A stretch of DNA of 64,000 nucleotides, taken from the IMG/VR virus record IMGVR_UViG_2974625098_000001, positions 59,622 through 123,621 of that record. The stretch is one strand, 5' to 3'. The notes beneath the pieces are model-generated. The model did not search any database, was not told the origin of the DNA, and worked only from the letters and a program-made list of their open reading frames with translations. The position numbers were made by a program, and so were the translations under genes. Below, piece by piece: positions 1-64,000 of the stretch. This DNA comes from a virus. Taxonomy: Duplodnaviria; Heunggongvirae; Uroviricota; Caudoviricetes. Every line of letters starts with the position of its first letter. The first letter of the stretch is position 1.

Positions 1-120
1 AAGCAGCGAACGATGGACTTCTTCAATAAGAAGTGGCCGCAGATGGCTCTGACGGATAATGATGTTGGAGACAGCGCGGGTATCGCATACTTCGCTTACC
101 ACACCTTGACCTCTAGGTAG
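1..120 (+). CDS. 3' end of a CDS truncated by the window edge
   Basis: open frame from base 1 to TAG at 118-120; no start inside window. Confidence 0.3.
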   Translation, partial: KQRTMDFFNKKWPQMALTDNDVGDSAGIAYFAYHTLTSR

Positions 121-180
121 GTCGTGAGGTACCATGAGGGGACCGGGCAACTGGTCCCCTTAAGCTTTTTAGGAGGAGAT

Positions 181-687
181 ATGATTGTTGTTGGCACAGG
201 CCATCGACCAGAAAAGATTACCGACAGAGATTGGCTCCTGGAAAACATCGGCTATGTCTACGACCTGGCTGGAGCCGAGAAGGTAATTCAGGGCTGCGCA
301 GCAGGAGCAGACCTCCTGTTTGCATATGCAGCTCACAGTATGGGTATTCCTTACGTGGCTGCCAAGCCGTGGGAGAACCACAAGTCGAGAATGGGCGGGT
401 CTTCTGGATTCAAGCATGACGATGCTGTCGTTTATGACCTGATGATTAAGCACGCGTCAGAGATTGTAAACGTCACCGGAGCTGTGGAGTATCCTGGACC
501 GTGGGCCTATTTCAAGCGCAACGAATGGATGGTTGACCAGATTACTCCCGAGACGGGAATTGTTCTGGCAGCCTGGGACGGAACCAAGAGCGGTACTCAG
601 GCGACGGTTACTTATGCTCTGGACAAGGGCATTCGTGTATTCCAGCTTGACCCACTGAACAACAAGGTGGTGGGTTGGATTGAGTAA
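181..687 (+). CDS. SLOG/DprA-like Rossmann-fold protein (YpsA/DUF1273-like)
   Basis: track ORF 124-687; RBS AGGAGGAG then ATG 181; motifs VVGTGHRP and GCAAGADLL. Confidence 0.45.
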   Translation: MIVVGTGHRPEKITDRDWLLENIGYVYDLAGAEKVIQGCAAGADLLFAYAAHSMGIPYVAAKPWENHKSRMGGSSGFKHDDAVVYDLMIKHASEIVNVTGAVEYPGPWAYFKRNEWMVDQITPETGIVLAAWDGTKSGTQATVTYALDKGIRVFQLDPLNNKVVGWIE

Positions 688-829
688 ACTGTATAACTCC
701 AAGGCATGGCTGCGTAAGCGCTACCTTGTGGACAAGAAGACTCCGCAGGAAATTGCGGACGAGTGTGGAGTTGCGATGATGACTATTTATCGTAAGCTCC
801 AGGAGCAGGGACTCATCAAAAAGCGATGA
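680..829 (+). CDS. small helix-turn-helix protein (49 aa, TTG start)
   Basis: overlaps previous stop; ...TPQEIADECGVAMMTIYRKL... HTH-like; ATGA overlap with next gene. Confidence 0.3.
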   Translation: MSKLYNSKAWLRKRYLVDKKTPQEIADECGVAMMTIYRKLQEQGLIKKR

Positions 830-1452
830 GATACACAATTTTTAGCGTGGATGATAGGCGCTCCCACTACACCACCAAGATTCGCAATAGCCTGGACTGG
901 GAGCAGGTGGCCACCGAGTGTGTGGACGGCCGGGTTAGAGAGCAGCTTGAGGCTGCACAGCAAAAGCATCCGTACCCAGTTAATTTCGATGCTAAGGTTG
1001 GTCACCTAGGAATTTGGTACACGGTGCTAAATTCTTTTGAGCACGCTCCACTGGTGACCTTCGAAGACGATGCTATGCTCGGTCCTGACTTTGTGATACA
1101 CTTCGGTTGGCGAGTGGCAGAGCTGCCAGAGGACTTCGATTTCTTCTCGCTGTTCCTGCCCAGAGATAGTGACCACATGTATAATCCTTCCCTGTCATCT
1201 GGGAACTTTACATGTCGGACCTATCAGCGCTATGGTGGAGTCTCCATGTTCTACAGCAGGCAAGGCGTGGAGAAAATTCGCCGGTTGCTTGAGCGAGACG
1301 GCTTCACGGGACAGTATGATGACACCCTATACGCATACGCCAAGTCTGGTGAGCTGAACGGATACTGTTCCAAGCCGAATTGCTCCGACCTTGTTTATAT
1401 CAGTGGGGTAGAACCCAGCATCGTTCAGGAGACAGAGAAGTATGACGGTTAG
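826..1452 (+). CDS. hypothetical protein, possibly glycosyltransferase-like (EDD motif)
   Basis: track ORF; coding-like composition; weak GT25-like resemblance only. Confidence 0.45.
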   Translation: MRYTIFSVDDRRSHYTTKIRNSLDWEQVATECVDGRVREQLEAAQQKHPYPVNFDAKVGHLGIWYTVLNSFEHAPLVTFEDDAMLGPDFVIHFGWRVAELPEDFDFFSLFLPRDSDHMYNPSLSSGNFTCRTYQRYGGVSMFYSRQGVEKIRRLLERDGFTGQYDDTLYAYAKSGELNGYCSKPNCSDLVYISGVEPSIVQETEKYDG

Positions 1453-1936
1453 AAATTTTGTATTTATCGACTGCGAGACCACGGGGCTTAACCCCAAGGA
1501 AGACAAGTTGGTCGAGCTGACTTATGCGACCAACGACAGCCATTTCCGGACGCTGTATTTTGGTGTTACCGAGGTTCCTCCGTTTATCGATGAGCTGACT
1601 AAGTTCACCGAGCGCGGGGTTGCTGATGAGCCTCACGCAAGCCTTGCACAGATTAATGACTTCCTGGAGACGCTGGACGACCAGACGATGGTCTCGGCCA
1701 ACCCCGCTTTCGACAAGGCGTTCCTGGAGGAGAATGGTCTGTGGAATGGCCACTACCGTGTGCTTGACATTGAGGCATACGCCATGGCAAAGTTGGGTCT
1801 CGACTTTGTTCCCAGCATGAAGAATATCTACGACATGCTGACGGAGCGCGGCTATAAGCTGACGACTCCGGACCACTCTTCGTACAAGGACACCAAGGCT
1901 CTCCGTGAAGCCTTCAACATTCTGAGGTATATGTAA
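1442..1936 (+). CDS. DnaQ-like DEDD 3'-5' exonuclease
   Basis: FIDCETTGL Exo I motif; later D/H acidic motifs. Confidence 0.7.
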   Translation: MTVRNFVFIDCETTGLNPKEDKLVELTYATNDSHFRTLYFGVTEVPPFIDELTKFTERGVADEPHASLAQINDFLETLDDQTMVSANPAFDKAFLEENGLWNGHYRVLDIEAYAMAKLGLDFVPSMKNIYDMLTERGYKLTTPDHSSYKDTKALREAFNILRYM

Positions 1937-1937
1937 A

Positions 1938-2492
1938 ATGAAGATTCTCGGCCTCGCAGGCTACGCAAGGTCCGGGAAGGATACGGCAGGAAACGCTCTC
2001 GAAGCAGATGGGTGGAAGCGAGTTGCTTTTGCTGATGTGCTTCGAGAGTTTGCCTATACCCTGAACCCGGTTATTCAGAGCGAGCACGGTTTTTACACTC
2101 CTCTCCAGTGGGTCATTGATGAGTACGGCTGGAACGGCTACAAGCGTACTCAGTGGGCAGAAGGCGTCCGCGACCTCCTCCAGCGGCTCGGTACCGAATG
2201 CGGACGTGAGCTTATTTCCCAGAACATCTGGGTGGACGCCACGTTTAATCGCATGGACCCTAATTTCAACTACGTCATCTCAGACATGCGCTTCCCGAAC
2301 GAGGCGTCTGCTATCCTGGCTCGTGGTGGACATCTGCTGCGTATCGAGCGACCGGGTGTTGGGCCAGCCAATGGCCATAAGTCTGAGACTGCCCTGGACG
2401 ACTGGGACCTTGACGTTATCCTCAATGACAGAACGCAGGGACAATTTGAGGTCGAGGTCCGACAGTATGTCGCCAAGTACATTTCTAGTTGA
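1938..2492 (+). CDS. deoxynucleoside monophosphate kinase
   Basis: P-loop GYARSGKDT at N-terminus; dNMP kinase family size and layout. Confidence 0.6.
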   Translation: MKILGLAGYARSGKDTAGNALEADGWKRVAFADVLREFAYTLNPVIQSEHGFYTPLQWVIDEYGWNGYKRTQWAEGVRDLLQRLGTECGRELISQNIWVDATFNRMDPNFNYVISDMRFPNEASAILARGGHLLRIERPGVGPANGHKSETALDDWDLDVILNDRTQGQFEVEVRQYVAKYISS

Positions 2493-2537
2493 CTAGAAAT
2501 AAATGGTGTTGTACAATTAGTTTTAGAAAGGGTTTTA

Positions 2538-2711
2538 ATGCCACTTTACACGTATTACTGCCAGGCTGAGGACAAGGGTCTGGAGAAGAATGCTCCTATC
2601 GCACAGCGGGATAACCAGTGGTGCGAGGAGTGCGGGAATCGCCTCATCCGAGCTATTGACGCTCCGGGCGGGGTCTATGCTCCTACTTCTGGAAAGGGCC
2701 TTGCGGTCTAA
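2538..2711 (+). CDS. small zinc-ribbon-like protein (57 aa)
   Basis: MPLYTYYCQAEDK...CEECGNRLIR; too short for the ORF track. Confidence 0.3.
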   Translation: MPLYTYYCQAEDKGLEKNAPIAQRDNQWCEECGNRLIRAIDAPGGVYAPTSGKGLAV

Positions 2712-3022
2712 TGCCTCCTCGTCAAAAGAATAAGATGGGCTCCAATCCGAATGCCTGGTGGGAGAATGCCTACCAGTCTCATCCGGATATTGTGGCCGAG
2801 TTCGAGTACCAGTTTGGGAATGACACGCTTGTTCCCGGAACCAAGTTTCGAATCAAGTACATGCGCGGTGAATTCAAGTTCCGCTGCTTTGCGAGGAACA
2901 CTCGTACGGGGGCTGAGTGGATTGACTGCCTGGAGGGAGATGCGGCTTTCCGTTCCTTCCGGGTAGACCGCATTCAGCGTGTAGTCAAGCCGAAGCGGCC
3001 ACGCCGAAAGAAGGCTTCTTAA
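2711..3022 (+). CDS. hypothetical protein with basic C-terminus
   Basis: track ORF; KPKRPRRKKAS tail. Confidence 0.5.
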   Translation: MPPRQKNKMGSNPNAWWENAYQSHPDIVAEFEYQFGNDTLVPGTKFRIKYMRGEFKFRCFARNTRTGAEWIDCLEGDAAFRSFRVDRIQRVVKPKRPRRKKAS

Positions 3023-3076
3023 ATTGTGTGGGACCGGCTCAGAAATGGGCCGGTCCTATGCGGGAAGACAAAAGCT

Positions 3077-3613
3077 ATGAGTAAGGATATAGAACTACTC
3101 GACCGAGTAGAGCAGATGAATAAGGTGGTGGAACGCTACCTCAAGGGAGAGAATCCCACAGCAATCGCTCGTGCCACCGGCATGAAGCGAGCAGACGTGC
3201 TTACCTACATTGACGAGTACAAGGAAATTGCTCGCAATGACGATGAGGTCAAGGAACGCGCACGCGAAGCTTTGCACAGTGCTGATAAGCACATGTCCAT
3301 GATTATTGAGCGAGCCTGGGAAACTGTTGAACAGGCTGACGACTCCGGGGACATTAAGACAAAGGCCACGCTTCTCAAGAACCTCGCTGATATCGAGGGC
3401 AAGCGTGTAGACATGCTGCAAAAGGCCGGGTTGTATGACGACGCCTCTCTCGGTGATGAGCTTGCCGAGATGGAAGAAAAGCAGCAGATTCTCATTTCCA
3501 TCCTCAAGGAAGTAACCAGCGATTGTGACCACTGCAAGGTAGAGGTTGCCCGTCGTCTATCCAAGGTTACGAATAAGTCCGAACCAGTTGTCATTACTGG
3601 GGAGGTGAGCTGA
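3077..3613 (+). CDS. terminase small subunit (HTH)
   Basis: ATG 3077 in frame of track ORF 3026; HTH-like NPTAIARATGMKRADVLTYI; immediately upstream of terminase large subunit. Confidence 0.5.
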   Translation: MSKDIELLDRVEQMNKVVERYLKGENPTAIARATGMKRADVLTYIDEYKEIARNDDEVKERAREALHSADKHMSMIIERAWETVEQADDSGDIKTKATLLKNLADIEGKRVDMLQKAGLYDDASLGDELAEMEEKQQILISILKEVTSDCDHCKVEVARRLSKVTNKSEPVVITGEVS

Positions 3614-3645
3614 GCCCTCTCCCTTTTGGGGGAGGGCCATTCGTC

Positions 3646-5454
3646 ATGTCCTTCGACTTTAATGAACTCCTGAATATGCTCGACGGAGAGGACTTCGATG
3701 AGAGACCCGTTTCCATCGAGACGTTCGTGCAGTCCGAAGACTATATGGGTCTTCCTGCGCTTTCAGATAATCAGTACCAGCTCATCAAGGCGTCCAGCCA
3801 GATTTACAAGCGGTCTACTCTCGTTTCCTTGTACGGGGAAGAGGAGGCCGACCGCAGGTTTGCTGAGACGATGAACGAGGTTATCTTCCAGCTAGGCAAG
3901 GGTTCGGGTAAGGGTTACACGTCGTCTATCGCGTGTGCCTACATCGTGTATCTGCTGATGTGCCTAAAGGACCCGGCCAAATATTACGGCAAGCCTCCCG
4001 GCGACCACATCGCAATTCTGAACATCGCCATTAACGCCGCACAGGCTCAGAACGTCTTCTTCAAGTATTTCAAGCAGCGTATTACCTCTAGTCCTTGGTT
4101 CGTGGGTAAGTACACCGAGAAGTCCGGCGAATTCCAGTTCGACAAGAACATTTTCGTTTACTCGGGTCACTCCGAGCGTGAGGCTTGGGAGGGTTACAAC
4201 GTTATTTTCGTAATCCTTGACGAGATTTCCGGTTTTGCTCTTGAGTCCACCTCGGGTAACGAGCAGGCAAAGACAGCTTCCGCTGTGTACAAGATGTACA
4301 AGCAGTCGGTTACGTCGCGATTCCCGGAATTCGGAAAGGTAGTTCTCCTCTCCTTCCCACGATTCAAGAACGACTTCATCCAGCAGCGTTACGCAGATGT
4401 TATTGCAGAGAAGGAAGTGCTAATTCGTAAGCACACCTTCAAGATTGTTGCAGACCTGCCTGACGGTACTGAGGGAAATGAGTTCGATATCGAGTGGGAA
4501 GAGGACCACATCATCTCGTATCGAATTCCTAAAATCTTCGCGCTCAAGCGTCCGACGTGGGAAATTAACCCGCTCATCAAGCTCGATGACCTGATGGCTG
4601 CGTTCTACGACGACCCGATTGACTCGCTCTCTCGTTTCGCGTGTATGCCACCTGACGCCATCGACGCCTTCTTCAAGGACCGCGCCAAGATTGAGACAGC
4701 TTTTTCTAAGCAGTCGTCTTTGAACGAGGACAACTCGTTCCGGGAGTCATTTGTTCCGGACCCAGAAAAGCGTTACTACGTCCACGTTGACCTTGCGCGT
4801 GTCCACGACCATGCGGCGGTTGCCCTGGCCCACGTAGAAAAGTGGGAGCAGCGCAATATCGGTGGCAAGCTCACTGAGCCAGCTCCGGTGGTTGTGGTTG
4901 ACCAGGTTCGCTACTGGACGCCATCGAAGACGAAGAACGTGGACTTTACTGAGATTCGAGAATATATCCTGAGTCTCAAGAGGCGCGGGTTCAATATTCG
5001 TCTCGTTACATTTGACCGCTGGGAGTCTGCTGACACCATGCAGTACCTCAACGAGCGTGGCATGAAGGCCGAACGACTGTCGGTAGCAAAGAAGCATTAC
5101 GAGGACTTTGCAATGGTTATCGCTGAGGAGCGAGTTACCGGCCCTCAGATTGAACTTCTGATTGAGGAGCTTTTGCAGCTTCGCATTATGAAGAACGACC
5201 GAGTTGACCACCCTCGTAAGGGTTCAAAGGACCTTTCCGACGCGGTTTGTGGAGCTATCTATAACGCTATTGCACATACGCCAAGGAATGCTGACGAGGT
5301 TATTGAGGTCAAGACGCTGGAGTCTCTAAAGAGGGAGATTCGTCGCAACGAGCTGGAAGAGGAGCCTGTGAAGAATAACAATGTCATCTCAGCTCCGAAG
5401 CGCTCGATGCCACCAGAGCTAGAGAACTTCCTGGCAAGGTTGAAGGTTCTTTGA
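3646..5454 (+). CDS. terminase large subunit (ATPase plus RNaseH-like nuclease)
   Basis: 602 aa; Walker A LGKGSGKGYT; Walker B VIFVILDE; C-terminal nuclease acidic residues. Confidence 0.9.
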   Translation: MSFDFNELLNMLDGEDFDERPVSIETFVQSEDYMGLPALSDNQYQLIKASSQIYKRSTLVSLYGEEEADRRFAETMNEVIFQLGKGSGKGYTSSIACAYIVYLLMCLKDPAKYYGKPPGDHIAILNIAINAAQAQNVFFKYFKQRITSSPWFVGKYTEKSGEFQFDKNIFVYSGHSEREAWEGYNVIFVILDEISGFALESTSGNEQAKTASAVYKMYKQSVTSRFPEFGKVVLLSFPRFKNDFIQQRYADVIAEKEVLIRKHTFKIVADLPDGTEGNEFDIEWEEDHIISYRIPKIFALKRPTWEINPLIKLDDLMAAFYDDPIDSLSRFACMPPDAIDAFFKDRAKIETAFSKQSSLNEDNSFRESFVPDPEKRYYVHVDLARVHDHAAVALAHVEKWEQRNIGGKLTEPAPVVVVDQVRYWTPSKTKNVDFTEIREYILSLKRRGFNIRLVTFDRWESADTMQYLNERGMKAERLSVAKKHYEDFAMVIAEERVTGPQIELLIEELLQLRIMKNDRVDHPRKGSKDLSDAVCGAIYNAIAHTPRNADEVIEVKTLESLKREIRRNELEEEPVKNNNVISAPKRSMPPELENFLARLKVL

Positions 5455-5524
5455 GACAGGGGGGTTGACAAGCCCCCGTCTCTCTGGTTAGACTATCTTT
5501 TAAGAAAGAAGAAAAAACAAAGAG

Positions 5525-5770
5525 ATGAATATTAACCTTATTAAGAAGGATGAAGGAATATGTGAGTGTGTAGGTAAGCATATTCCTCTACCTCACAAGC
5601 TGTTCAGGGTCGTAGAGGGAGACGTGACGGTGGAAATCTGTCCCAACGCTCTCATGAACCTGCTAAGCTTGATGGAAGAACACCAGAAGCACGGTGGCAA
5701 TCCGCCGGGTTCTGTGCGAAAGCATTACTCAGAGTTTATCCATGATATCTACTCCCTGCTATACTTGTAG
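5525..5770 (+). CDS. hypothetical protein (low-GC islet)
   Basis: track ORF; AT-rich upstream region. Confidence 0.4.
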   Translation: MNINLIKKDEGICECVGKHIPLPHKLFRVVEGDVTVEICPNALMNLLSLMEEHQKHGGNPPGSVRKHYSEFIHDIYSLLYL

Positions 5771-5787
5771 TAAGGAGGTAGTTATAT

Positions 5788-6495
5788 ATGACTCGTGTTC
5801 TAAACCGTCTTGTCCAGTTCGATGAGCGAAGCAAGGCGTATCGTGCCGTTGAAGGCATTGAAACTAAGCCACTCAGGTCTTACTCTTGGCGTTGTAACGC
5901 TTGGAACGACCAGGGCAAGGAAGGCGCTTGTGTAGGATTCGCCTGGTCACATGAGCTAGCCGCAAGGCCATCAGAGTACCCAGCAGATGCTACAGTAGCT
6001 CTAAATATTTATCACCGAGCTAAGCAGCTTGACGAGTTCCCCGGCGAGAGTTACGATGGAACAAGCGTCCTCGCAGGAGCCAAGGCGTGCCAGGAACTAA
6101 TCGGTTCTCACGGCAAGCCACTGATTGGTGAGTACCGCTGGGCCTTCGGCATCGAAGACCTTCTACGTTCTCTTGCCTACAAGGGTCCTGCTGTGCTAGG
6201 AATTAACTGGCACGAAGGAATGTGGAAGCCAGACGCCAACGGCTTTATTCACCCAACGGGTAGCGTTGTTGGTGGTCACGCTATTTTGGCGCGGGCTGTC
6301 CGAATCGTATGGCGTAACGGCCATGGCCCTGCTAACATGGATAACGTAGACGTTCAGAAGTCCTATGTCACTCTAAGGAATTCCTGGGGTAGGGACTGGG
6401 GCCTAGGCGGCGATTGCCGAATCTCGGTTCTAGAGCTTAATGCACTGCTTCGCGAACAGGGTGAAGCTTGCATTCCAGTTGTTCGTTCCACGTAA
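5788..6495 (+). CDS. papain-like (C1 family) cysteine peptidase
   Basis: QGKEGACVGFAW (Cys), VVGGHAI (His), NSWG (Asn-Ser-Trp) in canonical order; strong RBS TAAGGAGG. Confidence 0.7.
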   Translation: MTRVLNRLVQFDERSKAYRAVEGIETKPLRSYSWRCNAWNDQGKEGACVGFAWSHELAARPSEYPADATVALNIYHRAKQLDEFPGESYDGTSVLAGAKACQELIGSHGKPLIGEYRWAFGIEDLLRSLAYKGPAVLGINWHEGMWKPDANGFIHPTGSVVGGHAILARAVRIVWRNGHGPANMDNVDVQKSYVTLRNSWGRDWGLGGDCRISVLELNALLREQGEACIPVVRST

Positions 6496-6504
6496 GGAGA
6501 AGTA

Positions 6505-6765
6505 ATGTCCACTGCTGATGAGCGTTATGAGCTGGCTCGTAGCGCGACCGACAAGATGGTTGACCTGGCTGAGACGTTCAACCAGATTGGCATTTACGGT
6601 GAGGACGAGTTCAAGGCGGCGGCTACGCTGCTGATGTCTCTTTCTCGTGCCATGACCATCCTTGACCCTGATAAGGCCAAGGAGTACCGTGAAAGCGTTC
6701 TTGCTCAGCACGGTCTTGGCAAGGCACCTGGCGGTATTGATTTTGCAGGTGGCCAGTACCTCTGA
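6505..6765 (+). CDS. hypothetical protein
   Basis: track ORF; RBS AAGGAGAAG. Confidence 0.5.
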   Translation: MSTADERYELARSATDKMVDLAETFNQIGIYGEDEFKAAATLLMSLSRAMTILDPDKAKEYRESVLAQHGLGKAPGGIDFAGGQYL

Positions 6766-6831
6766 GTTGACACGGCTCAGAATAATGTGTTAGTATTAAA
6801 GAGTTGGAGCCGCTCTCAATAATGGCTCTAT

Positions 6832-6903
6832 CGGGTACGAGGAAGACGGTAATCCGCTAGTTTTGGGAACTAGAGACACTGGGTTCGACCCCCAGGTACC
6901 CGA
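6832..6903 (+). pseudogene. degenerate tRNA-Pro(TGG)-like copy immediately upstream of intact tRNA-Pro
   Basis: acceptor CGGGTAC/GTACCCG; anticodon arm CTAGT-TTTGGGA-ACTAG; T arm CTGGG-TTCGACC-CCCAG; D stem poor. Confidence 0.3.
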
Positions 6904-6904
6904 C

Positions 6905-6979
6905 CGGGATGTAGCTCAGCTTGGTCAGAGCGCTGCATTTGGGATGCAGAAGTCGAAGGTTCGAATCCTTTCATCCCGA
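6905..6979 (+). tRNA. tRNA-Pro(TGG)
   Basis: acceptor CGGGATG/CATCCCG; D arm GCTC-AGCTTGGTCA-GAGC; anticodon loop TTTGGGA; T loop TTCGAAT. Confidence 0.7.
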
Positions 6980-7025
6980 CTCCAAGGGAGCTGTTATTAA
7001 CTAACAGCTCCCTATTTTTATATCC

Positions 7026-7589
7026 ATGGCAGGGAGAGTGATACCCGTGTCTGTACGGGAAGGAAAACAAGGGAGGGACAGGTCACCATCTCGGCAAGAT
7101 ACAATTAAGAGGCTGAGAGAAATATGGGGGCCAGATTGCTTCCTATGCGGAAATCCGTTCGCAAGCGATTCAGATATCACCATCGAGCACTGGTTTCCAC
7201 AGGCCGAGGGCAAGAGGCGTGGTTGGTCTTATGACAAGATTAACCACATTGACAATTTGAGGCTTGCGCACAAGCCATGCAACTCGGCCAAGGGTGATAT
7301 CGTTCCTAACGAGGACGGAACCCTTCCCGAGCGACAGGTGAAGCAAAGGGTTATCAGGACTCCACGGCCAGACCGTTGTGAGACCTGTGAAAACGGCCGG
7401 TTGCTTCTGATTAACGAGCTGTGCGATGATTGTGGTTCAGGACCACAGCCTAAGTCAGCTCCCAAGGCGACACAAAAGACGCCAAAGGAATGTAGCCACT
7501 CAGGTGTTGACCACTGCTGGATGTGCTTCATTGGTCACGTACCAAGGAAGTCTGCACTAGAAGTGATTATCACAGGAGAAAGTTCCTGA
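7026..7589 (+). CDS. HNH endonuclease
   Basis: IEHWFPQ ... NLRLAHKPCNSAKG HNH motif plus CxxC pairs. Confidence 0.7.
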   Translation: MAGRVIPVSVREGKQGRDRSPSRQDTIKRLREIWGPDCFLCGNPFASDSDITIEHWFPQAEGKRRGWSYDKINHIDNLRLAHKPCNSAKGDIVPNEDGTLPERQVKQRVIRTPRPDRCETCENGRLLLINELCDDCGSGPQPKSAPKATQKTPKECSHSGVDHCWMCFIGHVPRKSALEVIITGESS

Positions 7590-7653
7590 GATTTTTGAGG
7601 GGGTTTCGTAATGTCTACGGAGCCCCTTCAAGCTTTCCTACGATGGAGGTAAC

Positions 7654-8079
7654 ATGGGTTACTACTCTGACTACGAGCTGGAGCTTAGGGGCAAGGGACC
7701 TATCTACAACCGGCTCAAGGATAATGCGCACAACATCGACGCGGCGGGTGTGTATAATCGTTCCCTAGAGGAGCTGATTAACGATGGTCTCTACGAGGTC
7801 AAGTGGTATTCTCATGCCGAGGATATTGCGGCTATCTCGAAGGACTGGCCCAACGTGATGTTTGTTCTCTCTGCTGTTGGCGAGGACAACGAGCGCTGGC
7901 GGGTGTATGCCATGAATGGTAAGCACCAGAAGGTCAACGGTCGCACGGTCTACGATGACCCGGACATGTCTCAGTTCGATTATCTTGACGAGGCAGAGAT
8001 TCAGGCCAAGGAGGAGCGTAAGGCAGAGCTGAAAGCGATGCTCAAGAAGGTACAAGACGAACTTGACAGCCTTGGCTAA
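7654..8079 (+). CDS. hypothetical protein
   Basis: track ORF; coding-like. Confidence 0.5.
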   Translation: MGYYSDYELELRGKGPIYNRLKDNAHNIDAAGVYNRSLEELINDGLYEVKWYSHAEDIAAISKDWPNVMFVLSAVGEDNERWRVYAMNGKHQKVNGRTVYDDPDMSQFDYLDEAEIQAKEERKAELKAMLKKVQDELDSLG

Positions 8080-8122
8080 CTACGATATATTTAATACATA
8101 AGCACACGGGCTTCGGCCCTAT

Positions 8123-8197
8123 TGCCCACTAGCACAATTTGGCAGTTGCGCTCGGCTCTGACCCGAGAGGTTCTAGGTTCGAATCCTAGGTGGGCAG
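8123..8197 (+). tRNA. tRNA-Gln(CTG)
   Basis: acceptor TGCCCAC/GTGGGCA; anticodon arm CTCGG-CTCTGAC-CCGAG; T arm CTAGG-TTCGAAT-CCTAG. Confidence 0.55.
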
Positions 8198-8209
8198 CTC
8201 GTAACACTT

Positions 8210-8280
8210 ATCCGCTTCGTATAATGGTAGTACAAGAGATTCCAAACCTCTTAGCGTGGGTTCGATTCCTACAGCGGGTG
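8210..8280 (+). tRNA. tRNA-Trp(CCA)
   Basis: acceptor ATCCGCT/AGCGGGT; D arm GTAT-AATGGTA-GTAC; anticodon loop TTCCAAA; T arm GTGGG-TTCGATT-CCTAC. Confidence 0.5.
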
Positions 8281-8307
8281 CTCGACTTCCAGTCAAGGAG
8301 GTAATAA

Positions 8308-8391
8308 TATGAAGGCTCTAGTGAAGTGGTTCGTCGCTTCTAAGCTTTTCGAAAAGCTACTTGCCAAGTGGCGCAGCCGCAAGGTAAGATA
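8308..8391 (+). CDS. 27-aa peptide ORF with strong RBS
   Basis: CAAGGAGGTAATAAT then ATG; MKALVKWFVASKLFEKLLAKWRSRKVR. Confidence 0.25.
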
Positions 8392-8422
8392 AGAATATGG
8401 CTGGCAACCTACTGCCAACCAA

Positions 8423-8495
8423 TGGGGTATAGCTCAGGTGGTTAGAGCGCTTCGCTGATAACGAAGAAGTCGGGGGTTCAACTCCCTCTGCCCCA
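8423..8495 (+). tRNA. tRNA-Ile(GAT)
   Basis: acceptor TGGGGTA/TGCCCCA; D arm GCTC-AGGTGGTTA-GAGC; anticodon loop CTGATAA; T loop TTCAACT. Confidence 0.7.
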
Positions 8496-8500
8496 ACTCT

Positions 8501-8587
8501 GGAAGTGTGGCCGAGTCCGGTTTATGGCGCTAGTCTTGAAAACTAGAGTGGGTAACACCACCGGGGGTTCGAATCCCTCCGCTTCCG
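8501..8587 (+). tRNA. tRNA-Ser(TGA), class II long variable arm
   Basis: acceptor GGAAGTG/CGCTTCC; anticodon loop CTTGAAA; variable arm GTGGGTAACACCACC; T loop TTCGAAT. Confidence 0.7.
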
Positions 8588-8597
8588 CTCCAAACAT

Positions 8598-8671
8598 GCT
8601 CGTGTGGTGTAACGGTGTGCACAATTCCCTGTCAAGGAATAGGCAGCGGGTTCAACTCCCGTCACGAGCGC
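8598..8671 (+). tRNA. tRNA-Asp(GTC)
   Basis: acceptor GCTCGTG/CACGAGC; anticodon arm ATTCC-CTGTCAA-GGAAT; T loop TTCAACT. Confidence 0.7.
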
Positions 8672-8704
8672 TTTACGCTGTTGTAGTCTAGACTAAGGAA
8701 TAAC

Positions 8705-8908
8705 ATGGCCCGAGTGAAGAAGTTCGACCTCAAGCCTCTGGACAAGGACAACCATTTTTCGGCGGTTGTGAACGGTAAGTTTCGCGGCCTGGTTGAGAAG
8801 TCTGGACGGTCGAATTACGCTCTGATGCTGGGTAAGAAGAACCTGATTAACTTCACCAGCAAGAAGTCCCTTGAAGACTGGCTGCTTGCTAAGTGGCCTA
8901 ACAAGTAA
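8705..8908 (+). CDS. hypothetical protein
   Basis: track ORF; RBS AAGGAATAACATG. Confidence 0.5.
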   Translation: MARVKKFDLKPLDKDNHFSAVVNGKFRGLVEKSGRSNYALMLGKKNLINFTSKKSLEDWLLAKWPNK

Positions 8909-8943
8909 ATATCGCGATAACTGAATAATAAGAGAATAACCTA

Positions 8944-8971
8944 AGCCCCTAAGAAATTAGGGGCTTTTCTT
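8944..8971 (+). terminator. rho-independent terminator
   Basis: AGCCCCT-AAGAAAT-TAGGGGCT followed by TTTTCTT. Confidence 0.6.
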
Positions 8972-9235
8972 ATGGACCAAATCGTGAAAGGGATAAGCCG
9001 TGGAGCGCGAGCGCAAGCCTGAGATTGCTGTGAACCTCGTTCGCAAGAGCAACGAGGAGTATTACCGGATTGTCGATGACCAGGAGATGTTCCTGCTCAA
9101 GGCTCGTGGCAACGTCCACTTCGAGAAGGCACGCTTCGACAAGGGCCGTGTGGGCTCTTTCTACGTCGAGATGTAATTTCTCGGCCGGGTTTCGGCCCGG
9201 CAAGCTTTATTGTCCCCACTCATAAGGAGCCAGAC

Positions 9236-9472
9236 ATGGCTGAGGGTTGGAAGAAGAGGATGTATGAGTCCCTGGCAGAGATGCTGAGGGAGGAGCACAA
9301 CCTTGACGCGGTGGAAGTCACCGAATTTGAGGACTACACCGAATATGGCGGGTACTGTGAGACCTGCTACTATGAGGACACGAGGTGCAAGATTTCCTAC
9401 GTGGACTCCCAGGGGGAGACTCAGACCTACAATTATTACGGGTCGTTTGCGGAGCTGGTCGGCTCCATGTAG
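9236..9472 (+). CDS. hypothetical acidic protein
   Basis: track ORF; RBS ATAAGGAGCC; preceded by hairpin-AAGCTT element. Confidence 0.55.
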   Translation: MAEGWKKRMYESLAEMLREEHNLDAVEVTEFEDYTEYGGYCETCYYEDTRCKISYVDSQGETQTYNYYGSFAELVGSM

Positions 9473-10025
9473 CATGGAGAAAGCGGGGACGGCAGGCTGT
9501 ATCCCCCGACACCTGTCGTCCCCGCCTCCTATTCCCCCGTCGGGCCTCTCATGGACCCGCACCCCCTGTGGGCTCCCCCCGGAGCCCGTCCCCCTGAATA
9601 TCCCCCAGGTGCTACGCTGTGGGGGTGACAGGCCGCACAGGCGGAAGCAGCGACTTGACCTCCCCACAGCGCGGACAAACCTTCAGCTTGCCGCCTGGCA
9701 CCACGCGCCAGAGGTGGTACCCGACTGGTAAACACTGGTTGGTTCGTCTCATGTGACACAGTTCATCATGGTTTGACATCCCCCGGCAATGGCTAGTATG
9801 GACTACTAGATGGGGGTTGACAACTGGTCGGATGTGTGGTTGTCAAGCCCCATCTCACAAGACGGACAAGTGGCTCGTGTGGTACCGTCTGGGGCATGTC
9901 AGACACCCCCGTGTTCGACGCTCTGAGGGCCGAACGGCCAGACGTGAAGCTCGAACCTCCCCCGCCCCGTCCACGGCTCCTCACGGGCTACGAGTGGCCC
10001 AGACCAAGGCCCTGGAGCATCCACA

Positions 10026-10313
10026 GTGGACACTAAGCTCTGCGACTTCTGCAACGCTCCCAATCCGACCTGGATGGTGCCTGTGGCCCCGTTCAATTTC
10101 TTGGGCGGTCGGAGCGTAGACGAATGGCTCGCGTGTACGCCCTGTGCGGACCTCGTTCGTGCTGGGTTGTGGAACCGTCTGCTGGCTCGTGTCATCGAAG
10201 CTTGGGACCGTCAACACGACACGCCCATGAACGCTGAGATGATTGAGATTATGCGGACCACCTACAAGAAGCTCAAGAAGAACGTAGACGGTCCTCCGGT
10301 CAGACTTCTCTGA
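10026..10313 (+). CDS. hypothetical Cys-containing protein (CxxC..CxxC)
   Basis: track ORF in high-GC segment; start uncertain. Confidence 0.35.
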   Translation: MDTKLCDFCNAPNPTWMVPVAPFNFLGGRSVDEWLACTPCADLVRAGLWNRLLARVIEAWDRQHDTPMNAEMIEIMRTTYKKLKKNVDGPPVRLL

Positions 10314-10381
10314 GGCACCCACAGGAAAAGCGAACACCCCCGGTTATACCTCTACCGGGGGTGTTCCTGTGAGCCTGTGTC

Positions 10382-10702
10382 TCAGCGACCGTGGGCCATC
10401 TCGTAGGCTTCCATGACGGGCTGTGGGATGCGGCCCTTGGCAGCAATCTTGAAGCCGTGCTTGGCTGCCCACTTGCGGATGTCCTTGAGCTGTTCGCGAC
10501 GGGTGCCAAGGTCCGTCGTGGTGGCTGTGACAGTGGCTCGTGACCGAGAGCGGCCGGTTGTGCCAGTGGCAGGAAGCTCCTCCGTCTCTTGCTTCGGCTG
10601 CCGGATGTTGGCTGCCCACTTGAGGTAGCGAGTAGCGTCCTCATCGGTCAAGGTGATTTGAAGGCCCACAGTGTGTCCTTTCGTGGTGGATGTTGGCCCC
10701 AC
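10382..10702 (-). CDS. Lsr2-like nucleoid-associated DNA-binding protein
   Basis: C-terminus IRKWAAKHGFKIAAKGRIPQPVMEAY matches the Lsr2 DNA-binding domain (RGR-IP motif); track ORF N-terminal part is antisense of tRNA-Arg so true start likely GTG near 10702. Confidence 0.5.
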   Translation of the reverse strand: MGPTSTTKGHTVGLQITLTDEDATRYLKWAANIRQPKQETEELPATGTTGRSRSRATVTATTTDLGTRREQLKDIRKWAAKHGFKIAAKGRIPQPVMEAYEMAHGR

Positions 10703-10830
10703 AATAGCATAGACGTTCGCTTGTGCAAAGTGCCTAAGCCTTCTCCACAGGTGATTCAGCTCATAGTTTGAGACGGTTCGTCCGGGTTTGACACGGGTAG
10801 AAATATCGGCTATTATTTTTTCATCAGCAA

Positions 10831-10904
10831 GTCGCCGTAGCTCAATCGGATAGAGCACTTCGCTACGAACGAAGAGGTTGGGGGTTCGAATCCCTCCGGT
10901 GACA
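10831..10904 (+). tRNA. tRNA-Arg(ACG)
   Basis: acceptor GTCGCCG/CGGTGAC; D arm GCTC-AATCGGATA-GAGC; anticodon arm CTTCG-CTACGAA-CGAAG; T loop TTCGAAT. Confidence 0.7.
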
Positions 10905-10969
10905 CGCAAAGCACAATCAGAGGCTCGTGAAATTTTTCGCGGGCCTCTTTCCAACCAAGGAGAAAAACG

Positions 10970-11224
10970 GTGGAGCTAGAAACCCTCATTGAGATGGGTG
11001 TCTACGAGGTCTCGGGTGTCGATGAGACAGGCGAGCCACTGTATTCGCTCAACGTCCCGATGGCCAAGGAGCTTGCTCCGGAGGTATACTGGGCTGACAG
11101 GAACGCCTGCGAGACTGCGATTTTCGACGCGGTGGAGCAGGGCTATCTGGAGTGGGACGTTGACCCGGAGACTCTGGAGATGACGTTCTCGGTGACCGAG
11201 CTGGGAGAGAAGTTCATCGACTAG
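10970..11224 (+). CDS. hypothetical acidic protein (GTG start)
   Basis: track ORF; RBS AAGGAGAAAAAC. Confidence 0.5.
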   Translation: MELETLIEMGVYEVSGVDETGEPLYSLNVPMAKELAPEVYWADRNACETAIFDAVEQGYLEWDVDPETLEMTFSVTELGEKFID

Positions 11225-11230
11225 CGGTTT

Positions 11231-11303
11231 GCCCCTATAGCTCAGTGGATAGAGCAGGTGCCTTCTAAGCATCTGGCCGCTGGTTCGAGTCCAGCTAGGG
11301 GCG
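11231..11303 (+). tRNA. tRNA-Arg(TCT)
   Basis: acceptor GCCCCTA/TAGGGGC; D arm GCTC-AGTGGATA-GAGC; anticodon loop CTTCTAA; T loop TTCGAGT. Confidence 0.7.
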
Positions 11304-11360
11304 CAATTTTCGGCGGGTTGCCCGCAAGCTCGTTTGTTCGTCCTAACACAGGGAGAAGAG

Positions 11361-11555
11361 ATGGGCGAGATTTGGCACCACTATGCTGAGATGATTACGG
11401 ACCCGGCTCACACCCTCGTGGAGCTGACGTTTATCCTCTTGGTTGATGTACTGTTCCTTGGTCTTCTGTGGCCTCTTGCCAAGCGTTCCGTGAATAAGCG
11501 GGTTAACGCTGAGCACAAGGTTCTGGACAAGGAGCACGGCGTTACGCACGATTAG
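11361..11555 (+). CDS. small membrane protein
   Basis: RBS GGGAGAAGAG then ATG 11361; one TM segment LVELTFILLVDVLFLGLLWPL. Confidence 0.4.
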   Translation: MGEIWHHYAEMITDPAHTLVELTFILLVDVLFLGLLWPLAKRSVNKRVNAEHKVLDKEHGVTHD

Positions 11556-11599
11556 AATAATGTGGTAAACTAGTTACGCAGAGTGACTAGGAGGCCACA

Positions 11600-12280
11600 A
11601 TGAAGGTAGTAACCGCGAATATTCGCAATAACCCCGACATGCTCAGAAAGAAGGTCAAGGCTGATGCTGCGACAGTCTCCGGGCTAGGCGGGGTTTTGCT
11701 GTTCCAGGAAATCGGAGAGCCAGAGGACCACACGGACGTGAAGGCGGCTATCGGGACCGCCTTCACCTACGTCCACGATAATGTGGAAATTCCCATCGCC
11801 TTCCGCAAGAGTTCCTGGAACCTGCTCGACAGCGACGTAGTTCTCATGCACAAGGGGAAGAGGATGACCTCCCCGAACAGATATCTGTCATGGGTTCTGC
11901 TGGAGCGTCGGAGCAACAAGCAGCTCGTCTGCATCATGAACACCCATTTTGTCTCGGGAGCCTGGAACGGGACTCCCAAGCTGAACAAGGCGTGGCGCAG
12001 GGAGCGCTGGCTGGAGCACTGGAAGAAAATGTCATCCGTGGTCAATTACTTCCACAGCCAAGGAGTCACCGTGATTTTCGGTGGCGACTTCAATAGGCTG
12101 AGGGTTGGCAGGTTCCACCAGGACCAGCGTTGGGCCGTCAACCGGGGTATCGACAAGATTGGTGTGCTGGAGGGGCACGGCGGGGTTCGTGTTAAGCTTC
12201 TAGGACAGTCCCATCATCCGCTGAATAGCGACCACGACGCCCATGTAGCCAGCATTGAATTGCATGGCGTGGTAAAATAA
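11600..12280 (+). CDS. endonuclease/exonuclease/phosphatase (EEP) family protein
   Basis: LLFQEI, NTHF, GGDFN, NSDHDAH catalytic motifs in EEP order. Confidence 0.6.
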   Translation: MKVVTANIRNNPDMLRKKVKADAATVSGLGGVLLFQEIGEPEDHTDVKAAIGTAFTYVHDNVEIPIAFRKSSWNLLDSDVVLMHKGKRMTSPNRYLSWVLLERRSNKQLVCIMNTHFVSGAWNGTPKLNKAWRRERWLEHWKKMSSVVNYFHSQGVTVIFGGDFNRLRVGRFHQDQRWAVNRGIDKIGVLEGHGGVRVKLLGQSHHPLNSDHDAHVASIELHGVVK

Positions 12281-12284
12281 TGCT

Positions 12285-12800
12285 ATGACTAATAAGCCAT
12301 TGCCCGGAGATTTCGGGCTGACACGAATTCGCGGGTTTGTGGGGTGGTGGATTGGGCTGGGCCAGCTAATCACGGGAGATGCTTCCCGGTACACCCATGC
12401 ATTCATCGTGCTAGATGATGAAACAGTTGTTGAGGCAATGCCTGGTGGAGCTATCATTACTCCAATTTCCGAATATGTTGGAAGGGCTGTGTACTCACGA
12501 CTGGAGCTGACTGATGACCAGCGTGCAGCAATCGTGCGTGAGGCAAGGTCGCTCAAGGGAATCCCATATTCCTTCCTTGACTACCTTGCCCTTGCTCTGG
12601 CACACTTCGGCATCAAGCCAAAGAAGCTCCGCAAGTACATCACGACTAAGGGGCATATGATTTGCTCCCAGCTTGTTGATGAGGTATATAGGCGGGCGGG
12701 TATCCACATGTTCAATGACGGCAGGCTTCCACAGGACGTAACTCCTGGAGACCTTGCCAATTATCTCATTGAGCGTGAATGGGAACTTGAAACCCTTTAG
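12285..12800 (+). CDS. putative permuted papain-like / NlpC-P60 superfamily hydrolase
   Basis: His (YTHAFIV) precedes Cys (GHMICSQLV), a pattern of permuted papain-fold enzymes. Confidence 0.35.
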   Translation: MTNKPLPGDFGLTRIRGFVGWWIGLGQLITGDASRYTHAFIVLDDETVVEAMPGGAIITPISEYVGRAVYSRLELTDDQRAAIVREARSLKGIPYSFLDYLALALAHFGIKPKKLRKYITTKGHMICSQLVDEVYRRAGIHMFNDGRLPQDVTPGDLANYLIEREWELETL

Positions 12801-12815
12801 TGATATACTGATGTC

Positions 12816-12971
12816 ATGAAGAGATACGTTTATTCAGTGCTTCTACAGGTTGAGGTAGAGGCGTTCAGTGAAGCTGATGCCCAAGAGGCGGTCCAGGACT
12901 GCTTTGGTGAGGGCAGCAATTGTGGATTGAATGTCCTTGACTTCGAGGTTGTAGATAGCGATGAGTTCTGA
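12816..12971 (+). CDS. small acidic protein (52 aa)
   Basis: ATG 12816; overlaps next start; below track length cutoff. Confidence 0.3.
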   Translation: MKRYVYSVLLQVEVEAFSEADAQEAVQDCFGEGSNCGLNVLDFEVVDSDEF

Positions 12972-13185
12972 GTTCCAAGAGATGCTTGACCTGATGGGCA
13001 AGCCTGGGGTTACGGTTATGCAATTCTGCGGGATTTCCGTGGATGACGATAACTTCTGTGACCAAGAGGCCGTAGGAGAAGTCCTGGCCGAGCTGGAGGA
13101 CGGGGTTACCCTTCCTATCCCAATCTGTGAGGGCCACCTGCGTGCCGTGCAAGCCCAGTACACAGTAGAAGAACTGAATACGTAA
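12961..13185 (+). CDS. hypothetical protein
   Basis: track ORF. Confidence 0.45.
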   Translation: MSSEFQEMLDLMGKPGVTVMQFCGISVDDDNFCDQEAVGEVLAELEDGVTLPIPICEGHLRAVQAQYTVEELNT

Positions 13186-13233
13186 TTATTTGACAAGCAG
13201 TTGGAACTCTTGCTATGATAGAGGAGTTCCGTT

Positions 13234-13306
13234 GGGGATGTGGCGCAATTGGAAGCGCAGGTGCTTTGCAAGCACAAGGTTGTGGGTTCGAGTCCCATCT
13301 TCTCCA
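13234..13306 (+). tRNA. tRNA-Ala(TGC)
   Basis: acceptor GGGGATG with G3:U70; D arm GCGC-AATTGGAA-GCGC; anticodon loop TTTGCAA; T arm GTGGG-TTCGAGT-CCCAT; discriminator A then CC. Confidence 0.6.
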
Positions 13307-13416
13307 CCTATTCCCAAATCCAATGGGAGGTGATAGCATGTCTATTGAACGTGCTCTCGTAATTGCAATTCTCGTAATTCTGTTTATTGCAGTGCTAATG
13401 TGGGTATTCTAAAAGC

Positions 13417-13445
13417 TTGACAGCCTGTTCCTCGGCTGTTACAAT
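13417..13445 (+). promoter_or_regulatory. sigma70-type promoter TTGACA-N17-TACAAT driving the tRNA cluster
   Basis: exact consensus hexamers; AAGCTT immediately 5' of -35; spacer contains hairpin ACAGCC/GGCTGT. Confidence 0.6.
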
Positions 13446-13458
13446 AGAGGAACAACAT

Positions 13459-13531
13459 GCGCCGGTAGCTCAGTTGGTAGAGCAATAGACTCTTAATCTA
13501 TGGGTCCTCGGTTCGAGTCCGAGTCGGCGTA
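13459..13531 (+). tRNA. tRNA-Lys(CTT)
   Basis: D arm GCTC-AGTTGGTA-GAGC; anticodon arm ATAGA-CTCTTAA-TCTAT; T arm CTCGG-TTCGAGT-CCGAG. Confidence 0.65.
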
Positions 13532-13554
13532 CTTCGGAAGCATTAGCTTCCCAT

Positions 13555-13626
13555 GGCGGCTTAGTTCAGGGGTAGAACGCTCCCCTCATAAGGGAGAAGT
13601 CATTGGTTCAAATCCAATAGCCGCTA
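13555..13626 (+). tRNA. tRNA-Met(CAT), elongator or Ile2-like
   Basis: acceptor GGCGGCT/AGCCGCT; anticodon arm CTCCC-CTCATAA-GGGAG; T loop TTCAAAT. Confidence 0.65.
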
Positions 13627-13628
13627 CT

Positions 13629-13704
13629 TGCGCGGTAGTGGAGTTAGGTTCCACGCAGGGCTCATAACCCTGAAACATCGGTTCGAATCCGGTCTGCGCC
13701 ACCA
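13629..13704 (+). tRNA. initiator-type tRNA-fMet(CAT)
   Basis: anticodon stem with three consecutive G:C pairs (CAGGG/CCCTG); position 1:72 mismatch (T:C); A73 and CCA encoded. Confidence 0.6.
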
Positions 13705-13732
13705 CGTAAATCCTGTGACGAAAGTCACACCT

Positions 13733-13808
13733 GGGGCCGTAGCTCAGTTCGGTCAGAGCGCTCGGTTGAAACCCGAGAGGTTCGTTGGTTCGATTCCAAC
13801 CGGTCCCA
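13733..13808 (+). tRNA. tRNA-Phe(GAA)
   Basis: acceptor GGGGCCG/CGGTCCC; anticodon arm CTCGG-TTGAAAC-CCGAG; T loop TTCGATT; CCA encoded. Confidence 0.7.
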
Positions 13809-13815
13809 CCATGAA

Positions 13816-13846
13816 ACCCCCGTGACACGCTCGCGGGGGTTTCTGC
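13816..13846 (+). terminator. rho-independent terminator closing the tRNA cluster
   Basis: ACCCCCG-loop-CGGGGGT followed by TTTCTGCTAT. Confidence 0.6.
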
Positions 13847-13859
13847 TATCCTGTGAGGC

Positions 13860-14147
13860 ATGGCGAAGTTCCAGGAGCATGTCTCATTACATGAAACTGC
13901 TGTGCAAGCTGCGGCGGATGGGGTTGACATTCCGAAGCCCCGTCGTCGTCGGTCCAAGCCCGAGGAGCACCCCGTAGACGTGTCTGTGCAGACGCGCAGG
14001 AAAAGCTCCAAGGTGGCGGATAAACTCTTCAAGGATGTCCACGAAGAGGTTTACGACACAGCGATGAATCTAGCGGGCCAGAACTGGCGACGGCTGGAAG
14101 TCATTGACAGCACAACGGTTGTAGTCCATAATAATGAGGTACACTGA
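13860..14147 (+). CDS. hypothetical protein
   Basis: track ORF. Confidence 0.5.
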   Translation: MAKFQEHVSLHETAVQAAADGVDIPKPRRRRSKPEEHPVDVSVQTRRKSSKVADKLFKDVHEEVYDTAMNLAGQNWRRLEVIDSTTVVVHNNEVH

Positions 14148-14332
14148 TGGCAACGGCAGAACCTCCGATTGAAAGTCCTACGGAGACTGACAAGCGCGCT
14201 GCGGCTGAGCTTGGCATTACTCCCGAGGAGATGGTTCGCATCCTTGACGTGTGGTCCAAGCACGCAAGGGATGTAGCCCTTGAGCGTCGAAAGGCGCGGG
14301 TTGCGAACGTTCAGCGGATTGTGGTAGAATAA
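14147..14332 (+). CDS. hypothetical protein
   Basis: track ORF; ATGA overlap with previous. Confidence 0.5.
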   Translation: MATAEPPIESPTETDKRAAAELGITPEEMVRILDVWSKHARDVALERRKARVANVQRIVVE

Positions 14333-14356
14333 TTCAAATGAGCCCGAAAGGGCCTA

Positions 14357-14440
14357 GTGTCGGTAACCCGTAATTGGTAGCGGTCCTGACTGTAAATCAG
14401 GTGTCTTCGGATTCTGGGGGTTCAAGTCCCTCCCGGCGCA
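14357..14440 (+). tRNA. tRNA-Tyr(GTA), class II
   Basis: acceptor GTGTCGG/CCGGCGC; anticodon arm CCTGA-CTGTAAA-TCAGG; long variable arm TGTCTTCGGATTCT; T arm GGGGG-TTCAAGT-CCCTC. Confidence 0.6.
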
Positions 14441-14441
14441 C

Positions 14442-14540
14442 ATGTCAACTCCCGGTCCAGTATATTGTGCAGAGTGCGGTGGAGCTAATCCACCAGGGTC
14501 AACCTATTGTCAAGGTTGCGGAAAGATGTTGAATCCATAA
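14442..14540 (+). CDS. 32-aa double CxxC zinc-ribbon peptide between tRNAs
   Basis: MSTPGPVYCAECGGANPPGSTYCQGCGKMLNP. Confidence 0.3.
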   Translation: MSTPGPVYCAECGGANPPGSTYCQGCGKMLNP

Positions 14541-14548
14541 AGTAATTC

Positions 14549-14621
14549 GCCCCCTTAGCTCAGTTGGTAGAGCAGGAGACTTTTAATCTTCGGGTCGTCC
14601 GTTCGAGTCGGACAGGGGGCA
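14549..14621 (+). tRNA. tRNA-Lys(TTT)
   Basis: acceptor GCCCCCT/AGGGGGC; anticodon loop CTTTTAA; T arm GTCCG-TTCGAGT-CGGAC. Confidence 0.7.
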
Positions 14622-14623
14622 CT

Positions 14624-14696
14624 GTGACGTAAGCCGAGCGGTTAAGGCACTTGGTTGTGGCCCAAGGTTTGGCGGGTTCGACTCCCGTACGTCACC
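14624..14696 (+). tRNA. tRNA-His(GTG)
   Basis: acceptor GTGACGT/ACGTCAC; discriminator C73; anticodon arm CTTGG-TTGTGGC-CCAAG; position -1 is T, not the usual encoded G. Confidence 0.6.
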
Positions 14697-14698
14697 CC

Positions 14699-14769
14699 GG
14701 TCCTATGTGCGAGTGGTTAGCAACTAGTCTGCAAAACTAGGAACGTCGGTTCGAATCCGACTAGGACCT
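14699..14769 (+). tRNA. tRNA-Cys(GCA)
   Basis: acceptor GGTCCTA/TAGGACC; anticodon arm CTAGT-CTGCAAA-ACTAG; T loop TTCGAAT. Confidence 0.7.
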
Positions 14770-15007
14770 CAATCTCGGCAGGCTGTCTGGTCGAGCCGAT
14801 ATCGTGGCGCTGGCTGCGGTATCCTGTGTGACAGTACGGGACAGCTCTAGCAGGCTGATTAATCCAAGGGTAGAGCCCGTGAACACCTTGGCGTCAGAAC
14901 GACTAAGTATGTGCTAGCATACTCTGACGAACTTATCATGCGGTACGGCGGCTAGTCACCTCCAGATTCCGCCCCGTGGTACCCCATCACACGTTAAACT
15001 GGGGCAC

Positions 15008-15080
15008 GCCTCCTTAGCTCAGGGGACAGAGCAGCGGTCTTCGGAACCGCGTGGCGGGAGTTCGAATCTCTCAGGGGGCA
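15008..15080 (+). tRNA. tRNA-Arg(TCG)
   Basis: acceptor GCCTCCT/AGGGGGC; D arm GCTC-AGGGGACA-GAGC; anticodon arm GCGGT-CTTCGGA-ACCGC; T loop TTCGAAT. Confidence 0.65.
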
Positions 15081-15101
15081 CTTCCGATTTAAGGAATAAA
15101 A

Positions 15102-15533
15102 ATGATTAACGTTGTCTGGGGTGAATACAGCTACCAGTCAGAGCCAGGTGAGGACACGGATGAGCCGTACTCCTGGCGAGGCGTAGAGACGACCGAGATT
15201 AGCGATGTAGAGGCCGTTTATTCGAAGGGCGAGGGAAACCCTCACCGAGGAATGATTCGGCCGGGTGCTTTTTCGTGTGAGGCTGAGCCGGGTGATACTG
15301 TGTATGCAGTCATCGTCAGGTACTCCACGGGAGACACCTTCGGACGTGAAGAGGGATTGGCTATCTGCCTTGACGTTTTCACTGATGCTGACAAGGCTGA
15401 GGAGCTTGCGAAGGCAGCTCGTGAGGTCGATGAGTTCCGGATGACCGTCAACGGTGTAGAATATTACGTCAGTTGGGTCGGCTACTTCGAGCATCTTGAG
15501 GATGTTGTCGTAGAGGAACTTGTGGTACGATAA
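15102..15533 (+). CDS. hypothetical acidic protein
   Basis: track ORF; RBS TTAAGGAATAAAA. Confidence 0.5.
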   Translation: MINVVWGEYSYQSEPGEDTDEPYSWRGVETTEISDVEAVYSKGEGNPHRGMIRPGAFSCEAEPGDTVYAVIVRYSTGDTFGREEGLAICLDVFTDADKAEELAKAAREVDEFRMTVNGVEYYVSWVGYFEHLEDVVVEELVVR

Positions 15534-15641
15534 GTTTGTGGCTGCGGTTGCCAGCCAGTATAGAATAATCCGTAAATCCTGGTTATCGCGCCTACGCGGC
15601 GGGTTGTTCGAATACAAAGGGGTCACGCCCAAGCAACCAAT

Positions 15642-15714
15642 GCTCGTATAGTTCAGTGGATAGAATACTCGCCTCCTAAGCGAGGGGTCGCTGGTTCGAA
15701 TCCAGCTACGAGCA
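15642..15714 (+). tRNA. tRNA-Arg(CCT)
   Basis: acceptor GCTCGTA/TACGAGC; D arm GTTC-AGTGGATA-GAAT; anticodon arm CTCGC-CTCCTAA-GCGAG; T loop TTCGAAT. Confidence 0.7.
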
Positions 15715-15725
15715 CGCACGAACTC

Positions 15726-16018
15726 GGGGTAGCCTGGTTTCGACGTTGATGAATGGTATATAAGCGCAGCCAGTCTTTGAGCAAGAGACTTAAAACAGGT
15801 TCAAAACAATAAATGCTGACAACATTGATGCAGAGTACGAGGCGCTTTGCGCTGAGTACGCACTCGTGACCGTTTGAGTCACCGGGCTTGCGGATGGCCT
15901 AGGAACAGAACAATCCGCTTGTGTAGAACATGCAAAACCCTGTAGTAAATGATGGACATGGCTGTACATCGACTGTATGCTTGAAATGAACGGACAGGGG
16001 TTCGACTCCCCTCTACTC
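15726..16018 (+). ncRNA. ssrA: tmRNA (ssrA)
   Basis: 5' end GGGGTAGCCTGGTTTCGACG matches the tmRNA 5' consensus; 3' tRNA-Ala-like T arm AGGGG-TTCGACT-CCCCT and acceptor CTACTCC pairing GGGGTAG with G3:U70; internal tag reading frame present. Confidence 0.7.
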
Positions 16019-16029
16019 CACGCAATGAG

Positions 16030-16202
16030 GAATGATGAAGGCAAGTAATCAGTACGTCTACAGTGACGACGAAGGTTATCTAGATAGACTCGCGGAAGAG
16101 TATGCTATGCTTGGGCGTAGCGTGAAGCGAGAAAAGGGCAGGCTTATCGTCTTTGCCCTGGCTCGCAAGAGTCGTAAGTCGTCTCCTCGCAGGAAGCGTT
16201 GA
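16030..16202 (+). CDS. small basic protein (about 56 aa)
   Basis: RBS GAGGAATG; MMKASNQYVYSDDEGYLDRLAEEY...RKSRKSSPRRKR. Confidence 0.3.
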
Positions 16203-16228
16203 CAACTTCCTACGGGGGATGCTACAAT
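16199..16228 (+). promoter_or_regulatory. sigma70-type promoter TTGACA-N18-TACAAT upstream of tRNA-Asn
   Basis: exact consensus hexamers. Confidence 0.55.
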
Positions 16229-16319
16229 AAATATACAGCACACGGACAAGGCTTAGGCGCATGAGGGCATAGGGTGCCCAACAAGGCGGTGGGATGCGAG
16301 TGGTGATGCTGTATTCTTT

Positions 16320-16393
16320 CCCCGTTAGCTCAATTTGGCAGAGCGGTGAGCTGTTAACTCATTGGTTGTTGGTTCGAGTCCAGCACGGGGAGC
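16320..16393 (+). tRNA. tRNA-Asn(GTT)
   Basis: acceptor TCCCCGT/ACGGGGA; D arm GCTC-AATTTGGCA-GAGC; anticodon arm GTGAG-CTGTTAA-CTCAT; T arm GTTGG-TTCGAGT-CCAGC. Confidence 0.65.
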
Positions 16394-16501
16394 AATTGCG
16401 TGGTAGCCCAACTAGAGGCGGCACGGATATGTGAGAGTCCTTCCTGTAGTCCGGTAAAAGGTGGAAGGTAGTGCGGGTGAAAATCCCGCCCACGCAATAA
16501 G

Positions 16502-16531
16502 TTGACAGACGACAATAAAGTCTGTTAACAT
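16502..16531 (+). promoter_or_regulatory. candidate promoter TTGACA-N18-TAACAT
   Basis: consensus -35; acceptable -10. Confidence 0.35.
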
Positions 16532-16556
16532 AGAAGTACAAAGCAAGCCGGTGTGG

Positions 16557-16637
16557 TGGAATTAGGCAGACACGCTAGTCTTAGGAACTAGTTCTTCGGA
16601 GTGCAGGTTCGAGTCCTGTCACCGGTACGTTACACTG
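16557..16637 (+). tRNA. tRNA-Leu(TAG), class II
   Basis: acceptor GCCGGTG/CACCGGT; anticodon arm CTAGT-CTTAGGA-ACTAG; long variable arm; T arm GCAGG-TTCGAGT-CCTGT. Confidence 0.6.
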
Positions 16638-16679
16638 AAAGTATGATAACAAGTCCCTTCTCCGGAAGGGCACTATGCG

Positions 16680-16751
16680 CGGTTAGCTCAGCGGGAGAGC
16701 GTTTCGTTTACACCGAAAGGGCCGGGGGTTCGAATCCCTCACTGCGCACTG
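16680..16751 (+). tRNA. tRNA-Val(TAC)
   Basis: acceptor GCGCGGT/ACTGCGC; D arm GCTC-AGCGGGA-GAGC; anticodon arm TTTCG-TTTACAC-CGAAA; T loop TTCGAAT. Confidence 0.7.
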
Positions 16752-16755
16752 GTCC

Positions 16756-16797
16756 CAGCATTCATCTCACGACAATGCTGGGGCCTTTTATTATGCG
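16756..16797 (+). terminator. rho-independent terminator
   Basis: CCCAGCATT-loop-AATGCTGGG followed by CCTTTTATT. Confidence 0.6.
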
Positions 16798-16866
16798 AAG
16801 AGAGCCAGACTGGGGATTGTATCTGCTGATTATCATGGCAGTGCTAATCCTGATAAAGACACACAT

Positions 16867-16947
16867 GCCCGCGTAGGAGAATGGTATATCCGGGGGTCTC
16901 AAAAACCCTGCCCTAGTGGCGTGTCGGTTCGAGTCCGACCGTGGGTA
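16867..16947 (+). tRNA. tRNA-Leu(CAA), class II
   Basis: acceptor GCCCGCG/CGTGGGT; anticodon arm GGGGT-CTCAAAA-ACCCT; variable arm GCCCTAGTGGCGT; T arm GTCGG-TTCGAGT-CCGAC. Confidence 0.6.
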
Positions 16948-16989
16948 CGTACAATAATAAGAGATTATCCCTTTCGAAAGAAGGAGCAC

Positions 16990-17235
16990 ATGGTGAAGTT
17001 CGTTAAGGTCGATGAGGACGTTGTTTCGGTCGAGCTGAGCCTGGACACGGTTGGGCGAATTGCTCGTGCACTGTCCCTGGTTGAGTCTGAGTACGACGGC
17101 ACTGACCTGCTGGACGAGCGCGACAAGTCTCTGAGCAAGGTCTTCACGACTGCTTCTCAGCGTTTTGCTGAGAGCGAAGAGGAGCCGCTGGCTGAGTGGG
17201 AGCGTCTGCTCCTTGAGGGTCCGGCCTCCGAGTGA
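16990..17235 (+). CDS. hypothetical acidic protein
   Basis: RBS GAAAGAAGGAGCAC then ATG 16990; in frame of track ORF 16921. Confidence 0.5.
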   Translation: MVKFVKVDEDVVSVELSLDTVGRIARALSLVESEYDGTDLLDERDKSLSKVFTTASQRFAESEEEPLAEWERLLLEGPASE

Positions 17236-17294
17236 TTTATGAGCCCCGCTGGAAACGGCGGGGTTCAAGCTATAATAGAATAAGGTGATACAAT

Positions 17295-17513
17295 ATGACT
17301 CAGTACATTAAGCCCAATAAGAGGGTGATGGACCTAGCGTATCTTCGAGATGGCGATGTGGTTCATACGGGTGAGGCATTGCTACTGGCTCTCTTGATAG
17401 CTGCGAAGGGTAAGACCAAGCGTGGCGCAGAAGAGGTTAAGCAGGTGGCTAAGATGCTCGATGACCCGAATATTGAAGAGAAGCCAAAGAGGAAGCCCCG
17501 CAGGAAGAAGTAA
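17295..17513 (+). CDS. hypothetical protein with lysine-rich tail
   Basis: track ORF; preceded by hairpin then TTCAAGCTATAAT. Confidence 0.5.
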   Translation: MTQYIKPNKRVMDLAYLRDGDVVHTGEALLLALLIAAKGKTKRGAEEVKQVAKMLDDPNIEEKPKRKPRRKK

Positions 17514-17527
17514 TCCTGGCGGGGCTT

Positions 17528-17548
17528 TCCCCGTTTTACAAGGAGAAT
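17528..17548 (+). terminator. rho-independent terminator
   Basis: CGGGG-CTTT-CCCCG then TTTT. Confidence 0.5.
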
Positions 17549-17554
17549 TTAATA

Positions 17555-18093
17555 TGGGTTGGTGTTCAGGGACCGAGTTCTTTGATGACGGTCTCAGCAC
17601 GTTTCTCAAGTACGTCCCCGAGGACAAGAAGTTCGAGGTGGTCAAGGAGTGGTACGACAGCTTTGCATATTCCGATTGGGATTGTCAGAGCGAGTCCATC
17701 TACTACCAGGACTACATTGTCCACTTCATGATGCAGGAAGATGGTGCGCAAGATGACGACACCATCCTGTATATTGGTCGAAGCAACTCCCGGTGTAGCT
17801 GTGGGGTTGATGCCTTTCCTGGCGAGAACGGCCATTACACAGCGGCGGGTTGGGATGACACCAAGGCCGCCTGTGGTTTTGAGTGGGACGCTGTCTCCTC
17901 CGATTACATCAACATGCCAGAGCTGTTCTTGAAGAACACGTTCGGCTATGATAATCTCATTGGGTTGCCGGTGGTGACCTACAGTGGCGAGTATCTAGGG
18001 ATGTATGGTGGCAAGACAAGAGAGAATGCGGCGATGCCCGAGGTGTCAGAGGAAAGTGATGACGCCATTTATGAAGCAGAAGATTTGTCCTGA
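17555..18093 (+). CDS. hypothetical protein
   Basis: RBS CAAGGAGAATTTAAT then ATG 17555; in frame of track ORF 17422. Confidence 0.55.
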
Positions 18094-18128
18094 CTGTAGG
18101 GCAGACGAGATTATCGCGGAGGTCAAGC

Positions 18129-18362
18129 ATGGCAGGACTGCCTAAGAAGTTGTACTACGTCCTCTTGAAGCCCGGAGGAAAGCCGCTGGGCTATCGTCAA
18201 AAAGGTGGTGGCACCTATACTGACAAGAAATATGCTGAGTCCCAGTACAAAAACCTCAAGGCGTACGGCTCGAACGTAGAGCTGCACGAGGGCGTGATAG
18301 ACTGGACGAAGATTGCATCCTCCGAGCAAGACGAGAACGAAGGGCAGCCAACACTGTGGTAA
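18129..18362 (+). CDS. hypothetical protein
   Basis: track ORF; RBS GGAGGTCAAGC. Confidence 0.5.
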   Translation: MAGLPKKLYYVLLKPGGKPLGYRQKGGGTYTDKKYAESQYKNLKAYGSNVELHEGVIDWTKIASSEQDENEGQPTLW

Positions 18363-18832
18363 CCTATGTCAAGGGCGATGCGACGAAGCCCCAGGGCGAT
18401 GGCAAGAAGATTATTGCTCACGTCTGCAACGATGAGGGCCTGTGGGGCTCGGGATTCGTCCTTGCGGTGAACAAGTTGTCTCCGTTGCCGAGGATGCTTT
18501 ATCTCCAGGAGCACAAGTTCTGGACCGAGGAGGCCGGGTTTACGTTTACTCCGTTGGGAGTCACCCAGCTCGTAACCGTTGCCGAAAACCTCATGGTCTG
18601 TAATATGGTGGCTCAGCACCGAACGATTCGGCACGTCGAGAAGCCGATTTGCTACAAGTCCCTTGAGGCCGCTCTTAATGAGCTGGCTGGACGGGCAAGG
18701 GATGAAGAGGCTACAGTTCATATGCCTCGCATCGGGGCGGGTTTGGCCCGAGGCAACTGGGAAGTTATTGAGTCGATTGTCAATCGTACTCTAACGTTGC
18801 AGGATGTTGACGTTACAGTCTACGACCTGTAA
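18356..18832 (+). CDS. macro domain protein (ADP-ribose binding or hydrolase)
   Basis: YVKGDATKP, IAHVCNDEGLWGSGFVLAV, HMPRIGAGLARGNW correspond to macro domain GDIT, NAAN and GGGV-type motifs. Confidence 0.6.
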   Translation: MVTYVKGDATKPQGDGKKIIAHVCNDEGLWGSGFVLAVNKLSPLPRMLYLQEHKFWTEEAGFTFTPLGVTQLVTVAENLMVCNMVAQHRTIRHVEKPICYKSLEAALNELAGRARDEEATVHMPRIGAGLARGNWEVIESIVNRTLTLQDVDVTVYDL

Positions 18833-18894
18833 ACTATAGGGGTTCCAGAAAATAACTGGAGCCCCTAAGCTCCAGAAGAAAAGAGGGAAGTAGA

Positions 18895-19089
18895 ATGGCA
18901 GAGTGGATTGCCGAGCAGTTGATGAAGTTTGCATTCGGAACTGCTGTTGCGGGCATCGCCTGGGTGCTCCTGGTTGGTGTCCTGGCCTGGACGGTTCCTT
19001 TCTGGGTTATCTGGCTCGTCTGTGAGCTGCTGGTATTTGGAATTATCTTCGGCCTTGAGCACAGCGATGGACACTGGGACTTCTTCTGA
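18895..19089 (+). CDS. small 2-TM membrane protein
   Basis: two hydrophobic stretches; RBS AGAGGGAAGTAGA. Confidence 0.5.
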   Translation: MAEWIAEQLMKFAFGTAVAGIAWVLLVGVLAWTVPFWVIWLVCELLVFGIIFGLEHSDGHWDFF

Positions 19090-19153
19090 GGTACCATGGG
19101 GCTAACGCCCCAAGCTGACACATTGGTTCCAACCAAAGGGAGAATAAAAACCA

Positions 19154-21076
19154 ATGCGACCGAACACGATTGTTGCTCAGCGCGAAGGTAACCTCGGCGG
19201 CAACGAGCACAAGATGATGTTCGATGAGAACAGCGTTGCGCATCTGATGTCTGTTCTTACGGACCTGTATTCCGACCCCGAGCTGGCTGTAATTCGAGAG
19301 TACAGCACAAACGCTCTCGACTCGCATATTGCGGCGGGTACTGTTCGACCGATTGAGGTCACTACGCCGAATGCGCTCTCTCCATTCTTCAAGGTCAAGG
19401 ATTACGGCCTTGGTATGGATGAGGAAGACATCAAGAATATCTACTCCAAGTACGGTGCTTCTACGAAGCGCGATTCCGACTCGGTTGTGGGTATGCTTGG
19501 CCTCGGCTGCAAGTCGGCACTGACGTACACTCAGCAGTTTACGCTTAACACCGTCAAGAATGGCGTTAAGTACATGGTGGCGGTTTCTCGCACCGAGGAC
19601 GGCTCTGGTGTTATGGAGGTTATCGACTCCTCTCCGACCGACGAGCTGAACAGTGTTGAGGTCGTTGTTCCCGTTAAGCGGGGTAACGAGTTCGAGCGCA
19701 AGTCTCGGGATTTCTTCCGGTTCTGGAAGCCTGGCACGGTCCTGCTTAATGGTGCACAGCCCCAGGGAATCGGTGGCAAGGAAATCGCTCCGGGTGTTTT
19801 TATGGTCCGTGACATTTCCTCTGACTACCTGGTGATGGGCAACGTGGCCTACCCGCTGGACATCGAGCACGCGCTGTCCGACAGTCAGTCGTACTACAAG
19901 CGCTGGGCAATTGTGGCCTACGTCGAAATTGGTTCGGTGAACTTCACGCCTTCGCGTGAGTCGCTGCATTACACCCGACGCACCGAGGCGACTATCCGTG
20001 AGTTCAAGAAGATTGTGGACGAGCGGATTACCAAGGTGGTCCAGGAGGACATTGACTCCAAGGATAGTGAGTGGGACGCTTTCCAGGCGTACTACGAGTG
20101 GAGTGAATTCTTCGGCGGTAATTACGGTGGCAGTCGCTACATGCCGCGCAACGTGGTCTACAAGGGCACCGAGCTGCCGACCGTCTTCCGGGCGGATGGT
20201 ATGCTTTACAACACGAGCGCTTCTCGGTACGCTGTAAGCGATGTCCACAAGATGGACGCTCGCAACGCAGCCAAGACGCCGGTTATCTACGATTACCCGA
20301 GCGAGAAGGTTGCACCTACTCACCGAGAGAAGATGCGAGCCTGGCGCAAGGATAATGCTTCCGACGCCTACCACATCTTTGTCTGTAAGGAGCTGCCGGA
20401 ATTCCCGGACTGGCTTCCCATTCAGACGGTAAAGTGGGAAGACGTTAAGTCCATCAAGATTGTTCGGGAGAAGACTGGCGCTACTCGGTCCAAGCCTCGT
20501 TTCGAGATTTTCTACGACGGCAAGGACCACTACCTGACCAAGGACGAAATCAAGAAGACTGAAATTGTTCTGGTGAAGCCGAAGAACTACATGAGCAATG
20601 CTTCGAAGAAGCAGCTTGAGGCACTTCGGCCGGGTATTGGTATCGTCACTCTGACCGAGAGTCGTTGGGACGCCTTTAAGAAGACGTTCCCGAATGCCAA
20701 GTCCCTTGAGGAAATTCTTCGAGAGCTGGTGGTGGAAGTCAAGGATGCACTGACGAAGGAGGACTTGCTTTTCCTGTCGGTGCGGTGGTACTCTCGTAAC
20801 GTTCTCATCCAGCTTGACCCCAAGCGGATTGACGACCCGACGCTTTCGAATATCGTGACGTTCGTCAAGAGCAGCACGGCATCCGATAATGTCAAGCGTT
20901 ACAACACCTGGCATTCGATTTACAACGACATCACGATTGGCACTATCCTGGACAGGAACGCCACCGTTGACACGGACGTGATGGATAATTACCCTCTGAT
21001 TCGGAACCTCCAGTCCGATTCTCTTGAGGATGCCTACTGTTACATCAATGCGAAGTATGCTACGATGAATAAGTAA
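19154..21076 (+). CDS. rIIA-like protein with N-terminal GHKL (HATPase_c) ATPase domain
   Basis: N box EYSTNALDS, G1 box DYGLGMD, G2 box GMLGLGCKS; 640 aa; a longer antisense ORF overlaps it but lacks motifs. Confidence 0.55.
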   Translation: MRPNTIVAQREGNLGGNEHKMMFDENSVAHLMSVLTDLYSDPELAVIREYSTNALDSHIAAGTVRPIEVTTPNALSPFFKVKDYGLGMDEEDIKNIYSKYGASTKRDSDSVVGMLGLGCKSALTYTQQFTLNTVKNGVKYMVAVSRTEDGSGVMEVIDSSPTDELNSVEVVVPVKRGNEFERKSRDFFRFWKPGTVLLNGAQPQGIGGKEIAPGVFMVRDISSDYLVMGNVAYPLDIEHALSDSQSYYKRWAIVAYVEIGSVNFTPSRESLHYTRRTEATIREFKKIVDERITKVVQEDIDSKDSEWDAFQAYYEWSEFFGGNYGGSRYMPRNVVYKGTELPTVFRADGMLYNTSASRYAVSDVHKMDARNAAKTPVIYDYPSEKVAPTHREKMRAWRKDNASDAYHIFVCKELPEFPDWLPIQTVKWEDVKSIKIVREKTGATRSKPRFEIFYDGKDHYLTKDEIKKTEIVLVKPKNYMSNASKKQLEALRPGIGIVTLTESRWDAFKKTFPNAKSLEEILRELVVEVKDALTKEDLLFLSVRWYSRNVLIQLDPKRIDDPTLSNIVTFVKSSTASDNVKRYNTWHSIYNDITIGTILDRNATVDTDVMDNYPLIRNLQSDSLEDAYCYINAKYATMNK

Positions 21077-21125
21077 GCGATTGGCCCTTCGGGGCCAAGC
21101 TTCCCAACAAGTTCCAATATTTGGA

Positions 21126-22214
21126 GTGGTTAAAATTAAGTACAATCTGGTTAAGTTCCAGGACTCCGACGAGGCGAACCTGACGGTTTTCGTCAACGGG
21201 GAAATGTACGTTGCCACCGACTCGCACCCGAATTTCAAGGCGATTCTCGTTAAGGTCGCTGAGGAGGACGAGAGTGTCGTGGACCTGTTCGATGTAAGCA
21301 AGACCGCTGAGAAGCGATTCGACCGGCTTTCCGAGCGGGTTACCGTTTCGAACGGCCGGATTTACTTCGACGGTGAAGAGGTGGATAACGCGCTGACCTC
21401 TCAGGTGCTCCGTTTTATCGACGGTGGCGTTGAGGACTTCAACCCTCTGGTTAAGTTCTTCGAGAAGGTCATGACCAACCCCAACGAGCACAGCAGGGAA
21501 CAGCTTTACCGCTGGCTGGCTCGTTACGACTTCACCATTACCGATGAGGGTGACTTCATCGCGTACAAGGGTGTTGCTACTGACGCTGAGGGTAACTACG
21601 TCAGTGTTAATCACGGTCGAGCGATTTCGAATGGCGTCGAGTACAATGGTGCTATTCCTAACCCGCTCGGTGCAGTTGTTGAGATGCCTCGTGGCGATGT
21701 TCAGCACGACCCTTCGGTTGGCTGTCACGTCGGTCTGCACGCCGGTACTTACGAGTACGCTAGGCAGTGGGCTAAGGGTGGTCTTCTCACCGTTGTGATT
21801 AATCCTCGCGACGTTGTTTCTGTTCCGACTGACTGTCAGGACCAGAAGTTGCGGGTTTGCCGTTACACGGTTCAGGAGGTCACCGAGGTCAAGTATTCCG
21901 CGCCGGTTATCAGCTTCGATGAAGAGGATGACGAGGACGAGGATGCTTGCTACAATTGTGGTTACGTCGAGTGTGAGTGCTGCGGCGAGTGCGGTTCTGC
22001 GTACTGCTACGACGAAGAGTGCATGGACTGTCCTGACTGTGGCGAGCGTGACTGTGAATGCTGCGAGGCTTGTGAGGCTTTCCCTTGCGAGTGCCCGGAG
22101 CCGCAGACTCCTGCTGCTGACCTTGACGCTTTCGTGAAGGGCATTAACACGGTGGAGGGCTTTAAGCGCGGTTACCTCGGTAACGACTGGCCTGACGCTC
22201 CTTGGAATAAGTAA
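21126..22214 (+). CDS. protein with extreme Cys-rich C-terminal tail; possible rIIB-like partner
   Basis: track ORF 21081-22214; true start likely GTG near 21126 after the hairpin-AAGCTT element; tail CYNCGYVECECCGECGSAYCYDEECMDCPDCGERDCECCEACEAFPCECPEP. Confidence 0.4.
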   Translation: MVKIKYNLVKFQDSDEANLTVFVNGEMYVATDSHPNFKAILVKVAEEDESVVDLFDVSKTAEKRFDRLSERVTVSNGRIYFDGEEVDNALTSQVLRFIDGGVEDFNPLVKFFEKVMTNPNEHSREQLYRWLARYDFTITDEGDFIAYKGVATDAEGNYVSVNHGRAISNGVEYNGAIPNPLGAVVEMPRGDVQHDPSVGCHVGLHAGTYEYARQWAKGGLLTVVINPRDVVSVPTDCQDQKLRVCRYTVQEVTEVKYSAPVISFDEEDDEDEDACYNCGYVECECCGECGSAYCYDEECMDCPDCGERDCECCEACEAFPCECPEPQTPAADLDAFVKGINTVEGFKRGYLGNDWPDAPWNK

Positions 22215-22275
22215 TTCCCATGGCCCCCTGGAAAACAGGGGGCCAAGCTTTTTATCCGCCCCGGAAAGGAAAACA

Positions 22276-23037
22276 ATGAAGATTATGGTTCTGGGCGACA
22301 CCCATGGTGAGGGCAAGTTCCTCCGCAACATGGTCAATAAGGCCAAGCGTGAGGGAGCCGAGAAGATTGTCCAGGTTGGGGATTTCGGTCTGTGGGACCA
22401 TGAAGAGGATGGCGTTCGATTTCTTGACTGGGTGAACGAGGCCCTGCGAGAGACTGGGATTAAGCTGTACTTTGTGGGAGGCAACCACGAGAATTGGGAC
22501 AGGCTCGACTGGTACGAGAAGAATAACCCAAAGACTTATCGTGGTCTGACCTTTATTCGCAGCCACATCCTTTACACAGGCCGCGTGAAGCGCTGGCAGT
22601 GGGACGACAAGTGGTTCCAGGCGGTTGGTGGAGCTGTCTCCATCGACAAGCAGTGGCGTACTCAGGGCAAGAGCTTCTGGGCACAGGAGCAAATTCCTGA
22701 GCGTGTCGTTTATGGTCTGGAGCAGGCTGGCCGCAGGTCGGATTATCTATTTACTCACGACGCGCCTAGCTGCGTTCCGATGGGGAATCTCAAGCCAGAT
22801 GCCGACTCCGCTGCCCACCGTCAGCTCATGGACCGAATCGGGCGGGTTGTTCGCCCGAATCTCTGGTTCCACGGTCATTACCACAAGTGGATGGAATACA
22901 GCTTTATGCACCAGGATGGTTACTCCTTTGTGTATGGGCTTGACCGGGATTACCAGTTCTACAACTACGTTATTCTCGACACCGAGACTGACAACGTGAA
23001 GACGGCAACTGGTAAGATTATTGAGCACGGAAACTGA
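22276..23037 (+). CDS. calcineurin-like metallophosphoesterase
   Basis: GDTHG, GDFG, GNHE, HGHYH motifs in canonical order. Confidence 0.7.
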   Translation: MKIMVLGDTHGEGKFLRNMVNKAKREGAEKIVQVGDFGLWDHEEDGVRFLDWVNEALRETGIKLYFVGGNHENWDRLDWYEKNNPKTYRGLTFIRSHILYTGRVKRWQWDDKWFQAVGGAVSIDKQWRTQGKSFWAQEQIPERVVYGLEQAGRRSDYLFTHDAPSCVPMGNLKPDADSAAHRQLMDRIGRVVRPNLWFHGHYHKWMEYSFMHQDGYSFVYGLDRDYQFYNYVILDTETDNVKTATGKIIEHGN

Positions 23038-23042
23038 GCGTT

Positions 23043-23072
23043 TTGCCTTAGAATTTAATCCCGTGCTATAAT
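23043..23072 (+). promoter_or_regulatory. promoter TTGCCT-N18-TATAAT
   Basis: consensus -10; good -35. Confidence 0.5.
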
Positions 23073-23082
23073 TTAATATACC

Positions 23083-23103
23083 GTTGACTACCTAGGAGTC
23101 AAC
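23083..23103 (+). promoter_or_regulatory. palindromic operator-like site GTTGACT-ACCTAGG-AGTCAAC just downstream of the -10
   Basis: 7-bp perfect inverted arms around a CCTAGG core, overlapping the predicted transcription start. Confidence 0.4.
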
Positions 23104-23125
23104 AATTCAAGGAGGTGCAAAACAC

Positions 23126-23572
23126 ATGGCAGAAGAGAAGAAGGACGAGTTCAAGGTTCTTTCCGCCGACGAGCGTCGTGAGGCTGTAAAGCGTTCCGAC
23201 GAAGAGGCTGCAAAGGCCGAGTACAAGCCACGCACAGCGCACAACGTTGTTGCCGAGGTTGGTCCTGTTGACGTTGAGGACGCTAACGAGCGTGCCAAGA
23301 AGGCTGGAGTTACCGACTCAGCTTTCGTTGACTACGAGGAGGCTCTTAAGAACTACGAGGGCCGTTCCGACATCGAGCCTCTAAAGGAGCGTCGTGCCCG
23401 TGAGGGTGGTCGTGACTTTAGCGATGCGGCTTTCCGTCGTCAGATTGGCGGTACGGATAATCCTGGCGTCGTATCAACTGACACGGCTGTAAAGACCGAC
23501 GAGGACAAGAAGGCTGTTGCTGAGGATAAGACCGAGGCAAAGCCAGCGACTCGCAGGGCTGCACAGAAGTAA
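23126..23572 (+). CDS. hypothetical highly charged protein
   Basis: track ORF; RBS CAAGGAGGTG. Confidence 0.55.
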   Translation: MAEEKKDEFKVLSADERREAVKRSDEEAAKAEYKPRTAHNVVAEVGPVDVEDANERAKKAGVTDSAFVDYEEALKNYEGRSDIEPLKERRAREGGRDFSDAAFRRQIGGTDNPGVVSTDTAVKTDEDKKAVAEDKTEAKPATRRAAQK

Positions 23573-23591
23573 GCAACCCTCTTAAGCAGTA

Positions 23592-23634
23592 GGGCCGAAG
23601 ATTTCGAAAGATTTCTTCGGCCCTAAGCTTTTTG
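23592..23634 (+). terminator. terminator hairpin followed by TAAGCTTTTT
   Basis: GGGCCGAAGA...TCTTCGGCCC then AAGCTTTTTGG. Confidence 0.6.
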
Positions 23635-23710
23635 GTGTTGACATTCGCTTATGCAAAATGTTAACATAGTTGTACAAAGCACGATTAAGCAACTAGAAGG
23701 GTTTATTTTT

Positions 23711-23950
23711 ATGTCTCGACTCACTCTCGACTTCAAGGCCGCTCACAAGTTTGTGAATGACCAGCGTCGAATGGGCTCTGACATCCGTTGGGATGGCTAC
23801 GATATCGTTATCTGGAAGCCGACCCACTACGGTTTCACGAACAAGCGTGGGGCTTTCCGCAACGGTCGTTGGGGAATGGAAACCCGCGTGGTCGTCGGTA
23901 ACGACGGTACATGGAAGGTCCCATTCAAGAGTGTCAAGTCTTCTCGATGA
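23711..23950 (+). CDS. hypothetical protein
   Basis: protein-like part of track ORF 23651; ATG 23711. Confidence 0.45.
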   Translation: MSRLTLDFKAAHKFVNDQRRMGSDIRWDGYDIVIWKPTHYGFTNKRGAFRNGRWGMETRVVVGNDGTWKVPFKSVKSSR

Positions 23951-24239
23951 ACTAGGAATTGACCCGGAGAATTTCGAATGGCAAGACCTGGCTCTGTGCG
24001 CTAACATGCCAACCGAGCTGTTCTATGACAAATATGAGTCAGACAGCGAGACAGCAAAGGCCACCGACCAGGCTTGCCTTCGGTGCCCGGTCATGAGACA
24101 ATGTTTTTTCGCCGGGTCCGATGGTGAATATGGAACCTGGGGTGGGGTATACTGGAACGGTGCTGGCAAGCCAGACAAGAACCGTAACTCCCACAAGACC
24201 GAAGAGGTCTGGGTAGAAATTCGTCAGAGGGTGCTATGA
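23931..24239 (+). CDS. WhiB-like (Wbl) Fe-S transcription factor
   Basis: four Cys in C-X29-C-X2-C-X5-C spacing and GTWGGVYW (G[VI]WGG) motif; N-terminal 58 codons of track ORF 23757 are an alternate frame of the previous gene, so start placed at in-frame GTG 23931. Confidence 0.55.
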   Translation: MSSLLDELGIDPENFEWQDLALCANMPTELFYDKYESDSETAKATDQACLRCPVMRQCFFAGSDGEYGTWGGVYWNGAGKPDKNRNSHKTEEVWVEIRQRVL

Positions 24240-24487
24240 GTAAGTACACTCCGACAGTCCAGAAAATCTTCAAGTCGATGAAGTGCCCAGTACAGGGCTT
24301 CATCGTGGATATCGTAGAATATCCAGACTACCTTGCACTGCGTGTTTACAAGGACAACATCGAGTCTTTCAGCGAGCCGAAGAAACTGGCGGCTGCTGAA
24401 TATCTCTATAAACTTAGAGATGCAATTAGGTCCGAAGTCAACTGCCATATTCAGGGAGTCACCGATGCACCGCCTGGAAGACGATAG
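24236..24487 (+). CDS. hypothetical protein
   Basis: track ORF; ATGA overlap. Confidence 0.5.
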   Translation: MSKYTPTVQKIFKSMKCPVQGFIVDIVEYPDYLALRVYKDNIESFSEPKKLAAAEYLYKLRDAIRSEVNCHIQGVTDAPPGRR

Positions 24488-24665
24488 GGAAATCTACCAG
24501 CTCATCTACATCATCGATGATGGTGTGTATGGCGTACTGCTTAGCGAGGGAGCTTTTGCCTCGAAGGTGCGGTACACGGCCGGTGGAATTGAATACGATG
24601 GTGTTTACGTCGGGAACGATGAATTCCTTACGCTGGACACTCTGACGGAATACGAGGAAGTTTGA
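24465..24665 (+). CDS. hypothetical protein
   Basis: C-terminal protein-like part of track ORF 24333; ATG 24465. Confidence 0.4.
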   Translation: MHRLEDDREIYQLIYIIDDGVYGVLLSEGAFASKVRYTAGGIEYDGVYVGNDEFLTLDTLTEYEEV

Positions 24666-24904
24666 TGGTTTGTAGTTCCTGCGGCAAGCAGCGAAATGAA
24701 CTCAGCGCTCGCAAGTCCAAGTTGATGGCGAATGTGCCTCTATTTCTCTGCACCGATTGCATTAAGGGAAAGATGGAGCCACGCTACCTCATCATCCTGG
24801 TCGGACGGGCTCAAGGACCTGAGAAGGTCGCGGAGTATATCCGCAATAATCGGTATCACAATGCCGAGAGCAAGCCGATTCTGGCAAGCGAACTGATTGC
24901 CTGA
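24662..24904 (+). CDS. zinc-ribbon protein
   Basis: CSSCGK...CTDC; track ORF. Confidence 0.5.
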   Translation: MMVCSSCGKQRNELSARKSKLMANVPLFLCTDCIKGKMEPRYLIILVGRAQGPEKVAEYIRNNRYHNAESKPILASELIA

Positions 24905-24913
24905 ATTACCATA

Positions 24914-24946
24914 GGGAGGTCTTCGGACCTCCCTAAAGCTTTTTGC
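24914..24946 (+). terminator. terminator with UUCG tetraloop then AAAGCTTTTT
   Basis: GGGAGGTC-TTCG-GACCTCCC then TAAAGCTTTTTGC. Confidence 0.6.
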
Positions 24947-25008
24947 ATCTTCACAATTGGTGACTGTGGCAGATGGACTTTTAAGTGACTGCAAGTTATA
25001 CTTAAGGC

Positions 25009-25434
25009 ATGTTCAGAGTTGGATTTGTAAGAAGGACTGCTATTCGTCCGATGGATGTAGTTGAAGGTATCCTTACCACGACTATGTTCCTGCACGGTGT
25101 ATGGCTCGTGTCGCCCTTCTTCAAGCCAAGCTCCTCAGCAAGTGCCCTAATCTTGCAGGGCGAATCTGGTCTCCCCCAGATAATTGGTCTTACTCAGGTC
25201 GCGGTAGCGGGAGTCCATCTTTACAGCCTTCTTCGAAAGCCCGTGAAGCAGGAGGTGATTCGTCGGGGGGCCATGTTCTTCATGTTTACCCTCTATCTGT
25301 TCTACGGAACGTCGTCTCTAATCCTGTTTGGTCTAGGGAAGGTAAACTGGGTAACCACATTCGCGCTGGCTTTCATTGCAGCGGTGGTTTACCTAAGACT
25401 AAAGTGGGAGGTGAGCCACGATGCCAGAAATTAA
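25009..25434 (+). CDS. membrane protein (multi-TM)
   Basis: track ORF; 3-4 hydrophobic helices. Confidence 0.5.
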   Translation: MFRVGFVRRTAIRPMDVVEGILTTTMFLHGVWLVSPFFKPSSSASALILQGESGLPQIIGLTQVAVAGVHLYSLLRKPVKQEVIRRGAMFFMFTLYLFYGTSSLILFGLGKVNWVTTFALAFIAAVVYLRLKWEVSHDARN

Positions 25435-25732
25435 CCAGGCGTGGCTCGCTTTGTTCGCAGCGCTTCTTGGAGGTTCTGGTCTTAAAGTCATCGAGTATTG
25501 GCTGAATAGGTCCAAGACCCAGGATGACTCGGCGGCGGCTATGCGCACAGAGTTGCGGGAAGAAGTTCGGAGCCTGCGCGAAGAATTGCGAACCGTAGAG
25601 GAGCAGCTTGACCTGTGGCGGGGCAAGTATTACGAACTCATGGATGAGTTTATGAAGGCCAAGGGAGACCTTGCCGAAGCTGTTCGCCAGCAGCAGCGGA
25701 TTCTAGAACGTCCGCCTAACACTGGTGACTAA
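25421..25732 (+). CDS. membrane-anchored coiled-coil protein
   Basis: N-terminal TM then charged heptad-like region. Confidence 0.5.
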   Translation: MPEINQAWLALFAALLGGSGLKVIEYWLNRSKTQDDSAAAMRTELREEVRSLREELRTVEEQLDLWRGKYYELMDEFMKAKGDLAEAVRQQQRILERPPNTGD

Positions 25733-25746
25733 TAAAAAAGAATATA

Positions 25747-26043
25747 ATGGGGGTGCCACTTTTGGCATTTTATGAAATTGCAAATTTCTGGTACGATGAG
25801 GAAACCGGCAACGTGTTCCTCAACATCAGCAAGAGCGTCGATGTCTCCTACCCAGTTGACCCTGAGTACGGAGAAGCCTCGGATTACTACGAGGCTCAGA
25901 TTTATCTTGATGGTGGTCTTTCCCTAATCGGAAAGAAGCGTCCAAGGAGCCTTGACGGTACTGTCTCTGGCGGTACCTACGGAAAGATTTCCAGCTCTCC
26001 GGATGCATCTGATTTTCTGCCTCTAGCAGACGCTCCCGAGTGA
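25747..26043 (+). CDS. hypothetical acidic protein
   Basis: track ORF. Confidence 0.5.
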   Translation: MGVPLLAFYEIANFWYDEETGNVFLNISKSVDVSYPVDPEYGEASDYYEAQIYLDGGLSLIGKKRPRSLDGTVSGGTYGKISSSPDASDFLPLADAPE

Positions 26044-26119
26044 TGTTGACAGGCCCAACCCGGTCTGCTACCATATAATCAGAAAGGGAAAGCCAATCGC
26101 CCTAAAGGGTTGGCGACTT

Positions 26120-26193
26120 GCCCCAGTGGTCTAGCGGTCTAGGATACTTGACTCTCAATCAAGAGGTCGCCGGTTCGAATCCGGTCTGGGGTA
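26120..26193 (+). tRNA. tRNA-Glu(CTC)
   Basis: acceptor GCCCCAG/CTGGGGT; anticodon arm CTTGA-CTCTCAA-TCAAG; T arm GCCGG-TTCGAAT-CCGGT. Confidence 0.65.
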
Positions 26194-26306
26194 CAAACGG
26201 AAATAGTAGGTCGGCGGGTGGCCACCCAACAAAGAGATTGCCGAGCTGCTATTATCGTCAGGGTAAGTAGGGATAAAACGCGAGACACCCTCGGAGACCC
26301 GCCCAT

Positions 26307-26379
26307 GCCCCGGTGTACGATGGAATGCAGTTAGGGTTTTCACCCCTAATTTTCGCGGGTTCGATTCCCGTCCGGGGTA
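26307..26379 (+). tRNA. tRNA-Glu(TTC), D arm atypical
   Basis: acceptor GCCCCGG/CCGGGGT; anticodon arm TAGGG-TTTTCAC-CCCTA; T arm GCGGG-TTCGATT-CCCGT. Confidence 0.5.
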
Positions 26380-26383
26380 CGCA

Positions 26384-26611
26384 ATGGCAGCACGACAGGT
26401 AACACAGAAGTCAGCTCTAATTGAAGCCCGCTGGGTCATCAAGATTCTTCTTGGTATGTTCGGCGGGATTATTGTTGCGTTCTTGCTCATAGGTTGGATA
26501 TCAGAAAGCAATGACACAGAGAAGATGAAAGCCTGTGTAAGCAAAAGTGACAGGGAATGGGTCAAGAACGATTGCGTCTTCCCGCCCCAACCAATTCCAT
26601 CAAGCTCTTGA
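26384..26611 (+). CDS. small membrane protein
   Basis: track ORF; one TM; start uncertain. Confidence 0.4.
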   Translation: MAARQVTQKSALIEARWVIKILLGMFGGIIVAFLLIGWISESNDTEKMKACVSKSDREWVKNDCVFPPQPIPSSS

Positions 26612-26629
26612 ACAGTCGCTCCGGGTAAT

Positions 26630-26654
26630 GCCGCACCGGCTGTTTCTTTTTTAT
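26630..26654 (+). terminator. terminator
   Basis: GCCG-CAC-CGGC then TGTTTCTTTTTTAT. Confidence 0.5.
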
Positions 26655-26676
26655 CCCCTAGAATAAGGAAAAAGAG

Positions 26677-27240
26677 ATGTCTCTCGTTGGTACGCGAGTT
26701 CGCGTCAAGGATAACTACGCCGGTGGCCTGGATGGCGTTATCGGTAAGACCGCTAAGGTTGTCGCGTTCGACCCGAACCACGACCCGGCCACGGAGGGGC
26801 GGCTTTACGCTCTGGATATTCAGGGCAGCCGCACCAAGACCTACTACGACTCTTGGCGCAAGGAGGATGTCAGCTACACCTACGATTACACCGTACTCGT
26901 GACGGGCGAGGAAATCGAGCCGGTTGTCTTTGATGTCACGGACTCCAAGGGTCAGAAGATTGAGATTGGCGACACTGTTGCCTATGGCCCTCTCGGCGGT
27001 GGCGTCAACGTCGGCAAGGTGGTTGACCTCAAGGAGGCCAATGACCGCTATTACAAGGTCGCGGTAAAGGTTGAGCTGGACGAGACCACTTCGCACATTG
27101 ATGGTGGCGACAGGCGAATTGATGGCCTGCCTTCCAAGCGTTACCAGACCTACACCCACACTGACCGGATGCTGGTTATTCAGAAGGGCTCGTTTAACTA
27201 CGTGCAGCAGTTCGGCAAGATTACTCTTGGCTCGCTCTGA
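26677..27240 (+). CDS. hypothetical protein with two KOW/SH3-like repeats
   Basis: track ORF; repeated GxxVxVxxxxxGGxxGxxGKxxKVV segments. Confidence 0.55.
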   Translation: MSLVGTRVRVKDNYAGGLDGVIGKTAKVVAFDPNHDPATEGRLYALDIQGSRTKTYYDSWRKEDVSYTYDYTVLVTGEEIEPVVFDVTDSKGQKIEIGDTVAYGPLGGGVNVGKVVDLKEANDRYYKVAVKVELDETTSHIDGGDRRIDGLPSKRYQTYTHTDRMLVIQKGSFNYVQQFGKITLGSL

Positions 27241-27443
27241 TGGATTTCGTTGACTGCATCGGACGCCCGGTTGCCGTTGGTGACCGGGTTGGTGTAGCAT
27301 TCTCTTATTCCCGAGCTTCGGTCGGGTATATCAGAATCGGTCGCGTGAAGACTCTGGAGCCTGAGTTCCGGATGCGCTGGGAGGCTGACGACAAGGTCAG
27401 TCCTCCGATGGTCTACGACGCCAGGCGAATGGTCATACTCTAA
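27240..27443 (+). CDS. hypothetical protein
   Basis: track ORF; ATGA overlap. Confidence 0.5.
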   Translation: MDFVDCIGRPVAVGDRVGVAFSYSRASVGYIRIGRVKTLEPEFRMRWEADDKVSPPMVYDARRMVIL

Positions 27444-27529
27444 TGTGTTGCAACCGTCCTTGTATGGTTTCCACCTGGGAGAACGGCAAGTACGTTCTCA
27501 AATGCATTAACTGCAACAAGTGTAGTTGA
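27443..27529 (+). CDS. 28-aa Cys-rich peptide
   Basis: MCCNRPCMVSTWENGKYVLKCINCNKCS; TAATG overlap. Confidence 0.25.
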   Translation: MCCNRPCMVSTWENGKYVLKCINCNKCS

Positions 27530-27555
27530 CACGGCTGAATAATCCGTGCTACTAT
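27526..27555 (+). promoter_or_regulatory. promoter TTGACA-N18-TACTAT
   Basis: consensus -35; good -10; followed by 8-bp hairpin CATCAGGT-CAAC-ACCTGATG. Confidence 0.5.
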
Positions 27556-27585
27556 AGATACATCAGGTCAACACCTGATGCATCT

Positions 27586-27656
27586 GCGCTATTAGCTCAA
27601 CAGTAGAGCACTAGTCTTCCAAACTAGGGACGCCGGGGCGGCACCGGCATAGCGCT
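27586..27656 (+). tRNA. tRNA-Gly(TCC)-like with non-canonical T loop (possible pseudo-tRNA)
   Basis: perfect acceptor GCGCTAT/ATAGCGC; D arm GCTC-AACAGTA-GAGC; anticodon arm CTAGT-CTTCCAA-ACTAG; T arm GCCGG-GGCGGCA-CCGGC lacks the TTC motif. Confidence 0.35.
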
Positions 27657-27670
27657 CTCTAAACAAAACA

Positions 27671-27703
27671 CCCCGGAGGATTTTCCTCCGGGGTTTCTTA
27701 TTT
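27671..27703 (+). terminator. rho-independent terminator
   Basis: CCCCGGAGG-ATTTT-CCTCCGGGG then TTTCTTATTT. Confidence 0.65.
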
Positions 27704-27712
27704 AGGAGAGTA

Positions 27713-28084
27713 ATGAAGAGGGTATTCTTTCGGCTGGCGAACACTACCCACATGCTGGTCCTGACGATTATCGGTACAATCCTGGTTAGCTCGGTGGTGT
27801 TTTCGCTGACCGAGGGCGTTAGCCTCTTCGATGGTGTATACTGGTCTGTAGTGACCATGAGTACGACGGGTTATGGGGACCTGAGCCCAGAATCTATCGT
27901 CGGCAAGGCGTACACCATGCTTCTCATGCTCTGGTCCGTGTTCTTCCTGGTTCCCAGTGCGGTTGCTCAAATCATTATGAAGTTCATCCATAACCGAAAT
28001 GAGTTCACCCACGAGGAGCAGGAGAAGATTATGCAGCAGCAGAAGCGCATCATTGAGCTGCTAGAAGGAGGAAAGAGTGAATGA
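27713..28084 (+). CDS. minimal potassium channel (2TM plus pore; Kcv-like)
   Basis: K+ selectivity filter VVTMSTTGYGDLSP between two TM helices; 123 aa. Confidence 0.7.
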   Translation: MKRVFFRLANTTHMLVLTIIGTILVSSVVFSLTEGVSLFDGVYWSVVTMSTTGYGDLSPESIVGKAYTMLLMLWSVFFLVPSAVAQIIMKFIHNRNEFTHEEQEKIMQQQKRIIELLEGGKSE

Positions 28085-28274
28085 GATTGAGGCGTACTGC
28101 TTCGACGTTCAGATTTATGTGAACGAGTTCGGGAAGTACGAGTACGGCGTGTCTCAGGAATTTGAAATTGATGGTGAAGAACAGTGGGAGTTGCTTGAAT
28201 CTGGCTCGGCAGATACTTTGGCTGAGGCCGCGCAGATGGCTAGTAACAGCATTCGCACACTGTTCCCGGCGTAA
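28077..28274 (+). CDS. hypothetical acidic protein
   Basis: track ORF. Confidence 0.45.
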   Translation: MNEIEAYCFDVQIYVNEFGKYEYGVSQEFEIDGEEQWELLESGSADTLAEAAQMASNSIRTLFPA

Positions 28275-28310
28275 ATAATTCGTGAGATTTTAGAGCCCTT
28301 TCGTAAAGGG
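28272..28310 (+). promoter_or_regulatory. copy 1 of bipartite motif TTCGTGAGATTTT-N16-TTCGTAAAGGG, directly upstream of tRNA-Gln
   Basis: see finding on the CGTGAGA/CGTAAAGG motif family. Confidence 0.45.
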
Positions 28311-28313
28311 CGG

Positions 28314-28386
28314 TCCCCTGTGCTCTGTCGGTTGGGCAACCGGACTTTGAATCCGGCCTACGCAGGTTCGAGCCCTGCCAGGGGAG
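28314..28386 (+). tRNA. tRNA-Gln(TTG)
   Basis: acceptor TCCCCTG/CAGGGGA (U1:A72 as in bacterial tRNA-Gln); anticodon arm CCGGA-CTTTGAA-TCCGG; T arm GCAGG-TTCGAGC-CCTGC. Confidence 0.55.
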
Positions 28387-28387
28387 C

Positions 28388-28750
28388 GTGCTAACTGATA
28401 ATCTATACTGGTACCGAATCAAGGAGTTCCTTTACAACCACGATGGTGATACACTCAAGGTGGTTGTGGACATGGGTATGCGTGTCTGTCGTGAGGTGAC
28501 GTTGCGAGCCGAGGGAATTAACTCCCCCGAGCTTCGTGGCGACACGCTCGAAAAGGCGCGGGTTTCCCGTGATGCCGCTAAGGAATGGTTCACTAAGCCT
28601 GGCAGAAAGCTGGTCGTCAAGACATACCTTGACCCCGGCAGCTATGACAGGTACACGGCCGAAATCTTTGACGCCGAAACCGAAGAGTGCTTTAATAAGT
28701 TCATGGTGGATAGCGGTTTCGCTGACACCTACGTCTATAAGTGGGGCTAA
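28388..28750 (+). CDS. thermonuclease (SNase-like)
   Basis: NHDGDTL ... RAEGINSPELRGDT ... SNase-like calcium-site and catalytic motifs; GTG start abuts tRNA-Gln. Confidence 0.55.
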   Translation: MLTDNLYWYRIKEFLYNHDGDTLKVVVDMGMRVCREVTLRAEGINSPELRGDTLEKARVSRDAAKEWFTKPGRKLVVKTYLDPGSYDRYTAEIFDAETEECFNKFMVDSGFADTYVYKWG

Positions 28751-28987
28751 ATGCTGTTCTGGATTTGGATTATTCCGGCCGGAATCGTGTTCTGTCTGCT
28801 GGGCCTGATGGTTCTGTGGGCAGCTCTGGCTAACGCACAGAGTGGTGAGCCTTTCTATGGCTTCCTGACTTTTGTTCTTGGAATTCCCACGGTTGCAGTG
28901 CTAGCTGCGGTCTGGCCGATTTGGTTCCCGTTCACGTTTACGTCTGACATCAAGAAGGACCTTCGAAAGAAGGCTGGCAAGGCTTAG
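28751..28987 (+). CDS. membrane protein
   Basis: track ORF; 2-3 TM. Confidence 0.5.
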   Translation: MLFWIWIIPAGIVFCLLGLMVLWAALANAQSGEPFYGFLTFVLGIPTVAVLAAVWPIWFPFTFTSDIKKDLRKKAGKA

Positions 28988-29031
28988 CCTTGTGGGGCGC
29001 AAGCCCCAAGCTTCCTACTATGGAGAACAAA

Positions 29032-29328
29032 ATGTTCTGGCTATCCCTCGCAGGACTGGCTCTAATTATTCTTCTTCTCGGATATTTCGGTCGCAAGTCC
29101 TCAGAGAAGCAGGAGCAAGAGCTAGCACGGCTCAGGTCACTTCCCAACTTCAACCGCTTCTGTGTGGTTGTGGACAAGCGGGGGCGTGAGCTAAGATGTC
29201 GGGTACGGGAATGGAACATCGAGCCGGGTTATTCTCGGCTGTGGTGCATCGACCCGATTCAACACCCGAACGGCTGGACGCAGAGCTTTGTCTGGCCGAA
29301 TGAAGATATCGAGTTCCTGGAGAATTAA
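29032..29328 (+). CDS. membrane-anchored hypothetical protein
   Basis: GGAG then ATG 29032 in frame of track ORF 28990; N-terminal TM. Confidence 0.5.
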   Translation: MFWLSLAGLALIILLLGYFGRKSSEKQEQELARLRSLPNFNRFCVVVDKRGRELRCRVREWNIEPGYSRLWCIDPIQHPNGWTQSFVWPNEDIEFLEN

Positions 29329-29525
29329 TGAGCATCTTGCTCGCTATTTATCTCATTGGCATCGGTGCATTCCTTGGCATTGGAGTGTTCCTGGTGCTCC
29401 TTGGTGGCCTTATTGGCATCGAGCCGAAGGACAGCATCGTTCTTAAGTATCTCGCGTTTACTGCGGGATGGCCGATTACTTATCCTGCCTGGGCTCTCTG
29501 GGTTACATACCAGGATAACAAGTAA
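29328..29525 (+). CDS. small 2-TM membrane protein
   Basis: track ORF; ATGA overlap. Confidence 0.5.
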   Translation: MSILLAIYLIGIGAFLGIGVFLVLLGGLIGIEPKDSIVLKYLAFTAGWPITYPAWALWVTYQDNK

Positions 29526-29555
29526 CACCTCGCCCCTTCGGGGGCAAGCTTAAGT

Positions 29556-29578
29556 CCCGGTCCGCCGGGGCTTTTTTA
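29556..29578 (+). terminator. terminator
   Basis: CCCGG-TCCG-CCGGG then GCTTTTTTATT. Confidence 0.6.
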
Positions 29579-29599
29579 TTGCCCGAACGAGAGAATAAT

Positions 29600-30196
29600 A
29601 TGAAATTCGAGAAACTACACGACCTAATTCCGTATGCGACAGGCGGAAAGAATCACGCTGTCACGATGACTCCCTACAATGCGATTACCCTCGCCATGCC
29701 GGGAAGACACCAGCACGATACGGTTCCGGCCGGTGGAGATTTCGTCGTTATGGTTTCCGACGATAATCTCGGATGGGTTAATCACCAGTTCACGCATGAC
29801 GATATCTTCCTGGACATGGAGCGCAAGATGGCCCTTGACTCCAAGTCTGCGGAGGAGCTGATGGCGGATTACGCAGAGGTTGTAATTAATGGCTCCGACC
29901 CGGAAAAATATGACTGGGAGCGTGGAGACTGGGAAGATACTCTGCACCCTCAGACGTTTCTGTATGCCGTTCAGTGCCTAGCTGTGGCTGAGCACAGGCG
30001 GTATCATCAGTTCGAGAAGCGAGGTGGGGGCAGGTACTTGCCTCTGCGCTTTACTTTCGGTATCGTTAGTGAGGCGTGGACGGCAGCCGACTGCAAGAAT
30101 TTTCAGCGGCGTGGTCGTCCTGGCCTGGAACACCTTGAGAAGGAGAAGGAGTTTAAGACGACTCTGACCGCTATCAAGGATTTTATGGCTGCATAA
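29600..30196 (+). CDS. hypothetical protein
   Basis: RBS GAGAGAATAAT then ATG 29600; in frame of track ORF 29579. Confidence 0.55.
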   Translation: MKFEKLHDLIPYATGGKNHAVTMTPYNAITLAMPGRHQHDTVPAGGDFVVMVSDDNLGWVNHQFTHDDIFLDMERKMALDSKSAEELMADYAEVVINGSDPEKYDWERGDWEDTLHPQTFLYAVQCLAVAEHRRYHQFEKRGGGRYLPLRFTFGIVSEAWTAADCKNFQRRGRPGLEHLEKEKEFKTTLTAIKDFMAA

Positions 30197-30248
30197 TTTC
30201 GCCGGGGTTGAGATACCCCGGCAAGCTGGTATACTAAGGAGGTAGAAA

Positions 30249-30467
30249 ATGGCTAAGGACTTCGAGGCCAAGAATTCCAAGGCGACGAGCAAGACTGTCG
30301 TGTTGACTCTCAAGGTTGACGCTGATAACATGGCAGAGCTATACGCACGGGTCGCGAATATTGTCGCGGCTGTCGAGAATAGTGCAGACGTGGAGAGCGT
30401 TGATGTTCGAGACAAGAAGGCCACTGCCAACTTCGGCGGACACGGATACAACACCCGCGCGCTCTGA
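30249..30467 (+). CDS. hypothetical protein
   Basis: RBS CTAAGGAGGTAG. Confidence 0.55.
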   Translation: MAKDFEAKNSKATSKTVVLTLKVDADNMAELYARVANIVAAVENSADVESVDVRDKKATANFGGHGYNTRAL

Positions 30468-30502
30468 ACCCTTGACGTGGGAAGAAATGGAGATGAGAAT
30501 AA

Positions 30503-30742
30503 TTGAAGGAGCTAGTAGAAAATCTAGCGACGACCTTCCTAATCAACGGGTGGGAGTGGAAGTTCGACTACGGCATGGCCGTTCCGAACGAGGATGACCT
30601 AGAGCGGGCTATTAATTATGCCAAGCAGGTGCTAGACTCTGAGGAAGCAACAAACGCCCAGCTAGAACTCGGGCGGCTCGTCTTCAAGAAGCGCGAAGGC
30701 GTCATCGACATCTTCGTTTATTCCGGAACCCTGGAGGATTAA
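30503..30742 (+). CDS. hypothetical protein (TTG start)
   Basis: track ORF; GGAG 12 nt upstream. Confidence 0.45.
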   Translation: MKELVENLATTFLINGWEWKFDYGMAVPNEDDLERAINYAKQVLDSEEATNAQLELGRLVFKKREGVIDIFVYSGTLED

Positions 30743-31177
30743 ATGCTGTTCGAGTACACTGATTTCAGTGAGGTTGCTAGCTCGCTGGTGAAGCGGGCCT
30801 ACTTCAACGCGAAGAACGGCGAGATGGCGGTCGTCCTGGCTGGTGGGACTTATGTCTACCAGGACGTTTCGTACCGCACCTTCTCTGACCTGATTGAGGA
30901 TATCTCTCCGGGCAGTTATTACAACCGAAACGTCAAGGGTGCGTACAAGAATAAGTACAACGGCGGGCTTTACGCTGTTGACTTCCAGCCCCTTGAGGAG
31001 GATGATGAGCCTGTGACGGCAAGCAATACGAAGGTTTATACGGTGCGAGCTTTCGTGCCGTTCGAAGCCCAGGTTGAGGCTTCTAGCCTGGACGAGGCTG
31101 TGCGACTCTTTGCCGAGTCCCACAACGACGTGCCGGGTGTTACTATCAAGGAGGTTGTGGTACCCTTTGGCGAGTGA
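30743..31177 (+). CDS. hypothetical protein
   Basis: track ORF; TAAATG overlap. Confidence 0.5.
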   Translation: MLFEYTDFSEVASSLVKRAYFNAKNGEMAVVLAGGTYVYQDVSYRTFSDLIEDISPGSYYNRNVKGAYKNKYNGGLYAVDFQPLEEDDEPVTASNTKVYTVRAFVPFEAQVEASSLDEAVRLFAESHNDVPGVTIKEVVVPFGE

Positions 31178-31490
31178 TAAGGTCGTAGAAGCAACCACGC
31201 TTGACCAGTTGCATGAGATTTTCAACAACCACGAGAAGGTCGTTGTTGATTTTCACGCCCCTAGTTGGTGTATCCCATGCCGTAGACTGGCTCCGCACAT
31301 TGACCTTGCGGCAAACAAGCGTGAGGATGTACGATTCGTGAAGGTCGATATTGACCGAGCGGACGAGGGCATCCGAAACACGTTCGAGATTATGTCGGTT
31401 CCGACCGTGCTATACTTCGAGAACGGTGAGCAGACGCGAGAGATTAAGGGTCGTACCGGCCCGGTTATCCTCCAGGAGCTTGACTCCTGA
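31167..31490 (+). CDS. thioredoxin
   Basis: WCIPC active site (FHAPSWCIPCRRLAP); N-terminus ASDKVVEATT resembles Trx; TTG start 12 nt after AAGGAGG. Confidence 0.65.
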   Translation: MASDKVVEATTLDQLHEIFNNHEKVVVDFHAPSWCIPCRRLAPHIDLAANKREDVRFVKVDIDRADEGIRNTFEIMSVPTVLYFENGEQTREIKGRTGPVILQELDS

Positions 31491-31567
31491 GTCTGCGGGT
31501 GGTTCAATTAGAACCACCCAAGCTTCCGGGAAACGCCCGGTTAATTGAATAACCAACAAGGAAAACT

Positions 31568-32452
31568 ATGCTGTTCATTGTTCTCGCAATTGTGTTCCTC
31601 CTGATTATTCTCGGTGGTGTGGGATTCTCCCTCGCTACTAAGGATAAGTTGGGATTCGGAGTGGCGGGAGGTGCGCTGGTTATCTTCCTGATAATCACTG
31701 GCTTCATGTCGTTCACGAAGGTCGATGCCCGAGCGGTCGGTATTCAGACTGGCTTCGGCAAGTACCAGGACACTTTGGGTAACGGTCCGCATTTCCTGGC
31801 CCCGTGGTCGGAGACGGAGCAGTTTTCCACGCAGGTTCAGTACCTTGACCTTGACGACACCGATGGTGACGGCAATGACTCGGTAAGCGTTACCTTTAAG
31901 GGTGGCGGCGGTGGCCAGGTTTCTCTCACTCCTCGCTGGAGGATTGACGAGAACAAGGCTGAGAACCTGTGGAAGAAGTACCGCACCTTCGACAAGGTTC
32001 GGGACCAGTTGGTGAACTCGTCTTCTAAGGATTCGGTCCGCGTGGTTGTTTCCAAGTACACGCCTAACGAGGCGCGTGATGGTGAGAACCTGCGTCCGAT
32101 TGCTGAGCAGATTCAGGCTGACCTTGCTAACTCGCTTAAGGATGACGGTGTTATCATCGACTCCGTAAGCATTAAGAAGATTCAGCTTGACGCTCGTAGT
32201 CAGAACTCGCTCGACAAGATTGTTGAGGCTAACAACAACATCGAGCGTGCCAAGGCCGAGCGTGAGCGTGCAAAGATTGACGCTGAGACTGCCAAGATTC
32301 GTGAGCAGTCTGGTCAGCTCTCTGAGAAGGCCAACCAGCGTTACTGCCTTGAGATGATGAACAACTGGGACGTGAAGAAGAACGGTCCTCTCCAGGACGG
32401 CTTCGTCTGCCCCGGTACCACTTCTCAGGGTTACACGACCACCAACAAGTAA
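31568..32452 (+). CDS. SPFH/band-7 (stomatin-prohibitin-like) membrane protein
   Basis: N-terminal TM pair then GIQTGFGKY and a coiled-coil, typical of SPFH domain proteins. Confidence 0.6.
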   Translation: MLFIVLAIVFLLIILGGVGFSLATKDKLGFGVAGGALVIFLIITGFMSFTKVDARAVGIQTGFGKYQDTLGNGPHFLAPWSETEQFSTQVQYLDLDDTDGDGNDSVSVTFKGGGGGQVSLTPRWRIDENKAENLWKKYRTFDKVRDQLVNSSSKDSVRVVVSKYTPNEARDGENLRPIAEQIQADLANSLKDDGVIIDSVSIKKIQLDARSQNSLDKIVEANNNIERAKAERERAKIDAETAKIREQSGQLSEKANQRYCLEMMNNWDVKKNGPLQDGFVCPGTTSQGYTTTNK

Positions 32453-32492
32453 TACTTCGCGGGGCTCTTTGTTAAGAGCCCCGCAAGCTTTT

Positions 32493-32530
32493 AAAAATCC
32501 GTGAGATTTTCACGTACGTTCGTAAAGGGG
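32493..32530 (+). promoter_or_regulatory. copy 2 of bipartite motif AAAAATCCGTGAGATTTT-N16-CGTAAAGGGG
   Basis: ends 4 nt before ATG 32535. Confidence 0.45.
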
Positions 32531-32534
32531 CATC

Positions 32535-32783
32535 ATGACTTCACGGCGTAAGTTCCTCTGCCTGGACTGCCGAGTGGACACCGGGAAAATCGGTGAGCAC
32601 TACATGCTTATTGATGAGACCTGGCACTTGACCGGGCTCCAGAAAATCGGTATGCTCTGTATCGAAGACGTTGAGCGCCGGATTGGTCGTAAGCTTGTTC
32701 CGTCCGACTTCAACAACAGCTACCTAAACCAGCCGAGGACTGGTATTATTAGTCAGCGACTCCAGGACAGGATGGGAATATGA
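32535..32783 (+). CDS. hypothetical protein (CxxC)
   Basis: track ORF. Confidence 0.5.
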   Translation: MTSRRKFLCLDCRVDTGKIGEHYMLIDETWHLTGLQKIGMLCIEDVERRIGRKLVPSDFNNSYLNQPRTGIISQRLQDRMGI

Positions 32784-32983
32784 GTCTCTTCCGAATGGCT
32801 GAGGGTAACGGCCTTATTTACATTGTTCCGATGGACGTGTATGATTTCGTCACCAAGATGCATCCCGACTGCTTTAAGAACGGTGAGATGCGGGCGATGG
32901 CGAATGCGTACCTTGTAATTGACAAGAAGTCCGCGAAGGTAATTAAGGCAAGGAGTTTCAACCCTAATGGAAATGACCACTAA
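32780..32983 (+). CDS. hypothetical protein
   Basis: track ORF; ATGA overlap. Confidence 0.5.
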   Translation: MSLFRMAEGNGLIYIVPMDVYDFVTKMHPDCFKNGEMRAMANAYLVIDKKSAKVIKARSFNPNGNDH

Positions 32984-33335
32984 CGAGCTGGTTAACGAAT
33001 TTCTCTTCGAGAAGTTCAAGGAGCAGGCGCGAGAGCAGTACCGCGTTTGGAATTTTGACAAGGACGATATTCTTCCAGGCTACGAGAAGCACAAGCATCT
33101 GGTAGACTGTGAGACCACGGCCATCAAGAATGCCGAATGTGACCTGGAGTGCGGCTGCTACTCGTGCTACACTCGTGATGACTCGTTCGCAATGACAGCT
33201 CACATCGGCTGTGACTGCGGAGTAGAGCTTCGCTTTGTGTACGGCTACATGTGGAATCTCCCGGATTTCATTACGGAGCTGGACGAGTACAAGGAAGCGA
33301 TGGCTAAGTGCTATCATGATGGAGACTGCTGTTGA
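32967..33335 (+). CDS. hypothetical Cys-rich protein
   Basis: track ORF. Confidence 0.5.
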   Translation: MEMTTNELVNEFLFEKFKEQAREQYRVWNFDKDDILPGYEKHKHLVDCETTAIKNAECDLECGCYSCYTRDDSFAMTAHIGCDCGVELRFVYGYMWNLPDFITELDEYKEAMAKCYHDGDCC

Positions 33336-33568
33336 GTTTCATTCCGCACAGAGACGTATTCGACCTACCTCAAGATGTACTAGACCAGCTCGACCGGTTG
33401 TACGATGAGATGGAAGCGGAGTTTACAAAGGATTATGTCAAAGACGAATTTCGGCCGGATGCCACGGTGGAAGACTGGATTGAGCACTACGGTTCTCACC
33501 CTTGTCCTTCTATGGGGGCCTGGTCGCTCCTCGTCTACCTCTACGGCCAAGGCAAGTTGAAGATGTAG
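33332..33568 (+). CDS. hypothetical protein
   Basis: track ORF. Confidence 0.5.
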   Translation: MSFIPHRDVFDLPQDVLDQLDRLYDEMEAEFTKDYVKDEFRPDATVEDWIEHYGSHPCPSMGAWSLLVYLYGQGKLKM

Positions 33569-33612
33569 ATTGACAGCCCTTCTCCCAGGCTGTAAAATAA
33601 TGGGAGAAGCTT

Positions 33613-33697
33613 GGAGATATGTCCGAGAGGCCGAAGGGACTCGACTGCTAATCGAGTAAGTGTAAAAGCTTCGTGGGTTCGAATCCCACTATCTCCG
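33613..33697 (+). tRNA. tRNA-Ser(GCT), class II
   Basis: acceptor GGAGATA/TATCTCC; anticodon arm CTCGA-CTGCTAA-TCGAG; long variable arm; T arm GTGGG-TTCGAAT-CCCAC. Confidence 0.7.
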
Positions 33698-33700
33698 CTT

Positions 33701-33736
33701 AAGCCCGTGGCAATAAGGTCACGGGCTTATTTTTAT
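33701..33736 (+). terminator. rho-independent terminator
   Basis: AAGCCCGTG-loop-CACGGGCTT then ATTTTTAT. Confidence 0.65.
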
Positions 33737-33756
33737 GGATTTAAGGAGTGAGTCTA

Positions 33757-34812
33757 ATGGTTCACGTTTCTGAAATCTTCTCGACGGACGAGCTTGAGAA
33801 GGCAATTGAGAACGGCTATGTCCGAGTGAACCCGCACCCGGACGCACCGCTGGTAATCCTCGGGTACACGGAAAAGGCTCAGTTTGACCGGATGTGGAAC
33901 GACGTTACGCTGAACTGCCGTGGTCTGATTATCGACTACGACGGTTTTGTTGTAGCTCGGCCGTGGAAGAAGTTCTTCAATTTCGGAGAGCGCCCGCTTC
34001 TTTTCGACACCGACGCTCCGGTTGAGGTGACTGACAAGAAGGATGGTTCGCTGGGTATTCTTTATCGGCACCCGGTGACTGGCGACTGGGCGATTTCCAC
34101 TCGTGGCTCTTTCACCTCGGACCAGGCGATTCACGCGACGAAGTTGTTCAACGACAAGTACAGTCACATCGTGAAGCCGCTCAAGGACACCACGTTCCTC
34201 TTTGAGATTGTTTATCCGAAGAACCGAATCGTTCTGAACTACGGTGACATGGACGACCTGATTCTTCTGGGTGCTGTCGATAACGAGCGGGGTTACTACT
34301 GGGGTCCGACTCAGGCTGCGGGTATTCTCAACTGGCCTGGCCCGGTGACGGAGGTATTCAAGTACCGCACCCTGAACGACTGCTTCTCGGTCCACAGGGA
34401 AAATGCTGAGGGCCTGGTAATTCGTTCGGGTAGCAACATGGTCAAGTTGAAGCAGGTCGATTATGTCGAGCTGCACCGCATCGTGACCAACCTGAACGAG
34501 CGCTCTGTCTGGTCTCAGCTCAAGGAGGGTAAGTCTGCGCGGGATATTTGCGAGATGATTCCCGACGAGTGGCACGACTGGGTTGTGGATGTGGCCGAGG
34601 TGCTGTACTCTAAGTACCACGAGCTGGAGAACGAGGTCACCGGCGCTTATGCAGACGTGATTCACTCTCTGCCGGGCGGATTTTCTCGTAAGGACTTTGC
34701 CCTTGAGGCGAAGAAGACTCCTTACATGTCTTACCTGTTTGCTCTGCTTGACTGCAAGTCCATCAGTGATATGCTGTGGGACGCGGTAAAGCCTGCGGTT
34801 AACAACAAGTAA
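33757..34812 (+). CDS. ATP-dependent RNA ligase (T4 Rnl-like nucleotidyltransferase)
   Basis: motif I TDKKDGSLG (KxDG), motif IV AEGLVIR, motif V NMVKLK; 352 aa; AAGGAG 8 nt before ATG 33757. Confidence 0.65.
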   Translation: MVHVSEIFSTDELEKAIENGYVRVNPHPDAPLVILGYTEKAQFDRMWNDVTLNCRGLIIDYDGFVVARPWKKFFNFGERPLLFDTDAPVEVTDKKDGSLGILYRHPVTGDWAISTRGSFTSDQAIHATKLFNDKYSHIVKPLKDTTFLFEIVYPKNRIVLNYGDMDDLILLGAVDNERGYYWGPTQAAGILNWPGPVTEVFKYRTLNDCFSVHRENAEGLVIRSGSNMVKLKQVDYVELHRIVTNLNERSVWSQLKEGKSARDICEMIPDEWHDWVVDVAEVLYSKYHELENEVTGAYADVIHSLPGGFSRKDFALEAKKTPYMSYLFALLDCKSISDMLWDAVKPAVNNK

Positions 34813-34860
34813 GACGGCGGGGCTTCGGCCCCGCAAGCTTCCTCTGACTTAGGAGATATT

Positions 34861-35046
34861 ATGGTGCCCGAGGGCAACTGGCTGACTGTTGGTAAGCTCA
34901 AGGAGCTGCTGAACGGCGTGCCAGATGATATGCTGGTGGTCGGTTGGTCGGACTACTACCCTGGCCTGGCAGACAGTGCAGGCGTCGAAGATTGGGGCGA
35001 CAACGGCAAGTTCTTCGTGGTTAACGGAAACGGCGGGGAGTTTTAA
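34861..35046 (+). CDS. hypothetical protein
   Basis: track ORF; RBS TTAGGAGATATT. Confidence 0.5.
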   Translation: MVPEGNWLTVGKLKELLNGVPDDMLVVGWSDYYPGLADSAGVEDWGDNGKFFVVNGNGGEF

Positions 35047-35291
35047 TGGACCTAGAACAGATAATCGACTGGTATAATGACCTCCGAGAGAAGTGCTTGG
35101 AGGTCGCTAAGAAGAAGCCCGAGCTTTTTGGTGACTCTGTCTGGCTCCAGTACGCTATACAAGAGTCCGACATCACGCTATACTTCATCGCAGGGGTTGG
35201 CGTTGAATGTTCGGGCATGGCATACACAAGCCAGACCATGGACAATGAGCCGTTCGACTTCATCATTCCGTTCTCTGAGCTGGAGGATTAA
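35046..35291 (+). CDS. hypothetical protein
   Basis: track ORF. Confidence 0.5.
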   Translation: MDLEQIIDWYNDLREKCLEVAKKKPELFGDSVWLQYAIQESDITLYFIAGVGVECSGMAYTSQTMDNEPFDFIIPFSELED

Positions 35292-35543
35292 ATGGACTTC
35301 GATGGTTACGTCATCAAGGTCAAGTTGGTTCCGGGATATGCACACTTTCCACAGGAGCTTTACGAGGCTTACGTCGATAAGCCTGATGGCACTCCACTGA
35401 TGGGCAAGGGAATGTTCCCCTCACCCAAGCGATTCACCACCTTTGGTTGGTCGGTGGACCAGGCGAAGCGCAAGTTCCGCCGAGAGATTCGCCATTATCT
35501 CGAAACAGTGGACAGGGACCCGGTTCGCTACTTCTCGCTCTAG
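35292..35543 (+). CDS. hypothetical protein
   Basis: track ORF. Confidence 0.5.
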   Translation: MDFDGYVIKVKLVPGYAHFPQELYEAYVDKPDGTPLMGKGMFPSPKRFTTFGWSVDQAKRKFRREIRHYLETVDRDPVRYFSL

Positions 35544-35598
35544 ACAAGCACAACGGCCAGTGATAAACTGGCCAAGCTTCCCTACTAAGGAGAATAAA

Positions 35599-35856
35599 AT
35601 GGCAAAGGCCATGAGCAAGGGCGAGCGCGCTGTTTCCGGTCTCGTTGTCGGAGTTATCGGGTTCTTCCTTGAGGGCTGGATGCTCATGCTGTTCCTCGGC
35701 GGGGTTCATCACGAAGTTCTCGGGTCGGTTCGTCCCATCGGTTACTGGACTGCTTGTATGCTGTCGGTTCCGCTGGACATTCTCTTCATGTCGTACTTCG
35801 CGATGACTGCCAACAAGGTGGATGAGCTGCACCAGCGCGTTATTGACGGTCGCTGA
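35599..35856 (+). CDS. small membrane protein
   Basis: RBS CTAAGGAGAATAAA then ATG 35599; in frame of track ORF 35443. Confidence 0.5.
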   Translation: MAKAMSKGERAVSGLVVGVIGFFLEGWMLMLFLGGVHHEVLGSVRPIGYWTACMLSVPLDILFMSYFAMTANKVDELHQRVIDGR

Positions 35857-35906
35857 CCGACTGCCGGGTGAAAATCCCGGCAAGCTTCCCAACGAGAGGG
35901 TGTAAA

Positions 35907-36197
35907 ATGCAGCGTCGGATTATTCGCGTTGTTTGTTGGGTTATCGGTATGGTAGGCTTTGGTCTCATGCGGGGGAACCTGCTTGACCAGAACTACCTGG
36001 CCTTTATCGGTGGCGTGGTTATTGCTGGTGTGGTCTACATCAGCTATGCTCCCGAGAAGAAGGTTGTTGAGGCTAAGCCTCTAAACCGAGAGGCCCGTCG
36101 CCACCCGAACGGCAAGGCTCCTGCTCAGAAGTTCAAGACTGTAAATGCTCGCGGTCGTCAGAAGCAGGGGAACAATAAGGCCGTTAAGGGTTGGTGA
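35907..36197 (+). CDS. membrane protein with basic tail
   Basis: RBS GAGAGGGTGTAAA then ATG 35907. Confidence 0.5.
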   Translation: MQRRIIRVVCWVIGMVGFGLMRGNLLDQNYLAFIGGVVIAGVVYISYAPEKKVVEAKPLNREARRHPNGKAPAQKFKTVNARGRQKQGNNKAVKGW

Positions 36198-36249
36198 CAC
36201 TCGGCCGGGTTATCCCGGCCAAGCTTCCATTGTCTAAGAAGGGAAAATA

Positions 36250-37122
36250 ATGCTGGAGCTAGTTCTTACTCGCGGCATTCCCGCTTCTGGTAAGTCAACC
36301 TGGGCTAAGGCTTGGGTCCTTTCCGGAAAGAACCGAGTCCGAATTAACCGTGACGATATTCGAATGCAGCTTTTCAACAAGGAGTTCGGCGTTGACGAAG
36401 ACGCTGTGACTGCCGTTGAGGATGCCATGGTTGCGGCGGCTCTTAAGGCTGGCAATTCCGTTGTGGTCGATGACTGCAACATTCAGAAGCGTTACATCAA
36501 CCGGCTGGCTGCAATTGGTCATCGGTACGGTGCAAACGTTCGGGTTGCCCAGTTCGATATTCGTCTGAGCGAGGCTCTGGAGCGGAACGCCAAGCGGGAC
36601 CGGGTTGTTCCTGAGAACGTCATCCGGGACATGTTCAAGCGTACTGGAGCGAACCTCCACGGCCCCGTAGAAAATCCGCTGGTCATCGAAAAATATGTTG
36701 CCCCAGAAGATGCCCCCGAGGCTATTCTGGTGGACATTGATGGAACCCTGGCCAAGATGGTCAACCGTGGTCCGTTCGAGTGGCACCGGGTTGAGGAAGA
36801 CGAGCCGGTTGACACGATTATCGATATCGTGGATACTGAGTGCTCAAGCGGTACTCAGATTATCGTGATGTCGGGTCGGGACGGTTCCTGCCGAGCAGAG
36901 ACCGAGCGGTGGCTTGACAAGCACGAGATTTTCCACGATGCTCTACACATGCGGGCTCCGGGGGATATGCGTAAGGACAGCATCGTGAAGTTGGAGCTGT
37001 TCAATAAGCACATCCGCCACGACTATCGAGTCAAGTACGTCCTTGACGACAGGGACCAGGTGGTTGACATGTGGCGCTCGCTTGGGCTAACCTGTCTACA
37101 GGTCGCACCGGGAGATTTTTAA
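36250..37122 (+). CDS. polynucleotide 5'-kinase / 3'-phosphatase (Pnkp, T4 Pnk-like)
   Basis: N-terminal P-loop TRGIPASGKST; C-terminal HAD phosphatase motif I ILVDIDGTLA and later DD motif. Confidence 0.7.
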   Translation: MLELVLTRGIPASGKSTWAKAWVLSGKNRVRINRDDIRMQLFNKEFGVDEDAVTAVEDAMVAAALKAGNSVVVDDCNIQKRYINRLAAIGHRYGANVRVAQFDIRLSEALERNAKRDRVVPENVIRDMFKRTGANLHGPVENPLVIEKYVAPEDAPEAILVDIDGTLAKMVNRGPFEWHRVEEDEPVDTIIDIVDTECSSGTQIIVMSGRDGSCRAETERWLDKHEIFHDALHMRAPGDMRKDSIVKLELFNKHIRHDYRVKYVLDDRDQVVDMWRSLGLTCLQVAPGDF

Positions 37123-37329
37123 ATGGCTCTTATCGGAGCGTTGTTTATCACGCTGATTGTTGGTGTGGTAGTTTTCATGTGCCTCGGCCTTCCCTATATT
37201 GCTATAGGGTTCGGCGGGCCGACCAGAAGCAATGTGTCATGCCTGATTATCGGCTTGATACTCTCTGCCTTCATGGTGTATGGTTGGTGGCACTACGTCG
37301 GAAGTAATATCCACTTTAGCTTCGGCTAA
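37123..37329 (+). CDS. small 2-TM membrane protein
   Basis: track ORF. Confidence 0.5.
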   Translation: MALIGALFITLIVGVVVFMCLGLPYIAIGFGGPTRSNVSCLIIGLILSAFMVYGWWHYVGSNIHFSFG

Positions 37330-37379
37330 ACCCGGCGGGTCTTCGGACCCGCCAAGCTTAATCTACTACGGAGGTAAAT

Positions 37380-37736
37380 ATGTCCTGGAGCGACAACCCG
37401 TACTACGACCCGTCGAAGTTCGGTCTGGAGCTGGTGGATTCCATTGAGTGGGACGGTGAGTCTTACGAGTTCAACATGACTGCCGTTTGGAAGGCGAAGC
37501 GCGGAGAGTATTACATCGGGGATGACTCGGGCTGCTCGTGCCCTGCGCCTTTCGAGAACGTCGAGAAGTTGGAGGAGCTTGACGGGCCTCACAACAAGCG
37601 TGGTCTTGAGTCGGCACTGCGGTACCGTCTTAAGCAGAACGCGCGGGATGAGAGCGAGACTTCGGGCTACCGATACGGTCGTTCTTATGCCGAGCTGGAG
37701 AAGGAAGTTCGCGAGCTGTTGGCGAAGTTGACCTAA
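37380..37736 (+). CDS. hypothetical protein
   Basis: track ORF; RBS ACGGAGGTAAAT. Confidence 0.55.
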   Translation: MSWSDNPYYDPSKFGLELVDSIEWDGESYEFNMTAVWKAKRGEYYIGDDSGCSCPAPFENVEKLEELDGPHNKRGLESALRYRLKQNARDESETSGYRYGRSYAELEKEVRELLAKLT

Positions 37737-37782
37737 TCCAGTGGGGCTTCGGCCCCAAGCTTCCCAATCTAAGGAGAGGGTA

Positions 37783-37944
37783 TGTTCAAGAAAGGCGATA
37801 AGGTTGCCTTGAAGGAGAACCCGCTTATCACTGGAACTATCCTCTACGTTAAGATGGGGATGGCTTACCATGAATATCGAGTTCTGTGGATGAATGGTCA
37901 AGAGCTTGACCACCGCGCACAGAGCATTGAACACGCGGAGTGAA
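37783..37944 (+). CDS. small protein (53 aa)
   Basis: RBS CTAAGGAGAGGGT then ATG; MFKKGDKVALKENPLITGTILYV. Confidence 0.4.
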
Positions 37945-38122
37945 ATTGAGTTCTTACGACCTGGCCCTGGGTAAGGGTGTTGTTGCAATTCAGGACACCG
38001 CTCCGGATGCAATCCGAGAGCTGGCAGACATAATCGAAACCCGTGACGGTGTTCTTCTTGCCGTGGGTATTCAGTACAACCAAGACGAGGGCGATTACAC
38101 CGCATACGCTCTCTTCGAGTAG
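37940..38122 (+). CDS. hypothetical protein
   Basis: track ORF. Confidence 0.4.
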   Translation: MKLSSYDLALGKGVVAIQDTAPDAIRELADIIETRDGVLLAVGIQYNQDEGDYTAYALFE

Positions 38123-38181
38123 TTCCGGATGGCCGGGGGAGAAATCCCCCGGCCTTTTTGGCGTTTCAAGGAGTAAATAAA

Positions 38182-38694
38182 TTGGCTAATGTTATTGGCA
38201 AGTTCGACGGAGAGAACTACTTCCTCAGTAATTTCTCTCCGTCTGAGATTATGTTCGACTACGAGGACGAGAAGTTGGTCTTCAAGAACGGCGAGGCGGC
38301 TTTTCAGGCGGCCAAGGTTAGGTCGATGGCCTCCAAGGACCCGGCAGAAAAAAGCGCCTACGTCAAAAGGCTGGAGGCTGCTTCTAGCCCCAACGATGCC
38401 AAGTACGCGGGTCGCTCCGTCAAGATTGACCTTGAGCACTGGGAAACGATTAAGGTCAAGTGCATGAGGGAGGTTGTCTTTCAGAAGTTCCAGCAGAACC
38501 CCGAGCTTCGGGTACAGCTCATGCAGACTGGCCATGCCCTGCTCGTAGAAGGAAATACCTGGGGCGATAAATTCTGGGGCCGATGCGAGGGCAAGGGCTT
38601 TAATATCCTCGGCGGGATTTTGATGGAGGTGCGTGGTTACTACCTCTGGACTGCCGAGTACAACCGTCGAGCGTTTCAAAGGGACATGGGCTAG
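38182..38694 (+). CDS. NADAR (YbiA-like) domain protein
   Basis: FLSNFSP, EAAFQAAK, GNTWGD..FWG motifs of the YbiA/NADAR fold; TTG start 8 nt after AAGGAG, in frame of track ORF 38158. Confidence 0.5.
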   Translation: MANVIGKFDGENYFLSNFSPSEIMFDYEDEKLVFKNGEAAFQAAKVRSMASKDPAEKSAYVKRLEAASSPNDAKYAGRSVKIDLEHWETIKVKCMREVVFQKFQQNPELRVQLMQTGHALLVEGNTWGDKFWGRCEGKGFNILGGILMEVRGYYLWTAEYNRRAFQRDMG

Positions 38695-38715
38695 GTAACA
38701 ATTTGGCTGGGGGAC

Positions 38716-38745
38716 TTGACAGTCCCTCAGCAAGCTCTCTACAAT
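38716..38745 (+). promoter_or_regulatory. promoter TTGACA-N18-TACAAT in an AT-rich islet
   Basis: consensus hexamers; -35 sits in the loop of hairpin GGGACT/AGTCCC. Confidence 0.5.
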
Positions 38746-38794
38746 AGTCTTTAAGAAAGAAAATAATAACAAGGAGAAGAGGTATATAAAATAT

Positions 38795-39070
38795 ATGCCT
38801 AGTGTAATGCTTGGTGAAGATGAAGTAGTAGAGATAGTAGAGCTGCTTCGAGGTATCAACCGGGATATCGGAGACCCAGAGGACTGGGGCATTCCGGATT
38901 ATCTGCTGGAGGCGATGCCAGAGAAGATGCGCAAGCACAGCTTCACCCTCGTCATCGAGTCAAACAAGGACGACCTAGACCTTGACATCGACTCTCTGCG
39001 GGCTGTAGTCTTTGGAGAAGTGAACGACGCAGAGGCCAGGGTCTCCCTGACCTTCGACGGGGTTTCGTAA
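38795..39070 (+). CDS. hypothetical acidic protein
   Basis: track ORF. Confidence 0.5.
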   Translation: MPSVMLGEDEVVEIVELLRGINRDIGDPEDWGIPDYLLEAMPEKMRKHSFTLVIESNKDDLDLDIDSLRAVVFGEVNDAEARVSLTFDGVS

Positions 39071-39083
39071 AGGAGCGAAATAA

Positions 39084-39263
39084 ATGAGCACCACTAGCCT
39101 TATCCTTTTCGTTATCGCGGGTTTGTTCCTGACGTGGCAGGTGGTGCTTGCTATTCTTGCCCACGCCATGGTCAGAAGTGGTAGATTTAACCAGGTGAAG
39201 ATTGGTATGCTTCCTCTGGTCCTTGCTACTATCTTCTGCATCATAGGAATTTTCACGCGGTAA
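39084..39263 (+). CDS. 59-aa 2-TM membrane protein
   Basis: RBS AAAGGAGCGAAATAA then ATG; below track cutoff. Confidence 0.4.
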   Translation: MSTTSLILFVIAGLFLTWQVVLAILAHAMVRSGRFNQVKIGMLPLVLATIFCIIGIFTR

Positions 39264-39315
39264 CTGCTGCCCGGTTCCCCACAACCGGGCAAAGCTTCCC
39301 TGACTAAGGAGAAAT

Positions 39316-40062
39316 ATGAAGACTCTTGTTGGCTCATTGGCAGCCCACCAATACTTTTCGGATTTCCGTGACGTAAAGGATGTTGACTTCTTCTCCGAGG
39401 AGAAAATCGACGGGGCTGAGACCTTTCACCATCCGGCTCTGGAGCAGTGGAACTGGGGTCCGGTCGCCACGGTGAATGAGCTGTACACCATTAAGGTTTC
39501 TCATGCATTCTGGAATCTACATGGAACCTGGAACAAGCACATGGGTGATATCGTCTTCTATCAGAAGAAGGATGCGCGATTCATTCAGCCTCTCTTTGAT
39601 ATTCTTTATCCCATCTGGGAGGAGAGGTATGGCAAGAAGAAGGCCAACCTGAACGCTAAGCCCGAGGATTTCTTCAACAAGAATGTCCACCGGGTATATG
39701 ACCATGACAGTATCCACCGGTCGATTGCATATTACGACCGGCCGCTTTTCGAGCGGATTCTTCGGGATGGTCATGAAGTAGCGGTTGACAGGGCCAAGTT
39801 CGAAGCGCTACCATATGTAGACAAGCTCAAGCTTGTCCGCGAGGAAGTCTACGCTACCGCTCTGGAGCGTCAGATTATCCCTAGCGAGTACCGGGCAAGT
39901 CCCCGTGCTGCATATGCCTGGGCTATGATGAAGACGGTTACGTCCTTCTCGAAGGGCTGGTTCCCTCTGTTCATCGTCCAGAATTATCAGGACCTCTTTA
40001 AGCCTGATGTGGATTATGTTAAGGTCCACCGGGAAAATACAGACAGGCTGGTGCTTCTGTGA
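39316..40062 (+). CDS. hypothetical protein (248 aa)
   Basis: track ORF; no family recognised. Confidence 0.55.
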   Translation: MKTLVGSLAAHQYFSDFRDVKDVDFFSEEKIDGAETFHHPALEQWNWGPVATVNELYTIKVSHAFWNLHGTWNKHMGDIVFYQKKDARFIQPLFDILYPIWEERYGKKKANLNAKPEDFFNKNVHRVYDHDSIHRSIAYYDRPLFERILRDGHEVAVDRAKFEALPYVDKLKLVREEVYATALERQIIPSEYRASPRAAYAWAMMKTVTSFSKGWFPLFIVQNYQDLFKPDVDYVKVHRENTDRLVLL

Positions 40063-40210
40063 AGGTCTCATGTAAACTGGGACTGCATGACTGGACCGAC
40101 TGGATTCCGCAAGTCCTACCGGCTGGGTGGGGCGGGTATCTTTGGAGGATGTCTTGCCGGAAATGCGGCAAGGCAAGATTCCTTGACGGCAAGAATAGGG
40201 AATGGTCTGA

Positions 40211-40546
40211 ATGAGTTTTACAGTCCAAGAGCTGGAAGACTGGCTCAACGACGAGGATGGCATCTCGGGATTTTACTGGGATGACCTGGACGGCGGGTAT
40301 ACCGAGTACGATTCTCCGTTTGGTAGAATCACCTGGGTAGAGACCGAGAGCAATTACGATGAAGTCAACCACTTGAAGCTGGTCTTCAAGGTTGGCGACA
40401 GGTTTTTCCTCAAGCATGGCTATTATGAGTCGTGGGCTGGAGGAGCCTGGGACGGTAACCTGTACGAGGTACGGCCTCGTGAGGTAATGGTCACAAAGTA
40501 CGAGGCGCTGAATCCTTGTGCTGAGGTTGCTGCTCCGGGTTACTGA
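40211..40546 (+). CDS. paralog family member 1 (GYYxSW...WDG..YEV.P.EV.V.KY)
   Basis: shares C-terminal motif block with ORFs at 41003, 41840 and 42228. Confidence 0.55.
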   Translation: MSFTVQELEDWLNDEDGISGFYWDDLDGGYTEYDSPFGRITWVETESNYDEVNHLKLVFKVGDRFFLKHGYYESWAGGAWDGNLYEVRPREVMVTKYEALNPCAEVAAPGY

Positions 40547-40589
40547 TTTACTGCCCCGCAAGGGGCAAGCTCGCCTTTAGGAGGTTATC

Positions 40590-40781
40590 ATGTACAAGTT
40601 CCAGATTACCGTTTTCGAGCACGAGCGCGGCTGGGGTCAGGATTATTGGTACGAGAAGTTCGATACTCCCGAAGAGGCCCAGAAGCGTATCGATGAAATC
40701 AATGGCCAGAATAAGCCCGGTCCTGCGCCGGATTACTACTTGCAGGCTTCTACCGACATCCGGGCGGTTCTGGTAGACTGA
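40590..40781 (+). CDS. hypothetical protein
   Basis: track ORF; RBS TTTAGGAGGTTATC. Confidence 0.5.
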   Translation: MYKFQITVFEHERGWGQDYWYEKFDTPEEAQKRIDEINGQNKPGPAPDYYLQASTDIRAVLVD

Positions 40782-40847
40782 AAACCTAGCCCTTCGGGGC
40801 AAGCTGCTCCTGGTATTCGAAAGGGTTCGAAACCACTAGGAGGAATT

Positions 40848-41002
40848 ATGAACGTCTGGGTTATTACTGCTGGAAACTGCACCTGCTGCAACTGGTACGT
40901 CATCGGCGTATTCACGACCGAAGAAAAGGCCAACGAAGCGGCAGAGGCAAGCGACTATCAGTACACCGAGATTGAAGAATGTGTAATTGACGAGAGGTAC
41001 TA
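40848..41002 (+). CDS. 51-aa Cys-containing protein
   Basis: RBS CTAGGAGGAATT then ATG; coordinates within 2 nt. Confidence 0.35.
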
Positions 41003-41314
41003 ATGTACACTGTCGAGCAGGTTGAATCCGCGATTACTGCAAAGTACAGCGCGTATTCCTCGGAATTCTACGACTGCATGGAGGGTCGTCCCAATCGGGA
41101 ATACTACCTTCCGGCTCTCGATGAGTTCGCTGAGTTCGTGAAGTCTTATCAGCCCGAGGACAGTGGCGAGCAGTGGCTTCTGTTCAAGGTTGGGGAGCAG
41201 TATTTCCGCAAGTACGGCTACTACAACTCTTGGGATTCTCCCGAGTGGGACGGTAGGCTTGTTGCGGTAATCCCCCGCGAGGTGACCGTCGTTAAGTTCA
41301 TCGACCAGGAGTAA
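41003..41314 (+). CDS. paralog family member 2
   Basis: FKVGEQYFRKYGYYNSWDSPEWDGRLVAVIPREVTVVKF. Confidence 0.55.
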   Translation: MYTVEQVESAITAKYSAYSSEFYDCMEGRPNREYYLPALDEFAEFVKSYQPEDSGEQWLLFKVGEQYFRKYGYYNSWDSPEWDGRLVAVIPREVTVVKFIDQE

Positions 41315-41349
41315 TCCTGGTGGGGCGCAAGCCCCAAGCTGGAGGTACA

Positions 41350-41601
41350 ATGTCTCATGTAGAAATCCGCCTGACCAAAGATATGGCGATGCGGGTCCGA
41401 AACCTATTCGATTGCCTGAATGAAGATATGCGTGCAATTGCGGCGGATATCGACAAGCAGCTCAAGCGAATGTGGGACGAGGGCCACGACCAAGAGGCAC
41501 TGTGCCTTTGTGGTCATTCTTACTACCGACACTTTGACTCCTGGGAAGGTATGGAGCCAATCGGCTGTAAGTATTGTGAGTGCGACACTTTCGAGGAGTG
41601 A
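41350..41601 (+). CDS. hypothetical Cys/His-rich protein
   Basis: RBS GGAGGTACA then ATG 41350 in frame of track ORF 41320. Confidence 0.5.
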   Translation: MSHVEIRLTKDMAMRVRNLFDCLNEDMRAIAADIDKQLKRMWDEGHDQEALCLCGHSYYRHFDSWEGMEPIGCKYCECDTFEE

Positions 41602-41602
41602 A

Positions 41603-41839
41603 ATGAATCTCTGGCAAGAACTGAGCAGAAGTCTCAAGGGCATCTTTATGAAGAAGTGCGACATGTCTGACGGTTCTGCCGAGATTTGTTTGCGCAGCCT
41701 TCGTAAGGCAGCTACTCTGGATGTTATTCTGGAGTTCAATGACCAGCTAGAACCGCCAAGCACCAACCGGCATTACAACGCCGGGTATTATGATGCTCTG
41801 GCAGACCTTGCACGATACGCTAGGACTAAGGGGAATTAA
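41603..41839 (+). CDS. hypothetical protein
   Basis: ATG 41603 in frame of track ORF 41420. Confidence 0.4.
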   Translation: MNLWQELSRSLKGIFMKKCDMSDGSAEICLRSLRKAATLDVILEFNDQLEPPSTNRHYNAGYYDALADLARYARTKGN

Positions 41840-42178
41840 ATGAGTTACACCGTTGAGCAGATTCAGGATGCCGTCCGCGCCTTCGACAGTGCGGGTGACT
41901 GGCACAGCGATGGCGAGTTCTACGACGAGATTATGTGGGCTCGCAAGGACAAGGCGGTACACCTGGACAGCCTTGGCGTGGATGCTTTCCACGTTGACCG
42001 TGTGGGTGGCTCGGAGGGTGATGGCGACCACATGGAGGTTATCTTCCGTGTTGGGGACCAGCTTTTCCGTAAGGCCGGTTACCACAACTCGTGGGACTCG
42101 AATGACTGGGACACCGATTACGGCCTTGACGAGGTTGAGGCTTTCGAGAAGACCGTAACGGACTACCGCGCCATCTGA
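41840..42178 (+). CDS. paralog family member 3
   Basis: FRVGDQLFRKAGYHNSWDSNDWDTDYGLDEV. Confidence 0.55.
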   Translation: MSYTVEQIQDAVRAFDSAGDWHSDGEFYDEIMWARKDKAVHLDSLGVDAFHVDRVGGSEGDGDHMEVIFRVGDQLFRKAGYHNSWDSNDWDTDYGLDEVEAFEKTVTDYRAI

Positions 42179-42227
42179 TTTACTGCCCCGGATTTATTCT
42201 GGGGCAAGCTCTCGACTAGGAGGAAGT

Positions 42228-42530
42228 ATGTTTACCGCTCAGCAAATCAAGGACGCCATCGAGAAGGACTGGGAGGGTGACGAGTCCGAGTTCTTTTACT
42301 GCGTTGAGGACAGCGCAGAGCTGGAGTCTCTGGGCGTTGTTGCCAAGGGCGTTGACTCTTACGGTGGTGAGGGCCAGGGTGACTCTCTCTGGGTTGTTTT
42401 CCAGATTGGTGACCAGTTCTTCGAGAAGACTGGTTATTGGCAATCCTGGGAGGGTGGCACTTGGGATGGCGACCTTTATGAGGTCGAGCCTTACGAGGTA
42501 ACCGTTACCAAGTACCGAGCCAAGCGCTAA
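42228..42530 (+). CDS. paralog family member 4
   Basis: FQIGDQFFEKTGYWQSWEGGTWDGDLYEVEPYEVTVTKY. Confidence 0.55.
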   Translation: MFTAQQIKDAIEKDWEGDESEFFYCVEDSAELESLGVVAKGVDSYGGEGQGDSLWVVFQIGDQFFEKTGYWQSWEGGTWDGDLYEVEPYEVTVTKYRAKR

Positions 42531-42563
42531 AAATCCGTGAGATTTTTGGGGATGTTCGTAAAG
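42526..42563 (+). promoter_or_regulatory. copy 3 of bipartite motif AAAAATCCGTGAGATTTTT-N-TTCGTAAAGGG
   Basis: second half embedded in hairpin GGGGATG/CATCCCC. Confidence 0.45.
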
Positions 42564-42577
42564 GGCATCCCCAAAGC

Positions 42578-42607
42578 TATTGACATCAGCTATTGCCGCC
42601 TGGTACT
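42578..42607 (+). promoter_or_regulatory. promoter TTGACA-N18-TACTAT
   Basis: consensus -35; good -10. Confidence 0.5.
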
Positions 42608-42613
42608 ATTAAA

Positions 42614-42712
42614 GTATGTTCTGGCGGACAAACAACAAATAGCTTCGAAATATCTCGTATTTCGCGATAAGCCCCGAAAGACTTCCGCCAGAGTCTTTCG
42701 GGGCTTTTTTCG
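42614..42712 (+). ncRNA. candidate small RNA (about 95 nt) ending at a strong terminator
   Basis: promoter at 42578-42607, then no ORF longer than 8 codons, then terminator GCCCCGAAAGACT-loop-AGTCTTTCGGGGC plus T6 at 42671-42712; internal complementarity TCTGGCGGA/TCCGCCAGA. Confidence 0.4.
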
Positions 42713-42759
42713 TTGCTTAGCTAATGTCAAACCCACAATTAAAAGGAAAATAAGTAAAA

Positions 42760-43689
42760 GTGAATAAGATTGATGTTCGAAAGGGCCTGGGTATTGCGTA
42801 TGCATCGTCATTCGTAATTGCCCTGGCGGCGGCTCTGGCGGTTTCAACGTGGTCTCTGCACCACCTGGGAGCGAAGTTCTTCGACCTCCCGGAATTGCTA
42901 AGCTGGGTAGTTAGTGGAATTTTTGATGTCGGTGCTCTCGGTGCTGCGATTCTCGCAACGCTTTATGCACTCGATGGTGAGTCGGGTGGCAAGGGTAAGT
43001 TCATTGCCTTCCTGATGATTGGAACGTCTGCGTTCCTGAACGCAGAACACGCGCTCATGCTGGGCCATGGATATATTGCAGCTCTGCTGTATGCGGCTCC
43101 AAGCATCGCGGCGGGTTTTCTGCTGGACCTCTTCCTTGACTGGCTCAAGTCTGGTAGCTTGAGGTCACGAGGACGAGTCCACAAGGAATTTCCTCTGGTA
43201 CGACACGCAACACTGTTCTACAACCCACGCAAGTGGATTGGCTTCTACCGCAAGGGTCTGGCTATTGACCTCCAGGTTGCCGAGAGGCAGCTAGAGGATA
43301 GGCTGACTGCCCTTGTGGAGGTCACAGAAAAGGTTGAGCCGAAGGCAATTAAGGCCACGGTCACTCGACTGGACACCGCAAAGAAGAAGCCTGTAGAAAA
43401 GAAGCCAGCCGCTAAGGCTATTGAGGCTAAGAAGCCTCGCCCCAAGAAGGTTCAGGACCCTGAGTCTGGTGCTATTCTCGGTCTCAGCGCGTTCCAGAAT
43501 ATTCCTCAGAACACGTCACACGCCAAGCTGGTGAATATTGCTATGCAGGCTGGCGTCAAGGACCGTGACGTTATCGAACAGGCTATCTTGCTGCACACTG
43601 GCAAGGCTCCAGCTCGTTCAACGCTCAACGCTTACGTTTCTCGTTGGAACCGTGAGCACAAGGACTTGCCAACCGGCATGTACCTCTGA
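42760..43689 (+). CDS. integral membrane protein (4 TM N-terminal domain, DUF2637-like) with lysine/proline-rich linker
   Basis: track ORF; GTG start. Confidence 0.5.
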   Translation: MNKIDVRKGLGIAYASSFVIALAAALAVSTWSLHHLGAKFFDLPELLSWVVSGIFDVGALGAAILATLYALDGESGGKGKFIAFLMIGTSAFLNAEHALMLGHGYIAALLYAAPSIAAGFLLDLFLDWLKSGSLRSRGRVHKEFPLVRHATLFYNPRKWIGFYRKGLAIDLQVAERQLEDRLTALVEVTEKVEPKAIKATVTRLDTAKKKPVEKKPAAKAIEAKKPRPKKVQDPESGAILGLSAFQNIPQNTSHAKLVNIAMQAGVKDRDVIEQAILLHTGKAPARSTLNAYVSRWNREHKDLPTGMYL

Positions 43690-43747
43690 TAGATTATCTG
43701 TGTCGGGCCAAGAGGCCCGGCACAAGCTACTCATCTCGGGAGTAGGC

Positions 43748-44104
43748 ATGACTGAGGTTCTGTACCACAGCGACATTTTTCTGCCCGGCTGGTTTACGGC
43801 TCCTACCCGACGTGTTAAGGTTGACTACGGTCACCACGCCAAGCGTGAGGCCCTGGCTGACCGTTATGGTGAGATTGCCCTTCCGGCATACGTAAACCTC
43901 AAGCGCTTCCGTGTTATTGAGGTTGGTGTTATCAACGGCCGGGTTTCTAAGATTCTGTTCCGTGGTAAGCTCGACAACGAGCGAGACCTCTGCATCGTCC
44001 TTATTCCTCGGGGAGACAACCCCTGGCGCTGCAAGACGGTATGGGTTAACCTGAACAGTGACAAGCACAAGACGCTTGACCGCAGCCGGTACGCTGCTGC
44101 ATAA
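43748..44104 (+). CDS. hypothetical protein
   Basis: RBS CTCGGGAGTAGGC then ATG 43748 in frame of track ORF 43538. Confidence 0.5.
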   Translation: MTEVLYHSDIFLPGWFTAPTRRVKVDYGHHAKREALADRYGEIALPAYVNLKRFRVIEVGVINGRVSKILFRGKLDNERDLCIVLIPRGDNPWRCKTVWVNLNSDKHKTLDRSRYAAA

Positions 44105-44117
44105 TTAGGGGGCAACG

Positions 44118-44288
44118 ATGAAGGACTATTCGCACCTGACTGATGCAGAGTGGGAGAAGGTTTACGCTAACATGTCCACCTGGGAGAAGACGAAAGTCAA
44201 TCTTGCGGTGGTTTTCTTCTTCATCTGCTTGACCTCTTTCTTCTGGGTTCCTGCTGGTCTTATGACTTATGTGGCGCTCAACCACTAG
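44118..44288 (+). CDS. 56-aa membrane protein
   Basis: RBS TTAGGGGGCAACG then ATG; below track cutoff. Confidence 0.35.
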   Translation: MKDYSHLTDAEWEKVYANMSTWEKTKVNLAVVFFFICLTSFFWVPAGLMTYVALNH

Positions 44289-44316
44289 CACAACCGCCCG
44301 GTTCATCCGGGCAAGC

Positions 44317-44346
44317 TTGACAGCATAAGCTGTCGCAAGGTTTAAT
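44317..44346 (+). promoter_or_regulatory. promoter TTGACA-N18-TTTAAT fused to hairpin-AAGCTT element
   Basis: AAGCTTGACA; spacer contains palindrome GACAGC-ATAA-GCTGTC. Confidence 0.45.
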
Positions 44347-44360
44347 CTCGGGAGAACGTT

Positions 44361-44651
44361 ATGGCGCAGCTTCGTCGCTCCAATCGTCGTGCTACCTTTG
44401 AGAACTGCCAGGGTCACGAGATTCCCACCATTCCGGTATCGCGCAAGCCTACCGAGGATTTCTGCCCGGTTCATCAGCGAATGATGGTCAAGTTGGCTGA
44501 CGCCAAGGCGCGCGTTCGTCATGCTGGTAAGATTGTTGTCAGCCGTGCCTCTGAGGAGAATATCGCTACGCTGACGACGGCCAAGGCGGGGGTCAAGGAG
44601 ATGAATTCTCGCATCATGGAGCACCTGCTTTCCTGCGAGACCTGCAAGTAG
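44361..44651 (+). CDS. hypothetical protein
   Basis: track ORF; RBS TCGGGAGAACGTT. Confidence 0.55.
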   Translation: MAQLRRSNRRATFENCQGHEIPTIPVSRKPTEDFCPVHQRMMVKLADAKARVRHAGKIVVSRASEENIATLTTAKAGVKEMNSRIMEHLLSCETCK

Positions 44652-44705
44652 TTTTATCGCCCGGTTGTCCGGGCAAGCTACCTCTAACGACAAGAAAGAG
44701 GGAAT

Positions 44706-44891
44706 ATGGATATTCGTACGGTTCGAATCGCGGGCTATGCACTTCTTCTGTGCTGTGCAGCTCTGCTCTCGGCTGGTAATACTGCTCTTGAGACAGACCA
44801 GACGGTTCTTGCCAACTTCGAATTCTTTATCGCTATGCTGTGCTTCACCAATGGTGGTATGGCTATTGCGATGACTAACGGCATCAAGTAA
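44706..44891 (+). CDS. small membrane protein
   Basis: track ORF. Confidence 0.5.
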   Translation: MDIRTVRIAGYALLLCCAALLSAGNTALETDQTVLANFEFFIAMLCFTNGGMAIAMTNGIK

Positions 44892-44931
44892 TGTCGTAGC
44901 CCGAAAGGGCAAGCTTCCCGCCAACAGGAGG

Positions 44932-45585
44932 ATGGATATGATTGAGTACCCCAAGACCGAGAACCTGTACAAGCGGAACCCCAAGAAGAAGTCTGAACTG
45001 ATTATCGGTGAGTTCACCCGGCCGGAATTTGCGCTTATCAATAAGTGGCATGTAACCGAGAAGGTGGACGGCACGAACGTTCAGCTCAAGTTCTTCAAGG
45101 ACGGCCTTTGGGAGTGGTACGGTCGGACTGCGAACGCGCAGTTTACCATTGGCCAGAACGATTATCTCGATGACCTTGGCTTTGCGATTCACCAGGACGT
45201 AGCGCGGGGAATGGAACAGTTCAACCTGGACACCATGACCCTGTACGGTGAGCTGTACGGCCCGAAGATTCAGGCGGGCGGGAATTATTCCGATGTCCTC
45301 GGATTCCGCATGTTTGACATCATGGTCAACGATAAGACCTGGCTGGGTGCGGACCAGGTAAAGGCGAATGCGGATGTGTTCGGCCTGGATTATGTTCCGT
45401 ACTTTGGTCACCTGACCACGGATGAGATTTTCGAGATGGTCAGCACTGGCTTTGTCTCGACGTTCTCTCAGAACCGTGAGTATCAGGCAGAGGGAATCGT
45501 GGCGGTTACGCCGGTTCCGATGTACGACCAGCGGGGAGCGCGAATCAAGTTCAAGTTGAAGACGAAGGACTTGAAGTATGTGTGA
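44932..45585 (+). CDS. second ATP-dependent RNA ligase (Rnl2-like nucleotidyltransferase-only type)
   Basis: motif I TEKVDGTNV (KxDG), motif IV AEGIVAV, motif V RIKFKLK; 217 aa. Confidence 0.6.
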   Translation: MDMIEYPKTENLYKRNPKKKSELIIGEFTRPEFALINKWHVTEKVDGTNVQLKFFKDGLWEWYGRTANAQFTIGQNDYLDDLGFAIHQDVARGMEQFNLDTMTLYGELYGPKIQAGGNYSDVLGFRMFDIMVNDKTWLGADQVKANADVFGLDYVPYFGHLTTDEIFEMVSTGFVSTFSQNREYQAEGIVAVTPVPMYDQRGARIKFKLKTKDLKYV

Positions 45586-45778
45586 GCCTGTTCAGAAAGA
45601 AATCGACCCGGCTGTTGGTCCGTGTGTTTGCGGCGATTCAGTTTGGTCTGCTGTTGGACATTGTCCTGGTAAGGACGGGGACCTGAGAGCTTATTACTCT
45701 TGTCCTCGCCGCGAGGGTCTGTTCAAAATTGGTGAGCTGTTGCCCGAGAGTTCTTATCTCAAGCGCCACGGCTTTTAA
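45578..45778 (+). CDS. Cys-rich small protein
   Basis: track ORF; overlap ATGTGTGA. Confidence 0.45.
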   Translation: MCEPVQKEIDPAVGPCVCGDSVWSAVGHCPGKDGDLRAYYSCPRREGLFKIGELLPESSYLKRHGF

Positions 45779-45807
45779 TCACCAGCCCCCGAAAGGGGGC
45801 AAGCTCG

Positions 45808-45845
45808 CAAAATCCGTGAGATTTTCCTACCCTTTCGTAAAGGAG
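45808..45845 (+). promoter_or_regulatory. copy 4 of bipartite motif AAAATCCGTGAGATTTT-N16-CGTAAAGGAG
   Basis: directly after a hairpin-AAGCTC element; ends 7 nt before ATG 45852. Confidence 0.45.
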
Positions 45846-45851
45846 AGACGC

Positions 45852-46130
45852 ATGTCTCAGCCCTGGAGCATCACCGGCTGGTCTACTGAGTTCCGGCAGG
45901 TTGGTCCCGAGGAATATCGATACAAGGTCAAGGACCCAGAGGGAAAGACCTGGCACCGTAACGGGGTTTCTGAGTTCACCGCTCAGGGCACCCAGCAAGA
46001 GGCTCTGGCCGAGATGAAGGACAAGGTTAGGTCTTTCGTCAGCACCTATGCCGCAGCGAAGGCACCGGTACAGGTCTACACCTTCTTTGATGAGAACGAC
46101 GACCCTCGTGAGGTTGACACAACGAGCTAG
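45852..46130 (+). CDS. hypothetical protein
   Basis: ATG 45852 in frame of track ORF 45729. Confidence 0.5.
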   Translation: MSQPWSITGWSTEFRQVGPEEYRYKVKDPEGKTWHRNGVSEFTAQGTQQEALAEMKDKVRSFVSTYAAAKAPVQVYTFFDENDDPREVDTTS

Positions 46131-46175
46131 GGTCTGTATATTCTTTCTTGTCAGCACGACAACGAAGGGAAGCAC

Positions 46176-46436
46176 ATGAACGACATGGTTACTTTTGAGG
46201 CAAGCGCTGATGGTGGCTGGCACTACTTCACGGTTCGTTTTCTCGGAGGCAACCTGGACGCTCGTGCGGCCAACTACGTGAAGCGTAACGTTCACCTTGT
46301 GTTTCTGATTGATGATGACCAGCTCGATGGCCACCCGCTTTTGCAGGAAGCTCTTTATCCTTCCTGTGAGCACGGTCTGTCTCTTAGCCTCTGCGCTGGC
46401 CCTGGTCACTACCCGATGGATAATCAGTTCGTCTAA
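46176..46436 (+). CDS. hypothetical protein
   Basis: track ORF. Confidence 0.5.
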   Translation: MNDMVTFEASADGGWHYFTVRFLGGNLDARAANYVKRNVHLVFLIDDDQLDGHPLLQEALYPSCEHGLSLSLCAGPGHYPMDNQFV

Positions 46437-46463
46437 AAAATCGGGCGGGTTCGCCCGCCAAGC

Positions 46464-46492
46464 TTGACGCTACAAGCGTCGCCATGTACGAT
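46464..46492 (+). promoter_or_regulatory. promoter TTGACG-N17-TACGAT fused to hairpin-AAGCTT element
   Basis: AAGCTTGACG; near-consensus hexamers. Confidence 0.4.
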
Positions 46493-46520
46493 GGTTACAC
46501 CTTCTCGGGAAAGAGGACAT

Positions 46521-46970
46521 GTGAACCTGATGCTTGCTGAGCGTATGGCCCGTAAGCTGATGCTGGACCACGGTCTGTACGGCTGGAATTTCAAGTGGGA
46601 CAATGCAGCTCGCCGGTTCGGGCAGACCGATTATTCCAAGGCCACCATTTCGCTGTCTCGTAAGCTGACTGTTCAGCGAACCGAGGACGCCGTTCGTAAC
46701 ACGATTCTCCACGAGATTGCCCACGCTCTTACTCCGGGAGCTGGCCACGGTCCTAAGTGGCGAGCCAAGGCCCTGTCTATCGGATGTAACGGAAAGCGTT
46801 GTTCGGATGACCCGGTTGAGGTTAAGCCGAATTGGATTGGCAAGTGCCCGAATGGGCACACGGCCGGTACTCGTCTCCGTCGTCCTTCTGCCAAGGCCCG
46901 CCCGATGTCGTGTGGTAAGTGCTCTCCGGTTTACAACGACAAGTACGTTATCCGCTGGGTTGCGGCATAA
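46521..46970 (+). CDS. SprT-like zinc metalloprotease domain protein
   Basis: YGWNFKWDNAARRFG ... ILHEIAHAL (HExxH) plus C-terminal CxxC zinc ribbon; GTG start after GAAAGAGGA. Confidence 0.55.
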   Translation: MNLMLAERMARKLMLDHGLYGWNFKWDNAARRFGQTDYSKATISLSRKLTVQRTEDAVRNTILHEIAHALTPGAGHGPKWRAKALSIGCNGKRCSDDPVEVKPNWIGKCPNGHTAGTRLRRPSAKARPMSCGKCSPVYNDKYVIRWVAA

Positions 46971-47016
46971 TCTACTGGGGTCGAAAGACCCCAAGCTTCC
47001 CCAATTAGGAGATATA

Positions 47017-47238
47017 ATGAACAAGTGGCTTGCCAAGCACGCGTCCACAATCAGCCTTTTCCTGGCTGGGTGGTTCTTGGTGAATGCTGTTCTGGATGCC
47101 GTGAGCGGTAAGTGGAGCGAGTTCTGGCTCGACCTGATTATCGTTGTTAGCAACCTGAACCTTGCTGTGTATGAGCACGAAATTAAGCACGGGCTTCTTG
47201 TGCGGCCGAAGCGGGACAGCTTCGACTATTCCAAGTAA
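47017..47238 (+). CDS. small membrane protein
   Basis: RBS TTAGGAGATATA then ATG 47017; in frame of track ORF 46717. Confidence 0.5.
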   Translation: MNKWLAKHASTISLFLAGWFLVNAVLDAVSGKWSEFWLDLIIVVSNLNLAVYEHEIKHGLLVRPKRDSFDYSK

Positions 47239-47286
47239 TACTCGCGGGCCGAAAGGCCCGCAAGCTTCCCTACCAAGGAGAATGAA

Positions 47287-47523
47287 ATGCGTAAGCGCAG
47301 CGACGGTTATATGTTCGCGTTCCTGGTTAACCTGGCGGGGTTCTTCATTAACCTGGCCCTGTTCATTATCTGGGCACACCAGGACTTTGTTCCGGGAATG
47401 GCTATCAACGGATGCGCTGGGGCGTTTTCCTTCACGCTGGCGATGGTCAACCTGTCTCGTTACCTCAAGGCTTCTTTCGATGAGGACATGGACGAGATTT
47501 ACCGCCGGATTTACGGCAAGTAG
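47287..47523 (+). CDS. small 2-TM membrane protein
   Basis: track ORF; RBS CCAAGGAGAATG. Confidence 0.55.
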   Translation: MRKRSDGYMFAFLVNLAGFFINLALFIIWAHQDFVPGMAINGCAGAFSFTLAMVNLSRYLKASFDEDMDEIYRRIYGK

Positions 47524-47569
47524 CAACACCTGGCCCGCAAGGGCCAAGCTTTCCAACGAAGGGAATAAA

Positions 47570-47785
47570 ATGGCCGGGTATGACTCAAAGTCTGAGAACC
47601 GGATGGTGGTCTCTATTGCGGCCATCGTCGCAACGGTTATTCTCGGTGGGATTGGTGCTGGAGCCTTTACAGCTCACGAGAACAACATCAAGTCTCGCAA
47701 GGTTGCAACGGTGTGTGCTGAGCATGGTGGCACTTTCCGTCAGGGTGGCCAAGGCGAGATGACTTGCGACGGCATTAAGAAGTAA
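47570..47785 (+). CDS. small membrane-anchored protein
   Basis: RBS GAAGGGAATAAA then ATG 47570. Confidence 0.5.
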   Translation: MAGYDSKSENRMVVSIAAIVATVILGGIGAGAFTAHENNIKSRKVATVCAEHGGTFRQGGQGEMTCDGIKK

Positions 47786-47859
47786 CCAACCTGCCCGGCA
47801 ACGGGCAAGCTACATATGGTGGTACAAAAAACCGCTGTATGGCTTTCTAAGGAGGAAAA

Positions 47860-48150
47860 ATGCGGGTGTGGCTCGATGACCTTCGGGAAGCTCCGAGCGG
47901 CTGGCTATGGCTCACCAGTAGCCGTACAGCCATCACCTGGCTTGAGTGGGCCAAGATGCTCAACGCTAGGCCAGAAGTTATGTCGTTTGACCATGACCTA
48001 GGGGGTAGCGACACCTCGCGGGCTGTGGTACTTTGGATGTGTGAGAACGAGTTCTGGCCTGACCAGTGCTTTATCCACAGTGCCAACCCAGTAGGCCGCG
48101 AGTGGCTGGCTGGTATGATTAACCGCTACGGACCTGGAGTGTCGCGATGA
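47860..48150 (+). CDS. hypothetical protein
   Basis: track ORF; RBS CTAAGGAGGAAAA. Confidence 0.55.
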   Translation: MRVWLDDLREAPSGWLWLTSSRTAITWLEWAKMLNARPEVMSFDHDLGGSDTSRAVVLWMCENEFWPDQCFIHSANPVGREWLAGMINRYGPGVSR

Positions 48151-48431
48151 GTTGGCAGGCAGGCTTGGAAGAGGCTCTTGACGAGCTGGAAATTCCGTGC
48201 TTTATTTCTAACATCAACGGTCGTAAGGTCGTTCGTGTTGAGATGGGCAGTAAGGCCATCGAGATTGAGCGTTGGGGCAGCAAGATTTTCTTCTCCGTCA
48301 TGGAGTGGGACGAGACTGGTGGCCTGACTGACGAAATCTCGCACACCGAAGTGTCTCTTACGGACGAGACCCCCGTAACAGCTTCCCGTCTGGCAGAAAT
48401 CGCTCTCAGCATTTACTCGGAATACGAGTAA
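48147..48431 (+). CDS. hypothetical protein
   Basis: track ORF; ATGA overlap. Confidence 0.5.
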   Translation: MSWQAGLEEALDELEIPCFISNINGRKVVRVEMGSKAIEIERWGSKIFFSVMEWDETGGLTDEISHTEVSLTDETPVTASRLAEIALSIYSEYE

Positions 48432-48535
48432 GGTATAATTGAATATAAGGCCCGGCTGTTCGCGGTCGGGCCTTTAGCTTGCCCCAAGCAAAACCAATCA
48501 ACCCAATCCGGCGTGGTTTACCGGAGTAAGGAGAA

Positions 48536-48997
48536 ATGCTAATGCGTAAGGTGATTTCGGTCGTAGCTATTGCGGCTGGTTTTACTCTTGCTATGTCGCA
48601 GAATGCTAACGCGACCACTGTTCAGTCCAAGGCATATAGTGTTGCCAAGGCGCAGCTCGGAGACCCCTATGTTTACGGGGCCGTTGGGCCTAACTCGTTT
48701 GACTGTTCGGGTCTCACCCAGTATTCGTATAAAAAGGCCGGGAAGTATATTCCCCATTACACAGGTTCACAGTTCAAGTACACCAATGACATCACTGTGA
48801 ATCAGCGTGTGCCGGGGGATTTGATTTTCTGGTCTCATAAGGGAACACATGACCGGTTCCATGTGAGCATGTATGCTGGCAACGGCTATATGATTCACGC
48901 CAACGCCGGTTCGTACCTTGGCTACAAGGTGGTCAAGGAAAAGGTTGGCTCCTACTGGTCCAAGCACTACAATGGCGATTATCGCCGGGTCAAGTAA
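48536..48997 (+). CDS. secreted NlpC/P60 family cell-wall peptidase
   Basis: signal peptide; DPYVYGAVGPNSFDCSGLTQYSY (Cys), HVSMY/MIHA (His) NlpC/P60 motifs. Confidence 0.65.
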   Translation: MLMRKVISVVAIAAGFTLAMSQNANATTVQSKAYSVAKAQLGDPYVYGAVGPNSFDCSGLTQYSYKKAGKYIPHYTGSQFKYTNDITVNQRVPGDLIFWSHKGTHDRFHVSMYAGNGYMIHANAGSYLGYKVVKEKVGSYWSKHYNGDYRRVK

Positions 48998-49049
48998 GGT
49001 ACTTGACAGCCAGGCTTCGGTCTGGCAAGCTTCCTACCAGGAGGTAAAA

Positions 49050-49226
49050 ATGAAGTCGGTTCTTGCGTCCCTCGGGTACTTCCTTATGGTACTCTGGTTC
49101 TGCATCGGCCTGGTAAATATGGCGTCCGACAAGCCCCTGTGGCTGGTCGCTATCAACTTCGGTACCGCTTGCATCTGGGGTGTCACTGCTACCTTGTGGA
49201 TGGTTGCGGCAGCGAACGAGAGATAA
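49050..49226 (+). CDS. 58-aa 2-TM membrane protein (holin-like candidate)
   Basis: RBS CCAGGAGGTAAAA then ATG 49050; directly downstream of the peptidase. Confidence 0.45.
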   Translation: MKSVLASLGYFLMVLWFCIGLVNMASDKPLWLVAINFGTACIWGVTATLWMVAAANER

Positions 49227-49319
49227 TGCTTGACAGCCAGACGAAAGTCTGGCAAGCTTATTACATCACCACGAAGGGAGGCGGAATGAATGTGTTAGTA
49301 CCTTAAGGAGGTATTAATA

Positions 49320-49469
49320 TGGCCAAGATGATTGGCAAGTTCTGCCCCGATGGCCCTGGTGGTCGTGACTGCTACTGCTGCGGTCAGGCTCCGGGAAAGA
49401 GCCGTAAGCTGGCTCGACGCGCTAAGAAGCGTGGCAAGAAGAATAACGCCTGGCGACGGGAGGTCTGAT
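49320..49469 (+). CDS. 49-aa basic Cys-containing protein
   Basis: RBS TTAAGGAGGTATTAAT then ATG. Confidence 0.4.
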
Positions 49470-49472
49470 AAG

Positions 49473-49613
49473 ATGGCTCGTATGATGGCTAAGAGCCGCC
49501 GCTACAAGGTGGGCTGGCGGTTCTGCTGCAAGGGTCACGACCCCAACTGGTACGTGAAGACCGGGCAGCGCCAGAAGGAAAAGCGTCAGTGGCGCAAGGA
49601 CCTGGTTGACTAA
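49473..49613 (+). CDS. 46-aa basic Cys-containing protein (paralog of previous)
   Basis: RBS GGGAGGTCTGATAAG then ATG. Confidence 0.4.
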   Translation: MARMMAKSRRYKVGWRFCCKGHDPNWYVKTGQRQKEKRQWRKDLVD

Positions 49614-49867
49614 GAACCCGCCAGGGTGTATATTCCAGTTAAGCAAGACGGCGGCGGGTGGTGACTCAGACTCCCACCCGCACGCCAAGCTAGCCTACTG
49701 GTGTATAGGCGTCCCGCTAACGGACGAAAGCACGCCGAGACTATAATCTCGGAGGACCAGAATTAACTGGGTGGGTCGATTCTTCCCGTTGATACCCGGA
49801 TTGCGGCCTCATAGTCGCGAATATGAGTGACCGTAACATCGGTTGCAAACGATAAAGGGTGGAGGGG

Positions 49868-49941
49868 TGCGCTGATAGCATTATTGGTTTAATGCGCCGA
49901 ACGCAATTCGGAGATTCCAGGTTCGAATCCTGGTAGCGTAC
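49868..49941 (+). tRNA. tRNA-like element with aberrant anticodon arm
   Basis: acceptor TGCGCTG/TAGCGTA with G:U pairs; perfect D stem GCAT/ATGC; T arm CCAGG-TTCGAAT-CCTGG; anticodon stem only 4 bp with loop ACGCAAT. Confidence 0.35.
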
Positions 49942-49944
49942 TAG

Positions 49945-49987
49945 GCCCCGGATAATTCTTATGTTAGAGTTATCCGGGGCTTCTGTC
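49945..49987 (+). terminator. long hairpin, possible terminator
   Basis: GCCCCGGATAA-loop-TTATCCGGGGC then TTCTGTCTATT. Confidence 0.4.
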
Positions 49988-50005
49988 TATTCAAAGGGGA
50001 ATGTA

Positions 50006-50296
50006 ATGACAGGGAAAGTATCGGTACGACACCTGATGCAAGCTAGTGTGTTCGCGGATGTTGACACACGGAGAATATCCAAGGAAGAGTTCGTCGCTCG
50101 TCACTTTGACATGACGGACATCGAGTTCATAAAGTATGTTGAGGTAAACGGAATCCCCGGCTGTATCTGCTATGACCCGGACGAGGATTGCGTGTATGAT
50201 GGACACAAGCGTATTATCCTCGCATGGTTGCTTGATGTAGAGGAAGTAGAGTACGCTTACGGAGAATCACAGTTCCTTCTCGACCTGGAGTTTTAA
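50006..50296 (+). CDS. hypothetical protein
   Basis: ATG 50006 after GGGGAATGTA; in frame of track ORF 49961. Confidence 0.45.
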   Translation: MTGKVSVRHLMQASVFADVDTRRISKEEFVARHFDMTDIEFIKYVEVNGIPGCICYDPDEDCVYDGHKRIILAWLLDVEEVEYAYGESQFLLDLEF

Positions 50297-50562
50297 TGCC
50301 TAAGAAGCCTGTTGACCTGACCGGTTGGAAGTACGAGATTGAGCTTTCCCCCGGTTACAAGGTAGGGTTTGCCAATCAGTACCGGGCCAGGATTACTACG
50401 CCCGAGGGTGAGTCGCTGACCACCTTCCCGTTTGGTGGAGACACCATCGGCGTGTACGCCTGGACAGACAAGCGCGCAGAGCGTAAGGTAATCAAGGTAA
50501 TCGAGAAGTTCGTTCGTAACGAGCAGGCTCGCGAGGACAGCAAGCGTTCCGCTACTCTCTAA
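50296..50562 (+). CDS. hypothetical protein
   Basis: track ORF; TAATG overlap. Confidence 0.5.
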   Translation: MPKKPVDLTGWKYEIELSPGYKVGFANQYRARITTPEGESLTTFPFGGDTIGVYAWTDKRAERKVIKVIEKFVRNEQAREDSKRSATL

Positions 50563-50635
50563 GGGGTACGAATATGTTCGACATTTTCGATGAGGACGAC
50601 GACATGCACACCGAGGGTCAGCTCCGGGAGTTCTG

Positions 50636-50830
50636 ATGACCAGTCGGGAAAAGCGACTCTACTGGGGTTGCGCCATCGTGGTCGGGCTTATGCTGGTGGC
50701 CACCTGGTTTATCCTGAAAGCCCCGACCCCGCAAGACAGCCCGCAGGAATGCCAAAAGGCAGGCGGGGTATGGGTGGACAGCAAGACCAACGCTTTTGAT
50801 GGGTGCATGTTCACTCACATAAAGCGTTGA
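50636..50830 (+). CDS. small membrane-anchored protein
   Basis: track ORF. Confidence 0.45.
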   Translation: MTSREKRLYWGCAIVVGLMLVATWFILKAPTPQDSPQECQKAGGVWVDSKTNAFDGCMFTHIKR

Positions 50831-50835
50831 GTTAC

Positions 50836-50872
50836 GGCCGGTTCTATGATTAGAACCGGCCAAGCTTTTTAT
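50836..50872 (+). terminator. terminator hairpin followed by AAGCTTTTTAT
   Basis: GGCCGGTTCTA-TGAT-TAGAACCGGCC then AAGCTTTTTATC. Confidence 0.6.
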
Positions 50873-51040
50873 CTCGGGAGGTAGTCATGTGTACCGATGG
50901 TAAGGACCACGAGTGGGTCATCTGGTCCGGAAAGTTTCGTTGCCGCAAGTGTGGCACTACAGGCTAGGACCGTGTAAGATAATCAGTACAGGGCGGGGGA
51001 GACCCCGCCAAGCTCTCCAATCTAATCTCGGGAGGATTTA

Positions 51041-51583
51041 ATGATTGGGTGCGTCACCGAGGCCATCGAGATTGCCTCGTGGGAGATTGAGTACGACGAC
51101 GAGCACGACGAATATGTTTTCATCCCCGAGGGTTGGACGTACCTTGGTGAGGGTGAGTCGAGAATTGCTTTCCTCTCTCCGTCTGGTGTGGTATACAAGC
51201 GCGAGGTCAACGATGGCGAGTGGTTCGGTGCCAACTCGATAGAATATCGCTACCTTCGTAAGGCGGCGGGTATTCCGGTTCAGGGCTGGCGTGTCCCCGA
51301 GCACCAACTGTACGATATTCCGGTTGGCTACAAGATGGTTAGCGTCATGGCCATGGAATTCGTCGGTGGAGAGTTTGACGCTTGGTGCGACATGAGCCAG
51401 GGTAAGTGCAACTGCGAGAAGCCTGGTGGAATATGTTCCCGAGCTGCTGCGCTTGCTGCTGCGGCGGCCTGGGGAGTGACTGACATCCACCGTGGCAACG
51501 TCCGCGTGCAATGGGACGGGACTCGGGTTATCATTGATGCTGCTGGTGACCTTGAAGAGGAAGAATATGAGGAGGTAGCATAA
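51041..51583 (+). CDS. protein kinase-like domain protein (paralog A)
   Basis: GEGESRIAFLSPSGVVYKRE (Gly-rich loop plus VYK lysine), DIHRGNV, VIIDAAG; similar to ORF 63047. Confidence 0.45.
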   Translation: MIGCVTEAIEIASWEIEYDDEHDEYVFIPEGWTYLGEGESRIAFLSPSGVVYKREVNDGEWFGANSIEYRYLRKAAGIPVQGWRVPEHQLYDIPVGYKMVSVMAMEFVGGEFDAWCDMSQGKCNCEKPGGICSRAAALAAAAAWGVTDIHRGNVRVQWDGTRVIIDAAGDLEEEEYEEVA

Positions 51584-51704
51584 TGACCAAGCAGGATGAA
51601 CGAACGCAAGCTATACTGGAACTGCGGCGGGGTTCTAGGGCTCAGCCGATTCCCAGCAAGAAAAAGTATCGTCGCAAGAAAAAACATCGTAACAAGGAGG
51701 ACTG
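51582..51704 (+). CDS. 40-aa highly basic protein
   Basis: TAATG overlap; KKKYRRKKKHRNKED. Confidence 0.25.
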
Positions 51705-51862
51705 AGATGGTTTGTCCGTTCTGTAAGCGAATGATTTGCATTTGTCGCCGCATCCTGGGGCGATAAAAAATCTTGGGTGGGTGCTTGCGCCCACCAAGCT
51801 CGGTAGGATACAGTAGTCCTACCAACAAGGGGAACGAACCCCTAATAATCTCGGGAGAATAC

Positions 51863-52537
51863 ATGAACAAGCGTACTGCTCTTGTCTCTCTGGTCGCCGG
51901 TGGCGCGATGGTCCTGACCGGTTGTTCCGGTTACGACTGGGACTCCGCTCCGGATTACTACAAGCCCCGCGCTTTCGGAGAGAAGAACAAGTGCTACTAC
52001 GCCAAGTACCGTTCCGAGGCTGAGAAGTTGAAGAAGGAAGGCTTCTGCAAGGACGGTTGGGTTCCGACCGTTATGCCGACGTACTGGCTGAACATGTACG
52101 CGCCTTACTACTTCTCTTCCGAGTACCGCAACTACTACGTGCCGAAGTCGAAGCGCGGTCTGTACAAGTCCTACGGTACGAGCTACACGATTAAGCACAA
52201 CGAGGCTATTCGTAAGGCTCAGGCCAAGGCTGTCTACACCGACAACAACGGCAAGAAGGTCAACGGAAATAAGGTTGACCTGAATAAGTTCGGTGGTGGT
52301 TCGAAGTCCAAGGGTGGCAGCGGCGTTCGTATCTGCGCGGCTGGTGAGCCTGGGCAGGTTGTGGTTGCCCTCGGCGGAGGCCGTGGCGGCTCGTCTGGCG
52401 GCTTTGGTGGCTCGCGTGGTGGTTCTTCTCGGAGCGGCGGTTTCGGTGGCTCTAAGGGCGGCTCTAGCGGCTCCTCGGGCGGCTGGGGCGGTGGCTCTGG
52501 CAAGGCCAAGAGCGGTGTCACTCGCGGTGGCTGCTAA
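51863..52537 (+). CDS. lipoprotein with Gly/Ser-rich C-terminal repeats
   Basis: signal peptide with lipobox LTGC; C-terminal GGSxGG repeats; ATG 51863 in frame of track ORF 51773. Confidence 0.55.
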   Translation: MNKRTALVSLVAGGAMVLTGCSGYDWDSAPDYYKPRAFGEKNKCYYAKYRSEAEKLKKEGFCKDGWVPTVMPTYWLNMYAPYYFSSEYRNYYVPKSKRGLYKSYGTSYTIKHNEAIRKAQAKAVYTDNNGKKVNGNKVDLNKFGGGSKSKGGSGVRICAAGEPGQVVVALGGGRGGSSGGFGGSRGGSSRSGGFGGSKGGSSGSSGGWGGGSGKAKSGVTRGGC

Positions 52538-52596
52538 GTAGTACCGAGGGGCTGGGAAACCAGCCCCTCAAGCTTTTTATACCAAGGAGGGAAATA

Positions 52597-52827
52597 ATGC
52601 TGACTCGTCGTGAGGCTGCTATTATTACCGCGTACACCGGAATTACTCTGGGAGACTTCAACGCCTTCTCTGACTATGCGGAAGAGAAGCTTGGGACTCC
52701 GCCCGGTAGTGCTGAGTTGGGCAGCAAGCATTGGTGGGATAGACTGCACGAGGCTTCCAAGGCTGACTTCCTGGCTCTTGAGATTGAGCCTCGGCGGGAG
52801 CGTCCTCCATTTCCGGGTAACAAGTAG
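52597..52827 (+). CDS. hypothetical protein
   Basis: track ORF; RBS CCAAGGAGGGAAATA. Confidence 0.55.
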   Translation: MLTRREAAIITAYTGITLGDFNAFSDYAEEKLGTPPGSAELGSKHWWDRLHEASKADFLALEIEPRRERPPFPGNK

Positions 52828-52849
52828 GGTTTCGTAAAAGGGGAGATTA

Positions 52850-52948
52850 TGTTTACTAAGTGGTTCTGGTTCGTCGGCATCCTGGCCCTCGGCTGGGCGG
52901 GCTTCATCATCTGGGCAATTACTCGGGTGGTTCTGCACTTCACCTGAG
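52850..52948 (+). CDS. 32-aa hydrophobic peptide
   Basis: RBS AAAGGGGAGATT then ATG. Confidence 0.3.
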
Positions 52949-53223
52949 AAAACGGCGGGGTTTCGTAAACAAGACCCCGCAAGCTTCCCTGATTGACAGG
53001 GATAATTTGGATATGTTAGGCTTCCGGTATGAGATTCGAAATTAAGGAAGAAACATACAAGCACGGTCGTAAGACCGAAAAGCAGTTCGCAATCTTTGAT
53101 AAGTTCAAGGGCGAGGTTGTCGTCCGATACGCTGAGCGCAAGAAGTGCCAGGAACTTATCGATAAGTACGAAGCTGCTCAGGCTGCTGCGGAAAAGTAGC
53201 AGATAAATTCTCGGGAGAGTCCA

Positions 53224-53598
53224 ATGATTAACCTCAAGACGGTTGGTTACGCTAACGGTGTCCCTATCCCCACCGAGATGATTTTCGAGGGGCAGGACCC
53301 GTACACCATTGAGTTTGTTTTCCACCACGGCGGTGACACTCGATGGACCTTCTCCAAGGAACTGCTTGACGACCTGGAGAATAACGACCACACCGGAGAC
53401 GGTGACGTTCAGTTTGAGCTGGACGAGGGTACTCACACCCTGTCTATGGCCATCTGTTCGCCCGAAGGCTTTCTTGTTATCGAGTTCGACCCGTGCTCCG
53501 TGGACGAATTCCTGGAGGAGGTTAATTACTCCCCCGAGTTCGCTCATGCCACCGTTGAAATTACCGACGACGAGATTTACGGCTGGCTGGGTGCCTAG
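53224..53598 (+). CDS. hypothetical acidic protein
   Basis: track ORF; RBS TCGGGAGAGTCCA. Confidence 0.55.
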   Translation: MINLKTVGYANGVPIPTEMIFEGQDPYTIEFVFHHGGDTRWTFSKELLDDLENNDHTGDGDVQFELDEGTHTLSMAICSPEGFLVIEFDPCSVDEFLEEVNYSPEFAHATVEITDDEIYGWLGA

Positions 53599-53750
53599 TG
53601 TACGAAGTACAGCTCCGAACCTGGAATGTAGTGTGGTTCGGAATCAGAGAGCCAGATTGGGAAGACGAAGAGTGGGAAGAGGAAGAGGAAGAATTTTCTC
53701 TCCGAAACTCTAAGAAAAAGAATTCCCTCAAGGGTGGAATGCGAATCCGA

Positions 53751-53790
53751 AAAAATCCGTGAGATTTTTCGGGGGGTTTCGTAAAGGGGG
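53751..53790 (+). promoter_or_regulatory. copy 5 of bipartite motif AAAAAATCCGTGAGATTTTT-N-TTTCGTAAAGGGGG
   Basis: second half embedded in hairpin CGGGG..CCCCG. Confidence 0.45.
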
Positions 53791-54043
53791 AACCCCGTTC
53801 ATATTCAACTGCCCCGGACCGGACATCCGGGGCAAAGCTCGCACAAGGTGCAAATCGGACATACCGGACAGAGTAAAAAATCTTGAAGTTTGGGCTTGCC
53901 AAGTAAAGACAGGCCGCGTAGTCTTATGGATGTCGGCAGGGGAGAGCGACAGGGAACCAAGGCCCAACAGTCCCCCAGCTAGACAAAGTAAAGAAAATCC
54001 ACTAAGCTCTTACTCACAAGGGCACTCGGTCTCGGGAGTAAAA

Positions 54044-54394
54044 ATGAAGGTTTCCGCTCGCATCGTTCGCAAGTCCGTCTCCGTCAAGGGTCAGAAGAAG
54101 GTCGTTAGCGGCATCTCCGTCAAGAAGCTGGGCCGCAACGCTGCAAAGCACGAGGGTGACGCGGGTACGGTCATCATGACCAACGTCAAGTTCGGTAAGA
54201 CGGTCTGCGGTGACCTGGTGGAGGAGAGCGAGAAGCGGGTTATGCCGCGCTCCGCTAAGTTCGGCGCGGTGAGCTACTGGCCGAAGGCGCGTTACATCGG
54301 TTCTCTTGGCTACTACGTTGACGCTGAGACGGGCCAGAAGGTGACCAGCGCGACGGCTGTGTACATGGTCGGCAGCACCATCTACTACATGTGA
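54044..54394 (+). CDS. hypothetical protein
   Basis: RBS TCGGGAGTAAAA then ATG 54044; about 240 nt untranslated region upstream. Confidence 0.5.
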   Translation: MKVSARIVRKSVSVKGQKKVVSGISVKKLGRNAAKHEGDAGTVIMTNVKFGKTVCGDLVEESEKRVMPRSAKFGAVSYWPKARYIGSLGYYVDAETGQKVTSATAVYMVGSTIYYM

Positions 54395-54459
54395 GATAAG
54401 GTAAAACCGCAGGTCAGAGGCCCTGTCAGAACTTTTTCGAGAAAAGTTCGAGAAAAGTG

Positions 54460-54488
54460 TTGACAGGGCCAGGCGGGACCACTAGATT
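54460..54488 (+). promoter_or_regulatory. candidate promoter TTGACA-N17-TAGATT inside a 10-bp hairpin with tandem TCGAGAAAAG repeats
   Basis: GGCCCTGTCA ... TGACAGGGCC. Confidence 0.35.
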
Positions 54489-54542
54489 TTCTGTCATGGC
54501 CCGGAGGAAAAGCCACCGGGGGAATGACACAAGGAGCTAGTC

Positions 54543-54821
54543 ATGGCCCGCACCACCACCCGTAAGTCCGTCAGCATCGACGTTCGCTCGCTGAGCGGCG
54601 AGGTCCGCGAGTTCTGCCGCGAGAACGGCATCGCCATCGGCAGCCGGGGCCGCGTCTCGGCCGAGCTGTTCGTGGAGTACCTGATGACCCAGCCGAAGAA
54701 GACGCGTGAGCTGGCCAAGGCCCTCTCCGTCCCGGTCAACGACCGTGGCCGCGTGGCCTTCGAGACCACCGCTGCGGTCGGTGTGGCTCTGGCCACCAAC
54801 AAGGCCATCCGCGAGGCGTGA
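54543..54821 (+). CDS. Lsr2-like DNA-binding domain protein
   Basis: VREFCRENGIAIGSRGRVSAELFVEY resembles the Lsr2 C-terminal domain; second RGRV repeat follows; GC-rich. Confidence 0.45.
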   Translation: MARTTTRKSVSIDVRSLSGEVREFCRENGIAIGSRGRVSAELFVEYLMTQPKKTRELAKALSVPVNDRGRVAFETTAAVGVALATNKAIREA

Positions 54822-54950
54822 CCGCTAGTCCTGGGGTATGACTATCAAAACTGCCCCAATAATCTCTTCCCTCGGCTGGACAACCCGGCCGAGGATGCTG
54901 TATCTTTAGAGAGTCAGCAGGACAGGGCAACACAATCTCGGGAGTAGAAA

Positions 54951-55502
54951 ATGAACAAGCGTCAGTACCTCATTCAGCTCGGACTCGCCAAGCCTGGTAA
55001 GGGCCGGTTCTCCGCAGAGGGTAAGGCCGCGATTGAGCTGGCCATCTCGCAGGGCATTAAGTTTGACGAGCCCGTAGCTAAGCCGGTTTCCGCCCCCAAG
55101 CCGAAGGCCCCGAAGGTCGTCAAGGAGAAGGCCCCAAACAAGGGCTCTTACGACGCCAAGGCGATTCGTGCATGGGCCGAGCGTACCGGAGCTATCGAGA
55201 AGGGTAAGCGGGGCCGGATTCCGACCGACGTTATCAACGCTTACCTTGCTTCGCAGGGTACGGTTACCGCCCCGGTAAAGCGTGTGGTTACCGCTAAGCC
55301 GAAGGTTCGTGAGGTGACCGTGGGTTGGACCTACGCCCGTCGCGGTAAGAACGACAAGCCGTTTATCTCTGAGCCGCTTGTCGCGGTAAGCACCTGCGGC
55401 GGTTGTGCTAAGGGTGTTGCCTACTGCGGTTGCTCGAATGGGCCGGTTGCCCCGAAGTACCTCGGTGGCGAGCCGCTTATCATGGAGAAGCCCGCCGCAT
55501 AG
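54951..55502 (+). CDS. Lsr2-like protein with Cys-rich C-terminus
   Basis: IRAWAERTGAIEKGKRGRIPTDVINAY is a close match to the Lsr2 DNA-binding motif; PK-rich linker. Confidence 0.55.
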   Translation: MNKRQYLIQLGLAKPGKGRFSAEGKAAIELAISQGIKFDEPVAKPVSAPKPKAPKVVKEKAPNKGSYDAKAIRAWAERTGAIEKGKRGRIPTDVINAYLASQGTVTAPVKRVVTAKPKVREVTVGWTYARRGKNDKPFISEPLVAVSTCGGCAKGVAYCGCSNGPVAPKYLGGEPLIMEKPAA

Positions 55503-55572
55503 ACAGACTCTCTTAAAGCCTGTACCATAAGGGAAAGGGGAGGACCGTCCTCCCCTTAGCTAGGGAGAGTCT

Positions 55573-55830
55573 ATGGCAGCTCAAAGTTCAGAGGGTCGTG
55601 CGGCTCAGTCCGTTCTCAAGGGAATAGATGGATTGGGCTTCGACTCGGAAATCTTCGCTTACATTCTGGTCAGTCACGGCGGAAAGGCTCTCCGAAAGAG
55701 AATCATGAAGGTGGTCTTTTCAATCATTCGGACCCTGGCAGAAACGTACGACGCGGGGGATATGGATGACGAGACCTGCAACGCAAAGCGACTGACAGAC
55801 ACAATGGAACTCTTCCGAATGGAAGGGTAA
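55573..55830 (+). CDS. hypothetical protein
   Basis: track ORF. Confidence 0.5.
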   Translation: MAAQSSEGRAAQSVLKGIDGLGFDSEIFAYILVSHGGKALRKRIMKVVFSIIRTLAETYDAGDMDDETCNAKRLTDTMELFRMEG

Positions 55831-55892
55831 CCATTCCGCTAAGGGGCCGGGGTTTATCTCCTCGGCCCCTTTAGCTTGTTGGAAAGGAAACG

Positions 55893-56171
55893 ATGAAACC
55901 GCTTAATCTAACCGCACAGCTAAACCCCAAGGTGGTTGACGGCAAGGTTTACTTTGACCTTGACGCCTTGTGCGAAGTCCTCTTCTCGCACTGCACCGAA
56001 ATGTCTCAGCTTGCCAATGACCTACGTGACCCCATGCTAGGTCTGATGGTGATGGGTCAGACTGTGCTCGCACAGGCTCTAGATGACGTTCTGGGAGCCG
56101 AACAGGCTAAGCATGGCCTAGAAGTTACCGGGACTCCTCAGAGGCCCGCAGACGGGCACACAGAGGCTTAG
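55893..56171 (+). CDS. hypothetical protein
   Basis: track ORF; RBS GGAAAGGAAACG. Confidence 0.5.
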   Translation: MKPLNLTAQLNPKVVDGKVYFDLDALCEVLFSHCTEMSQLANDLRDPMLGLMVMGQTVLAQALDDVLGAEQAKHGLEVTGTPQRPADGHTEA

Positions 56172-56176
56172 AGGCC

Positions 56177-56206
56177 CGTTGACAATAATTCGCCAACGAT
56201 GCTACA
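56177..56206 (+). promoter_or_regulatory. promoter TTGACA-N18-TACAAT flanked by 9-bp inverted repeat TCGCCAACG/CGTTGGCGA
   Basis: exact consensus hexamers. Confidence 0.55.
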
Positions 56207-56358
56207 ATAAATTATACGTTGGCGAGGAAGCAGCAACGTTCTGAATTTCGGTACCCCTAGTCTAGTCGCGGGTCACGGCAAGGGGCTAAGCACAACATAA
56301 GCAGGCCGAAATTCATTTCCCAATCTGAATACCTGAATCTAACTCGGAGGATTTGTCA

Positions 56359-56463
56359 ATGCCGAACTTTATCGACTACGATGATGAGACCAACGACGTT
56401 GAGGTTGAGCGGGATAACCCGAGCGACGTGACTTACATTCTTGATGGTCTTCTTACTTTCTAA
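56359..56463 (+). CDS. 34-aa acidic peptide
   Basis: RBS CTCGGAGGATTTGTCA then ATG. Confidence 0.3.
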   Translation: MPNFIDYDDETNDVEVERDNPSDVTYILDGLLTF

Positions 56464-56477
56464 GGAAATACTCTTTC

Positions 56478-56687
56478 ATGGCTGTTGTTCGTCTTAGCAC
56501 TGCCCTTCGTAACGCCCCGGCTGTCAATGTTCAGTCCTGTGTCTATGGGATTGAGTGTGAGGTCAAGGAAAAGACTGACCCCGCCAACATTGTCTTTGAG
56601 CTGATTGGCAGTGTGGAAAAGATTCGTCTCATTGCTGCGAAGACGAATTCGCAGGTTGTGTCGCACCTGGATAAGGTAGCGATGTGA
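56478..56687 (+). CDS. hypothetical protein
   Basis: track ORF. Confidence 0.45.
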   Translation: MAVVRLSTALRNAPAVNVQSCVYGIECEVKEKTDPANIVFELIGSVEKIRLIAAKTNSQVVSHLDKVAM

Positions 56688-56761
56688 CACTAGCCCCGGT
56701 CTAAAAAGCCGGGGCTAAGCTTTGCCAGGAGGCTGGCAATATCGGAAACACTGGAGAATGA

Positions 56762-56998
56762 ATGTCTGACCGGTCTGTTCTTGACACCGTAGACGCTTAC
56801 GCTGTTGAGCCCGAGGACTACGTTCGCTTTGTCGATAGCGAAGGTGTTCATGAGGGCATTGTTCTGGCCATTGAGGACCACGGAGACGCCATTACGCTGG
56901 TGCTCTCGGATGACCTGGAGGGGGACACCATCGACTATCAGATAGAGGCCCTGTCACAGGTTGAGATTCTTGGCTTCGATGTTCTCGAAGTTGCTTGA
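56762..56998 (+). CDS. hypothetical acidic protein
   Basis: track ORF. Confidence 0.5.
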   Translation: MSDRSVLDTVDAYAVEPEDYVRFVDSEGVHEGIVLAIEDHGDAITLVLSDDLEGDTIDYQIEALSQVEILGFDVLEVA

Positions 56999-57153
56999 CA
57001 CCTAATGCTGGTGGAGCTACGCTCATAGCATGACTGTGACTGGATGGGCGGGGAAGGCTTTCGTCAGACTGGCGATGGAACTGCCCTTGCTTCCGCCCAT
57101 CCCGCGCAGACGGCTTTACGAATTCCTGATGTCCGCTCCGGAATCGGTCAAGC

Positions 57154-57582
57154 GTGAAGCTGCGAAACATCTACTGGATTCGGAGTGAACAAGTGGAAGC
57201 AAAGAGAAGGAGGCTTTGGCTTATCATTTCGGCGGGTCTTTCCGTCGTGATTCTTGTGTTGGTTATCGCACTGAGAGAAAATAGGCCATCGACCCAGTAC
57301 CAGGATTACCAATCCTGGGCAAGTACATTTGGTGTAGGCGATTGGACGCTTACCGAAGATACCACCAAGGATTTCGCTGAAAGCAATTGTCAGCACATCA
57401 TCAATGGTGGTGACCCTGGATGGTTGATTCGGAGTGCCGACCATCTAAAGGCCACGTCTGCGGTTTTCATGGCCTACTGCCCAACGGCTATTGAGAGCTA
57501 CCTGAAATACGTTGACAATGACGACAGGTACGACGAATATGCCAGCACCACCGCGCGTATCCGCAGGGACCTAGCTCGGTAG
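57154..57582 (+). CDS. signal-anchor membrane protein
   Basis: track ORF; N-terminal TM LWLIISAGLSVVILVLVIAL; start uncertain (GTG 57154 or 57190). Confidence 0.45.
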   Translation: MKLRNIYWIRSEQVEAKRRRLWLIISAGLSVVILVLVIALRENRPSTQYQDYQSWASTFGVGDWTLTEDTTKDFAESNCQHIINGGDPGWLIRSADHLKATSAVFMAYCPTAIESYLKYVDNDDRYDEYASTTARIRRDLAR

Positions 57583-57705
57583 GTTGCAAGGCGAGCAAGA
57601 TTATTCTCTCGCCAAGCTAGGGAGGGGTTGACTAGACCCCTCCCTTCTTGTTATTGTAGGTATCACAAGAGAGGGACAGGCCCTCTCCAGCTAGGAGGTA
57701 AGAAA

Positions 57706-58086
57706 ATGGACTCCACTCGGGGACTCCGACTGCACGCTACTGACCACGCGCTCAAGCAGATTCTCCAGAAGGGTTTCGCTGTTGAGAAGATTCGCGAGAC
57801 GTTCGAAAACCCGGTTAAGCTTTACAAGAATGGCAAGTACGAGGGACAGTACCGCGTGACGGGTAACGGAATTTGCCTGGTTGGTAAGCCGAAGGGCAAC
57901 ACATTCACCCTGATTACCGTTTACGAGGATGGCGTAATGACCCCGCCTCGGCCCGACCAGCTTGAGACCGAAGAGGGTAGGGCATACGCTGAGCGGTACG
58001 CTGAGGGGCTGGCGCGGGATAACGAGTACATGCCTCGCGCAATCGCTCGTGAGAGGGCACAGCGTAAGGCTCAGCGAGCCGCTTGA
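57706..58086 (+). CDS. hypothetical protein
   Basis: RBS CTAGGAGGTAAGAAA then ATG 57706 in frame of track ORF 57628. Confidence 0.55.
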   Translation: MDSTRGLRLHATDHALKQILQKGFAVEKIRETFENPVKLYKNGKYEGQYRVTGNGICLVGKPKGNTFTLITVYEDGVMTPPRPDQLETEEGRAYAERYAEGLARDNEYMPRAIARERAQRKAQRAA

Positions 58087-58153
58087 TTATCCGGCGGGGT
58101 GTGCTAGAATCGTAAGCACACCCGGTAAGCTCGTCCAGTGAGAGGCAGAGATA

Positions 58154-58585
58154 ATGCGTAAGACTGCTTGTGTCGTTGGCCTGATGGTTGCGAGTGTCGT
58201 TCTCACGGGATGCGGTGAGGACAAGCCCAAGACCCCTGAATTCCACGTCAAGCCCCCGAGCAAGGCCACTCTAACAAAGCTCCACAAGCAAGAGTGGGAG
58301 CGCGACTGGTTTGAGCCTCGCATCGTTGACGTGTGGCCCATGGGATACTGGAATGACCTTTCCGACGAGACTCAGGAAAAGATTTCCGACACGGCTTTTA
58401 AGGTTTGCCGACACATTCGTAACGATGATGACTGGGATGAGGACAGGGCGGAAGCGTACACCCTGGACGTTCTGAATTCCATGGAATCGCTGGACGAATA
58501 CCCCGGCAGCAGGGAAGACGCTGCTCAGCGAATTGTTTACCAGGCGGCTACTTGGGCGGACTACCTTTCAGAGCTGACCTGCTAA
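58154..58585 (+). CDS. lipoprotein
   Basis: signal peptide with lipobox LTGC. Confidence 0.55.
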   Translation: MRKTACVVGLMVASVVLTGCGEDKPKTPEFHVKPPSKATLTKLHKQEWERDWFEPRIVDVWPMGYWNDLSDETQEKISDTAFKVCRHIRNDDDWDEDRAEAYTLDVLNSMESLDEYPGSREDAAQRIVYQAATWADYLSELTC

Positions 58586-58650
58586 GCAATACTGGCCCCG
58601 AAAGGGGCCAAGCTTTTACCCACAATGTCTAGTATCTCGGGAGACATAGT

Positions 58651-58968
58651 ATGTGCTACAAGTGCGACGAGGACCGTTACAGCTACTCCGACGAGCCGAA
58701 GACGGTTGACGTTGTTATGCCCGATGCTGAGGGAATGCAGTACCGCACGGGCGGTGTTCTCGGTTACTGGAAGGATGTTCAGAAGGGGCAGACCTCTTTC
58801 GAGGTTCCTTATTCTCGAATCGAATTCCGTAAGAAGCCGAAGATGGTTGCCACGATTACCTACCCGACTAACACGGCGGTTTTCTACGACGAGGAATCGC
58901 TTAAGCGGGCTATCGAAATCAATCTCCAGAACGGTGCAAAGTTCGACCTTAAGGTTGAATGGAAGTAA
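58651..58968 (+). CDS. hypothetical protein
   Basis: track ORF; RBS TCGGGAGACATAGT. Confidence 0.55.
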   Translation: MCYKCDEDRYSYSDEPKTVDVVMPDAEGMQYRTGGVLGYWKDVQKGQTSFEVPYSRIEFRKKPKMVATITYPTNTAVFYDEESLKRAIEINLQNGAKFDLKVEWK

Positions 58969-59030
58969 TACCAGCCGGGCGAAAGCCCGGCAAGCTTTTC
59001 CCTATTCGTAACGACGAAAGAGTCTCGGGA

Positions 59031-59234
59031 ATGTCTAAGCCTCTCAGCATGGCCGTGTCAGAGCTGACCATCCGTGACGGATACGGGCGGGTTTCCAAGC
59101 GCTACCGGATGGTTCGAAGCAACGACATAATCAAGTGCCTGATGACTGTCTCTGAGTCATCTAATGAGAAGCACACGCAAGAGAACATCCGTAAGGTCAT
59201 AGACATGATTCTTGACCTCAACCCAAACGTCTGA
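59031..59234 (+). CDS. hypothetical protein
   Basis: RBS TCTCGGGA then ATG 59031 in frame of track ORF 58959. Confidence 0.5.
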   Translation: MSKPLSMAVSELTIRDGYGRVSKRYRMVRSNDIIKCLMTVSESSNEKHTQENIRKVIDMILDLNPNV

Positions 59235-59253
59235 AAGGCTTGCCCTACATCCC

Positions 59254-59284
59254 TTGCGGGGTGTAGGGTTTTGTCGTTGGCACC
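59254..59284 (+). terminator. rho-independent terminator
   Basis: CCCTACA-loop-TGTAGGG then TTTTGT. Confidence 0.55.
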
Positions 59285-59303
59285 CATAGGAAGGGCACAG
59301 AAA

Positions 59304-59549
59304 ATGGCTCAGGGCATTTGGATTAACGGGGAGCGCCCCAAGTCCAAGAAGGCAATTCGAGAGGCTGTGGAAACTAACCCAGCCATGGTGGACGTGGAAG
59401 CCACCAGCTTGCACGGGGGAGAGTACGGCGGTCCTCTCCACCAGGCTCCGGAAGGCACGATGATTGTCTTTGTCGGGCCAGACCCGTACAAGTCTCGGAA
59501 GTTCTACGGCACCATTACCAAGTTCAACGGAGAGCTTCACATTTCCTGA
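59304..59549 (+). CDS. hypothetical protein
   Basis: ATG 59304 after GGAAGGGCACAGAAA; in frame of track ORF 59271. Confidence 0.5.
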   Translation: MAQGIWINGERPKSKKAIREAVETNPAMVDVEATSLHGGEYGGPLHQAPEGTMIVFVGPDPYKSRKFYGTITKFNGELHIS

Positions 59550-59605
59550 GAGCGACAAGAATATCCCTCGGCCCGGAAAGGGTCGGGGGATTTTTCTTTT
59601 CCCGG

Positions 59606-59690
59606 AAAAAATTCGTGAGAAAATTTGGAGACTTTCGTAAGCTTCGTAAAGCCTAAAACTTGGAGATTTTTGCGAGCTTCGTAAAGGGGG
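59606..59690 (+). promoter_or_regulatory. copy 6 (internally duplicated) of bipartite CGTGAGA / TTCGTAAAG motif
   Basis: AAAAAATTCGTGAGAAAATTTGGAGACTTTCGTAAGCTTCGTAAAG ... TTGGAGATTTTTGCGAGCTTCGTAAAGGGGG. Confidence 0.4.
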
Positions 59691-59699
59691 TTTCCCAAA

Positions 59700-60560
59700 A
59701 CCAGGGCAAACCGGACATGGCGGGCATATCGGTAAAAATTAGGTAAAGGCCGGCATTTCCGGCAAATCGGACATTCGGGACATGCCGGGCGAAACGGACA
59801 TAGCGGTTATCCACAGGGTTTATCCACAACTGTGGATAACGTCTGGTTACGCTCCGGATAAGTTACTCGACAGTCCGTAGCAAAAGCTCTGTACGCCGTT
59901 CTAAGAGCCTTTCAGCGGGTGACCGGTACCCCAGGTCATTTTTCGTCTGTTCGGCCGTTAGACGCGATTTTCACGCTCCGTAGTATCTGATGAGCTGTCA
60001 GGGAAACGACGTTCCCGCACGTCACGGCCGGTTTTCCAATCTGATGAGCCGTTAGGTTACTCGCGAGTGTGCGCAGCCTGTTAGCTGTGGATAACTTCTT
60101 TTACCTACTCGTTACCGAAAGCCTATGGACATGAGCTAGACCGATGCTGTATCACGCGCGCTTTCCTCTAGCCAAAGAAGGGCAGGACTGTTTGGTTAGC
60201 TAACGAAATAATTCGCGTGCCTAAGCTTTCTCGCGTCAGCGCGAACGAGGTCATTTCATTAGCTAAGGAAATGGTTTCGTTAGGTAATGAAATAATTTCT
60301 TTACCTAAGCTAAATATATTTGCCGGCCTTTTTTCTTTAGTTAGGCTAACGAATAATCGAATTCGGACATTTTCGCGTTTCCGCAGGTCATGCAGGGTTT
60401 TCCAAGCAATTTCAAGATTTTTTAGGGAGCTGCACCCCCTCTGACCTGCGGTTTTGTGTTCGTTACCAATCCGTGATGAAAAGAAGCGCGCTTCAAGGTC
60501 AACAACGCACCCCATCTGACCTGCGGTTTTCTACAAAAGCCCAGGTCAGAGACTCGCGTA
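59700..60560. repeat. gene-free repeat block: DnaA boxes, CGGACAT iterons, AT-rich 21-nt direct repeats, CTGACCTGCGGTTTT repeats (candidate replication origin)
   Basis: TTATCCACA at 59807-59815 and 59820-59828, TGTGGATAA at 59831-59839 and 60086-60094; CGGACAT x4 at 59712-59800; TTAGCTAACGAAATAATTCG-like x4 at 60196-60365; CTGACCTGCGGTTTT x2 at 60441-60530. Confidence 0.5.
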
Positions 60561-60885
60561 GTGTTTACCTCAGAACGAAGCAAGCAAACGAAACGGAGAC
60601 AGACAGGAAAACGCGAAACACGCGGGACGCGAAACCCCCGCAGACGGTATGGGATGCCTGGCGGCCCACTTGGACATACGGCCAGAGAGTGACCAAACAT
60701 TACCGGTCGCGTTTCGCAAAAAGCTAGACCGTTCGGGTGAGTCGGAAAACAGTTCCGTGACCACGAATAAGGATGTGATGCCTGCCTATAAGCTGCGCTG
60801 CGCTCCGAACGGAAAACCGCTCCAATCGATTGAATGTCTCTAGGAATTCTTCCTAGCGGCATTCCGGGATTGGAAAGGAAAAGCT

Positions 60886-61182
60886 TTGAAGAAAAAGGGT
60901 GTTGTTCGGGTGGCTGGTGACGCTGAATACCGGGTGAAAATCCGGTACGTCAAGGCGCACACGAATTGTGGAATGTGCACCATCATGCACGACCACGAAG
61001 CGGCCCCGGTTTCCGGAATTGTGGAAATGGGTAAGGCGGTGGCTGAAATTCTCGAATATTTCAGTCACGACATTGTCCATTCCGAGCTGTATTCGCACTG
61101 CGAGCGTATCGGCGTAGAAGTCGAAAGGCAGCACAAGGGCGAATGGCTTTGTGACGCGCAGTACGAAATTACGAGGGACTGA
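60886..61182 (+). CDS. hypothetical Cys/His-rich protein
   Basis: track ORF; TTG start. Confidence 0.45.
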   Translation: MKKKGVVRVAGDAEYRVKIRYVKAHTNCGMCTIMHDHEAAPVSGIVEMGKAVAEILEYFSHDIVHSELYSHCERIGVEVERQHKGEWLCDAQYEITRD

Positions 61183-61184
61183 CA

Positions 61185-61466
61185 ATGGAAATTCAGTTGT
61201 TCGGAAAGCTCCCCGGCTGTTACGACAATGACGCGAAATGGCGTAGGGCATGGCGGATATTCGGTTACCGCAATTCGATGGGTGACCGGTATTACCTTTG
61301 CCTTACGCGGTGCGTCAAGTCGGATAGCGCGTGTGGCTGGTCCTATGACCAAAAGCGTGTGCGCCTGCCTTTCATGACTTTCAGGCAGGCAATGAAACTC
61401 CGCCGGATTGGCGGATTCACTCTCTACCGGTGGCAACTCGCGATAATGCGACACGTCGCTAAGTGA
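61185..61466 (+). CDS. hypothetical basic protein
   Basis: track ORF. Confidence 0.5.
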   Translation: MEIQLFGKLPGCYDNDAKWRRAWRIFGYRNSMGDRYYLCLTRCVKSDSACGWSYDQKRVRLPFMTFRQAMKLRRIGGFTLYRWQLAIMRHVAK

Positions 61467-61469
61467 CCC

Positions 61470-61558
61470 GCTGCAAAGCCTATGCGGGCCGGTTATCCGG
61501 CCCGTGTGGAATGCGCAGTAAGTCAAGCGCAGACAGAAAAGCTCGAAAGGGAAAAGCT
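61470..61558 (+). repeat. structured intergenic repeat, copy 1 of 3
   Basis: AAAGCCTATGCG, then hairpin GGCCGGTTATCCGGCC, then GTGTGGAATGCGC...AAGCGCAGA...AAAGCT. Confidence 0.5.
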
Positions 61559-61957
61559 ATGGACAAGCTCACTCGCCGAATTGCTCTCGCCGAATTGAAA
61601 GAACTCAAGGCGCGGGAAGCGGAATACCGCGCGGAGCGTGAGGAATGGTACCGGTCGGGCGACGGTCGGCGTCCGCATTACTGGACCGACCCGGAAACGG
61701 GCCGGACGCACAATTACGGCGGGAAGGGATACACGTTCCCTTACTGCGAGCATGGTTCGTCGCGTTGGACGGACTATGACAACATCTGCGGCCCGTGTGA
61801 GGACGGATACAGCGTCTATCAGTTGGCCATCTGGAATGCGGAAGAAAAGGTGTCCGCGTACCGTGAGCGCTGCGACTGGGTTTTGAGCGCTCCGAAGCAT
61901 CTTGACCCGGACACCAAAAGCGAATTGGTCAAGTGGGCAATTTCGGCACTGGATTAG
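61559..61957 (+). CDS. hypothetical Cys-rich protein
   Basis: RBS AAGGGAAAAGCT then ATG 61559; in frame of track ORF 61463. Confidence 0.5.
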   Translation: MDKLTRRIALAELKELKAREAEYRAEREEWYRSGDGRRPHYWTDPETGRTHNYGGKGYTFPYCEHGSSRWTDYDNICGPCEDGYSVYQLAIWNAEEKVSAYRERCDWVLSAPKHLDPDTKSELVKWAISALD

Positions 61958-62053
61958 GCTTTAGGCAAAGCCTATGGGTGTCGGGTAGCAATATCCGACA
62001 CCCGTGGAATGCGCCTAACGTCAAGCGCAGAGAAAAGCTAGAAAGGCTAGACC
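61958..62053 (+). repeat. structured intergenic repeat, copy 2 of 3
   Basis: same flanks as copy 1; hairpin replaced by TGTCGGGTAGCAATATCCGACA (compensatory changes). Confidence 0.5.
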
Positions 62054-62293
62054 GTGAGTGAAATTCAGGCAATGGACCCTATGGCTTACCGGTTGCTCGC
62101 AATTCGGCGCGGGCTCATTCTCAAGATTGACACGGGAATGGAACTCACCCGTACGGCAACGTCCCTGTCTGTCGCACGGCGCGACGGATTGACAGACAAG
62201 CGAACCAATCGGGGAGCGCTAAAGGACGTGAACGCGTTTCTTGAGACGCACGGCGTACCGGCCGCATGGTCGCGTACTTACCCGAACGGCTGA
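62054..62293 (+). CDS. hypothetical protein
   Basis: track ORF (GTG); alternative ATG at 62072. Confidence 0.45.
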   Translation: MSEIQAMDPMAYRLLAIRRGLILKIDTGMELTRTATSLSVARRDGLTDKRTNRGALKDVNAFLETHGVPAAWSRTYPNG

Positions 62294-62294
62294 C

Positions 62295-62390
62295 AGGCTT
62301 TAGGCAAAGCCTATGCGGCCCGGATATTCCGGGCCGTGTGGAATGCGCCTAACACCTAAGCGCAGACACATAGCTGAAAGGCAAAACCCA
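62295..62390 (+). repeat. structured intergenic repeat, copy 3 of 3
   Basis: same flanks; hairpin GGCCCGGATATTCCGGGCC. Confidence 0.5.
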
Positions 62391-62558
62391 TGAACATTCG
62401 CACCGTTTCCGTCAACGGCCGTACCGGTATCGTCGTTGGCACGCGTACCAACAAGGCGGGCGACGTGACGCGCGGCATTCTGTGGGATGACGCGGACGTT
62501 ATCGGCTGGATTCCGGCCGGTTCGATTGACTCCGCCGTTTCGCTTGCCAAGCGCTGAA
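62391..62558 (+). CDS. 55-aa protein
   Basis: RBS TGAAAGGCAAAACCC then ATG; MNIRTVSVNGRTGIVVGTRTNKAGDVTRGILWDD; antisense track ORFs here look spurious. Confidence 0.4.
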
Positions 62559-62685
62559 ACAAAGCGCGCTACAAAAAATCGCTGTGTGGCCGCTAGGGAC
62601 ACTCTCTAGCGGCCCATGGGCAATGAGTCCAACCAACTAGCCAAACGCGCTCACACGGGCGCACAGACACTCTCTAGGGGAAGCT

Positions 62686-62958
62686 ATGCAGCGCATCACG
62701 GTTGACAACGTTCGGAACGCGTTCGCCCGGTACGTGCGAGCGTGTGAGGCATGGGGGTATGACGTGACCGGATGGCAGATGAGTGAAGGGGAGTACGGCG
62801 CAGCGTGGCGCGTAGGCGTCAAGGGGAACGGTTCCGCTCGAAAGCTTCCGGGCGTGGACGATTACGGGATTGTCGGTTACTCCCGTAGGGAGGTTTACGA
62901 AATGCTGCACACCATTTCGCGCACGCTGGAAGATGTGCCGATTGGTGGCGTTAAGTAA
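62686..62958 (+). CDS. hypothetical protein
   Basis: track ORF; RBS CTAGGGGAAGCT. Confidence 0.5.
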   Translation: MQRITVDNVRNAFARYVRACEAWGYDVTGWQMSEGEYGAAWRVGVKGNGSARKLPGVDDYGIVGYSRREVYEMLHTISRTLEDVPIGGVK

Positions 62959-62971
62959 ATCCGGCTGAGTT

Positions 62972-63013
62972 TAGGGATAGCCATTCTCTCGAAAAAGGGA
63001 ATGGCTATCCCTA
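62972..63013 (+). terminator. 15-bp perfect hairpin (possible terminator or processing site)
   Basis: TAGGGATAGCCATTC-loop-GAATGGCTATCCCTA; no U tract. Confidence 0.4.
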
Positions 63014-63046
63014 TGTCCAATCGGGTTAGGCGAGAAAGGCACAAAA

Positions 63047-63526
63047 GTGATTGGCAACAAAACCGAAGCTTCCGAAATTCTCGCCGCTCACAAGAAAGGC
63101 GATATTCCGGCCGGTTGGGAACTTATCGGTAAGGGTGGTTACCGGTACGCGTACCTTTCCCCTACGGGAGTTGTGTACAAAATCGAAAGGGGAAGGAAGG
63201 GACAGAGCAACCGGGGTGAATTCGAGCGCGCGTCAGAATTGCGTATCTCGGATGCGGCGAAAGCTGCCAACGTCTACATTCCGCGTGTGTGGCTTTACAC
63301 CATTCGGAAGACTGACGTTATCGCAATGGAATACGTCAAGGGTGAGTATTCGTCTCCGCTCCATTGCCTTGACGATTGCGACTGTGGGGAGCGTTTCAAC
63401 GGAACGTGCGCTAGCTCGCAATTTCTGAATCTCGAAAGCAAGTTGGGAATGCGTGATATCACGTCACGCAATGCGGTTTTCATTCCCGCGCAAAAGCGTT
63501 GGGCACTGATTGATTTGGGGGCCTGA
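63047..63526 (+). CDS. protein kinase-like domain protein (paralog B)
   Basis: GKGGYRYAYLSPTGVVYKIE, DITSRNAVF, ALIDLGA; similar to ORF 51041. Confidence 0.45.
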   Translation: MIGNKTEASEILAAHKKGDIPAGWELIGKGGYRYAYLSPTGVVYKIERGRKGQSNRGEFERASELRISDAAKAANVYIPRVWLYTIRKTDVIAMEYVKGEYSSPLHCLDDCDCGERFNGTCASSQFLNLESKLGMRDITSRNAVFIPAQKRWALIDLGA

Positions 63527-63527
63527 A

Positions 63528-63686
63528 ATGGAAAAGCTCGAAGAATTCGCCGCGCGACTGGAAATGGAACAAGCGCGACGGGATTACCGGGGTACGTGGT
63601 CAAGCTTCGACCGACACGCGGAATCGTCGGCATGGGATTACACGAATGCCTGTTACCGCGTATGGGCATACGAAACGAACCGATAA
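63528..63686 (+). CDS. 52-aa protein
   Basis: ATGA overlap with previous stop; below track cutoff. Confidence 0.3.
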   Translation: MEKLEEFAARLEMEQARRDYRGTWSSFDRHAESSAWDYTNACYRVWAYETNR

Positions 63687-63795
63687 TGCCCTAGCGCATT
63701 TAGGGGCGGGCACGTTGTGCCCGTTCCCTATGTCCGCTAGGACAACGGAAAAGCGGCCGGATATCCGCTTAAGCTCTCGGGAAAGAAGAAACACA

Positions 63796-64000
63796 ATGTT
63801 GGTTGCGTCTAACGACCGTAAGGTTACGAATGCCGTTTCTCCGAACGGCAAGACTCCGAAAATCGCTAACGCGTTTGGCCTGCCCGCTGGAAAGGGTTAT
63901 TCCTGCCCCGGTGCCACTAGCTTTTGTGAGCGTATCTGTTACGCCGGAAAGCTGGAAAAGGTCTATAAGGGTGTCAAGGCTGTATTGGTCCGCAACTTTC
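63796..64000 (+). CDS. 5' part of a CDS running off the window end
   Basis: RBS CGGGAAAGAAGAAACACA then ATG; open to window end. Confidence 0.45.
   Translation, partial: MLVASNDRKVTNAVSPNGKTPKIANAFGLPAGKGYSCPGATSFCERICYAGKLEKVYKGVKAVLVRNF

What the first reader, a model, noticed from the sequence alone, without database searches (positions are those of the whole stretch)
27713..28084. Phage-encoded minimal K+ channel with canonical TTGYGD selectivity filter
The 123-aa protein has two TM helices flanking a pore helix and the signature TMSTTGYGDL, the hallmark of K+-selective channels and reminiscent of chlorovirus Kcv. Viral K+ channels are rare in bacteriophages. It could depolarise the host for DNA entry, superinfection exclusion or lysis timing.
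Basis: partly seen in the sequence, partly recalled or inferred. Interest (0 to 1): 0.7.

Follow-up and report, generated by a model that had tools for sequence, protein, structure and literature searches.

The report
Known phage mini potassium channel gene
This is a real, conserved gene of Streptomyces phage BillNye for a 123-residue pore-only potassium-channel subunit, but the same protein was already reported as a phage K+ channel in 2018, and what it does during infection is still untested.

Summary
Window 27713-28084 (+) encodes a 123-aa protein with two hydrophobic helices, a pore helix and TMSTTGYGDL. It matches Pfam Ion_trans_2 (E 1.5e-13). Its AlphaFold model (pLDDT 89) superposes best on NaK2K and MthK pores.

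The window is Streptomyces phage BillNye (100% identity). This exact protein (AVD99322.1) is listed as a phage K+ channel in Greiner et al. 2018 (Viruses 10:456), so the finding is a rediscovery. RefSeq and PHROG call it "cAMP-dependent Kef-type K+ transporter", which the domain content does not support.

New here:
- The gene is under strong purifying selection (dN/dS 0.07-0.13).
- It is a precisely bounded cassette, absent from the same site in the related phages Ankus and Byblos.
- It lies behind a host-type promoter, a tRNA-Gly and a strong hairpin.
- It belongs to a large subfamily of cellular and phage mini-channels with an invariant post-TM2 motif (F-T-H-E-E-Q) and a coiled-coil tail. 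No solved structure or searchable paper covers that motif.

Most likely it forms a tetrameric K+ pore in the host membrane early in infection, as a dispensable fitness gene. A Kcv-like role in DNA entry is unlikely. No bacteriophage K+ channel was found to have been tested functionally.

The parts
27526..27555 (+). Sigma-70-like promoter (TTGACA-18 nt-TACTAT, TG before the -10) heading the unit tRNA-Gly / channel / gp110
   Evidence: TTGACA and the -10 region are conserved in Muntaha, Wakanda, Ankus and Byblos. It is one of 20 such sites on the + strand of the window against 2 on the - strand. Function as a promoter is inferred.
27586..27657 (+). tRNA-Gly(UCC) with an aberrant T-loop (GGCGGCA instead of UUCGAAU)
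   Evidence: Annotated in RefSeq. Rfam tRNA 53.7 bits at 27586-27656. Missed by ARAGORN in BillNye but found at the same site in the relatives.
27670..27704 (+). Strong G+C-rich hairpin (11 pairs) plus T-run, terminator-like, between the tRNA and the channel start
   Evidence: Free energy -23.9 kcal/mol, z -4.3. A hairpin plus T-run is kept at this place in Muntaha, Wakanda, the metagenomic relative L006, Byblos and Ankus, with a different stem sequence in L006 and Byblos. It is therefore not specific to the channel gene.
27704..27709 (+). Ribosome-binding site AGGAGA
   Evidence: Read directly from the sequence.
27713..28084 (+). CDS of the 123-aa K+ channel subunit (BillNye gp111, YP_009622698.1 / AVD99322.1)
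27752..27811 (+). Outer transmembrane helix TM1 (residues 14-33)
   Evidence: Hydropathy; AF2 helix 12-34.
27824..27859 (+). Pore helix (residues 38-49, including Y43 and W44 of the aromatic cuff)
   Evidence: AF2 helix 38-49. W44 and T48 are invariant in 44 relatives.
27863..27880 (+). Selectivity filter T51-T52-G53-Y54-G55-D56
   Evidence: G53, Y54, G55 and D56 are invariant. It aligns to the TVGYGD of NaK2K.
27896..28000 (+). Inner helix TM2 (residues 62-96) with family-invariant P81. S75 sits where NaK has its hinge glycine.
   Evidence: AF2 helix 62-96. P81 is invariant. The NaK alignment ends S75 opposite Gly. The hinge role is inferred.
27992..28021 (+). Family signature N-R-N-E-F-T-H-E-E-Q (residues 94-103) at the break between TM2 and the C-terminal helix
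   Evidence: H100, E102 and Q103 are invariant in 44 of 44 sequences, and F/W98 and T/S99 are nearly so. The motif is outside the Pfam match, which covers residues 19-80. It has no counterpart in the PDB by sequence.
28010..28078 (+). Cytoplasmic C-terminal helix (residues 100-122), probably a tetramerising coiled coil
   Evidence: AF2 helix 100-122. Family hydrophobic positions 106/110/113/117 have 4-3-4 spacing. The profile's only, weak, PDB matches are designed coiled coils, several of them tetrameric. Inference.
28077..28274 (+). Downstream 65-aa acidic gene (gp110). Its GTG start overlaps the channel stop (GTGAATGA). Same transcription unit, not a channel-specific partner.
   Evidence: It is present directly after the hairpin and RBS in Ankus and Byblos, which lack the channel. 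No PHROG, NCBIfam or PADLOC match.

Best explanation
The gene encodes a subunit of a pore-only K+ channel. Its parts are a short N-terminal interfacial helix, TM1, a pore helix, the filter TTGYGD, TM2, and a cytoplasmic tail.

Four copies are expected to assemble around a central pore. The C-terminal helices would form a parallel four-helix coiled coil. The invariant H100/E102/Q103 ring would sit just below the TM2 bundle crossing, where it probably acts as the cytoplasmic gate or sensor for pH or a cation. This would be analogous in position to the KcsA pH sensor.

The gene is transcribed by host RNA polymerase from a sigma-70-type promoter in the non-structural, tRNA-rich part of the genome. 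Transcription must read through or be processed at the tRNA-Gly and hairpin. The protein then inserts into the host cytoplasmic membrane after infection and adds a phage-controlled K+ conductance. That conductance pulls the membrane potential towards E_K and lets K+ move down its gradient. The likely benefit is stabilising membrane potential and cytoplasmic K+ during the latent period.

It is a dispensable accessory gene that is nevertheless kept by selection.

Shown: homology, fold, conservation, selection, cassette structure, genomic setting. Inferred: tetramer, K+ selectivity, gating role of the motif, timing of expression, physiological role.
For: Identity of the window and prior report: 100% identical to BillNye. 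The protein is named as a K+ channel gene in Greiner et al. 2018.

Family and fold:
- Pfam Ion_trans_2 E 1.5e-13, above the cut-off; PHROG 14690 full length at 4.5e-54.
- Best PDB sequence matches are NaK2K, NaK, MthK and Kv pores.
- AF2 model pLDDT 89.1 with the expected helices.
- Foldseek top hits are NaK2K/MthK pores, probability 1.00.
- BFVD hits are another phage channel, Kesv and an 82-aa viral protein (rmsd 1.7 A over 77 columns).

Topology: two hydropathy peaks and charge distribution fit N-in/C-in.

Functional constraint:
- dN/dS 0.07-0.13 at dS 0.8-1.25 against Muntaha, Wakanda and a metagenomic relative.
- Invariant E34, W44, T48, G53, Y54, G55, D56, P59, G64, P81, H100, E102 and Q103 in 44 diverse relatives.

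Tail: heptad-like hydrophobic positions and weak coiled-coil-only PDB matches.

Expression context: promoter-like site, tRNA and hairpin are conserved upstream. There are 20 such promoters on the + strand against 2 on the - strand.

Accessory status: exact cassette indel relative to Ankus and Byblos. Ankus is BillNye's closest relative.

Not a recent import: GC and GC3 are like the neighbouring genes.

The family is real and cellular as well as viral: 6441 cluster representatives at E<=1e-3. Chromosomal members have ordinary cellular neighbours.
Against: - No experiment exists for this or, as far as the searchable literature shows, for any bacteriophage K+ channel.
- The tetramer could not be modelled with the tools available.
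- Thr52 in place of Val/Ile is the substitution that in TWIK-1 goes with unstable K+ selectivity.
- The classical glycine hinge is Ser75 here, so gating may differ.
- A strong terminator-like hairpin lies 9 nt before the RBS, so expression may be low or conditional.
- Close relatives do without the gene, so any benefit is conditional.
- The direction of K+ flux, and hence the physiological effect, depends on external K+ and cannot be deduced from sequence.
Confidence: 0.75

Rival explanations
1. Same channel, but its selected role is superinfection exclusion or control of lysis timing. By shifting membrane potential it would block DNA injection by later phages or tune holin triggering.
For: Chlorovirus Kcv is credited with excluding later infections (paper text). 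The gene is expressed from an early-type promoter context. It is accessory, as exclusion genes often are. rIIA/rIIB genes lie about 6 kb upstream.
Against: There is no direct evidence. The gene is not in or next to a lysis cassette. In IMG/VR the motif-bearing mini-channels were never beside an integrase or repressor, which is where prophage exclusion genes typically sit (0 of 17). A K+ pore tends to hold the potential at E_K rather than collapse it (inference).
Confidence: 0.2
2. Kcv-like entry device: the channel is carried in the virion and inserted into the host membrane at infection, releasing K+ and lowering turgor to allow DNA ejection.
For: Only the analogy with chloroviruses and the shared pore fold.
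Against: BillNye is a tailed siphovirus of the Stanwilliamsviridae with no internal membrane. The gene lies among small non-structural genes and tRNAs. The closest relative infects Streptomyces without it.
Confidence: 0.03
3. It is a weakly selective or dynamically selective monovalent cation channel rather than a strict K+ channel, because of Thr at filter position 2. It would then leak Na+ and depolarise the cell.
For: The TTGYG filter of TWIK-1 is tied to reduced, switchable K+ over Na+ selectivity, and T118I stabilises the K+-selective state. TTGYGD and STGYGD are minority forms in the family.
Against: In a K+ channel filter the ion-binding sites are formed by the backbone carbonyls and the Thr51 hydroxyl (established structural knowledge), and these positions (T51, G53-Y54-G55, D56) are intact here. 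The aromatic cuff (Y43, W44, Y54) and D56 are kept. In TWIK-1 the second pore loop is also aberrant (TIGLG), so the effect cannot be assigned to Thr alone.
Confidence: 0.15
4. It is what RefSeq and PHROG call it: a cAMP-dependent Kef-type K+ transporter.
For: Only the database label.
Against: The protein is 123 aa with two TM helices. Pfam finds only Ion_trans_2 and Ion_trans; it finds no Na_H_Exchanger (CPA2) domain, no TrkA/RCK domain and no cNMP-binding domain. NCBIfam gives only sub-threshold matches to voltage-gated K+ channel models. The original GenBank record says hypothetical protein.
Confidence: 0.01
5. The phage subunit does not work alone. It co-assembles with a host K+ channel subunit to alter or poison the host's own conductance.
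For: K+ channels are tetramers that can form heteromers (general knowledge). Related chromosomal genes exist in Actinomycetota.
Against: No full-length Streptomyces member appeared among the 80 best of 524 genome loci. The phage protein keeps every feature needed for an autonomous pore plus its own oligomerising tail.
Confidence: 0.05

Closest known systems
Other bacteriophage mini K+ channels of PHROG 14690 (Acinetobacter phage vB_AbaM_ME3, Aeromonas phages LAh_6/8/9, Pseudomonas phages ventosus and phiK7A1, Mycobacterium phages Myrna and Phabba), as surveyed by Greiner et al. 2018
   Same: Same length class (about 117-126 aa) and 2TM-pore architecture, with 27-42% identity over nearly the full length. 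All fall in the same PHROG. The F-T-H-E-E-Q tail motif was confirmed in the ME3 locus (L010, FTHEEQ) and not checked in the other named phages. BillNye itself is in that survey.
   Different: BillNye and its three relatives (Circinus, Wakanda, Muntaha) are the only Streptomyces phages with the gene in the collection searched. They carry TTGYGD rather than the commoner TVGYGD or TIGYGD.
NaK / NaK2K (Bacillus cereus) and the MthK pore: closest solved structures
   Same: Best sequence and fold matches: phmmer E 1e-10 over residues 14-75; Foldseek probability 1.00, 28-31% identity, TM-score about 0.67 normalised to the target. Same M1, pore helix, filter and M2 layout. NaK2K has the filter TVGYGD.
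   Different: The C-terminal segment alone (residues 79-123, including the F-T-H-E-E-Q motif and coiled-coil tail) matched no PDB sequence, so these structures have no counterpart to it. The NaK hinge glycine is Ser75 here, and the family has an invariant Pro81. MthK additionally has RCK gating rings.
KcsA of Streptomyces lividans (the host genus's classic K+ channel)
   Same: 2TM pore-only channel with a cytoplasmic C-terminal helical bundle and a charged sensor cluster at the bundle crossing. The filter region aligns.
   Different: Only 28% identity over 80 residues (KcsA sequence from memory), and it is not among the 60 best PDB matches. The phage gene is not a copy of the host channel. The tail motif differs.
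Chlorovirus Kcv (PBCV-1) and other algal-virus K+ channels (Kesv, TetV)
   Same: Virus-encoded, miniature, pore-only K+ channel. The fold matches predicted structures of Kesv (EsV-1-223), the TetV channel and an unnamed 82-aa viral protein in BFVD.
   Different: Sequence similarity is limited to about 41 residues around the filter (Kcv sequence from memory). Kcv has essentially no cytoplasmic C-terminus. Kcv works from the virion's internal membrane at entry, which a tailed phage lacks.
Temperate-phage 4-TM K+ channel proteins (Lactobacillus phage PLE type, about 250-300 aa)
   Same: Phage-borne with a TVGYGD pore. Found by the same search.
   Different: These are longer, with an Arg/Lys-rich S4-like segment, and lack the F-T-H-E-E-Q motif. 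In IMG/VR, 42 loci place them beside an integrase or recombinase, nearly always with an HTH repressor as well. None of the 17 motif-type loci do. This is a different family and a different lifestyle context.

Membership tests
Tetrameric pore-loop K+ channels (Pfam Ion_trans_2, PF07885) | Profile match above the curated threshold | tested here: met
   50.9 bits against a cut-off of 22.5, E 1.5e-13, residues 19-80.
Tetrameric pore-loop K+ channels (Pfam Ion_trans_2, PF07885) | Two transmembrane helices flanking a re-entrant pore helix | tested here: met
   Hydropathy peaks near residues 23 and 79. AF2 helices 12-34, 38-49 and 62-96 at pLDDT 86-98. Fold matches to NaK2K/MthK pores.
Tetrameric pore-loop K+ channels (Pfam Ion_trans_2, PF07885) | Signature filter T-x-G-Y/F-G-(D), with the aromatic pair in the pore helix | tested here: met
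   T51-T52-G53-Y54-G55-D56, with Y43 and W44 upstream. The G-Y-G-D residues are invariant in relatives. Position 2 is Thr, a minority variant.
Tetrameric pore-loop K+ channels (Pfam Ion_trans_2, PF07885) | Assembly as a tetramer around a central pore | not testable with these tools
   Only single-chain prediction was available. The coiled-coil-like tail is indirect support.
Tetrameric pore-loop K+ channels (Pfam Ion_trans_2, PF07885) | K+-selective conduction | not testable with these tools
   Needs electrophysiology or complementation. No such data were found for any bacteriophage channel.
Phage/prokaryote mini K+ channels with the F-T-H-E-E-Q tail (PHROG 14690; subfamily delimited here) | Full-length match to the family profile | tested here: met
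   PHROG 14690 E 4.5e-54, residues 2-123 on profile positions 1-122 of 122. Profile search E 8.7e-45.
Phage/prokaryote mini K+ channels with the F-T-H-E-E-Q tail (PHROG 14690; subfamily delimited here) | Invariant P81 in TM2 and the [FW]-[TS]-H-[ED]-E-Q motif about 44 residues after the filter, followed by a heptad-patterned helix | tested here: met
   F98-T99-H100-E101-E102-Q103 is present. P81, H100, E102 and Q103 are invariant in 44 sequences. Of 121 profile hits, 115 carry the motif.
Chlorovirus Kcv family | Specific sequence relationship beyond the generic pore signature | tested here: not met
   BLASTP gives 39% over 41 residues, filter region only (Kcv sequence from memory). Prokaryotic pores score better.
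Chlorovirus Kcv family | Pore module with no cytoplasmic C-terminal domain | tested here: not met
   A 30-residue conserved helical tail, residues 93-123.
Chlorovirus Kcv family | Located in an internal virion membrane and acting at entry | not testable with these tools
   Unlikely by inference: a tailed phage with no membrane and a non-structural gene block. Virion proteomics would settle it.
Kef-type (CPA2) K+ efflux system, cAMP-dependent (the RefSeq/PHROG label) | CPA2 Na_H_Exchanger membrane domain of about 12-13 TM helices | tested here: not met
   123 aa with two TM helices. No such Pfam match, even at E<=1.
Kef-type (CPA2) K+ efflux system, cAMP-dependent (the RefSeq/PHROG label) | KTN/RCK (TrkA_N) regulatory domain or a cyclic-nucleotide-binding domain | tested here: not met
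   None found by Pfam or NCBIfam.
Anti-phage defence effectors (PADLOC) | Match to any defence-system protein model | tested here: not met
   No PADLOC families at E<=1 for the channel or for gp110.

The most novel reading that the evidence does not exclude
The F-T-H-E-E-Q mini-channels are an uncharacterised, widespread K+ channel subfamily of bacteria and virulent phages. Their invariant His/Glu/Gln ring below the bundle crossing would be a new cytoplasmic gating sensor, for pH or a metal ion. Virulent phages such as BillNye would deploy the channel early to clamp membrane potential near E_K. That would protect the infection against depolarising abortive-infection effectors or against K+ loss. 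This would be a membrane-potential counter-defence, and the first assigned role for a bacteriophage K+ channel.
Probability: 0.12. Interest if true: 0.65.

Novelty: already known. Interest (0 to 1): 0.3.

Why it matters
As submitted, the finding adds nothing to the record. The gene is in a published survey of viral transport proteins, and UniProt names it a potassium-channel-domain protein.

The remaining value lies in three places:
- No bacteriophage K+ channel appears to have been tested, either for conduction or for a role in infection. BillNye offers a tractable system: a plaque-forming lytic phage, a genetically workable host genus that also gave us KcsA, and natural channel-less relatives with an otherwise identical locus.
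- The subfamily's invariant post-TM2 motif is an unstudied candidate gating element in a 120-residue protein, a convenient size for structural and biophysical work.
- The RefSeq/PHROG product name is wrong and is being propagated across phage genomes.

Tried and rejected
- A word-indexed protein search with the single sequence gave only 6 hits. The exhaustive HMMER search was needed to see the family.
- The first genome scan with the 41-sequence alignment failed for lack of a conserved stretch. A tighter alignment worked.
- I looked for a solved structure covering the C-terminal motif. A single-sequence search gave nothing. A profile search gave only non-significant designed coiled coils.
- A full-text search for the motif strings (FTHEEQ and variants) gave only irrelevant hits.
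- PADLOC gave no hit. NCBIfam gave only sub-threshold hits.
- I looked for a conserved partner gene. gp110 is present with or without the channel and has no family match. Clustering the neighbours in 80 viral loci gave no recurrent neighbour for the motif-type channels.
- I considered recent horizontal acquisition. GC and GC3 match the neighbours, and divergence between orthologues is like that of flanking genes, so I rejected it.
- I considered derivation from the host's KcsA and rejected it.
- I considered that the overlapping minus-strand ORFs (27698-28012, 27592-27858) might be the real genes. The profile hits and dN/dS on the + frame rule this out.
- Searches for functional work on bacteriophage K+ channels found none. 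The origin of the 'Kef-type' label could not be traced.

Full report
**What the window is.** A 4-kb stretch around the finding is 100% identical to Streptomyces phage BillNye (NC_042105.1 / MG757153.1), a 127-kb lytic siphovirus of the Stanwilliamsviridae, genus Wilnyevirus. Window coordinate equals record coordinate minus 59,621. The ORF is gp111 (YP_009622698.1; GenBank AVD99322.1, SEA_BILLNYE_148).

**The observation.**
- The ORF 27713..28084 (+) encodes 123 residues, preceded by AGGAGA at 27704-27709.
- Pfam Ion_trans_2 matches residues 19-80 at E 1.5e-13, 50.9 bits against a cut-off of 22.5.
- Hydropathy gives two membrane-spanning peaks. The charge distribution (N-terminus +3; pore loop with no K/R and four acidic residues) fits N-in/C-in.
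- An AlphaFold2 model built on 44 relatives has mean pLDDT 89.1. Its helices are at 2-10, 12-34, 38-49, 62-96 and 100-122.
- Foldseek against the PDB returns NaK2K, NaK and MthK pores at the top, probability 1.00. phmmer against PDB sequences gives the same proteins.
- Against predicted viral structures, the best hits are another phage channel, Ectocarpus virus Kesv and an unnamed 82-aa viral protein.

One qualification: the filter has Thr rather than Val/Ile at its second position. That is a minority state among relatives (17 TTGYGD against 83 TVGYGD of 121). In TWIK-1 the same TTGYG is described as non-canonical and tied to dynamic selectivity.

[quoted passage not shown] They give a Pararheinheimera protein as the nearest cellular relative at 34% identity. 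They list comparable genes in Mycobacterium, Vibrio, Acinetobacter, Pseudomonas and Lactobacillus phages. They give no functional data for any phage channel, and they discuss possible roles only as speculation. I found no later functional study. UniProt calls the protein 'Potassium channel domain...'. RefSeq and PHROG 14690 call it 'cAMP-dependent Kef-type K+ transporter'. The domain content contradicts that name: there is no CPA2, RCK or cyclic-nucleotide domain in a 123-residue protein.

**Is it a working gene?** Orthologues exist in Circinus (identical), Muntaha and Wakanda (87-88% identity), and a soil metagenome contig with the same gene order (80%). Pairwise dN/dS is 0.07-0.13 at dS 0.8-1.25, which is strong purifying selection. 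GC and GC3 are like those of the neighbours.

**Cassette structure and dispensability.** In Ankus and Byblos the same locus reads promoter, tRNA-Gly, hairpin, RBS, gp110. In BillNye, Muntaha, Wakanda and the metagenomic relative, the channel ORF lies exactly between the RBS and the gp110 start, and nothing else differs. Ankus is reported as the closest relative of BillNye and Circinus, while the more distant Wakandavirus genus has the gene. Loss in the Ankus line, or exchange by recombination, is therefore more likely than recent gain in BillNye. Either way, the phage type can infect Streptomyces without it.

**Expression context.**
- A sigma-70-like site (TTGACA-18-TACTAT, with TG) lies at 27526-27555.
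- Twenty such sites occur on the + strand of the window and two on the - strand, many just ahead of tRNA genes. This is the pattern expected for host-polymerase transcription of an early or non-structural region (inference).
- Between the promoter and the channel lie a tRNA-Gly(UCC) and an 11-bp G+C hairpin with a T-run (-23.9 kcal/mol, z -4.3).
- The hairpin is kept in all relatives, including those without the channel. It belongs to the tRNA unit and may limit read-through into whatever gene follows.
- The next gene (gp110, 65 aa, acidic) overlaps the channel stop codon but is not a channel-specific partner.

**The family.**
- An exhaustive HMMER search of 1.84 billion cluster representatives finds 6441 proteins at E<=1e-3 and 499 at E<=1e-10. 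Only one is closer than about 50% identity.
- Many hits are single-pore proteins of 110-170 residues.
- Aligning 44 of them shows, besides the filter, invariant E34, W44, T48, P59, G64 and P81, and a motif after TM2: [DN]-R-[DN]-x-[FW]-[TS]-H-[ED]-E-Q, with H100, E102 and Q103 invariant.
- The motif is outside the Pfam domain. It sits at the break between TM2 and the last helix in the model.
- It is followed by hydrophobic positions at 106/110/113/117, a 4-3-4 spacing typical of a coiled coil.
- Neither the sequence nor a profile of this tail finds a solved structure; only weak matches to designed coiled coils appear. The motif strings do not occur in the searchable literature.
- By position the motif corresponds to the charged cluster at the KcsA bundle crossing (alignment). 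My reading of it as a gate or sensor is an inference.

**Cellular and viral distribution.**
- A 46%-identical relative lies on a 375-kb contig among ordinary cellular genes.
- In species-representative genomes, the best full-length matches are in Micromonosporaceae (Couchioplanes, Actinoplanes, Micromonospora, Phytohabitans) at 33-39% identity.
- In one complete Micromonospora chromosome the neighbours are ABC-transporter ATPases, a hydrolase and a DNA ligase.
- No full-length Streptomyces member was among the 80 loci shown out of 524, so presence in the host genus is undetermined.
- KcsA is only 28% identical over 80 residues (sequence from memory).
- In IMG/VR, 228 stretches encode relatives.
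- Among the 80 best IMG/VR loci, the 17 motif-type mini-channels, several on jumbo-size contigs, never lie beside an integrase. A different 250-300-residue TVGYGD protein with an S4-like segment lies beside an integrase or recombinase in 42 loci, nearly always with an HTH repressor as well.
- BillNye's gene belongs to the first, virulent-phage type.

**Mechanism.** I conclude the protein is a subunit of a tetrameric K+ pore made after infection and inserted in the host membrane. A virion-borne, Kcv-style entry role is very unlikely for a membrane-less tailed phage with this gene placement.

A K+-selective conductance drives the membrane towards E_K. In a K+-rich cell in dilute soil water this is strongly negative. 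The default effect is therefore to stabilise or hyperpolarise and to permit K+ movement, not to depolarise. This follows from established electrochemistry and was not tested.

The selected benefit is probably conditional, given the losses in relatives. The candidates are maintaining potential and K+ during the latent period, countering depolarising host defences, exclusion of other phages, or lysis timing. None can be ranked firmly from sequence.

**Verdict.** The feature is real and its molecular identity is correct, but it is already published and annotated. Interest is low to moderate. It rests on the absence of any functional test of a bacteriophage K+ channel and on the uncharacterised conserved tail motif.

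Noticed in passing
window 27992-28021 (residues 94-103), and relatives P0002-P0266: An invariant post-TM2 motif [DN]R[DN]x[FW][TS]H[ED]EQ plus a heptad-patterned tail defines a large subfamily of 110-170-aa K+ channels in bacteria and phages. Pfam does not cover it, it has no PDB counterpart, and it is not in the searchable literature.
   Followed up: partly
window 27586-27657: The tRNA-Gly(UCC) of BillNye has a T-loop GGCGGCA instead of the near-universal UUCGAAU. ARAGORN misses it, while Rfam still scores it at 53.7 bits. The orthologous tRNAs in Muntaha, Byblos, Ankus and L006 have a normal T-loop. It may be a decaying or atypical tRNA.
   Followed up: partly
window 27670-27704; L002-L006 equivalents: A strong terminator-like hairpin directly after tRNA-Gly is conserved in structure in all relatives, with a different stem sequence in L006 and Byblos. 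It is followed within about 10 nt by the RBS of the next gene, so the downstream genes depend on read-through or processing.
   Followed up: partly
window 2489-56208, + strand: There are twenty TTGAC[AT]-N16-19-TAnn[AT]T promoter-like sites on the + strand against two on the - strand. Many lie 30-60 nt ahead of tRNA genes or tRNA clusters (for example 6767, 8063, 10788, 13190, 13417, 16502, 26046, 27526, 33570).
   Followed up: partly
window 6832-49942: ARAGORN finds 29 tRNA genes and a tmRNA gene (15726-16021, tag ADNIDAEYEALCAEYALVTV), all on the + strand. This is a large phage-borne translation set.
   Followed up: no
window about 19154-22214 (record 78775-81835) and about 23931-24239: Genes annotated rIIA and rIIB lysis inhibitors lie about 6 kb upstream of the channel gene, and a WhiB-like regulator about 3.5 kb upstream. 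In T4, rII proteins are membrane-associated and counter a depolarising exclusion system. Whether there is any link with the channel is unknown.
   Followed up: no
IMG/VR loci L031-L089: A different phage K+ channel type (about 250-300 aa, TVGYGD or SVGYGD, with an Arg/Lys-rich S4-like segment and no FTHEEQ motif) sits next to an integrase or serine recombinase in 42 temperate-phage loci, nearly always with an HTH repressor as well. This suggests a lysogenic-conversion or exclusion gene.
   Followed up: partly
RefSeq NC_042105.1, NC_070785.1, NC_070786.1, NC_041884.1, NC_048773-6, NC_011273.1, NC_054714.1: The product name 'cAMP-dependent Kef-type K+ transporter' (from PHROG 14690) is applied to all these 2TM mini-channels, although none of the implied domains is present. 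It is a propagating mis-annotation.
   Followed up: yes
PMC6163359, section 3.1.1: The 2018 survey reports a gammaproteobacterial protein (34% identity) as the nearest cellular relative and questions the Streptomyces host. Larger databases now hold closer relatives: 50% and 46% identity in metagenomes, the latter on a cellular contig, and 33-39% in Micromonosporaceae chromosomes.
   Followed up: partly
window 28388-28750: The gene after tRNA-Gln is a conserved small nuclease (PHROG 452; weak SNase Pfam hit in the metagenomic relative), about 91% identical in protein across all the relatives compared. It is much more conserved than its neighbours.
   Followed up: no

Follow-up and report, generated by a model that had tools for sequence, protein, structure and literature searches.

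The intergenic DNA of Streptomyces phage BillNye carries a genuine two-box signal that is strand-specific and family-wide. It does not look like the promoter of a new sigma factor; its invariant half (box 2, TTCGTAAAGG) is read as RNA, in a ribosome-binding site or at a hairpin tip, and not as a -10 box. The interpretation tentatively preferred here is a control cassette at the start of units, of the ESAS/SAS kind, in which box 2 would belong to the transcribed leader and the half upstream of it would serve as a non-canonical promoter or as a regulator site. The window analysed is a stretch of 64,000 nucleotides of the phage record, in which record position equals window position plus 59621. 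The six full copies and two half-sites of a preliminary description were all confirmed on its plus strand (Table 1).

Table 1. Copies of the two-box signal in the BillNye window (window positions)
Feature	Copy	Feature extent	Strand	Sequence and structure	Neighbourhood
Full copy A	28272-28310	28272..28313	+	AATAATTCGTGAGATTTT (box 1), agagccct, TTCGTAAAGG (box 2); hairpin GCCCTTT/AAAGGGC	First base at gp110 stop codon TAA; tRNA-Gln(UUG) from 28314
Full copy B	32493-32530	32493..32534	+	Box 2 at 32519-32528; AAAGGGG as Shine-Dalgarno	3' of GC hairpin 32459-32482 and AAGCTTTT; gp099 ATG at 32535, 6 nt gap
Full copy C	42526-42564	42526..42579	+	Box 2 (42555-42564) is loop of hairpin TTTGGGGATG/CATCCCCAAA, -20 kcal/mol; AAGCT next	First base at gp073 stop codon; separate sigma70-like promoter 3', -35 box TTGACA at 42580
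Full copy D	45808-45845	45808..45851	+	Box 2 at 45834-45843; AAAGGAGAG as Shine-Dalgarno	3' of hairpin CCCCCGAAAGGGGG and CAAGCT; gp064 ATG at 45852, 8 nt gap
Full copy E	53751-53790	53751..53797	+	Box 2 (53778-53787) within hairpin GGGGGGTT/GAACCCCG	gp042 stop codon is TGA within TGAGA; then non-coding DNA with CGGACAT repeats
Full copy F, composite/tandem		59606..59690	+	AAAAAATTCGTGAGA...TTTCGTAAGC, TTCGTAAAGC, AAAACTTGGAGATTTTtgcgagcTTCGTAAAGG	Canonical terminator 59566-59600 directly 5' (10-bp stem, -20.9 kcal/mol, then ATTTTTCTTTT); four CGGACAT and DnaA-box-like TTATCCACA repeats 3'
Half-site, box 2 only	39059-39073	39059..39083	+	GGGGTTTCGTAAAGGAG	gp083 stop is TAA within box; gp082 ATG at 39084, 10 nt gap
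Half-site, box 2 variant	52828-52840	52828..52848	+	TTCGTAAAAG; feature reads GGTTTCGTAAAAGGGGAG	gp045 ATG at 52849, 8 nt gap
Degenerate copy		7587..7635	+	TGAGATTTTT, hairpin GAGGGGGTTTCGTAAT...CCCCTTC, AAGCTT	
Degenerate copy		52945..52986	+	TGAGAAAAC, hairpin GCGGGGT-TTCGTAAAC-AAGACCCCGC, AAGCTT, ATTGACA	

A motif search of the phage genome and its relatives found the signal enriched, on one strand and throughout the family. TGAGA-N11-14-TTCGTAA has eight matches, all on the plus strand, against 0.05 expected, a number reached in none of 100 shuffles. Exact TTCGTAAAGG occurs seven times in the 127-kb genome and never on the minus strand, being confined to 87.9-119.3 kb of the record, and when up to one mismatch is allowed the window has 15 matches, where 3.3 would be expected. 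The distance from (T/G)GAGA to TTCG in BillNye and close relatives is 17 nt in 12 of 22 cases, 18 nt in seven and 16 nt in three, with a free spacer sequence. The G in CCGTGAGA is an insertion specific to BillNye/Circinus (relatives read CCTGAGA), so the fixed register is TGAGA...TTCGTAAAGG and not CGTGA. The replication and structural modules, where one would expect a factor-dependent class of promoters, contain no copy of the motif, which counts against the cassette.

Box 2 is kept across Stanwilliamsviridae (Wilnyevirus, Wakandavirus, Annadreamyvirus, Faustvirus and Karimacvirus), always both just 5' of tRNA-Gln(UUG) and in tandem beside an origin-like gap, whereas box 1 varies by genus but holds its distance. 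Orthologues of copy A precede tRNA-Gln in Wakanda, Ankus, Byblos, Annadreamy, Blueeyedbeauty, TunaTartare and IMG/VR L186, and the half-site at 39059 is kept in Wakanda and Byblos. The stems of copy C have diverged with pairing kept in Wakanda (one G.U pair), Ankus, Byblos and Blueeyedbeauty. Such conservation bears on whether the motif could be a passive or selfish repeat, either a junction at which mobile gene cassettes recombine or a duplication remnant with no regulatory role. Homology between BillNye and Wakanda is indeed lost on both flanks of copy B, at the motif, and stops immediately 3' of copy D, so that the motif marks mosaic boundaries. T4-type PeSLs are promoter-early stem-loop cassettes with canonical sigma70 early promoters, and stoperators are sites bound by the repressors of temperate phages. 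The BillNye copies resemble T4 PeSL and cluster A stoperators as short one-oriented intergenic repeats beside hairpins, at mosaic boundaries and among the small early genes of a hyperplastic region; unlike box 2, neither includes a ribosome-binding site. A repeat without function is nevertheless scarcely credible given that box 2 is invariant across subfamilies whose genomes can no longer be aligned, that the motif keeps its places (tRNA-Gln, site C, site E and the origin gap), and that orientation is strict and Shine-Dalgarno spacing precise.

The start codon lies 6-10 nt 3' of box 2 (mean 7.3) in 13 of the 13 ORF-proximal copies, drawn from nine genomes or contigs, and AAAGG(A/G)G is therefore read as a Shine-Dalgarno sequence, box 2 being used in these copies as the ribosome-binding region. 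In the preferred cassette, the 3' half of the box 2 RNA (UUCGUAAAGG) would provide a 7-8-nt Shine-Dalgarno wherever an ORF follows, and the 5' half, (CC)UUUCG, may pair with it. This placement rules out box 2 as the -10 element of a productive promoter, as initiation 3' of it would yield untranslatable or irregularly leaderless mRNAs.

The preliminary description had taken CGTAAAGG as a -10 box with transcription starting 7-10 nt 3', which is not supported, given these 13 Shine-Dalgarno placements and the sense-RNA hairpins described below. What survives of its promoter class is a directional, bipartite, intergenic regulatory signal, without (T/C)CGTGA and CGTAAAGG as -35 and -10. That an alternative host sigma or a phage factor reads the two boxes, 16-17 nt apart, and starts transcription 6-10 nt 3' is very improbable, although the signal is bipartite, co-oriented, intergenic and constant in spacing. 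A second site, AAAAAATCTTGAAG-N14-GTAAAG, has the same layout, and AAGCT lies at a start-compatible 5-10 nt 3' of TAAAGG in hairpin-type copies. A putative CGT(A/C) -10 with 16-17-nt spacing recalls ECF-type promoters. Against such a promoter, two half-sites and several copies in relatives lack box 1, the variable gap of 6-10 nt misfits leaderless initiation, the supposed -35 box differs between genera and is shifted in register by the inserted G, and the 5' end of tRNA-Gln lies only 4 nt after the box in BillNye and Wakanda, so that a start 3' of the box would fall inside the tRNA. The different holoenzyme that had been implied is likewise not borne out. Among about 60 uncharacterised ORFs (100 aa or longer) and two large unknown proteins, Pfam detected no sigma-factor or RNA polymerase domain, full-consensus (early-type) and -10-only promoter classes already serve the remainder of the genome, and no multi-copy host enrichment of the box was seen among the first 120 genome matches listed, where a single box copy on one Streptomyces contig was the sole case.

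Adjacency to a gene or tRNA start, asserted earlier for all copies, holds for three of the six full copies, the DNA next to those at 42526, 53751 and 59606 being non-coding. Where no ORF follows (tRNA-Gln, an independent sRNA-type promoter or the origin-like gap), box 2 caps a sense-RNA hairpin. It forms the hairpin tip in about 25 copies. Cognate flanks fold to -8.3 kcal/mol and non-cognate flanks to -5.5 kcal/mol, a result matched in none of 2000 permutations. The hairpins are tuned for the sense RNA: folds are at -13.9 kcal/mol for sense versus -9.2 kcal/mol for antisense (Wilcoxon p = 2.7e-5), and 41 of 245 stem pairs are G.U. Two non-equivalent folds occur, a CCUUU-CGU-AAAGG triloop and a loop within a larger stem, and a significant hairpin is missing in about half of the copies. 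The hairpin is often followed 5-10 nt on by AAG|CUU, which may be an RNase E site, as it conforms to the actinobacterial motif RR|CNU (PMC10641625). Across the phage, AAGCT sites with a hairpin (UUCG, GAAA or GCAA loops) make up 61 of 193 on the plus strand versus 27 of 223 on the minus strand, and, as had been described, a hairpin-AAGCT element precedes the copies at 32493 and 45808.

These properties also suit the main competing explanation, a cis element that works only at the RNA level, in sense transcripts that read through from upstream. A single-stranded box rich in A/U with a hairpin or leader would be laid out like nut (boxA, spacer, boxB), and a conserved factor would recognise the invariant UUCGUAAAGG. 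[quoted passage not shown] It is favoured by the use of box 2 in RNA, both as Shine-Dalgarno and within a phage-wide system of sense-RNA hairpins, by the 3' UTR positions of copies C and E, and by copies in which box 2 works without box 1 (the two half-sites and several in relatives). Several ORF-proximal copies and the two half-sites carry box 2 alone behind a hairpin-AAGCT element; there, read-through RNA need only be processed and a promoter is superfluous, which counts against the cassette. The architecture of boxA, spacer and stem-loop is established for nut, and the likeness to lambda nut and rrn antiterminators lies in a transcript-borne conserved single-stranded box, a short spacer and a small hairpin with a conserved loop (PMC2724277). 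The second-type loop C(GUAAA)G of some phage copies is a GNRA-like pentaloop, comparable to lambda boxB, and the setting is nut-like, a 113-kb co-directional gene array rich in intercistronic hairpins. With actinobacterial boxA, box 1 probably shares only UGAGA. Unlike nut, there are six to eight phage copies rather than two, the hairpin fold is inconstant, and some copies follow terminators, not promoters.

We consider the RNA-only explanation rather unlikely on balance. Copy F and its orthologues lie immediately 3' of a strong canonical terminator, and a position between this hairpin with U-tract and the origin-like repeats leads one to expect low transcription from upstream. The Yaboi copies are close to the physical left end of the genome (232-670), the two folds and hairpin-less copies make a single structure-specific RNA-binding protein unlikely, and the tight spacing between boxes, whatever the hairpin type, is more typical of DNA recognition.

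The cassette is accordingly preferred with a possible promoter in the upstream half and box 2 transcribed, the two parts acting at different levels, box 1 on DNA and box 2 in the sense transcript. Enrichment, strand bias, fixed spacing, box 2 conservation, Shine-Dalgarno geometry, hairpin covariation and the sense bias of the hairpins count for it, as do the Yaboi copies, copy F after its terminator and the tRNA promoter slot. The last refers to nine stand-alone tRNA units with TTGACA-N17/18-TAnnAT 5', mostly ending 13-15 nt (in a few up to about 50 nt) before the tRNA; tRNA-Gln(UUG) alone has the two-box motif where these others have a promoter. The motif itself shows no match to the TTGACA/TAnnAT promoters also present in the phage, as had been noted. 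Box 1, an A-tract, YC(G)TGAGA and a T-tract 16-18 nt 5' of box 2, may be a weak, non-canonical promoter lacking a -35 and/or a regulator-binding site, with TGnGATTTT or nATTTT as candidate -10; transcription would start 0-3 nt 5' of box 2, making it the 5' end of the leader. Against this promoter, the candidate -10 is poor (GATTTT, TATTTT or AATTTT), about one in four copies from other genera lack an A at -11, and there is no -35 box in the upstream half. The A-tract and T-tract can also pair, with flanks lengthening the stem in several copies (e.g. CCGAAAAA/TTTTTCGG and GTCAAAA/TTTTGAC), which would also be compatible with a function of box 1 in RNA. A trans-acting factor may be involved, and family-conserved candidates are gp183, a MerR-like HTH protein with an Arg-rich N-terminus, and the WhiB-like gp121.

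Copy F proved to be internally duplicated and to adjoin DnaA-box-like repeats, as first described. Its position holds tandem copies in Ankus, Byblos, Annadreamy, TunaTartare, Yaboi and IMG/VR L142 and L186, and the tandem arrangement beside the origin-like region is kept in every genus examined. The putative origin is recognised solely from the DnaA-box-like and CGGACAT repeats. Tandem phage promoters are known at replication origins, namely phi1.1A/1.1B at the T7 primary origin and middle promoters at T4 oriF/oriG. The likeness is in two or three tandem co-oriented copies directly 5' of an origin-like non-coding region; unlike those, the present copies are only putative promoters, and there is no phage RNA polymerase. 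The same arrangement might suggest a double-stranded DNA site for a phage protein other than a promoter, either a stoperator-type operator or roadblock or an origin iteron, whose copies would be scattered over the right arm and concentrated at the origin. Multiple one-oriented copies in short intergenic spots, as with cluster A stoperators (PMC3203893), tandem copies adjoining CGGACAT and DnaA-box repeats in all genera, a near-palindromic extended box (GACCCTTTCGTAAAGGGTC) and family-wide DNA-binding proteins (gp183, WhiB-like and Lsr2-like) would agree with it. It is improbable, however, as conservation is asymmetric, the right half being invariant and the left often missing, as a double-stranded palindrome does not predict G.U pairs and better sense folding, and as Shine-Dalgarno placement is left unexplained.

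The closest parallel for the preferred cassette is with the SAS and ESAS (Pope et al. 2011, PMC3203893; Adephagia 2024, PMC11373665) of cluster K mycobacteriophages, where ESAS has been re-read as SigA-like -35/-10 boxes with an inverted repeat, 5' of the Shine-Dalgarno-containing SAS (PMC11373665, PMC3203893). As with SAS, an asymmetric, invariant short box contains the ribosome-binding site 3-9 bp before start codons, occurs in one orientation in about 10-19 copies, is kept across subclusters before unrelated genes, and is conserved beyond what 16S rRNA pairing explains; as with ESAS, a subset is extended upstream, at a constant distance, by a stretch containing an inverted repeat, which in the case of ESAS was later read as a SigA-like promoter plus inverted repeat. 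The sequences are unrelated (SAS GGGATAGGAGCCC versus box 2 TTCGTAAAGG), and the BillNye upstream part has no SigA-like -35 or -10 box. Unlike SAS, BillNye-type copies are also found where translation has no target, ahead of a tRNA gene, an independent promoter and an origin-like region, and their box 2 often caps a sense-RNA hairpin followed by AAGCU. Host genus and phage family also differ from those of cluster K, and BillNye-type phages are lytic.

The two degenerate copies, at 7587-7635 and 52945-52986, were absent from the preliminary description, and the former has an orthologue in IMG/VR L007.

Over its whole length the window matches Streptomyces phage BillNye (NC_042105.1; 127,084 bp; Stanwilliamsviridae, Loccivirinae, Wilnyevirus) at 100% identity, the record coordinate being the window coordinate plus 59621. 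BillNye has terminal repeats of 2.26 kb and a single + strand gene array (record 6.1-119.2 kb) running from structural and replication genes through tRNAs and tmRNA to about 100 small genes, after which comes an origin-like non-coding gap (record 119.2-120.5 kb). The motif, in which box 1 (YC(G)TGAGA between an A-tract and a T-tract) is followed by a 10-nt box 2, lies in the right arm amid the small genes. The positions of its copies in the preliminary description all hold, as does the placement of copies B and D behind hairpin elements. Box 2 (TTCGTAAAGG) has seven exact copies in the BillNye genome, all on the + strand and all within record 87.9-119.3 kb, and the pattern TGAGA-N11-14-TTCGTAA has eight matches in the window against 0.05 expected, bringing in two degenerate copies.

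Features of the window (window coordinates)
Feature	Position	Strand	Remarks
Copy A	28272	+	before tRNA-Gln(UUG), 28314
Copy B	32493	+	before gp099
Copy C	42526	+	
Copy D	45808	+	before gp064
Copy E	53751	+	
Copy F	59606	+	tandem
Half-sites	39059, 52828		box 2 only
Degenerate copies	7587, 52945		
Hairpin-AAGCT examples	32459-32490, 34817-34840, 45786-45806, 46990-47000	+	
Stand-alone tRNA units	6750-33610		nine units
Candidate sRNA	42580-42712		about 95 nt
sRNA promoter	42580-42609		TTGACA-18-TACTAT
Terminator	42669-42706		strong; part of the candidate sRNA
gp072	42552-42767		overlaps the candidate sRNA
Origin-like gap	59566-60880		
Terminator before copy F	59566-59600		canonical; 10-bp stem, -20.9 kcal/mol, then AUUUUUCUUUU
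CGGACAT repeats	59712, 59768, 59795, 60364		further copies 53820, 53856
DnaA-box-like TTATCCACA	59807, 59820		inverted 59831, 60086
AAAAAATCTTGAAG-N14-GTAAAG	53874-53908		motif-like layout
gp109 endonuclease	28388		annotated GTG start

A motif search of the whole genome and of relatives found the two-box signal to be enriched, one-oriented and conserved. Both boxes occur in Circinus, Wakanda, Muntaha, Ankus, Byblos and one IMG/VR contig, where the 8-9-nt spacer and the flanks of orthologous sites vary and the two boxes stay constant; in 22/22 copies the start of (T/G)GAGA precedes that of TTCG by 16-18 nt. Since relatives carry CCTGAGA where BillNye has CCGTGAGA, the conserved register is TGAGA and not the CGTGA first reported, BillNye being shifted by 1 nt. 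Homology breaks at copies B and D, as a passive repeat at cassette boundaries would have it; such a repeat seems to us most improbable.

Comparison across genera indicated that box 2 is far older than box 1. The form (GA)CC(C)TTTCGTAAAGG(GTC) was found 5-8 times, always on the + strand, in Annadreamy, Blueeyedbeauty, TunaTartare (Faustvirus), Yaboi (of another subfamily, Boydwoodruffvirinae) and three IMG/VR contigs. Box 2 always stands 2-14 nt upstream of tRNA-Gln(UUG), and the origin-like gap always bears two or three tandem copies followed by CGGACAT repeats, which in Yaboi corresponds to the left end of the genome (232-670). The form of box 1 depends on the genus, being AAAAAWYCC(G)TGAGATTTT in BillNye and close relatives, AAAAAYCTGNGCATTTT in Annadreamyvirus and, in Faustvirus, a T-rich stretch without an A-tract. 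Loose-pattern matches in IMG/VR were mostly chance singles, and the informative contigs were only L007, L142, L186, L245 and L305. Among the listed matches of CCTTTCGTAAAGGG to bacterial genome contigs there were scattered singles in unrelated bacteria and one Streptomyces contig, with no sign of a host regulon, and no description of the motif was found in full-text literature on the boxes, BillNye or Stanwilliamsviridae. The 8-mer CGGCGGGT (24 on the + strand, none on the - strand) was rejected as a signal; it lies mostly within coding sequence and its abundance probably reflects codon usage (Ala-Ala-Gly).

Wherever an ORF follows box 2, the gap to its start codon is 6-10 nt (13/13 cases in nine genomes or contigs; mean 7.3 nt). 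The 3' half of the box, AAAGG(A/G)G, complements the anti-Shine-Dalgarno sequence at the 16S 3' end, CCUCCUUUCU. This Shine-Dalgarno placement applies equally to both half-sites, in which box 1 is missing, and to box-1-less copies of relatives directly behind a hairpin-AAGCT element. No ORF start lies within 12 nt of copies A (tRNA-Gln), C, E and F or their orthologues. Of 55 curated copies, about 25 present box 2 at a hairpin tip, on stems that vary between copies (GACCC/GGGTC, GAGACC/GGTCTC, GGGGATG/CATCCCC, CGGGTG/CACCCG and GCGGGT/ACCCGC are examples). Folding with cognate flanks gave -8.3 kcal/mol versus -5.5 kcal/mol with non-cognate flanks, the observed mean being reached in 0 of 2000 permutations; G.U pairs make up 41 of the 245 pairs, and sense hairpins are more stable than antisense ones (-13.9 vs -9.2 kcal/mol, p = 2.7e-5). 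Near the origin the core CCTTT-CGT-AAAGG is replaced by CCAT-CGTA-ATGG, with both sides changed. Box 2 thus acts in RNA, and the Shine-Dalgarno spacing and hairpin-tip results place that action in the sense transcript. None of the hairpin-tip features (stem fit, G.U pairs, sense bias, two-sided core change) is predicted by a double-stranded -10 box.

The motif had first been read as a candidate promoter, with (T/C)CGTGA as its -35 and box 2 as its -10, transcription starting 7-10 nt downstream. As the -10 of a productive promoter CGTAAAGG is not tenable, because such a start would remove the Shine-Dalgarno sequence of every associated ORF (13/13) and, at the gap of 4 nt before tRNA-Gln in BillNye and Wakanda, would fall within the tRNA; precise leaderless starts are ruled out by the varying gap to the start codon. 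Nor is the supposed -35 box conserved, since it varies by genus (TGAGA, CTGGGCA, none in Faustvirus) while box 2 is invariant. Promoter-like spacing of two boxes need not mean -35/-10, a caution for sequence-only reading; with a sigma70 or an ECF-like -10 alike, we consider this geometry very unlikely. Alternative -35/-10 pairs picked out visually (TTGACC ahead of box 2, TGAGAT as -35, the A-tract as -10) were rejected because none holds across genera or suits the tRNA 5' end, and a T7/T3-like reading, based on the resemblance of box 2 to CACTAAAGGGAGA, was dropped because Pfam revealed no phage RNA polymerase. A Pfam search of gp213, gp205 and some 60 uncharacterised ORFs (100 aa or longer) detected no Sigma70_r2, Sigma70_r4 or RNA_pol domain, though small or highly divergent factors could escape it. 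The only regulator found with Pfam was a WhiB-like protein, to which the genome annotation adds a MerR-like HTH protein.

The different holoenzyme first taken to be implied is not required by the promoter repertoire of BillNye. Promoters of the form TTGACA-N17/18-TAnnAT number 36 in the right arm, three times the 11.8 expected, and each of nine stand-alone tRNA units is preceded by a near-consensus example, which ends mostly 13-15 nt and otherwise about 30-50 nt before the tRNA. The exception among stand-alone tRNAs is tRNA-Gln(UUG), where the motif sits in the promoter slot. Between the genes of the structural and replication modules (record 6-66 kb) lie GGTAYAAT, GGTACAAT, GGTATAAT or TATAAT motifs that lack a -35 box, apparently a distinct class of middle or late promoters.

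Several points still speak for the composite acting on DNA in the manner of a promoter: the box 1-box 2 spacing, which is tight whatever the hairpin type, the tRNA-Gln slot, the position of copies B and D behind hairpins and above all copy F, which with its orthologues directly follows a canonical terminator upstream of origin-like repeats, an arrangement reminiscent of the tandem promoters at T7 and T4 origins. Box 1 sites are not called by a promoter consensus scan, and the upstream extension holds no SigA-like hexamer pair. All Wilnyevirus-type copies have TGaGATTTT; other genera have mostly TATTTT, AATTTT or GATTTT, the A missing in about a quarter. The promoter might lie within box 1, with TGnGATTTT or nATTTT serving as a weak extended -10 below the A-tract and transcription starting 0-3 nt before box 2, which would then form the 5' end of a 16-25-nt leader. 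We infer that this geometry is the sole one compatible with all contexts, and everything said here on box 1 and on a trans-acting factor has the same inferential standing.

The motif may be a start-of-unit cassette, like ESAS plus SAS (the start-associated sequences of cluster K mycobacteriophages), with box 1 a non-canonical promoter and/or regulator site and box 2 a transcribed leader or Shine-Dalgarno sequence that would also cap hairpins in read-through RNA; to this reading, the one we prefer, we give somewhat less than an even chance. A purely RNA-level element, for processing, translation or nut-like antitermination, would account for the hairpin tips and the ribosome-binding-site placement but sits less well with copy F behind its terminator, and we regard it as rather unlikely. 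Unlike lambda nut, the motif has no constant boxB-type fold, showing two non-equivalent folds and, in about half of the copies, no significant hairpin. The A-tract and T-tract of box 1 (inverted repeat AAAATC/GATTTT) may form a hairpin of their own, which the flanks extend in several copies, inconsistently. A non-promoter site for a protein on double-stranded DNA, stoperator- or iteron-like, appears unlikely. The proposal that UUCGUAAAGG on sense-RNA hairpins and leaders is the site of a family-wide RNA-binding regulator of actinobacteriophages, exerting nut/N-like antitermination or RegA-like translational and processing control, is more speculative still; if true, it would mean coordinated expression along a 113-kb co-directional array punctuated by RNase E-type hairpin-AAG|CUU sites. 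Alternatively, box 2 could mimic the anticodon loop CUUUGAA of tRNA-Gln(UUG), whose gene it always adjoins.

Many box 2 hairpins are part of the hairpin-AAGCT series, AAGCT following TAAAGG by 5-10 nt. The series consists of a GC hairpin (UUCG, GAAA or GCAA loop), AAGCT(T)(CCC), about 8 nt, AGGAG and ATG. A hairpin of at least 5 bp was found within 0-2 nt upstream of AAGCT at 61/193 sites on the + strand and 27/223 on the - strand, compared with 9% of random positions; the 61 + strand sites span record ~25.9-123.4 kb, nearly all in 50-119 kb. Mycobacterial RNase E prefers RR|CNU, which AAG|CUU fits (PMC10641625), and CUUCCC, a Shine-Dalgarno sequence and ATG lie downstream of the putative cut, suggesting systematic RNase E-type processing of polycistronic RNA that leaves a protective 3' hairpin. 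Intrinsic termination fits these elements less well and was rejected because they lack a U-tract. It was discarded for the motif too, whose hairpin comes after the T-tract and leads on to AAGCT, a tRNA or a start codon; true terminators are present elsewhere in the window.

The known SAS comprises an asymmetric invariant box over the ribosome-binding site, a few bp before starts, in one orientation and many copies (PMC3203893, PMC11373665), and the cluster K upstream extension has recently been re-read as a SigA-like promoter plus inverted repeat (PMC11373665). The BillNye motif is likewise asymmetric, invariant, one-oriented and multi-copy, with a ribosome-binding-site box before unrelated genes. 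The likeness is one of kind, with no sequence homology; unlike SAS, the motif is not confined to translation starts (copies A, C, E, F and orthologues), and its upstream part has an inverted repeat and no SigA-like hexamer pair. It is best filed among phage-specific, one-oriented intergenic start-associated regulatory repeats and is not, on present evidence, a new mechanism class.

The SAS/ESAS phenomenon, so far unexplained, is thereby extended from mycobacteriophages to an unrelated actinophage family, which hints at a general actinophage solution coupling a promoter or operator to a marked leader. No transcription or RNA-processing map has been described for the Stanwilliamsviridae (clusters BE and BK, >120 genomes), which are large lytic Streptomyces phages, and the motif offers a clean, compact, family-wide and experimentally tractable handle, its 10-nt box being a possible entry to how expression units are delimited in a 113-kb one-way array. 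Box 2 could also be made into portable parts for controlling expression and processing in engineered Streptomyces, and could aid the correction of gene starts and the removal of spurious ORFs such as gp072 and gp027.

Rfam at the gathering threshold matched only tRNAs and tmRNA. The candidate sRNA likewise has no Rfam match; it is 91-93% conserved in relatives otherwise about 82% identical genome-wide, and gp072, annotated across it, is probably spurious. A terminator opens the origin-like gap, and the annotated - strand ORF gp027, which overlaps the repeats there, is doubtful. The AAAAAATCTTGAAG-N14-GTAAAG site shares the layout of the motif (A-tract, TC, TGA.., about 15 nt, GTAAAG), its spacer holds a CTTGG/CCAAG hairpin, and BillNye, Wakanda, Ankus and Byblos all keep it. 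The terminal repeat (record 100-205 and 124922-125027) holds two copies of GGGTTTCTTAA, which recall box 2, together with seven TTTACTTT repeats near the genome end. The annotated start of gp109 adjoins the last base of tRNA-Gln, and a conserved AAGGAG further downstream suggests that the true start is later. The MerR-like gp183 (record 46469-46999) may be annotated from too far downstream, because its ORF can be lengthened to include an Arg-rich N-terminus, GTRARKRSRRLRY, a stretch that most of 127 related Streptomyces phages keep in frame; the protein is a candidate nucleic-acid-binding regulator, and as a pointer to an N-like antiterminator its N-terminus is only a lead.
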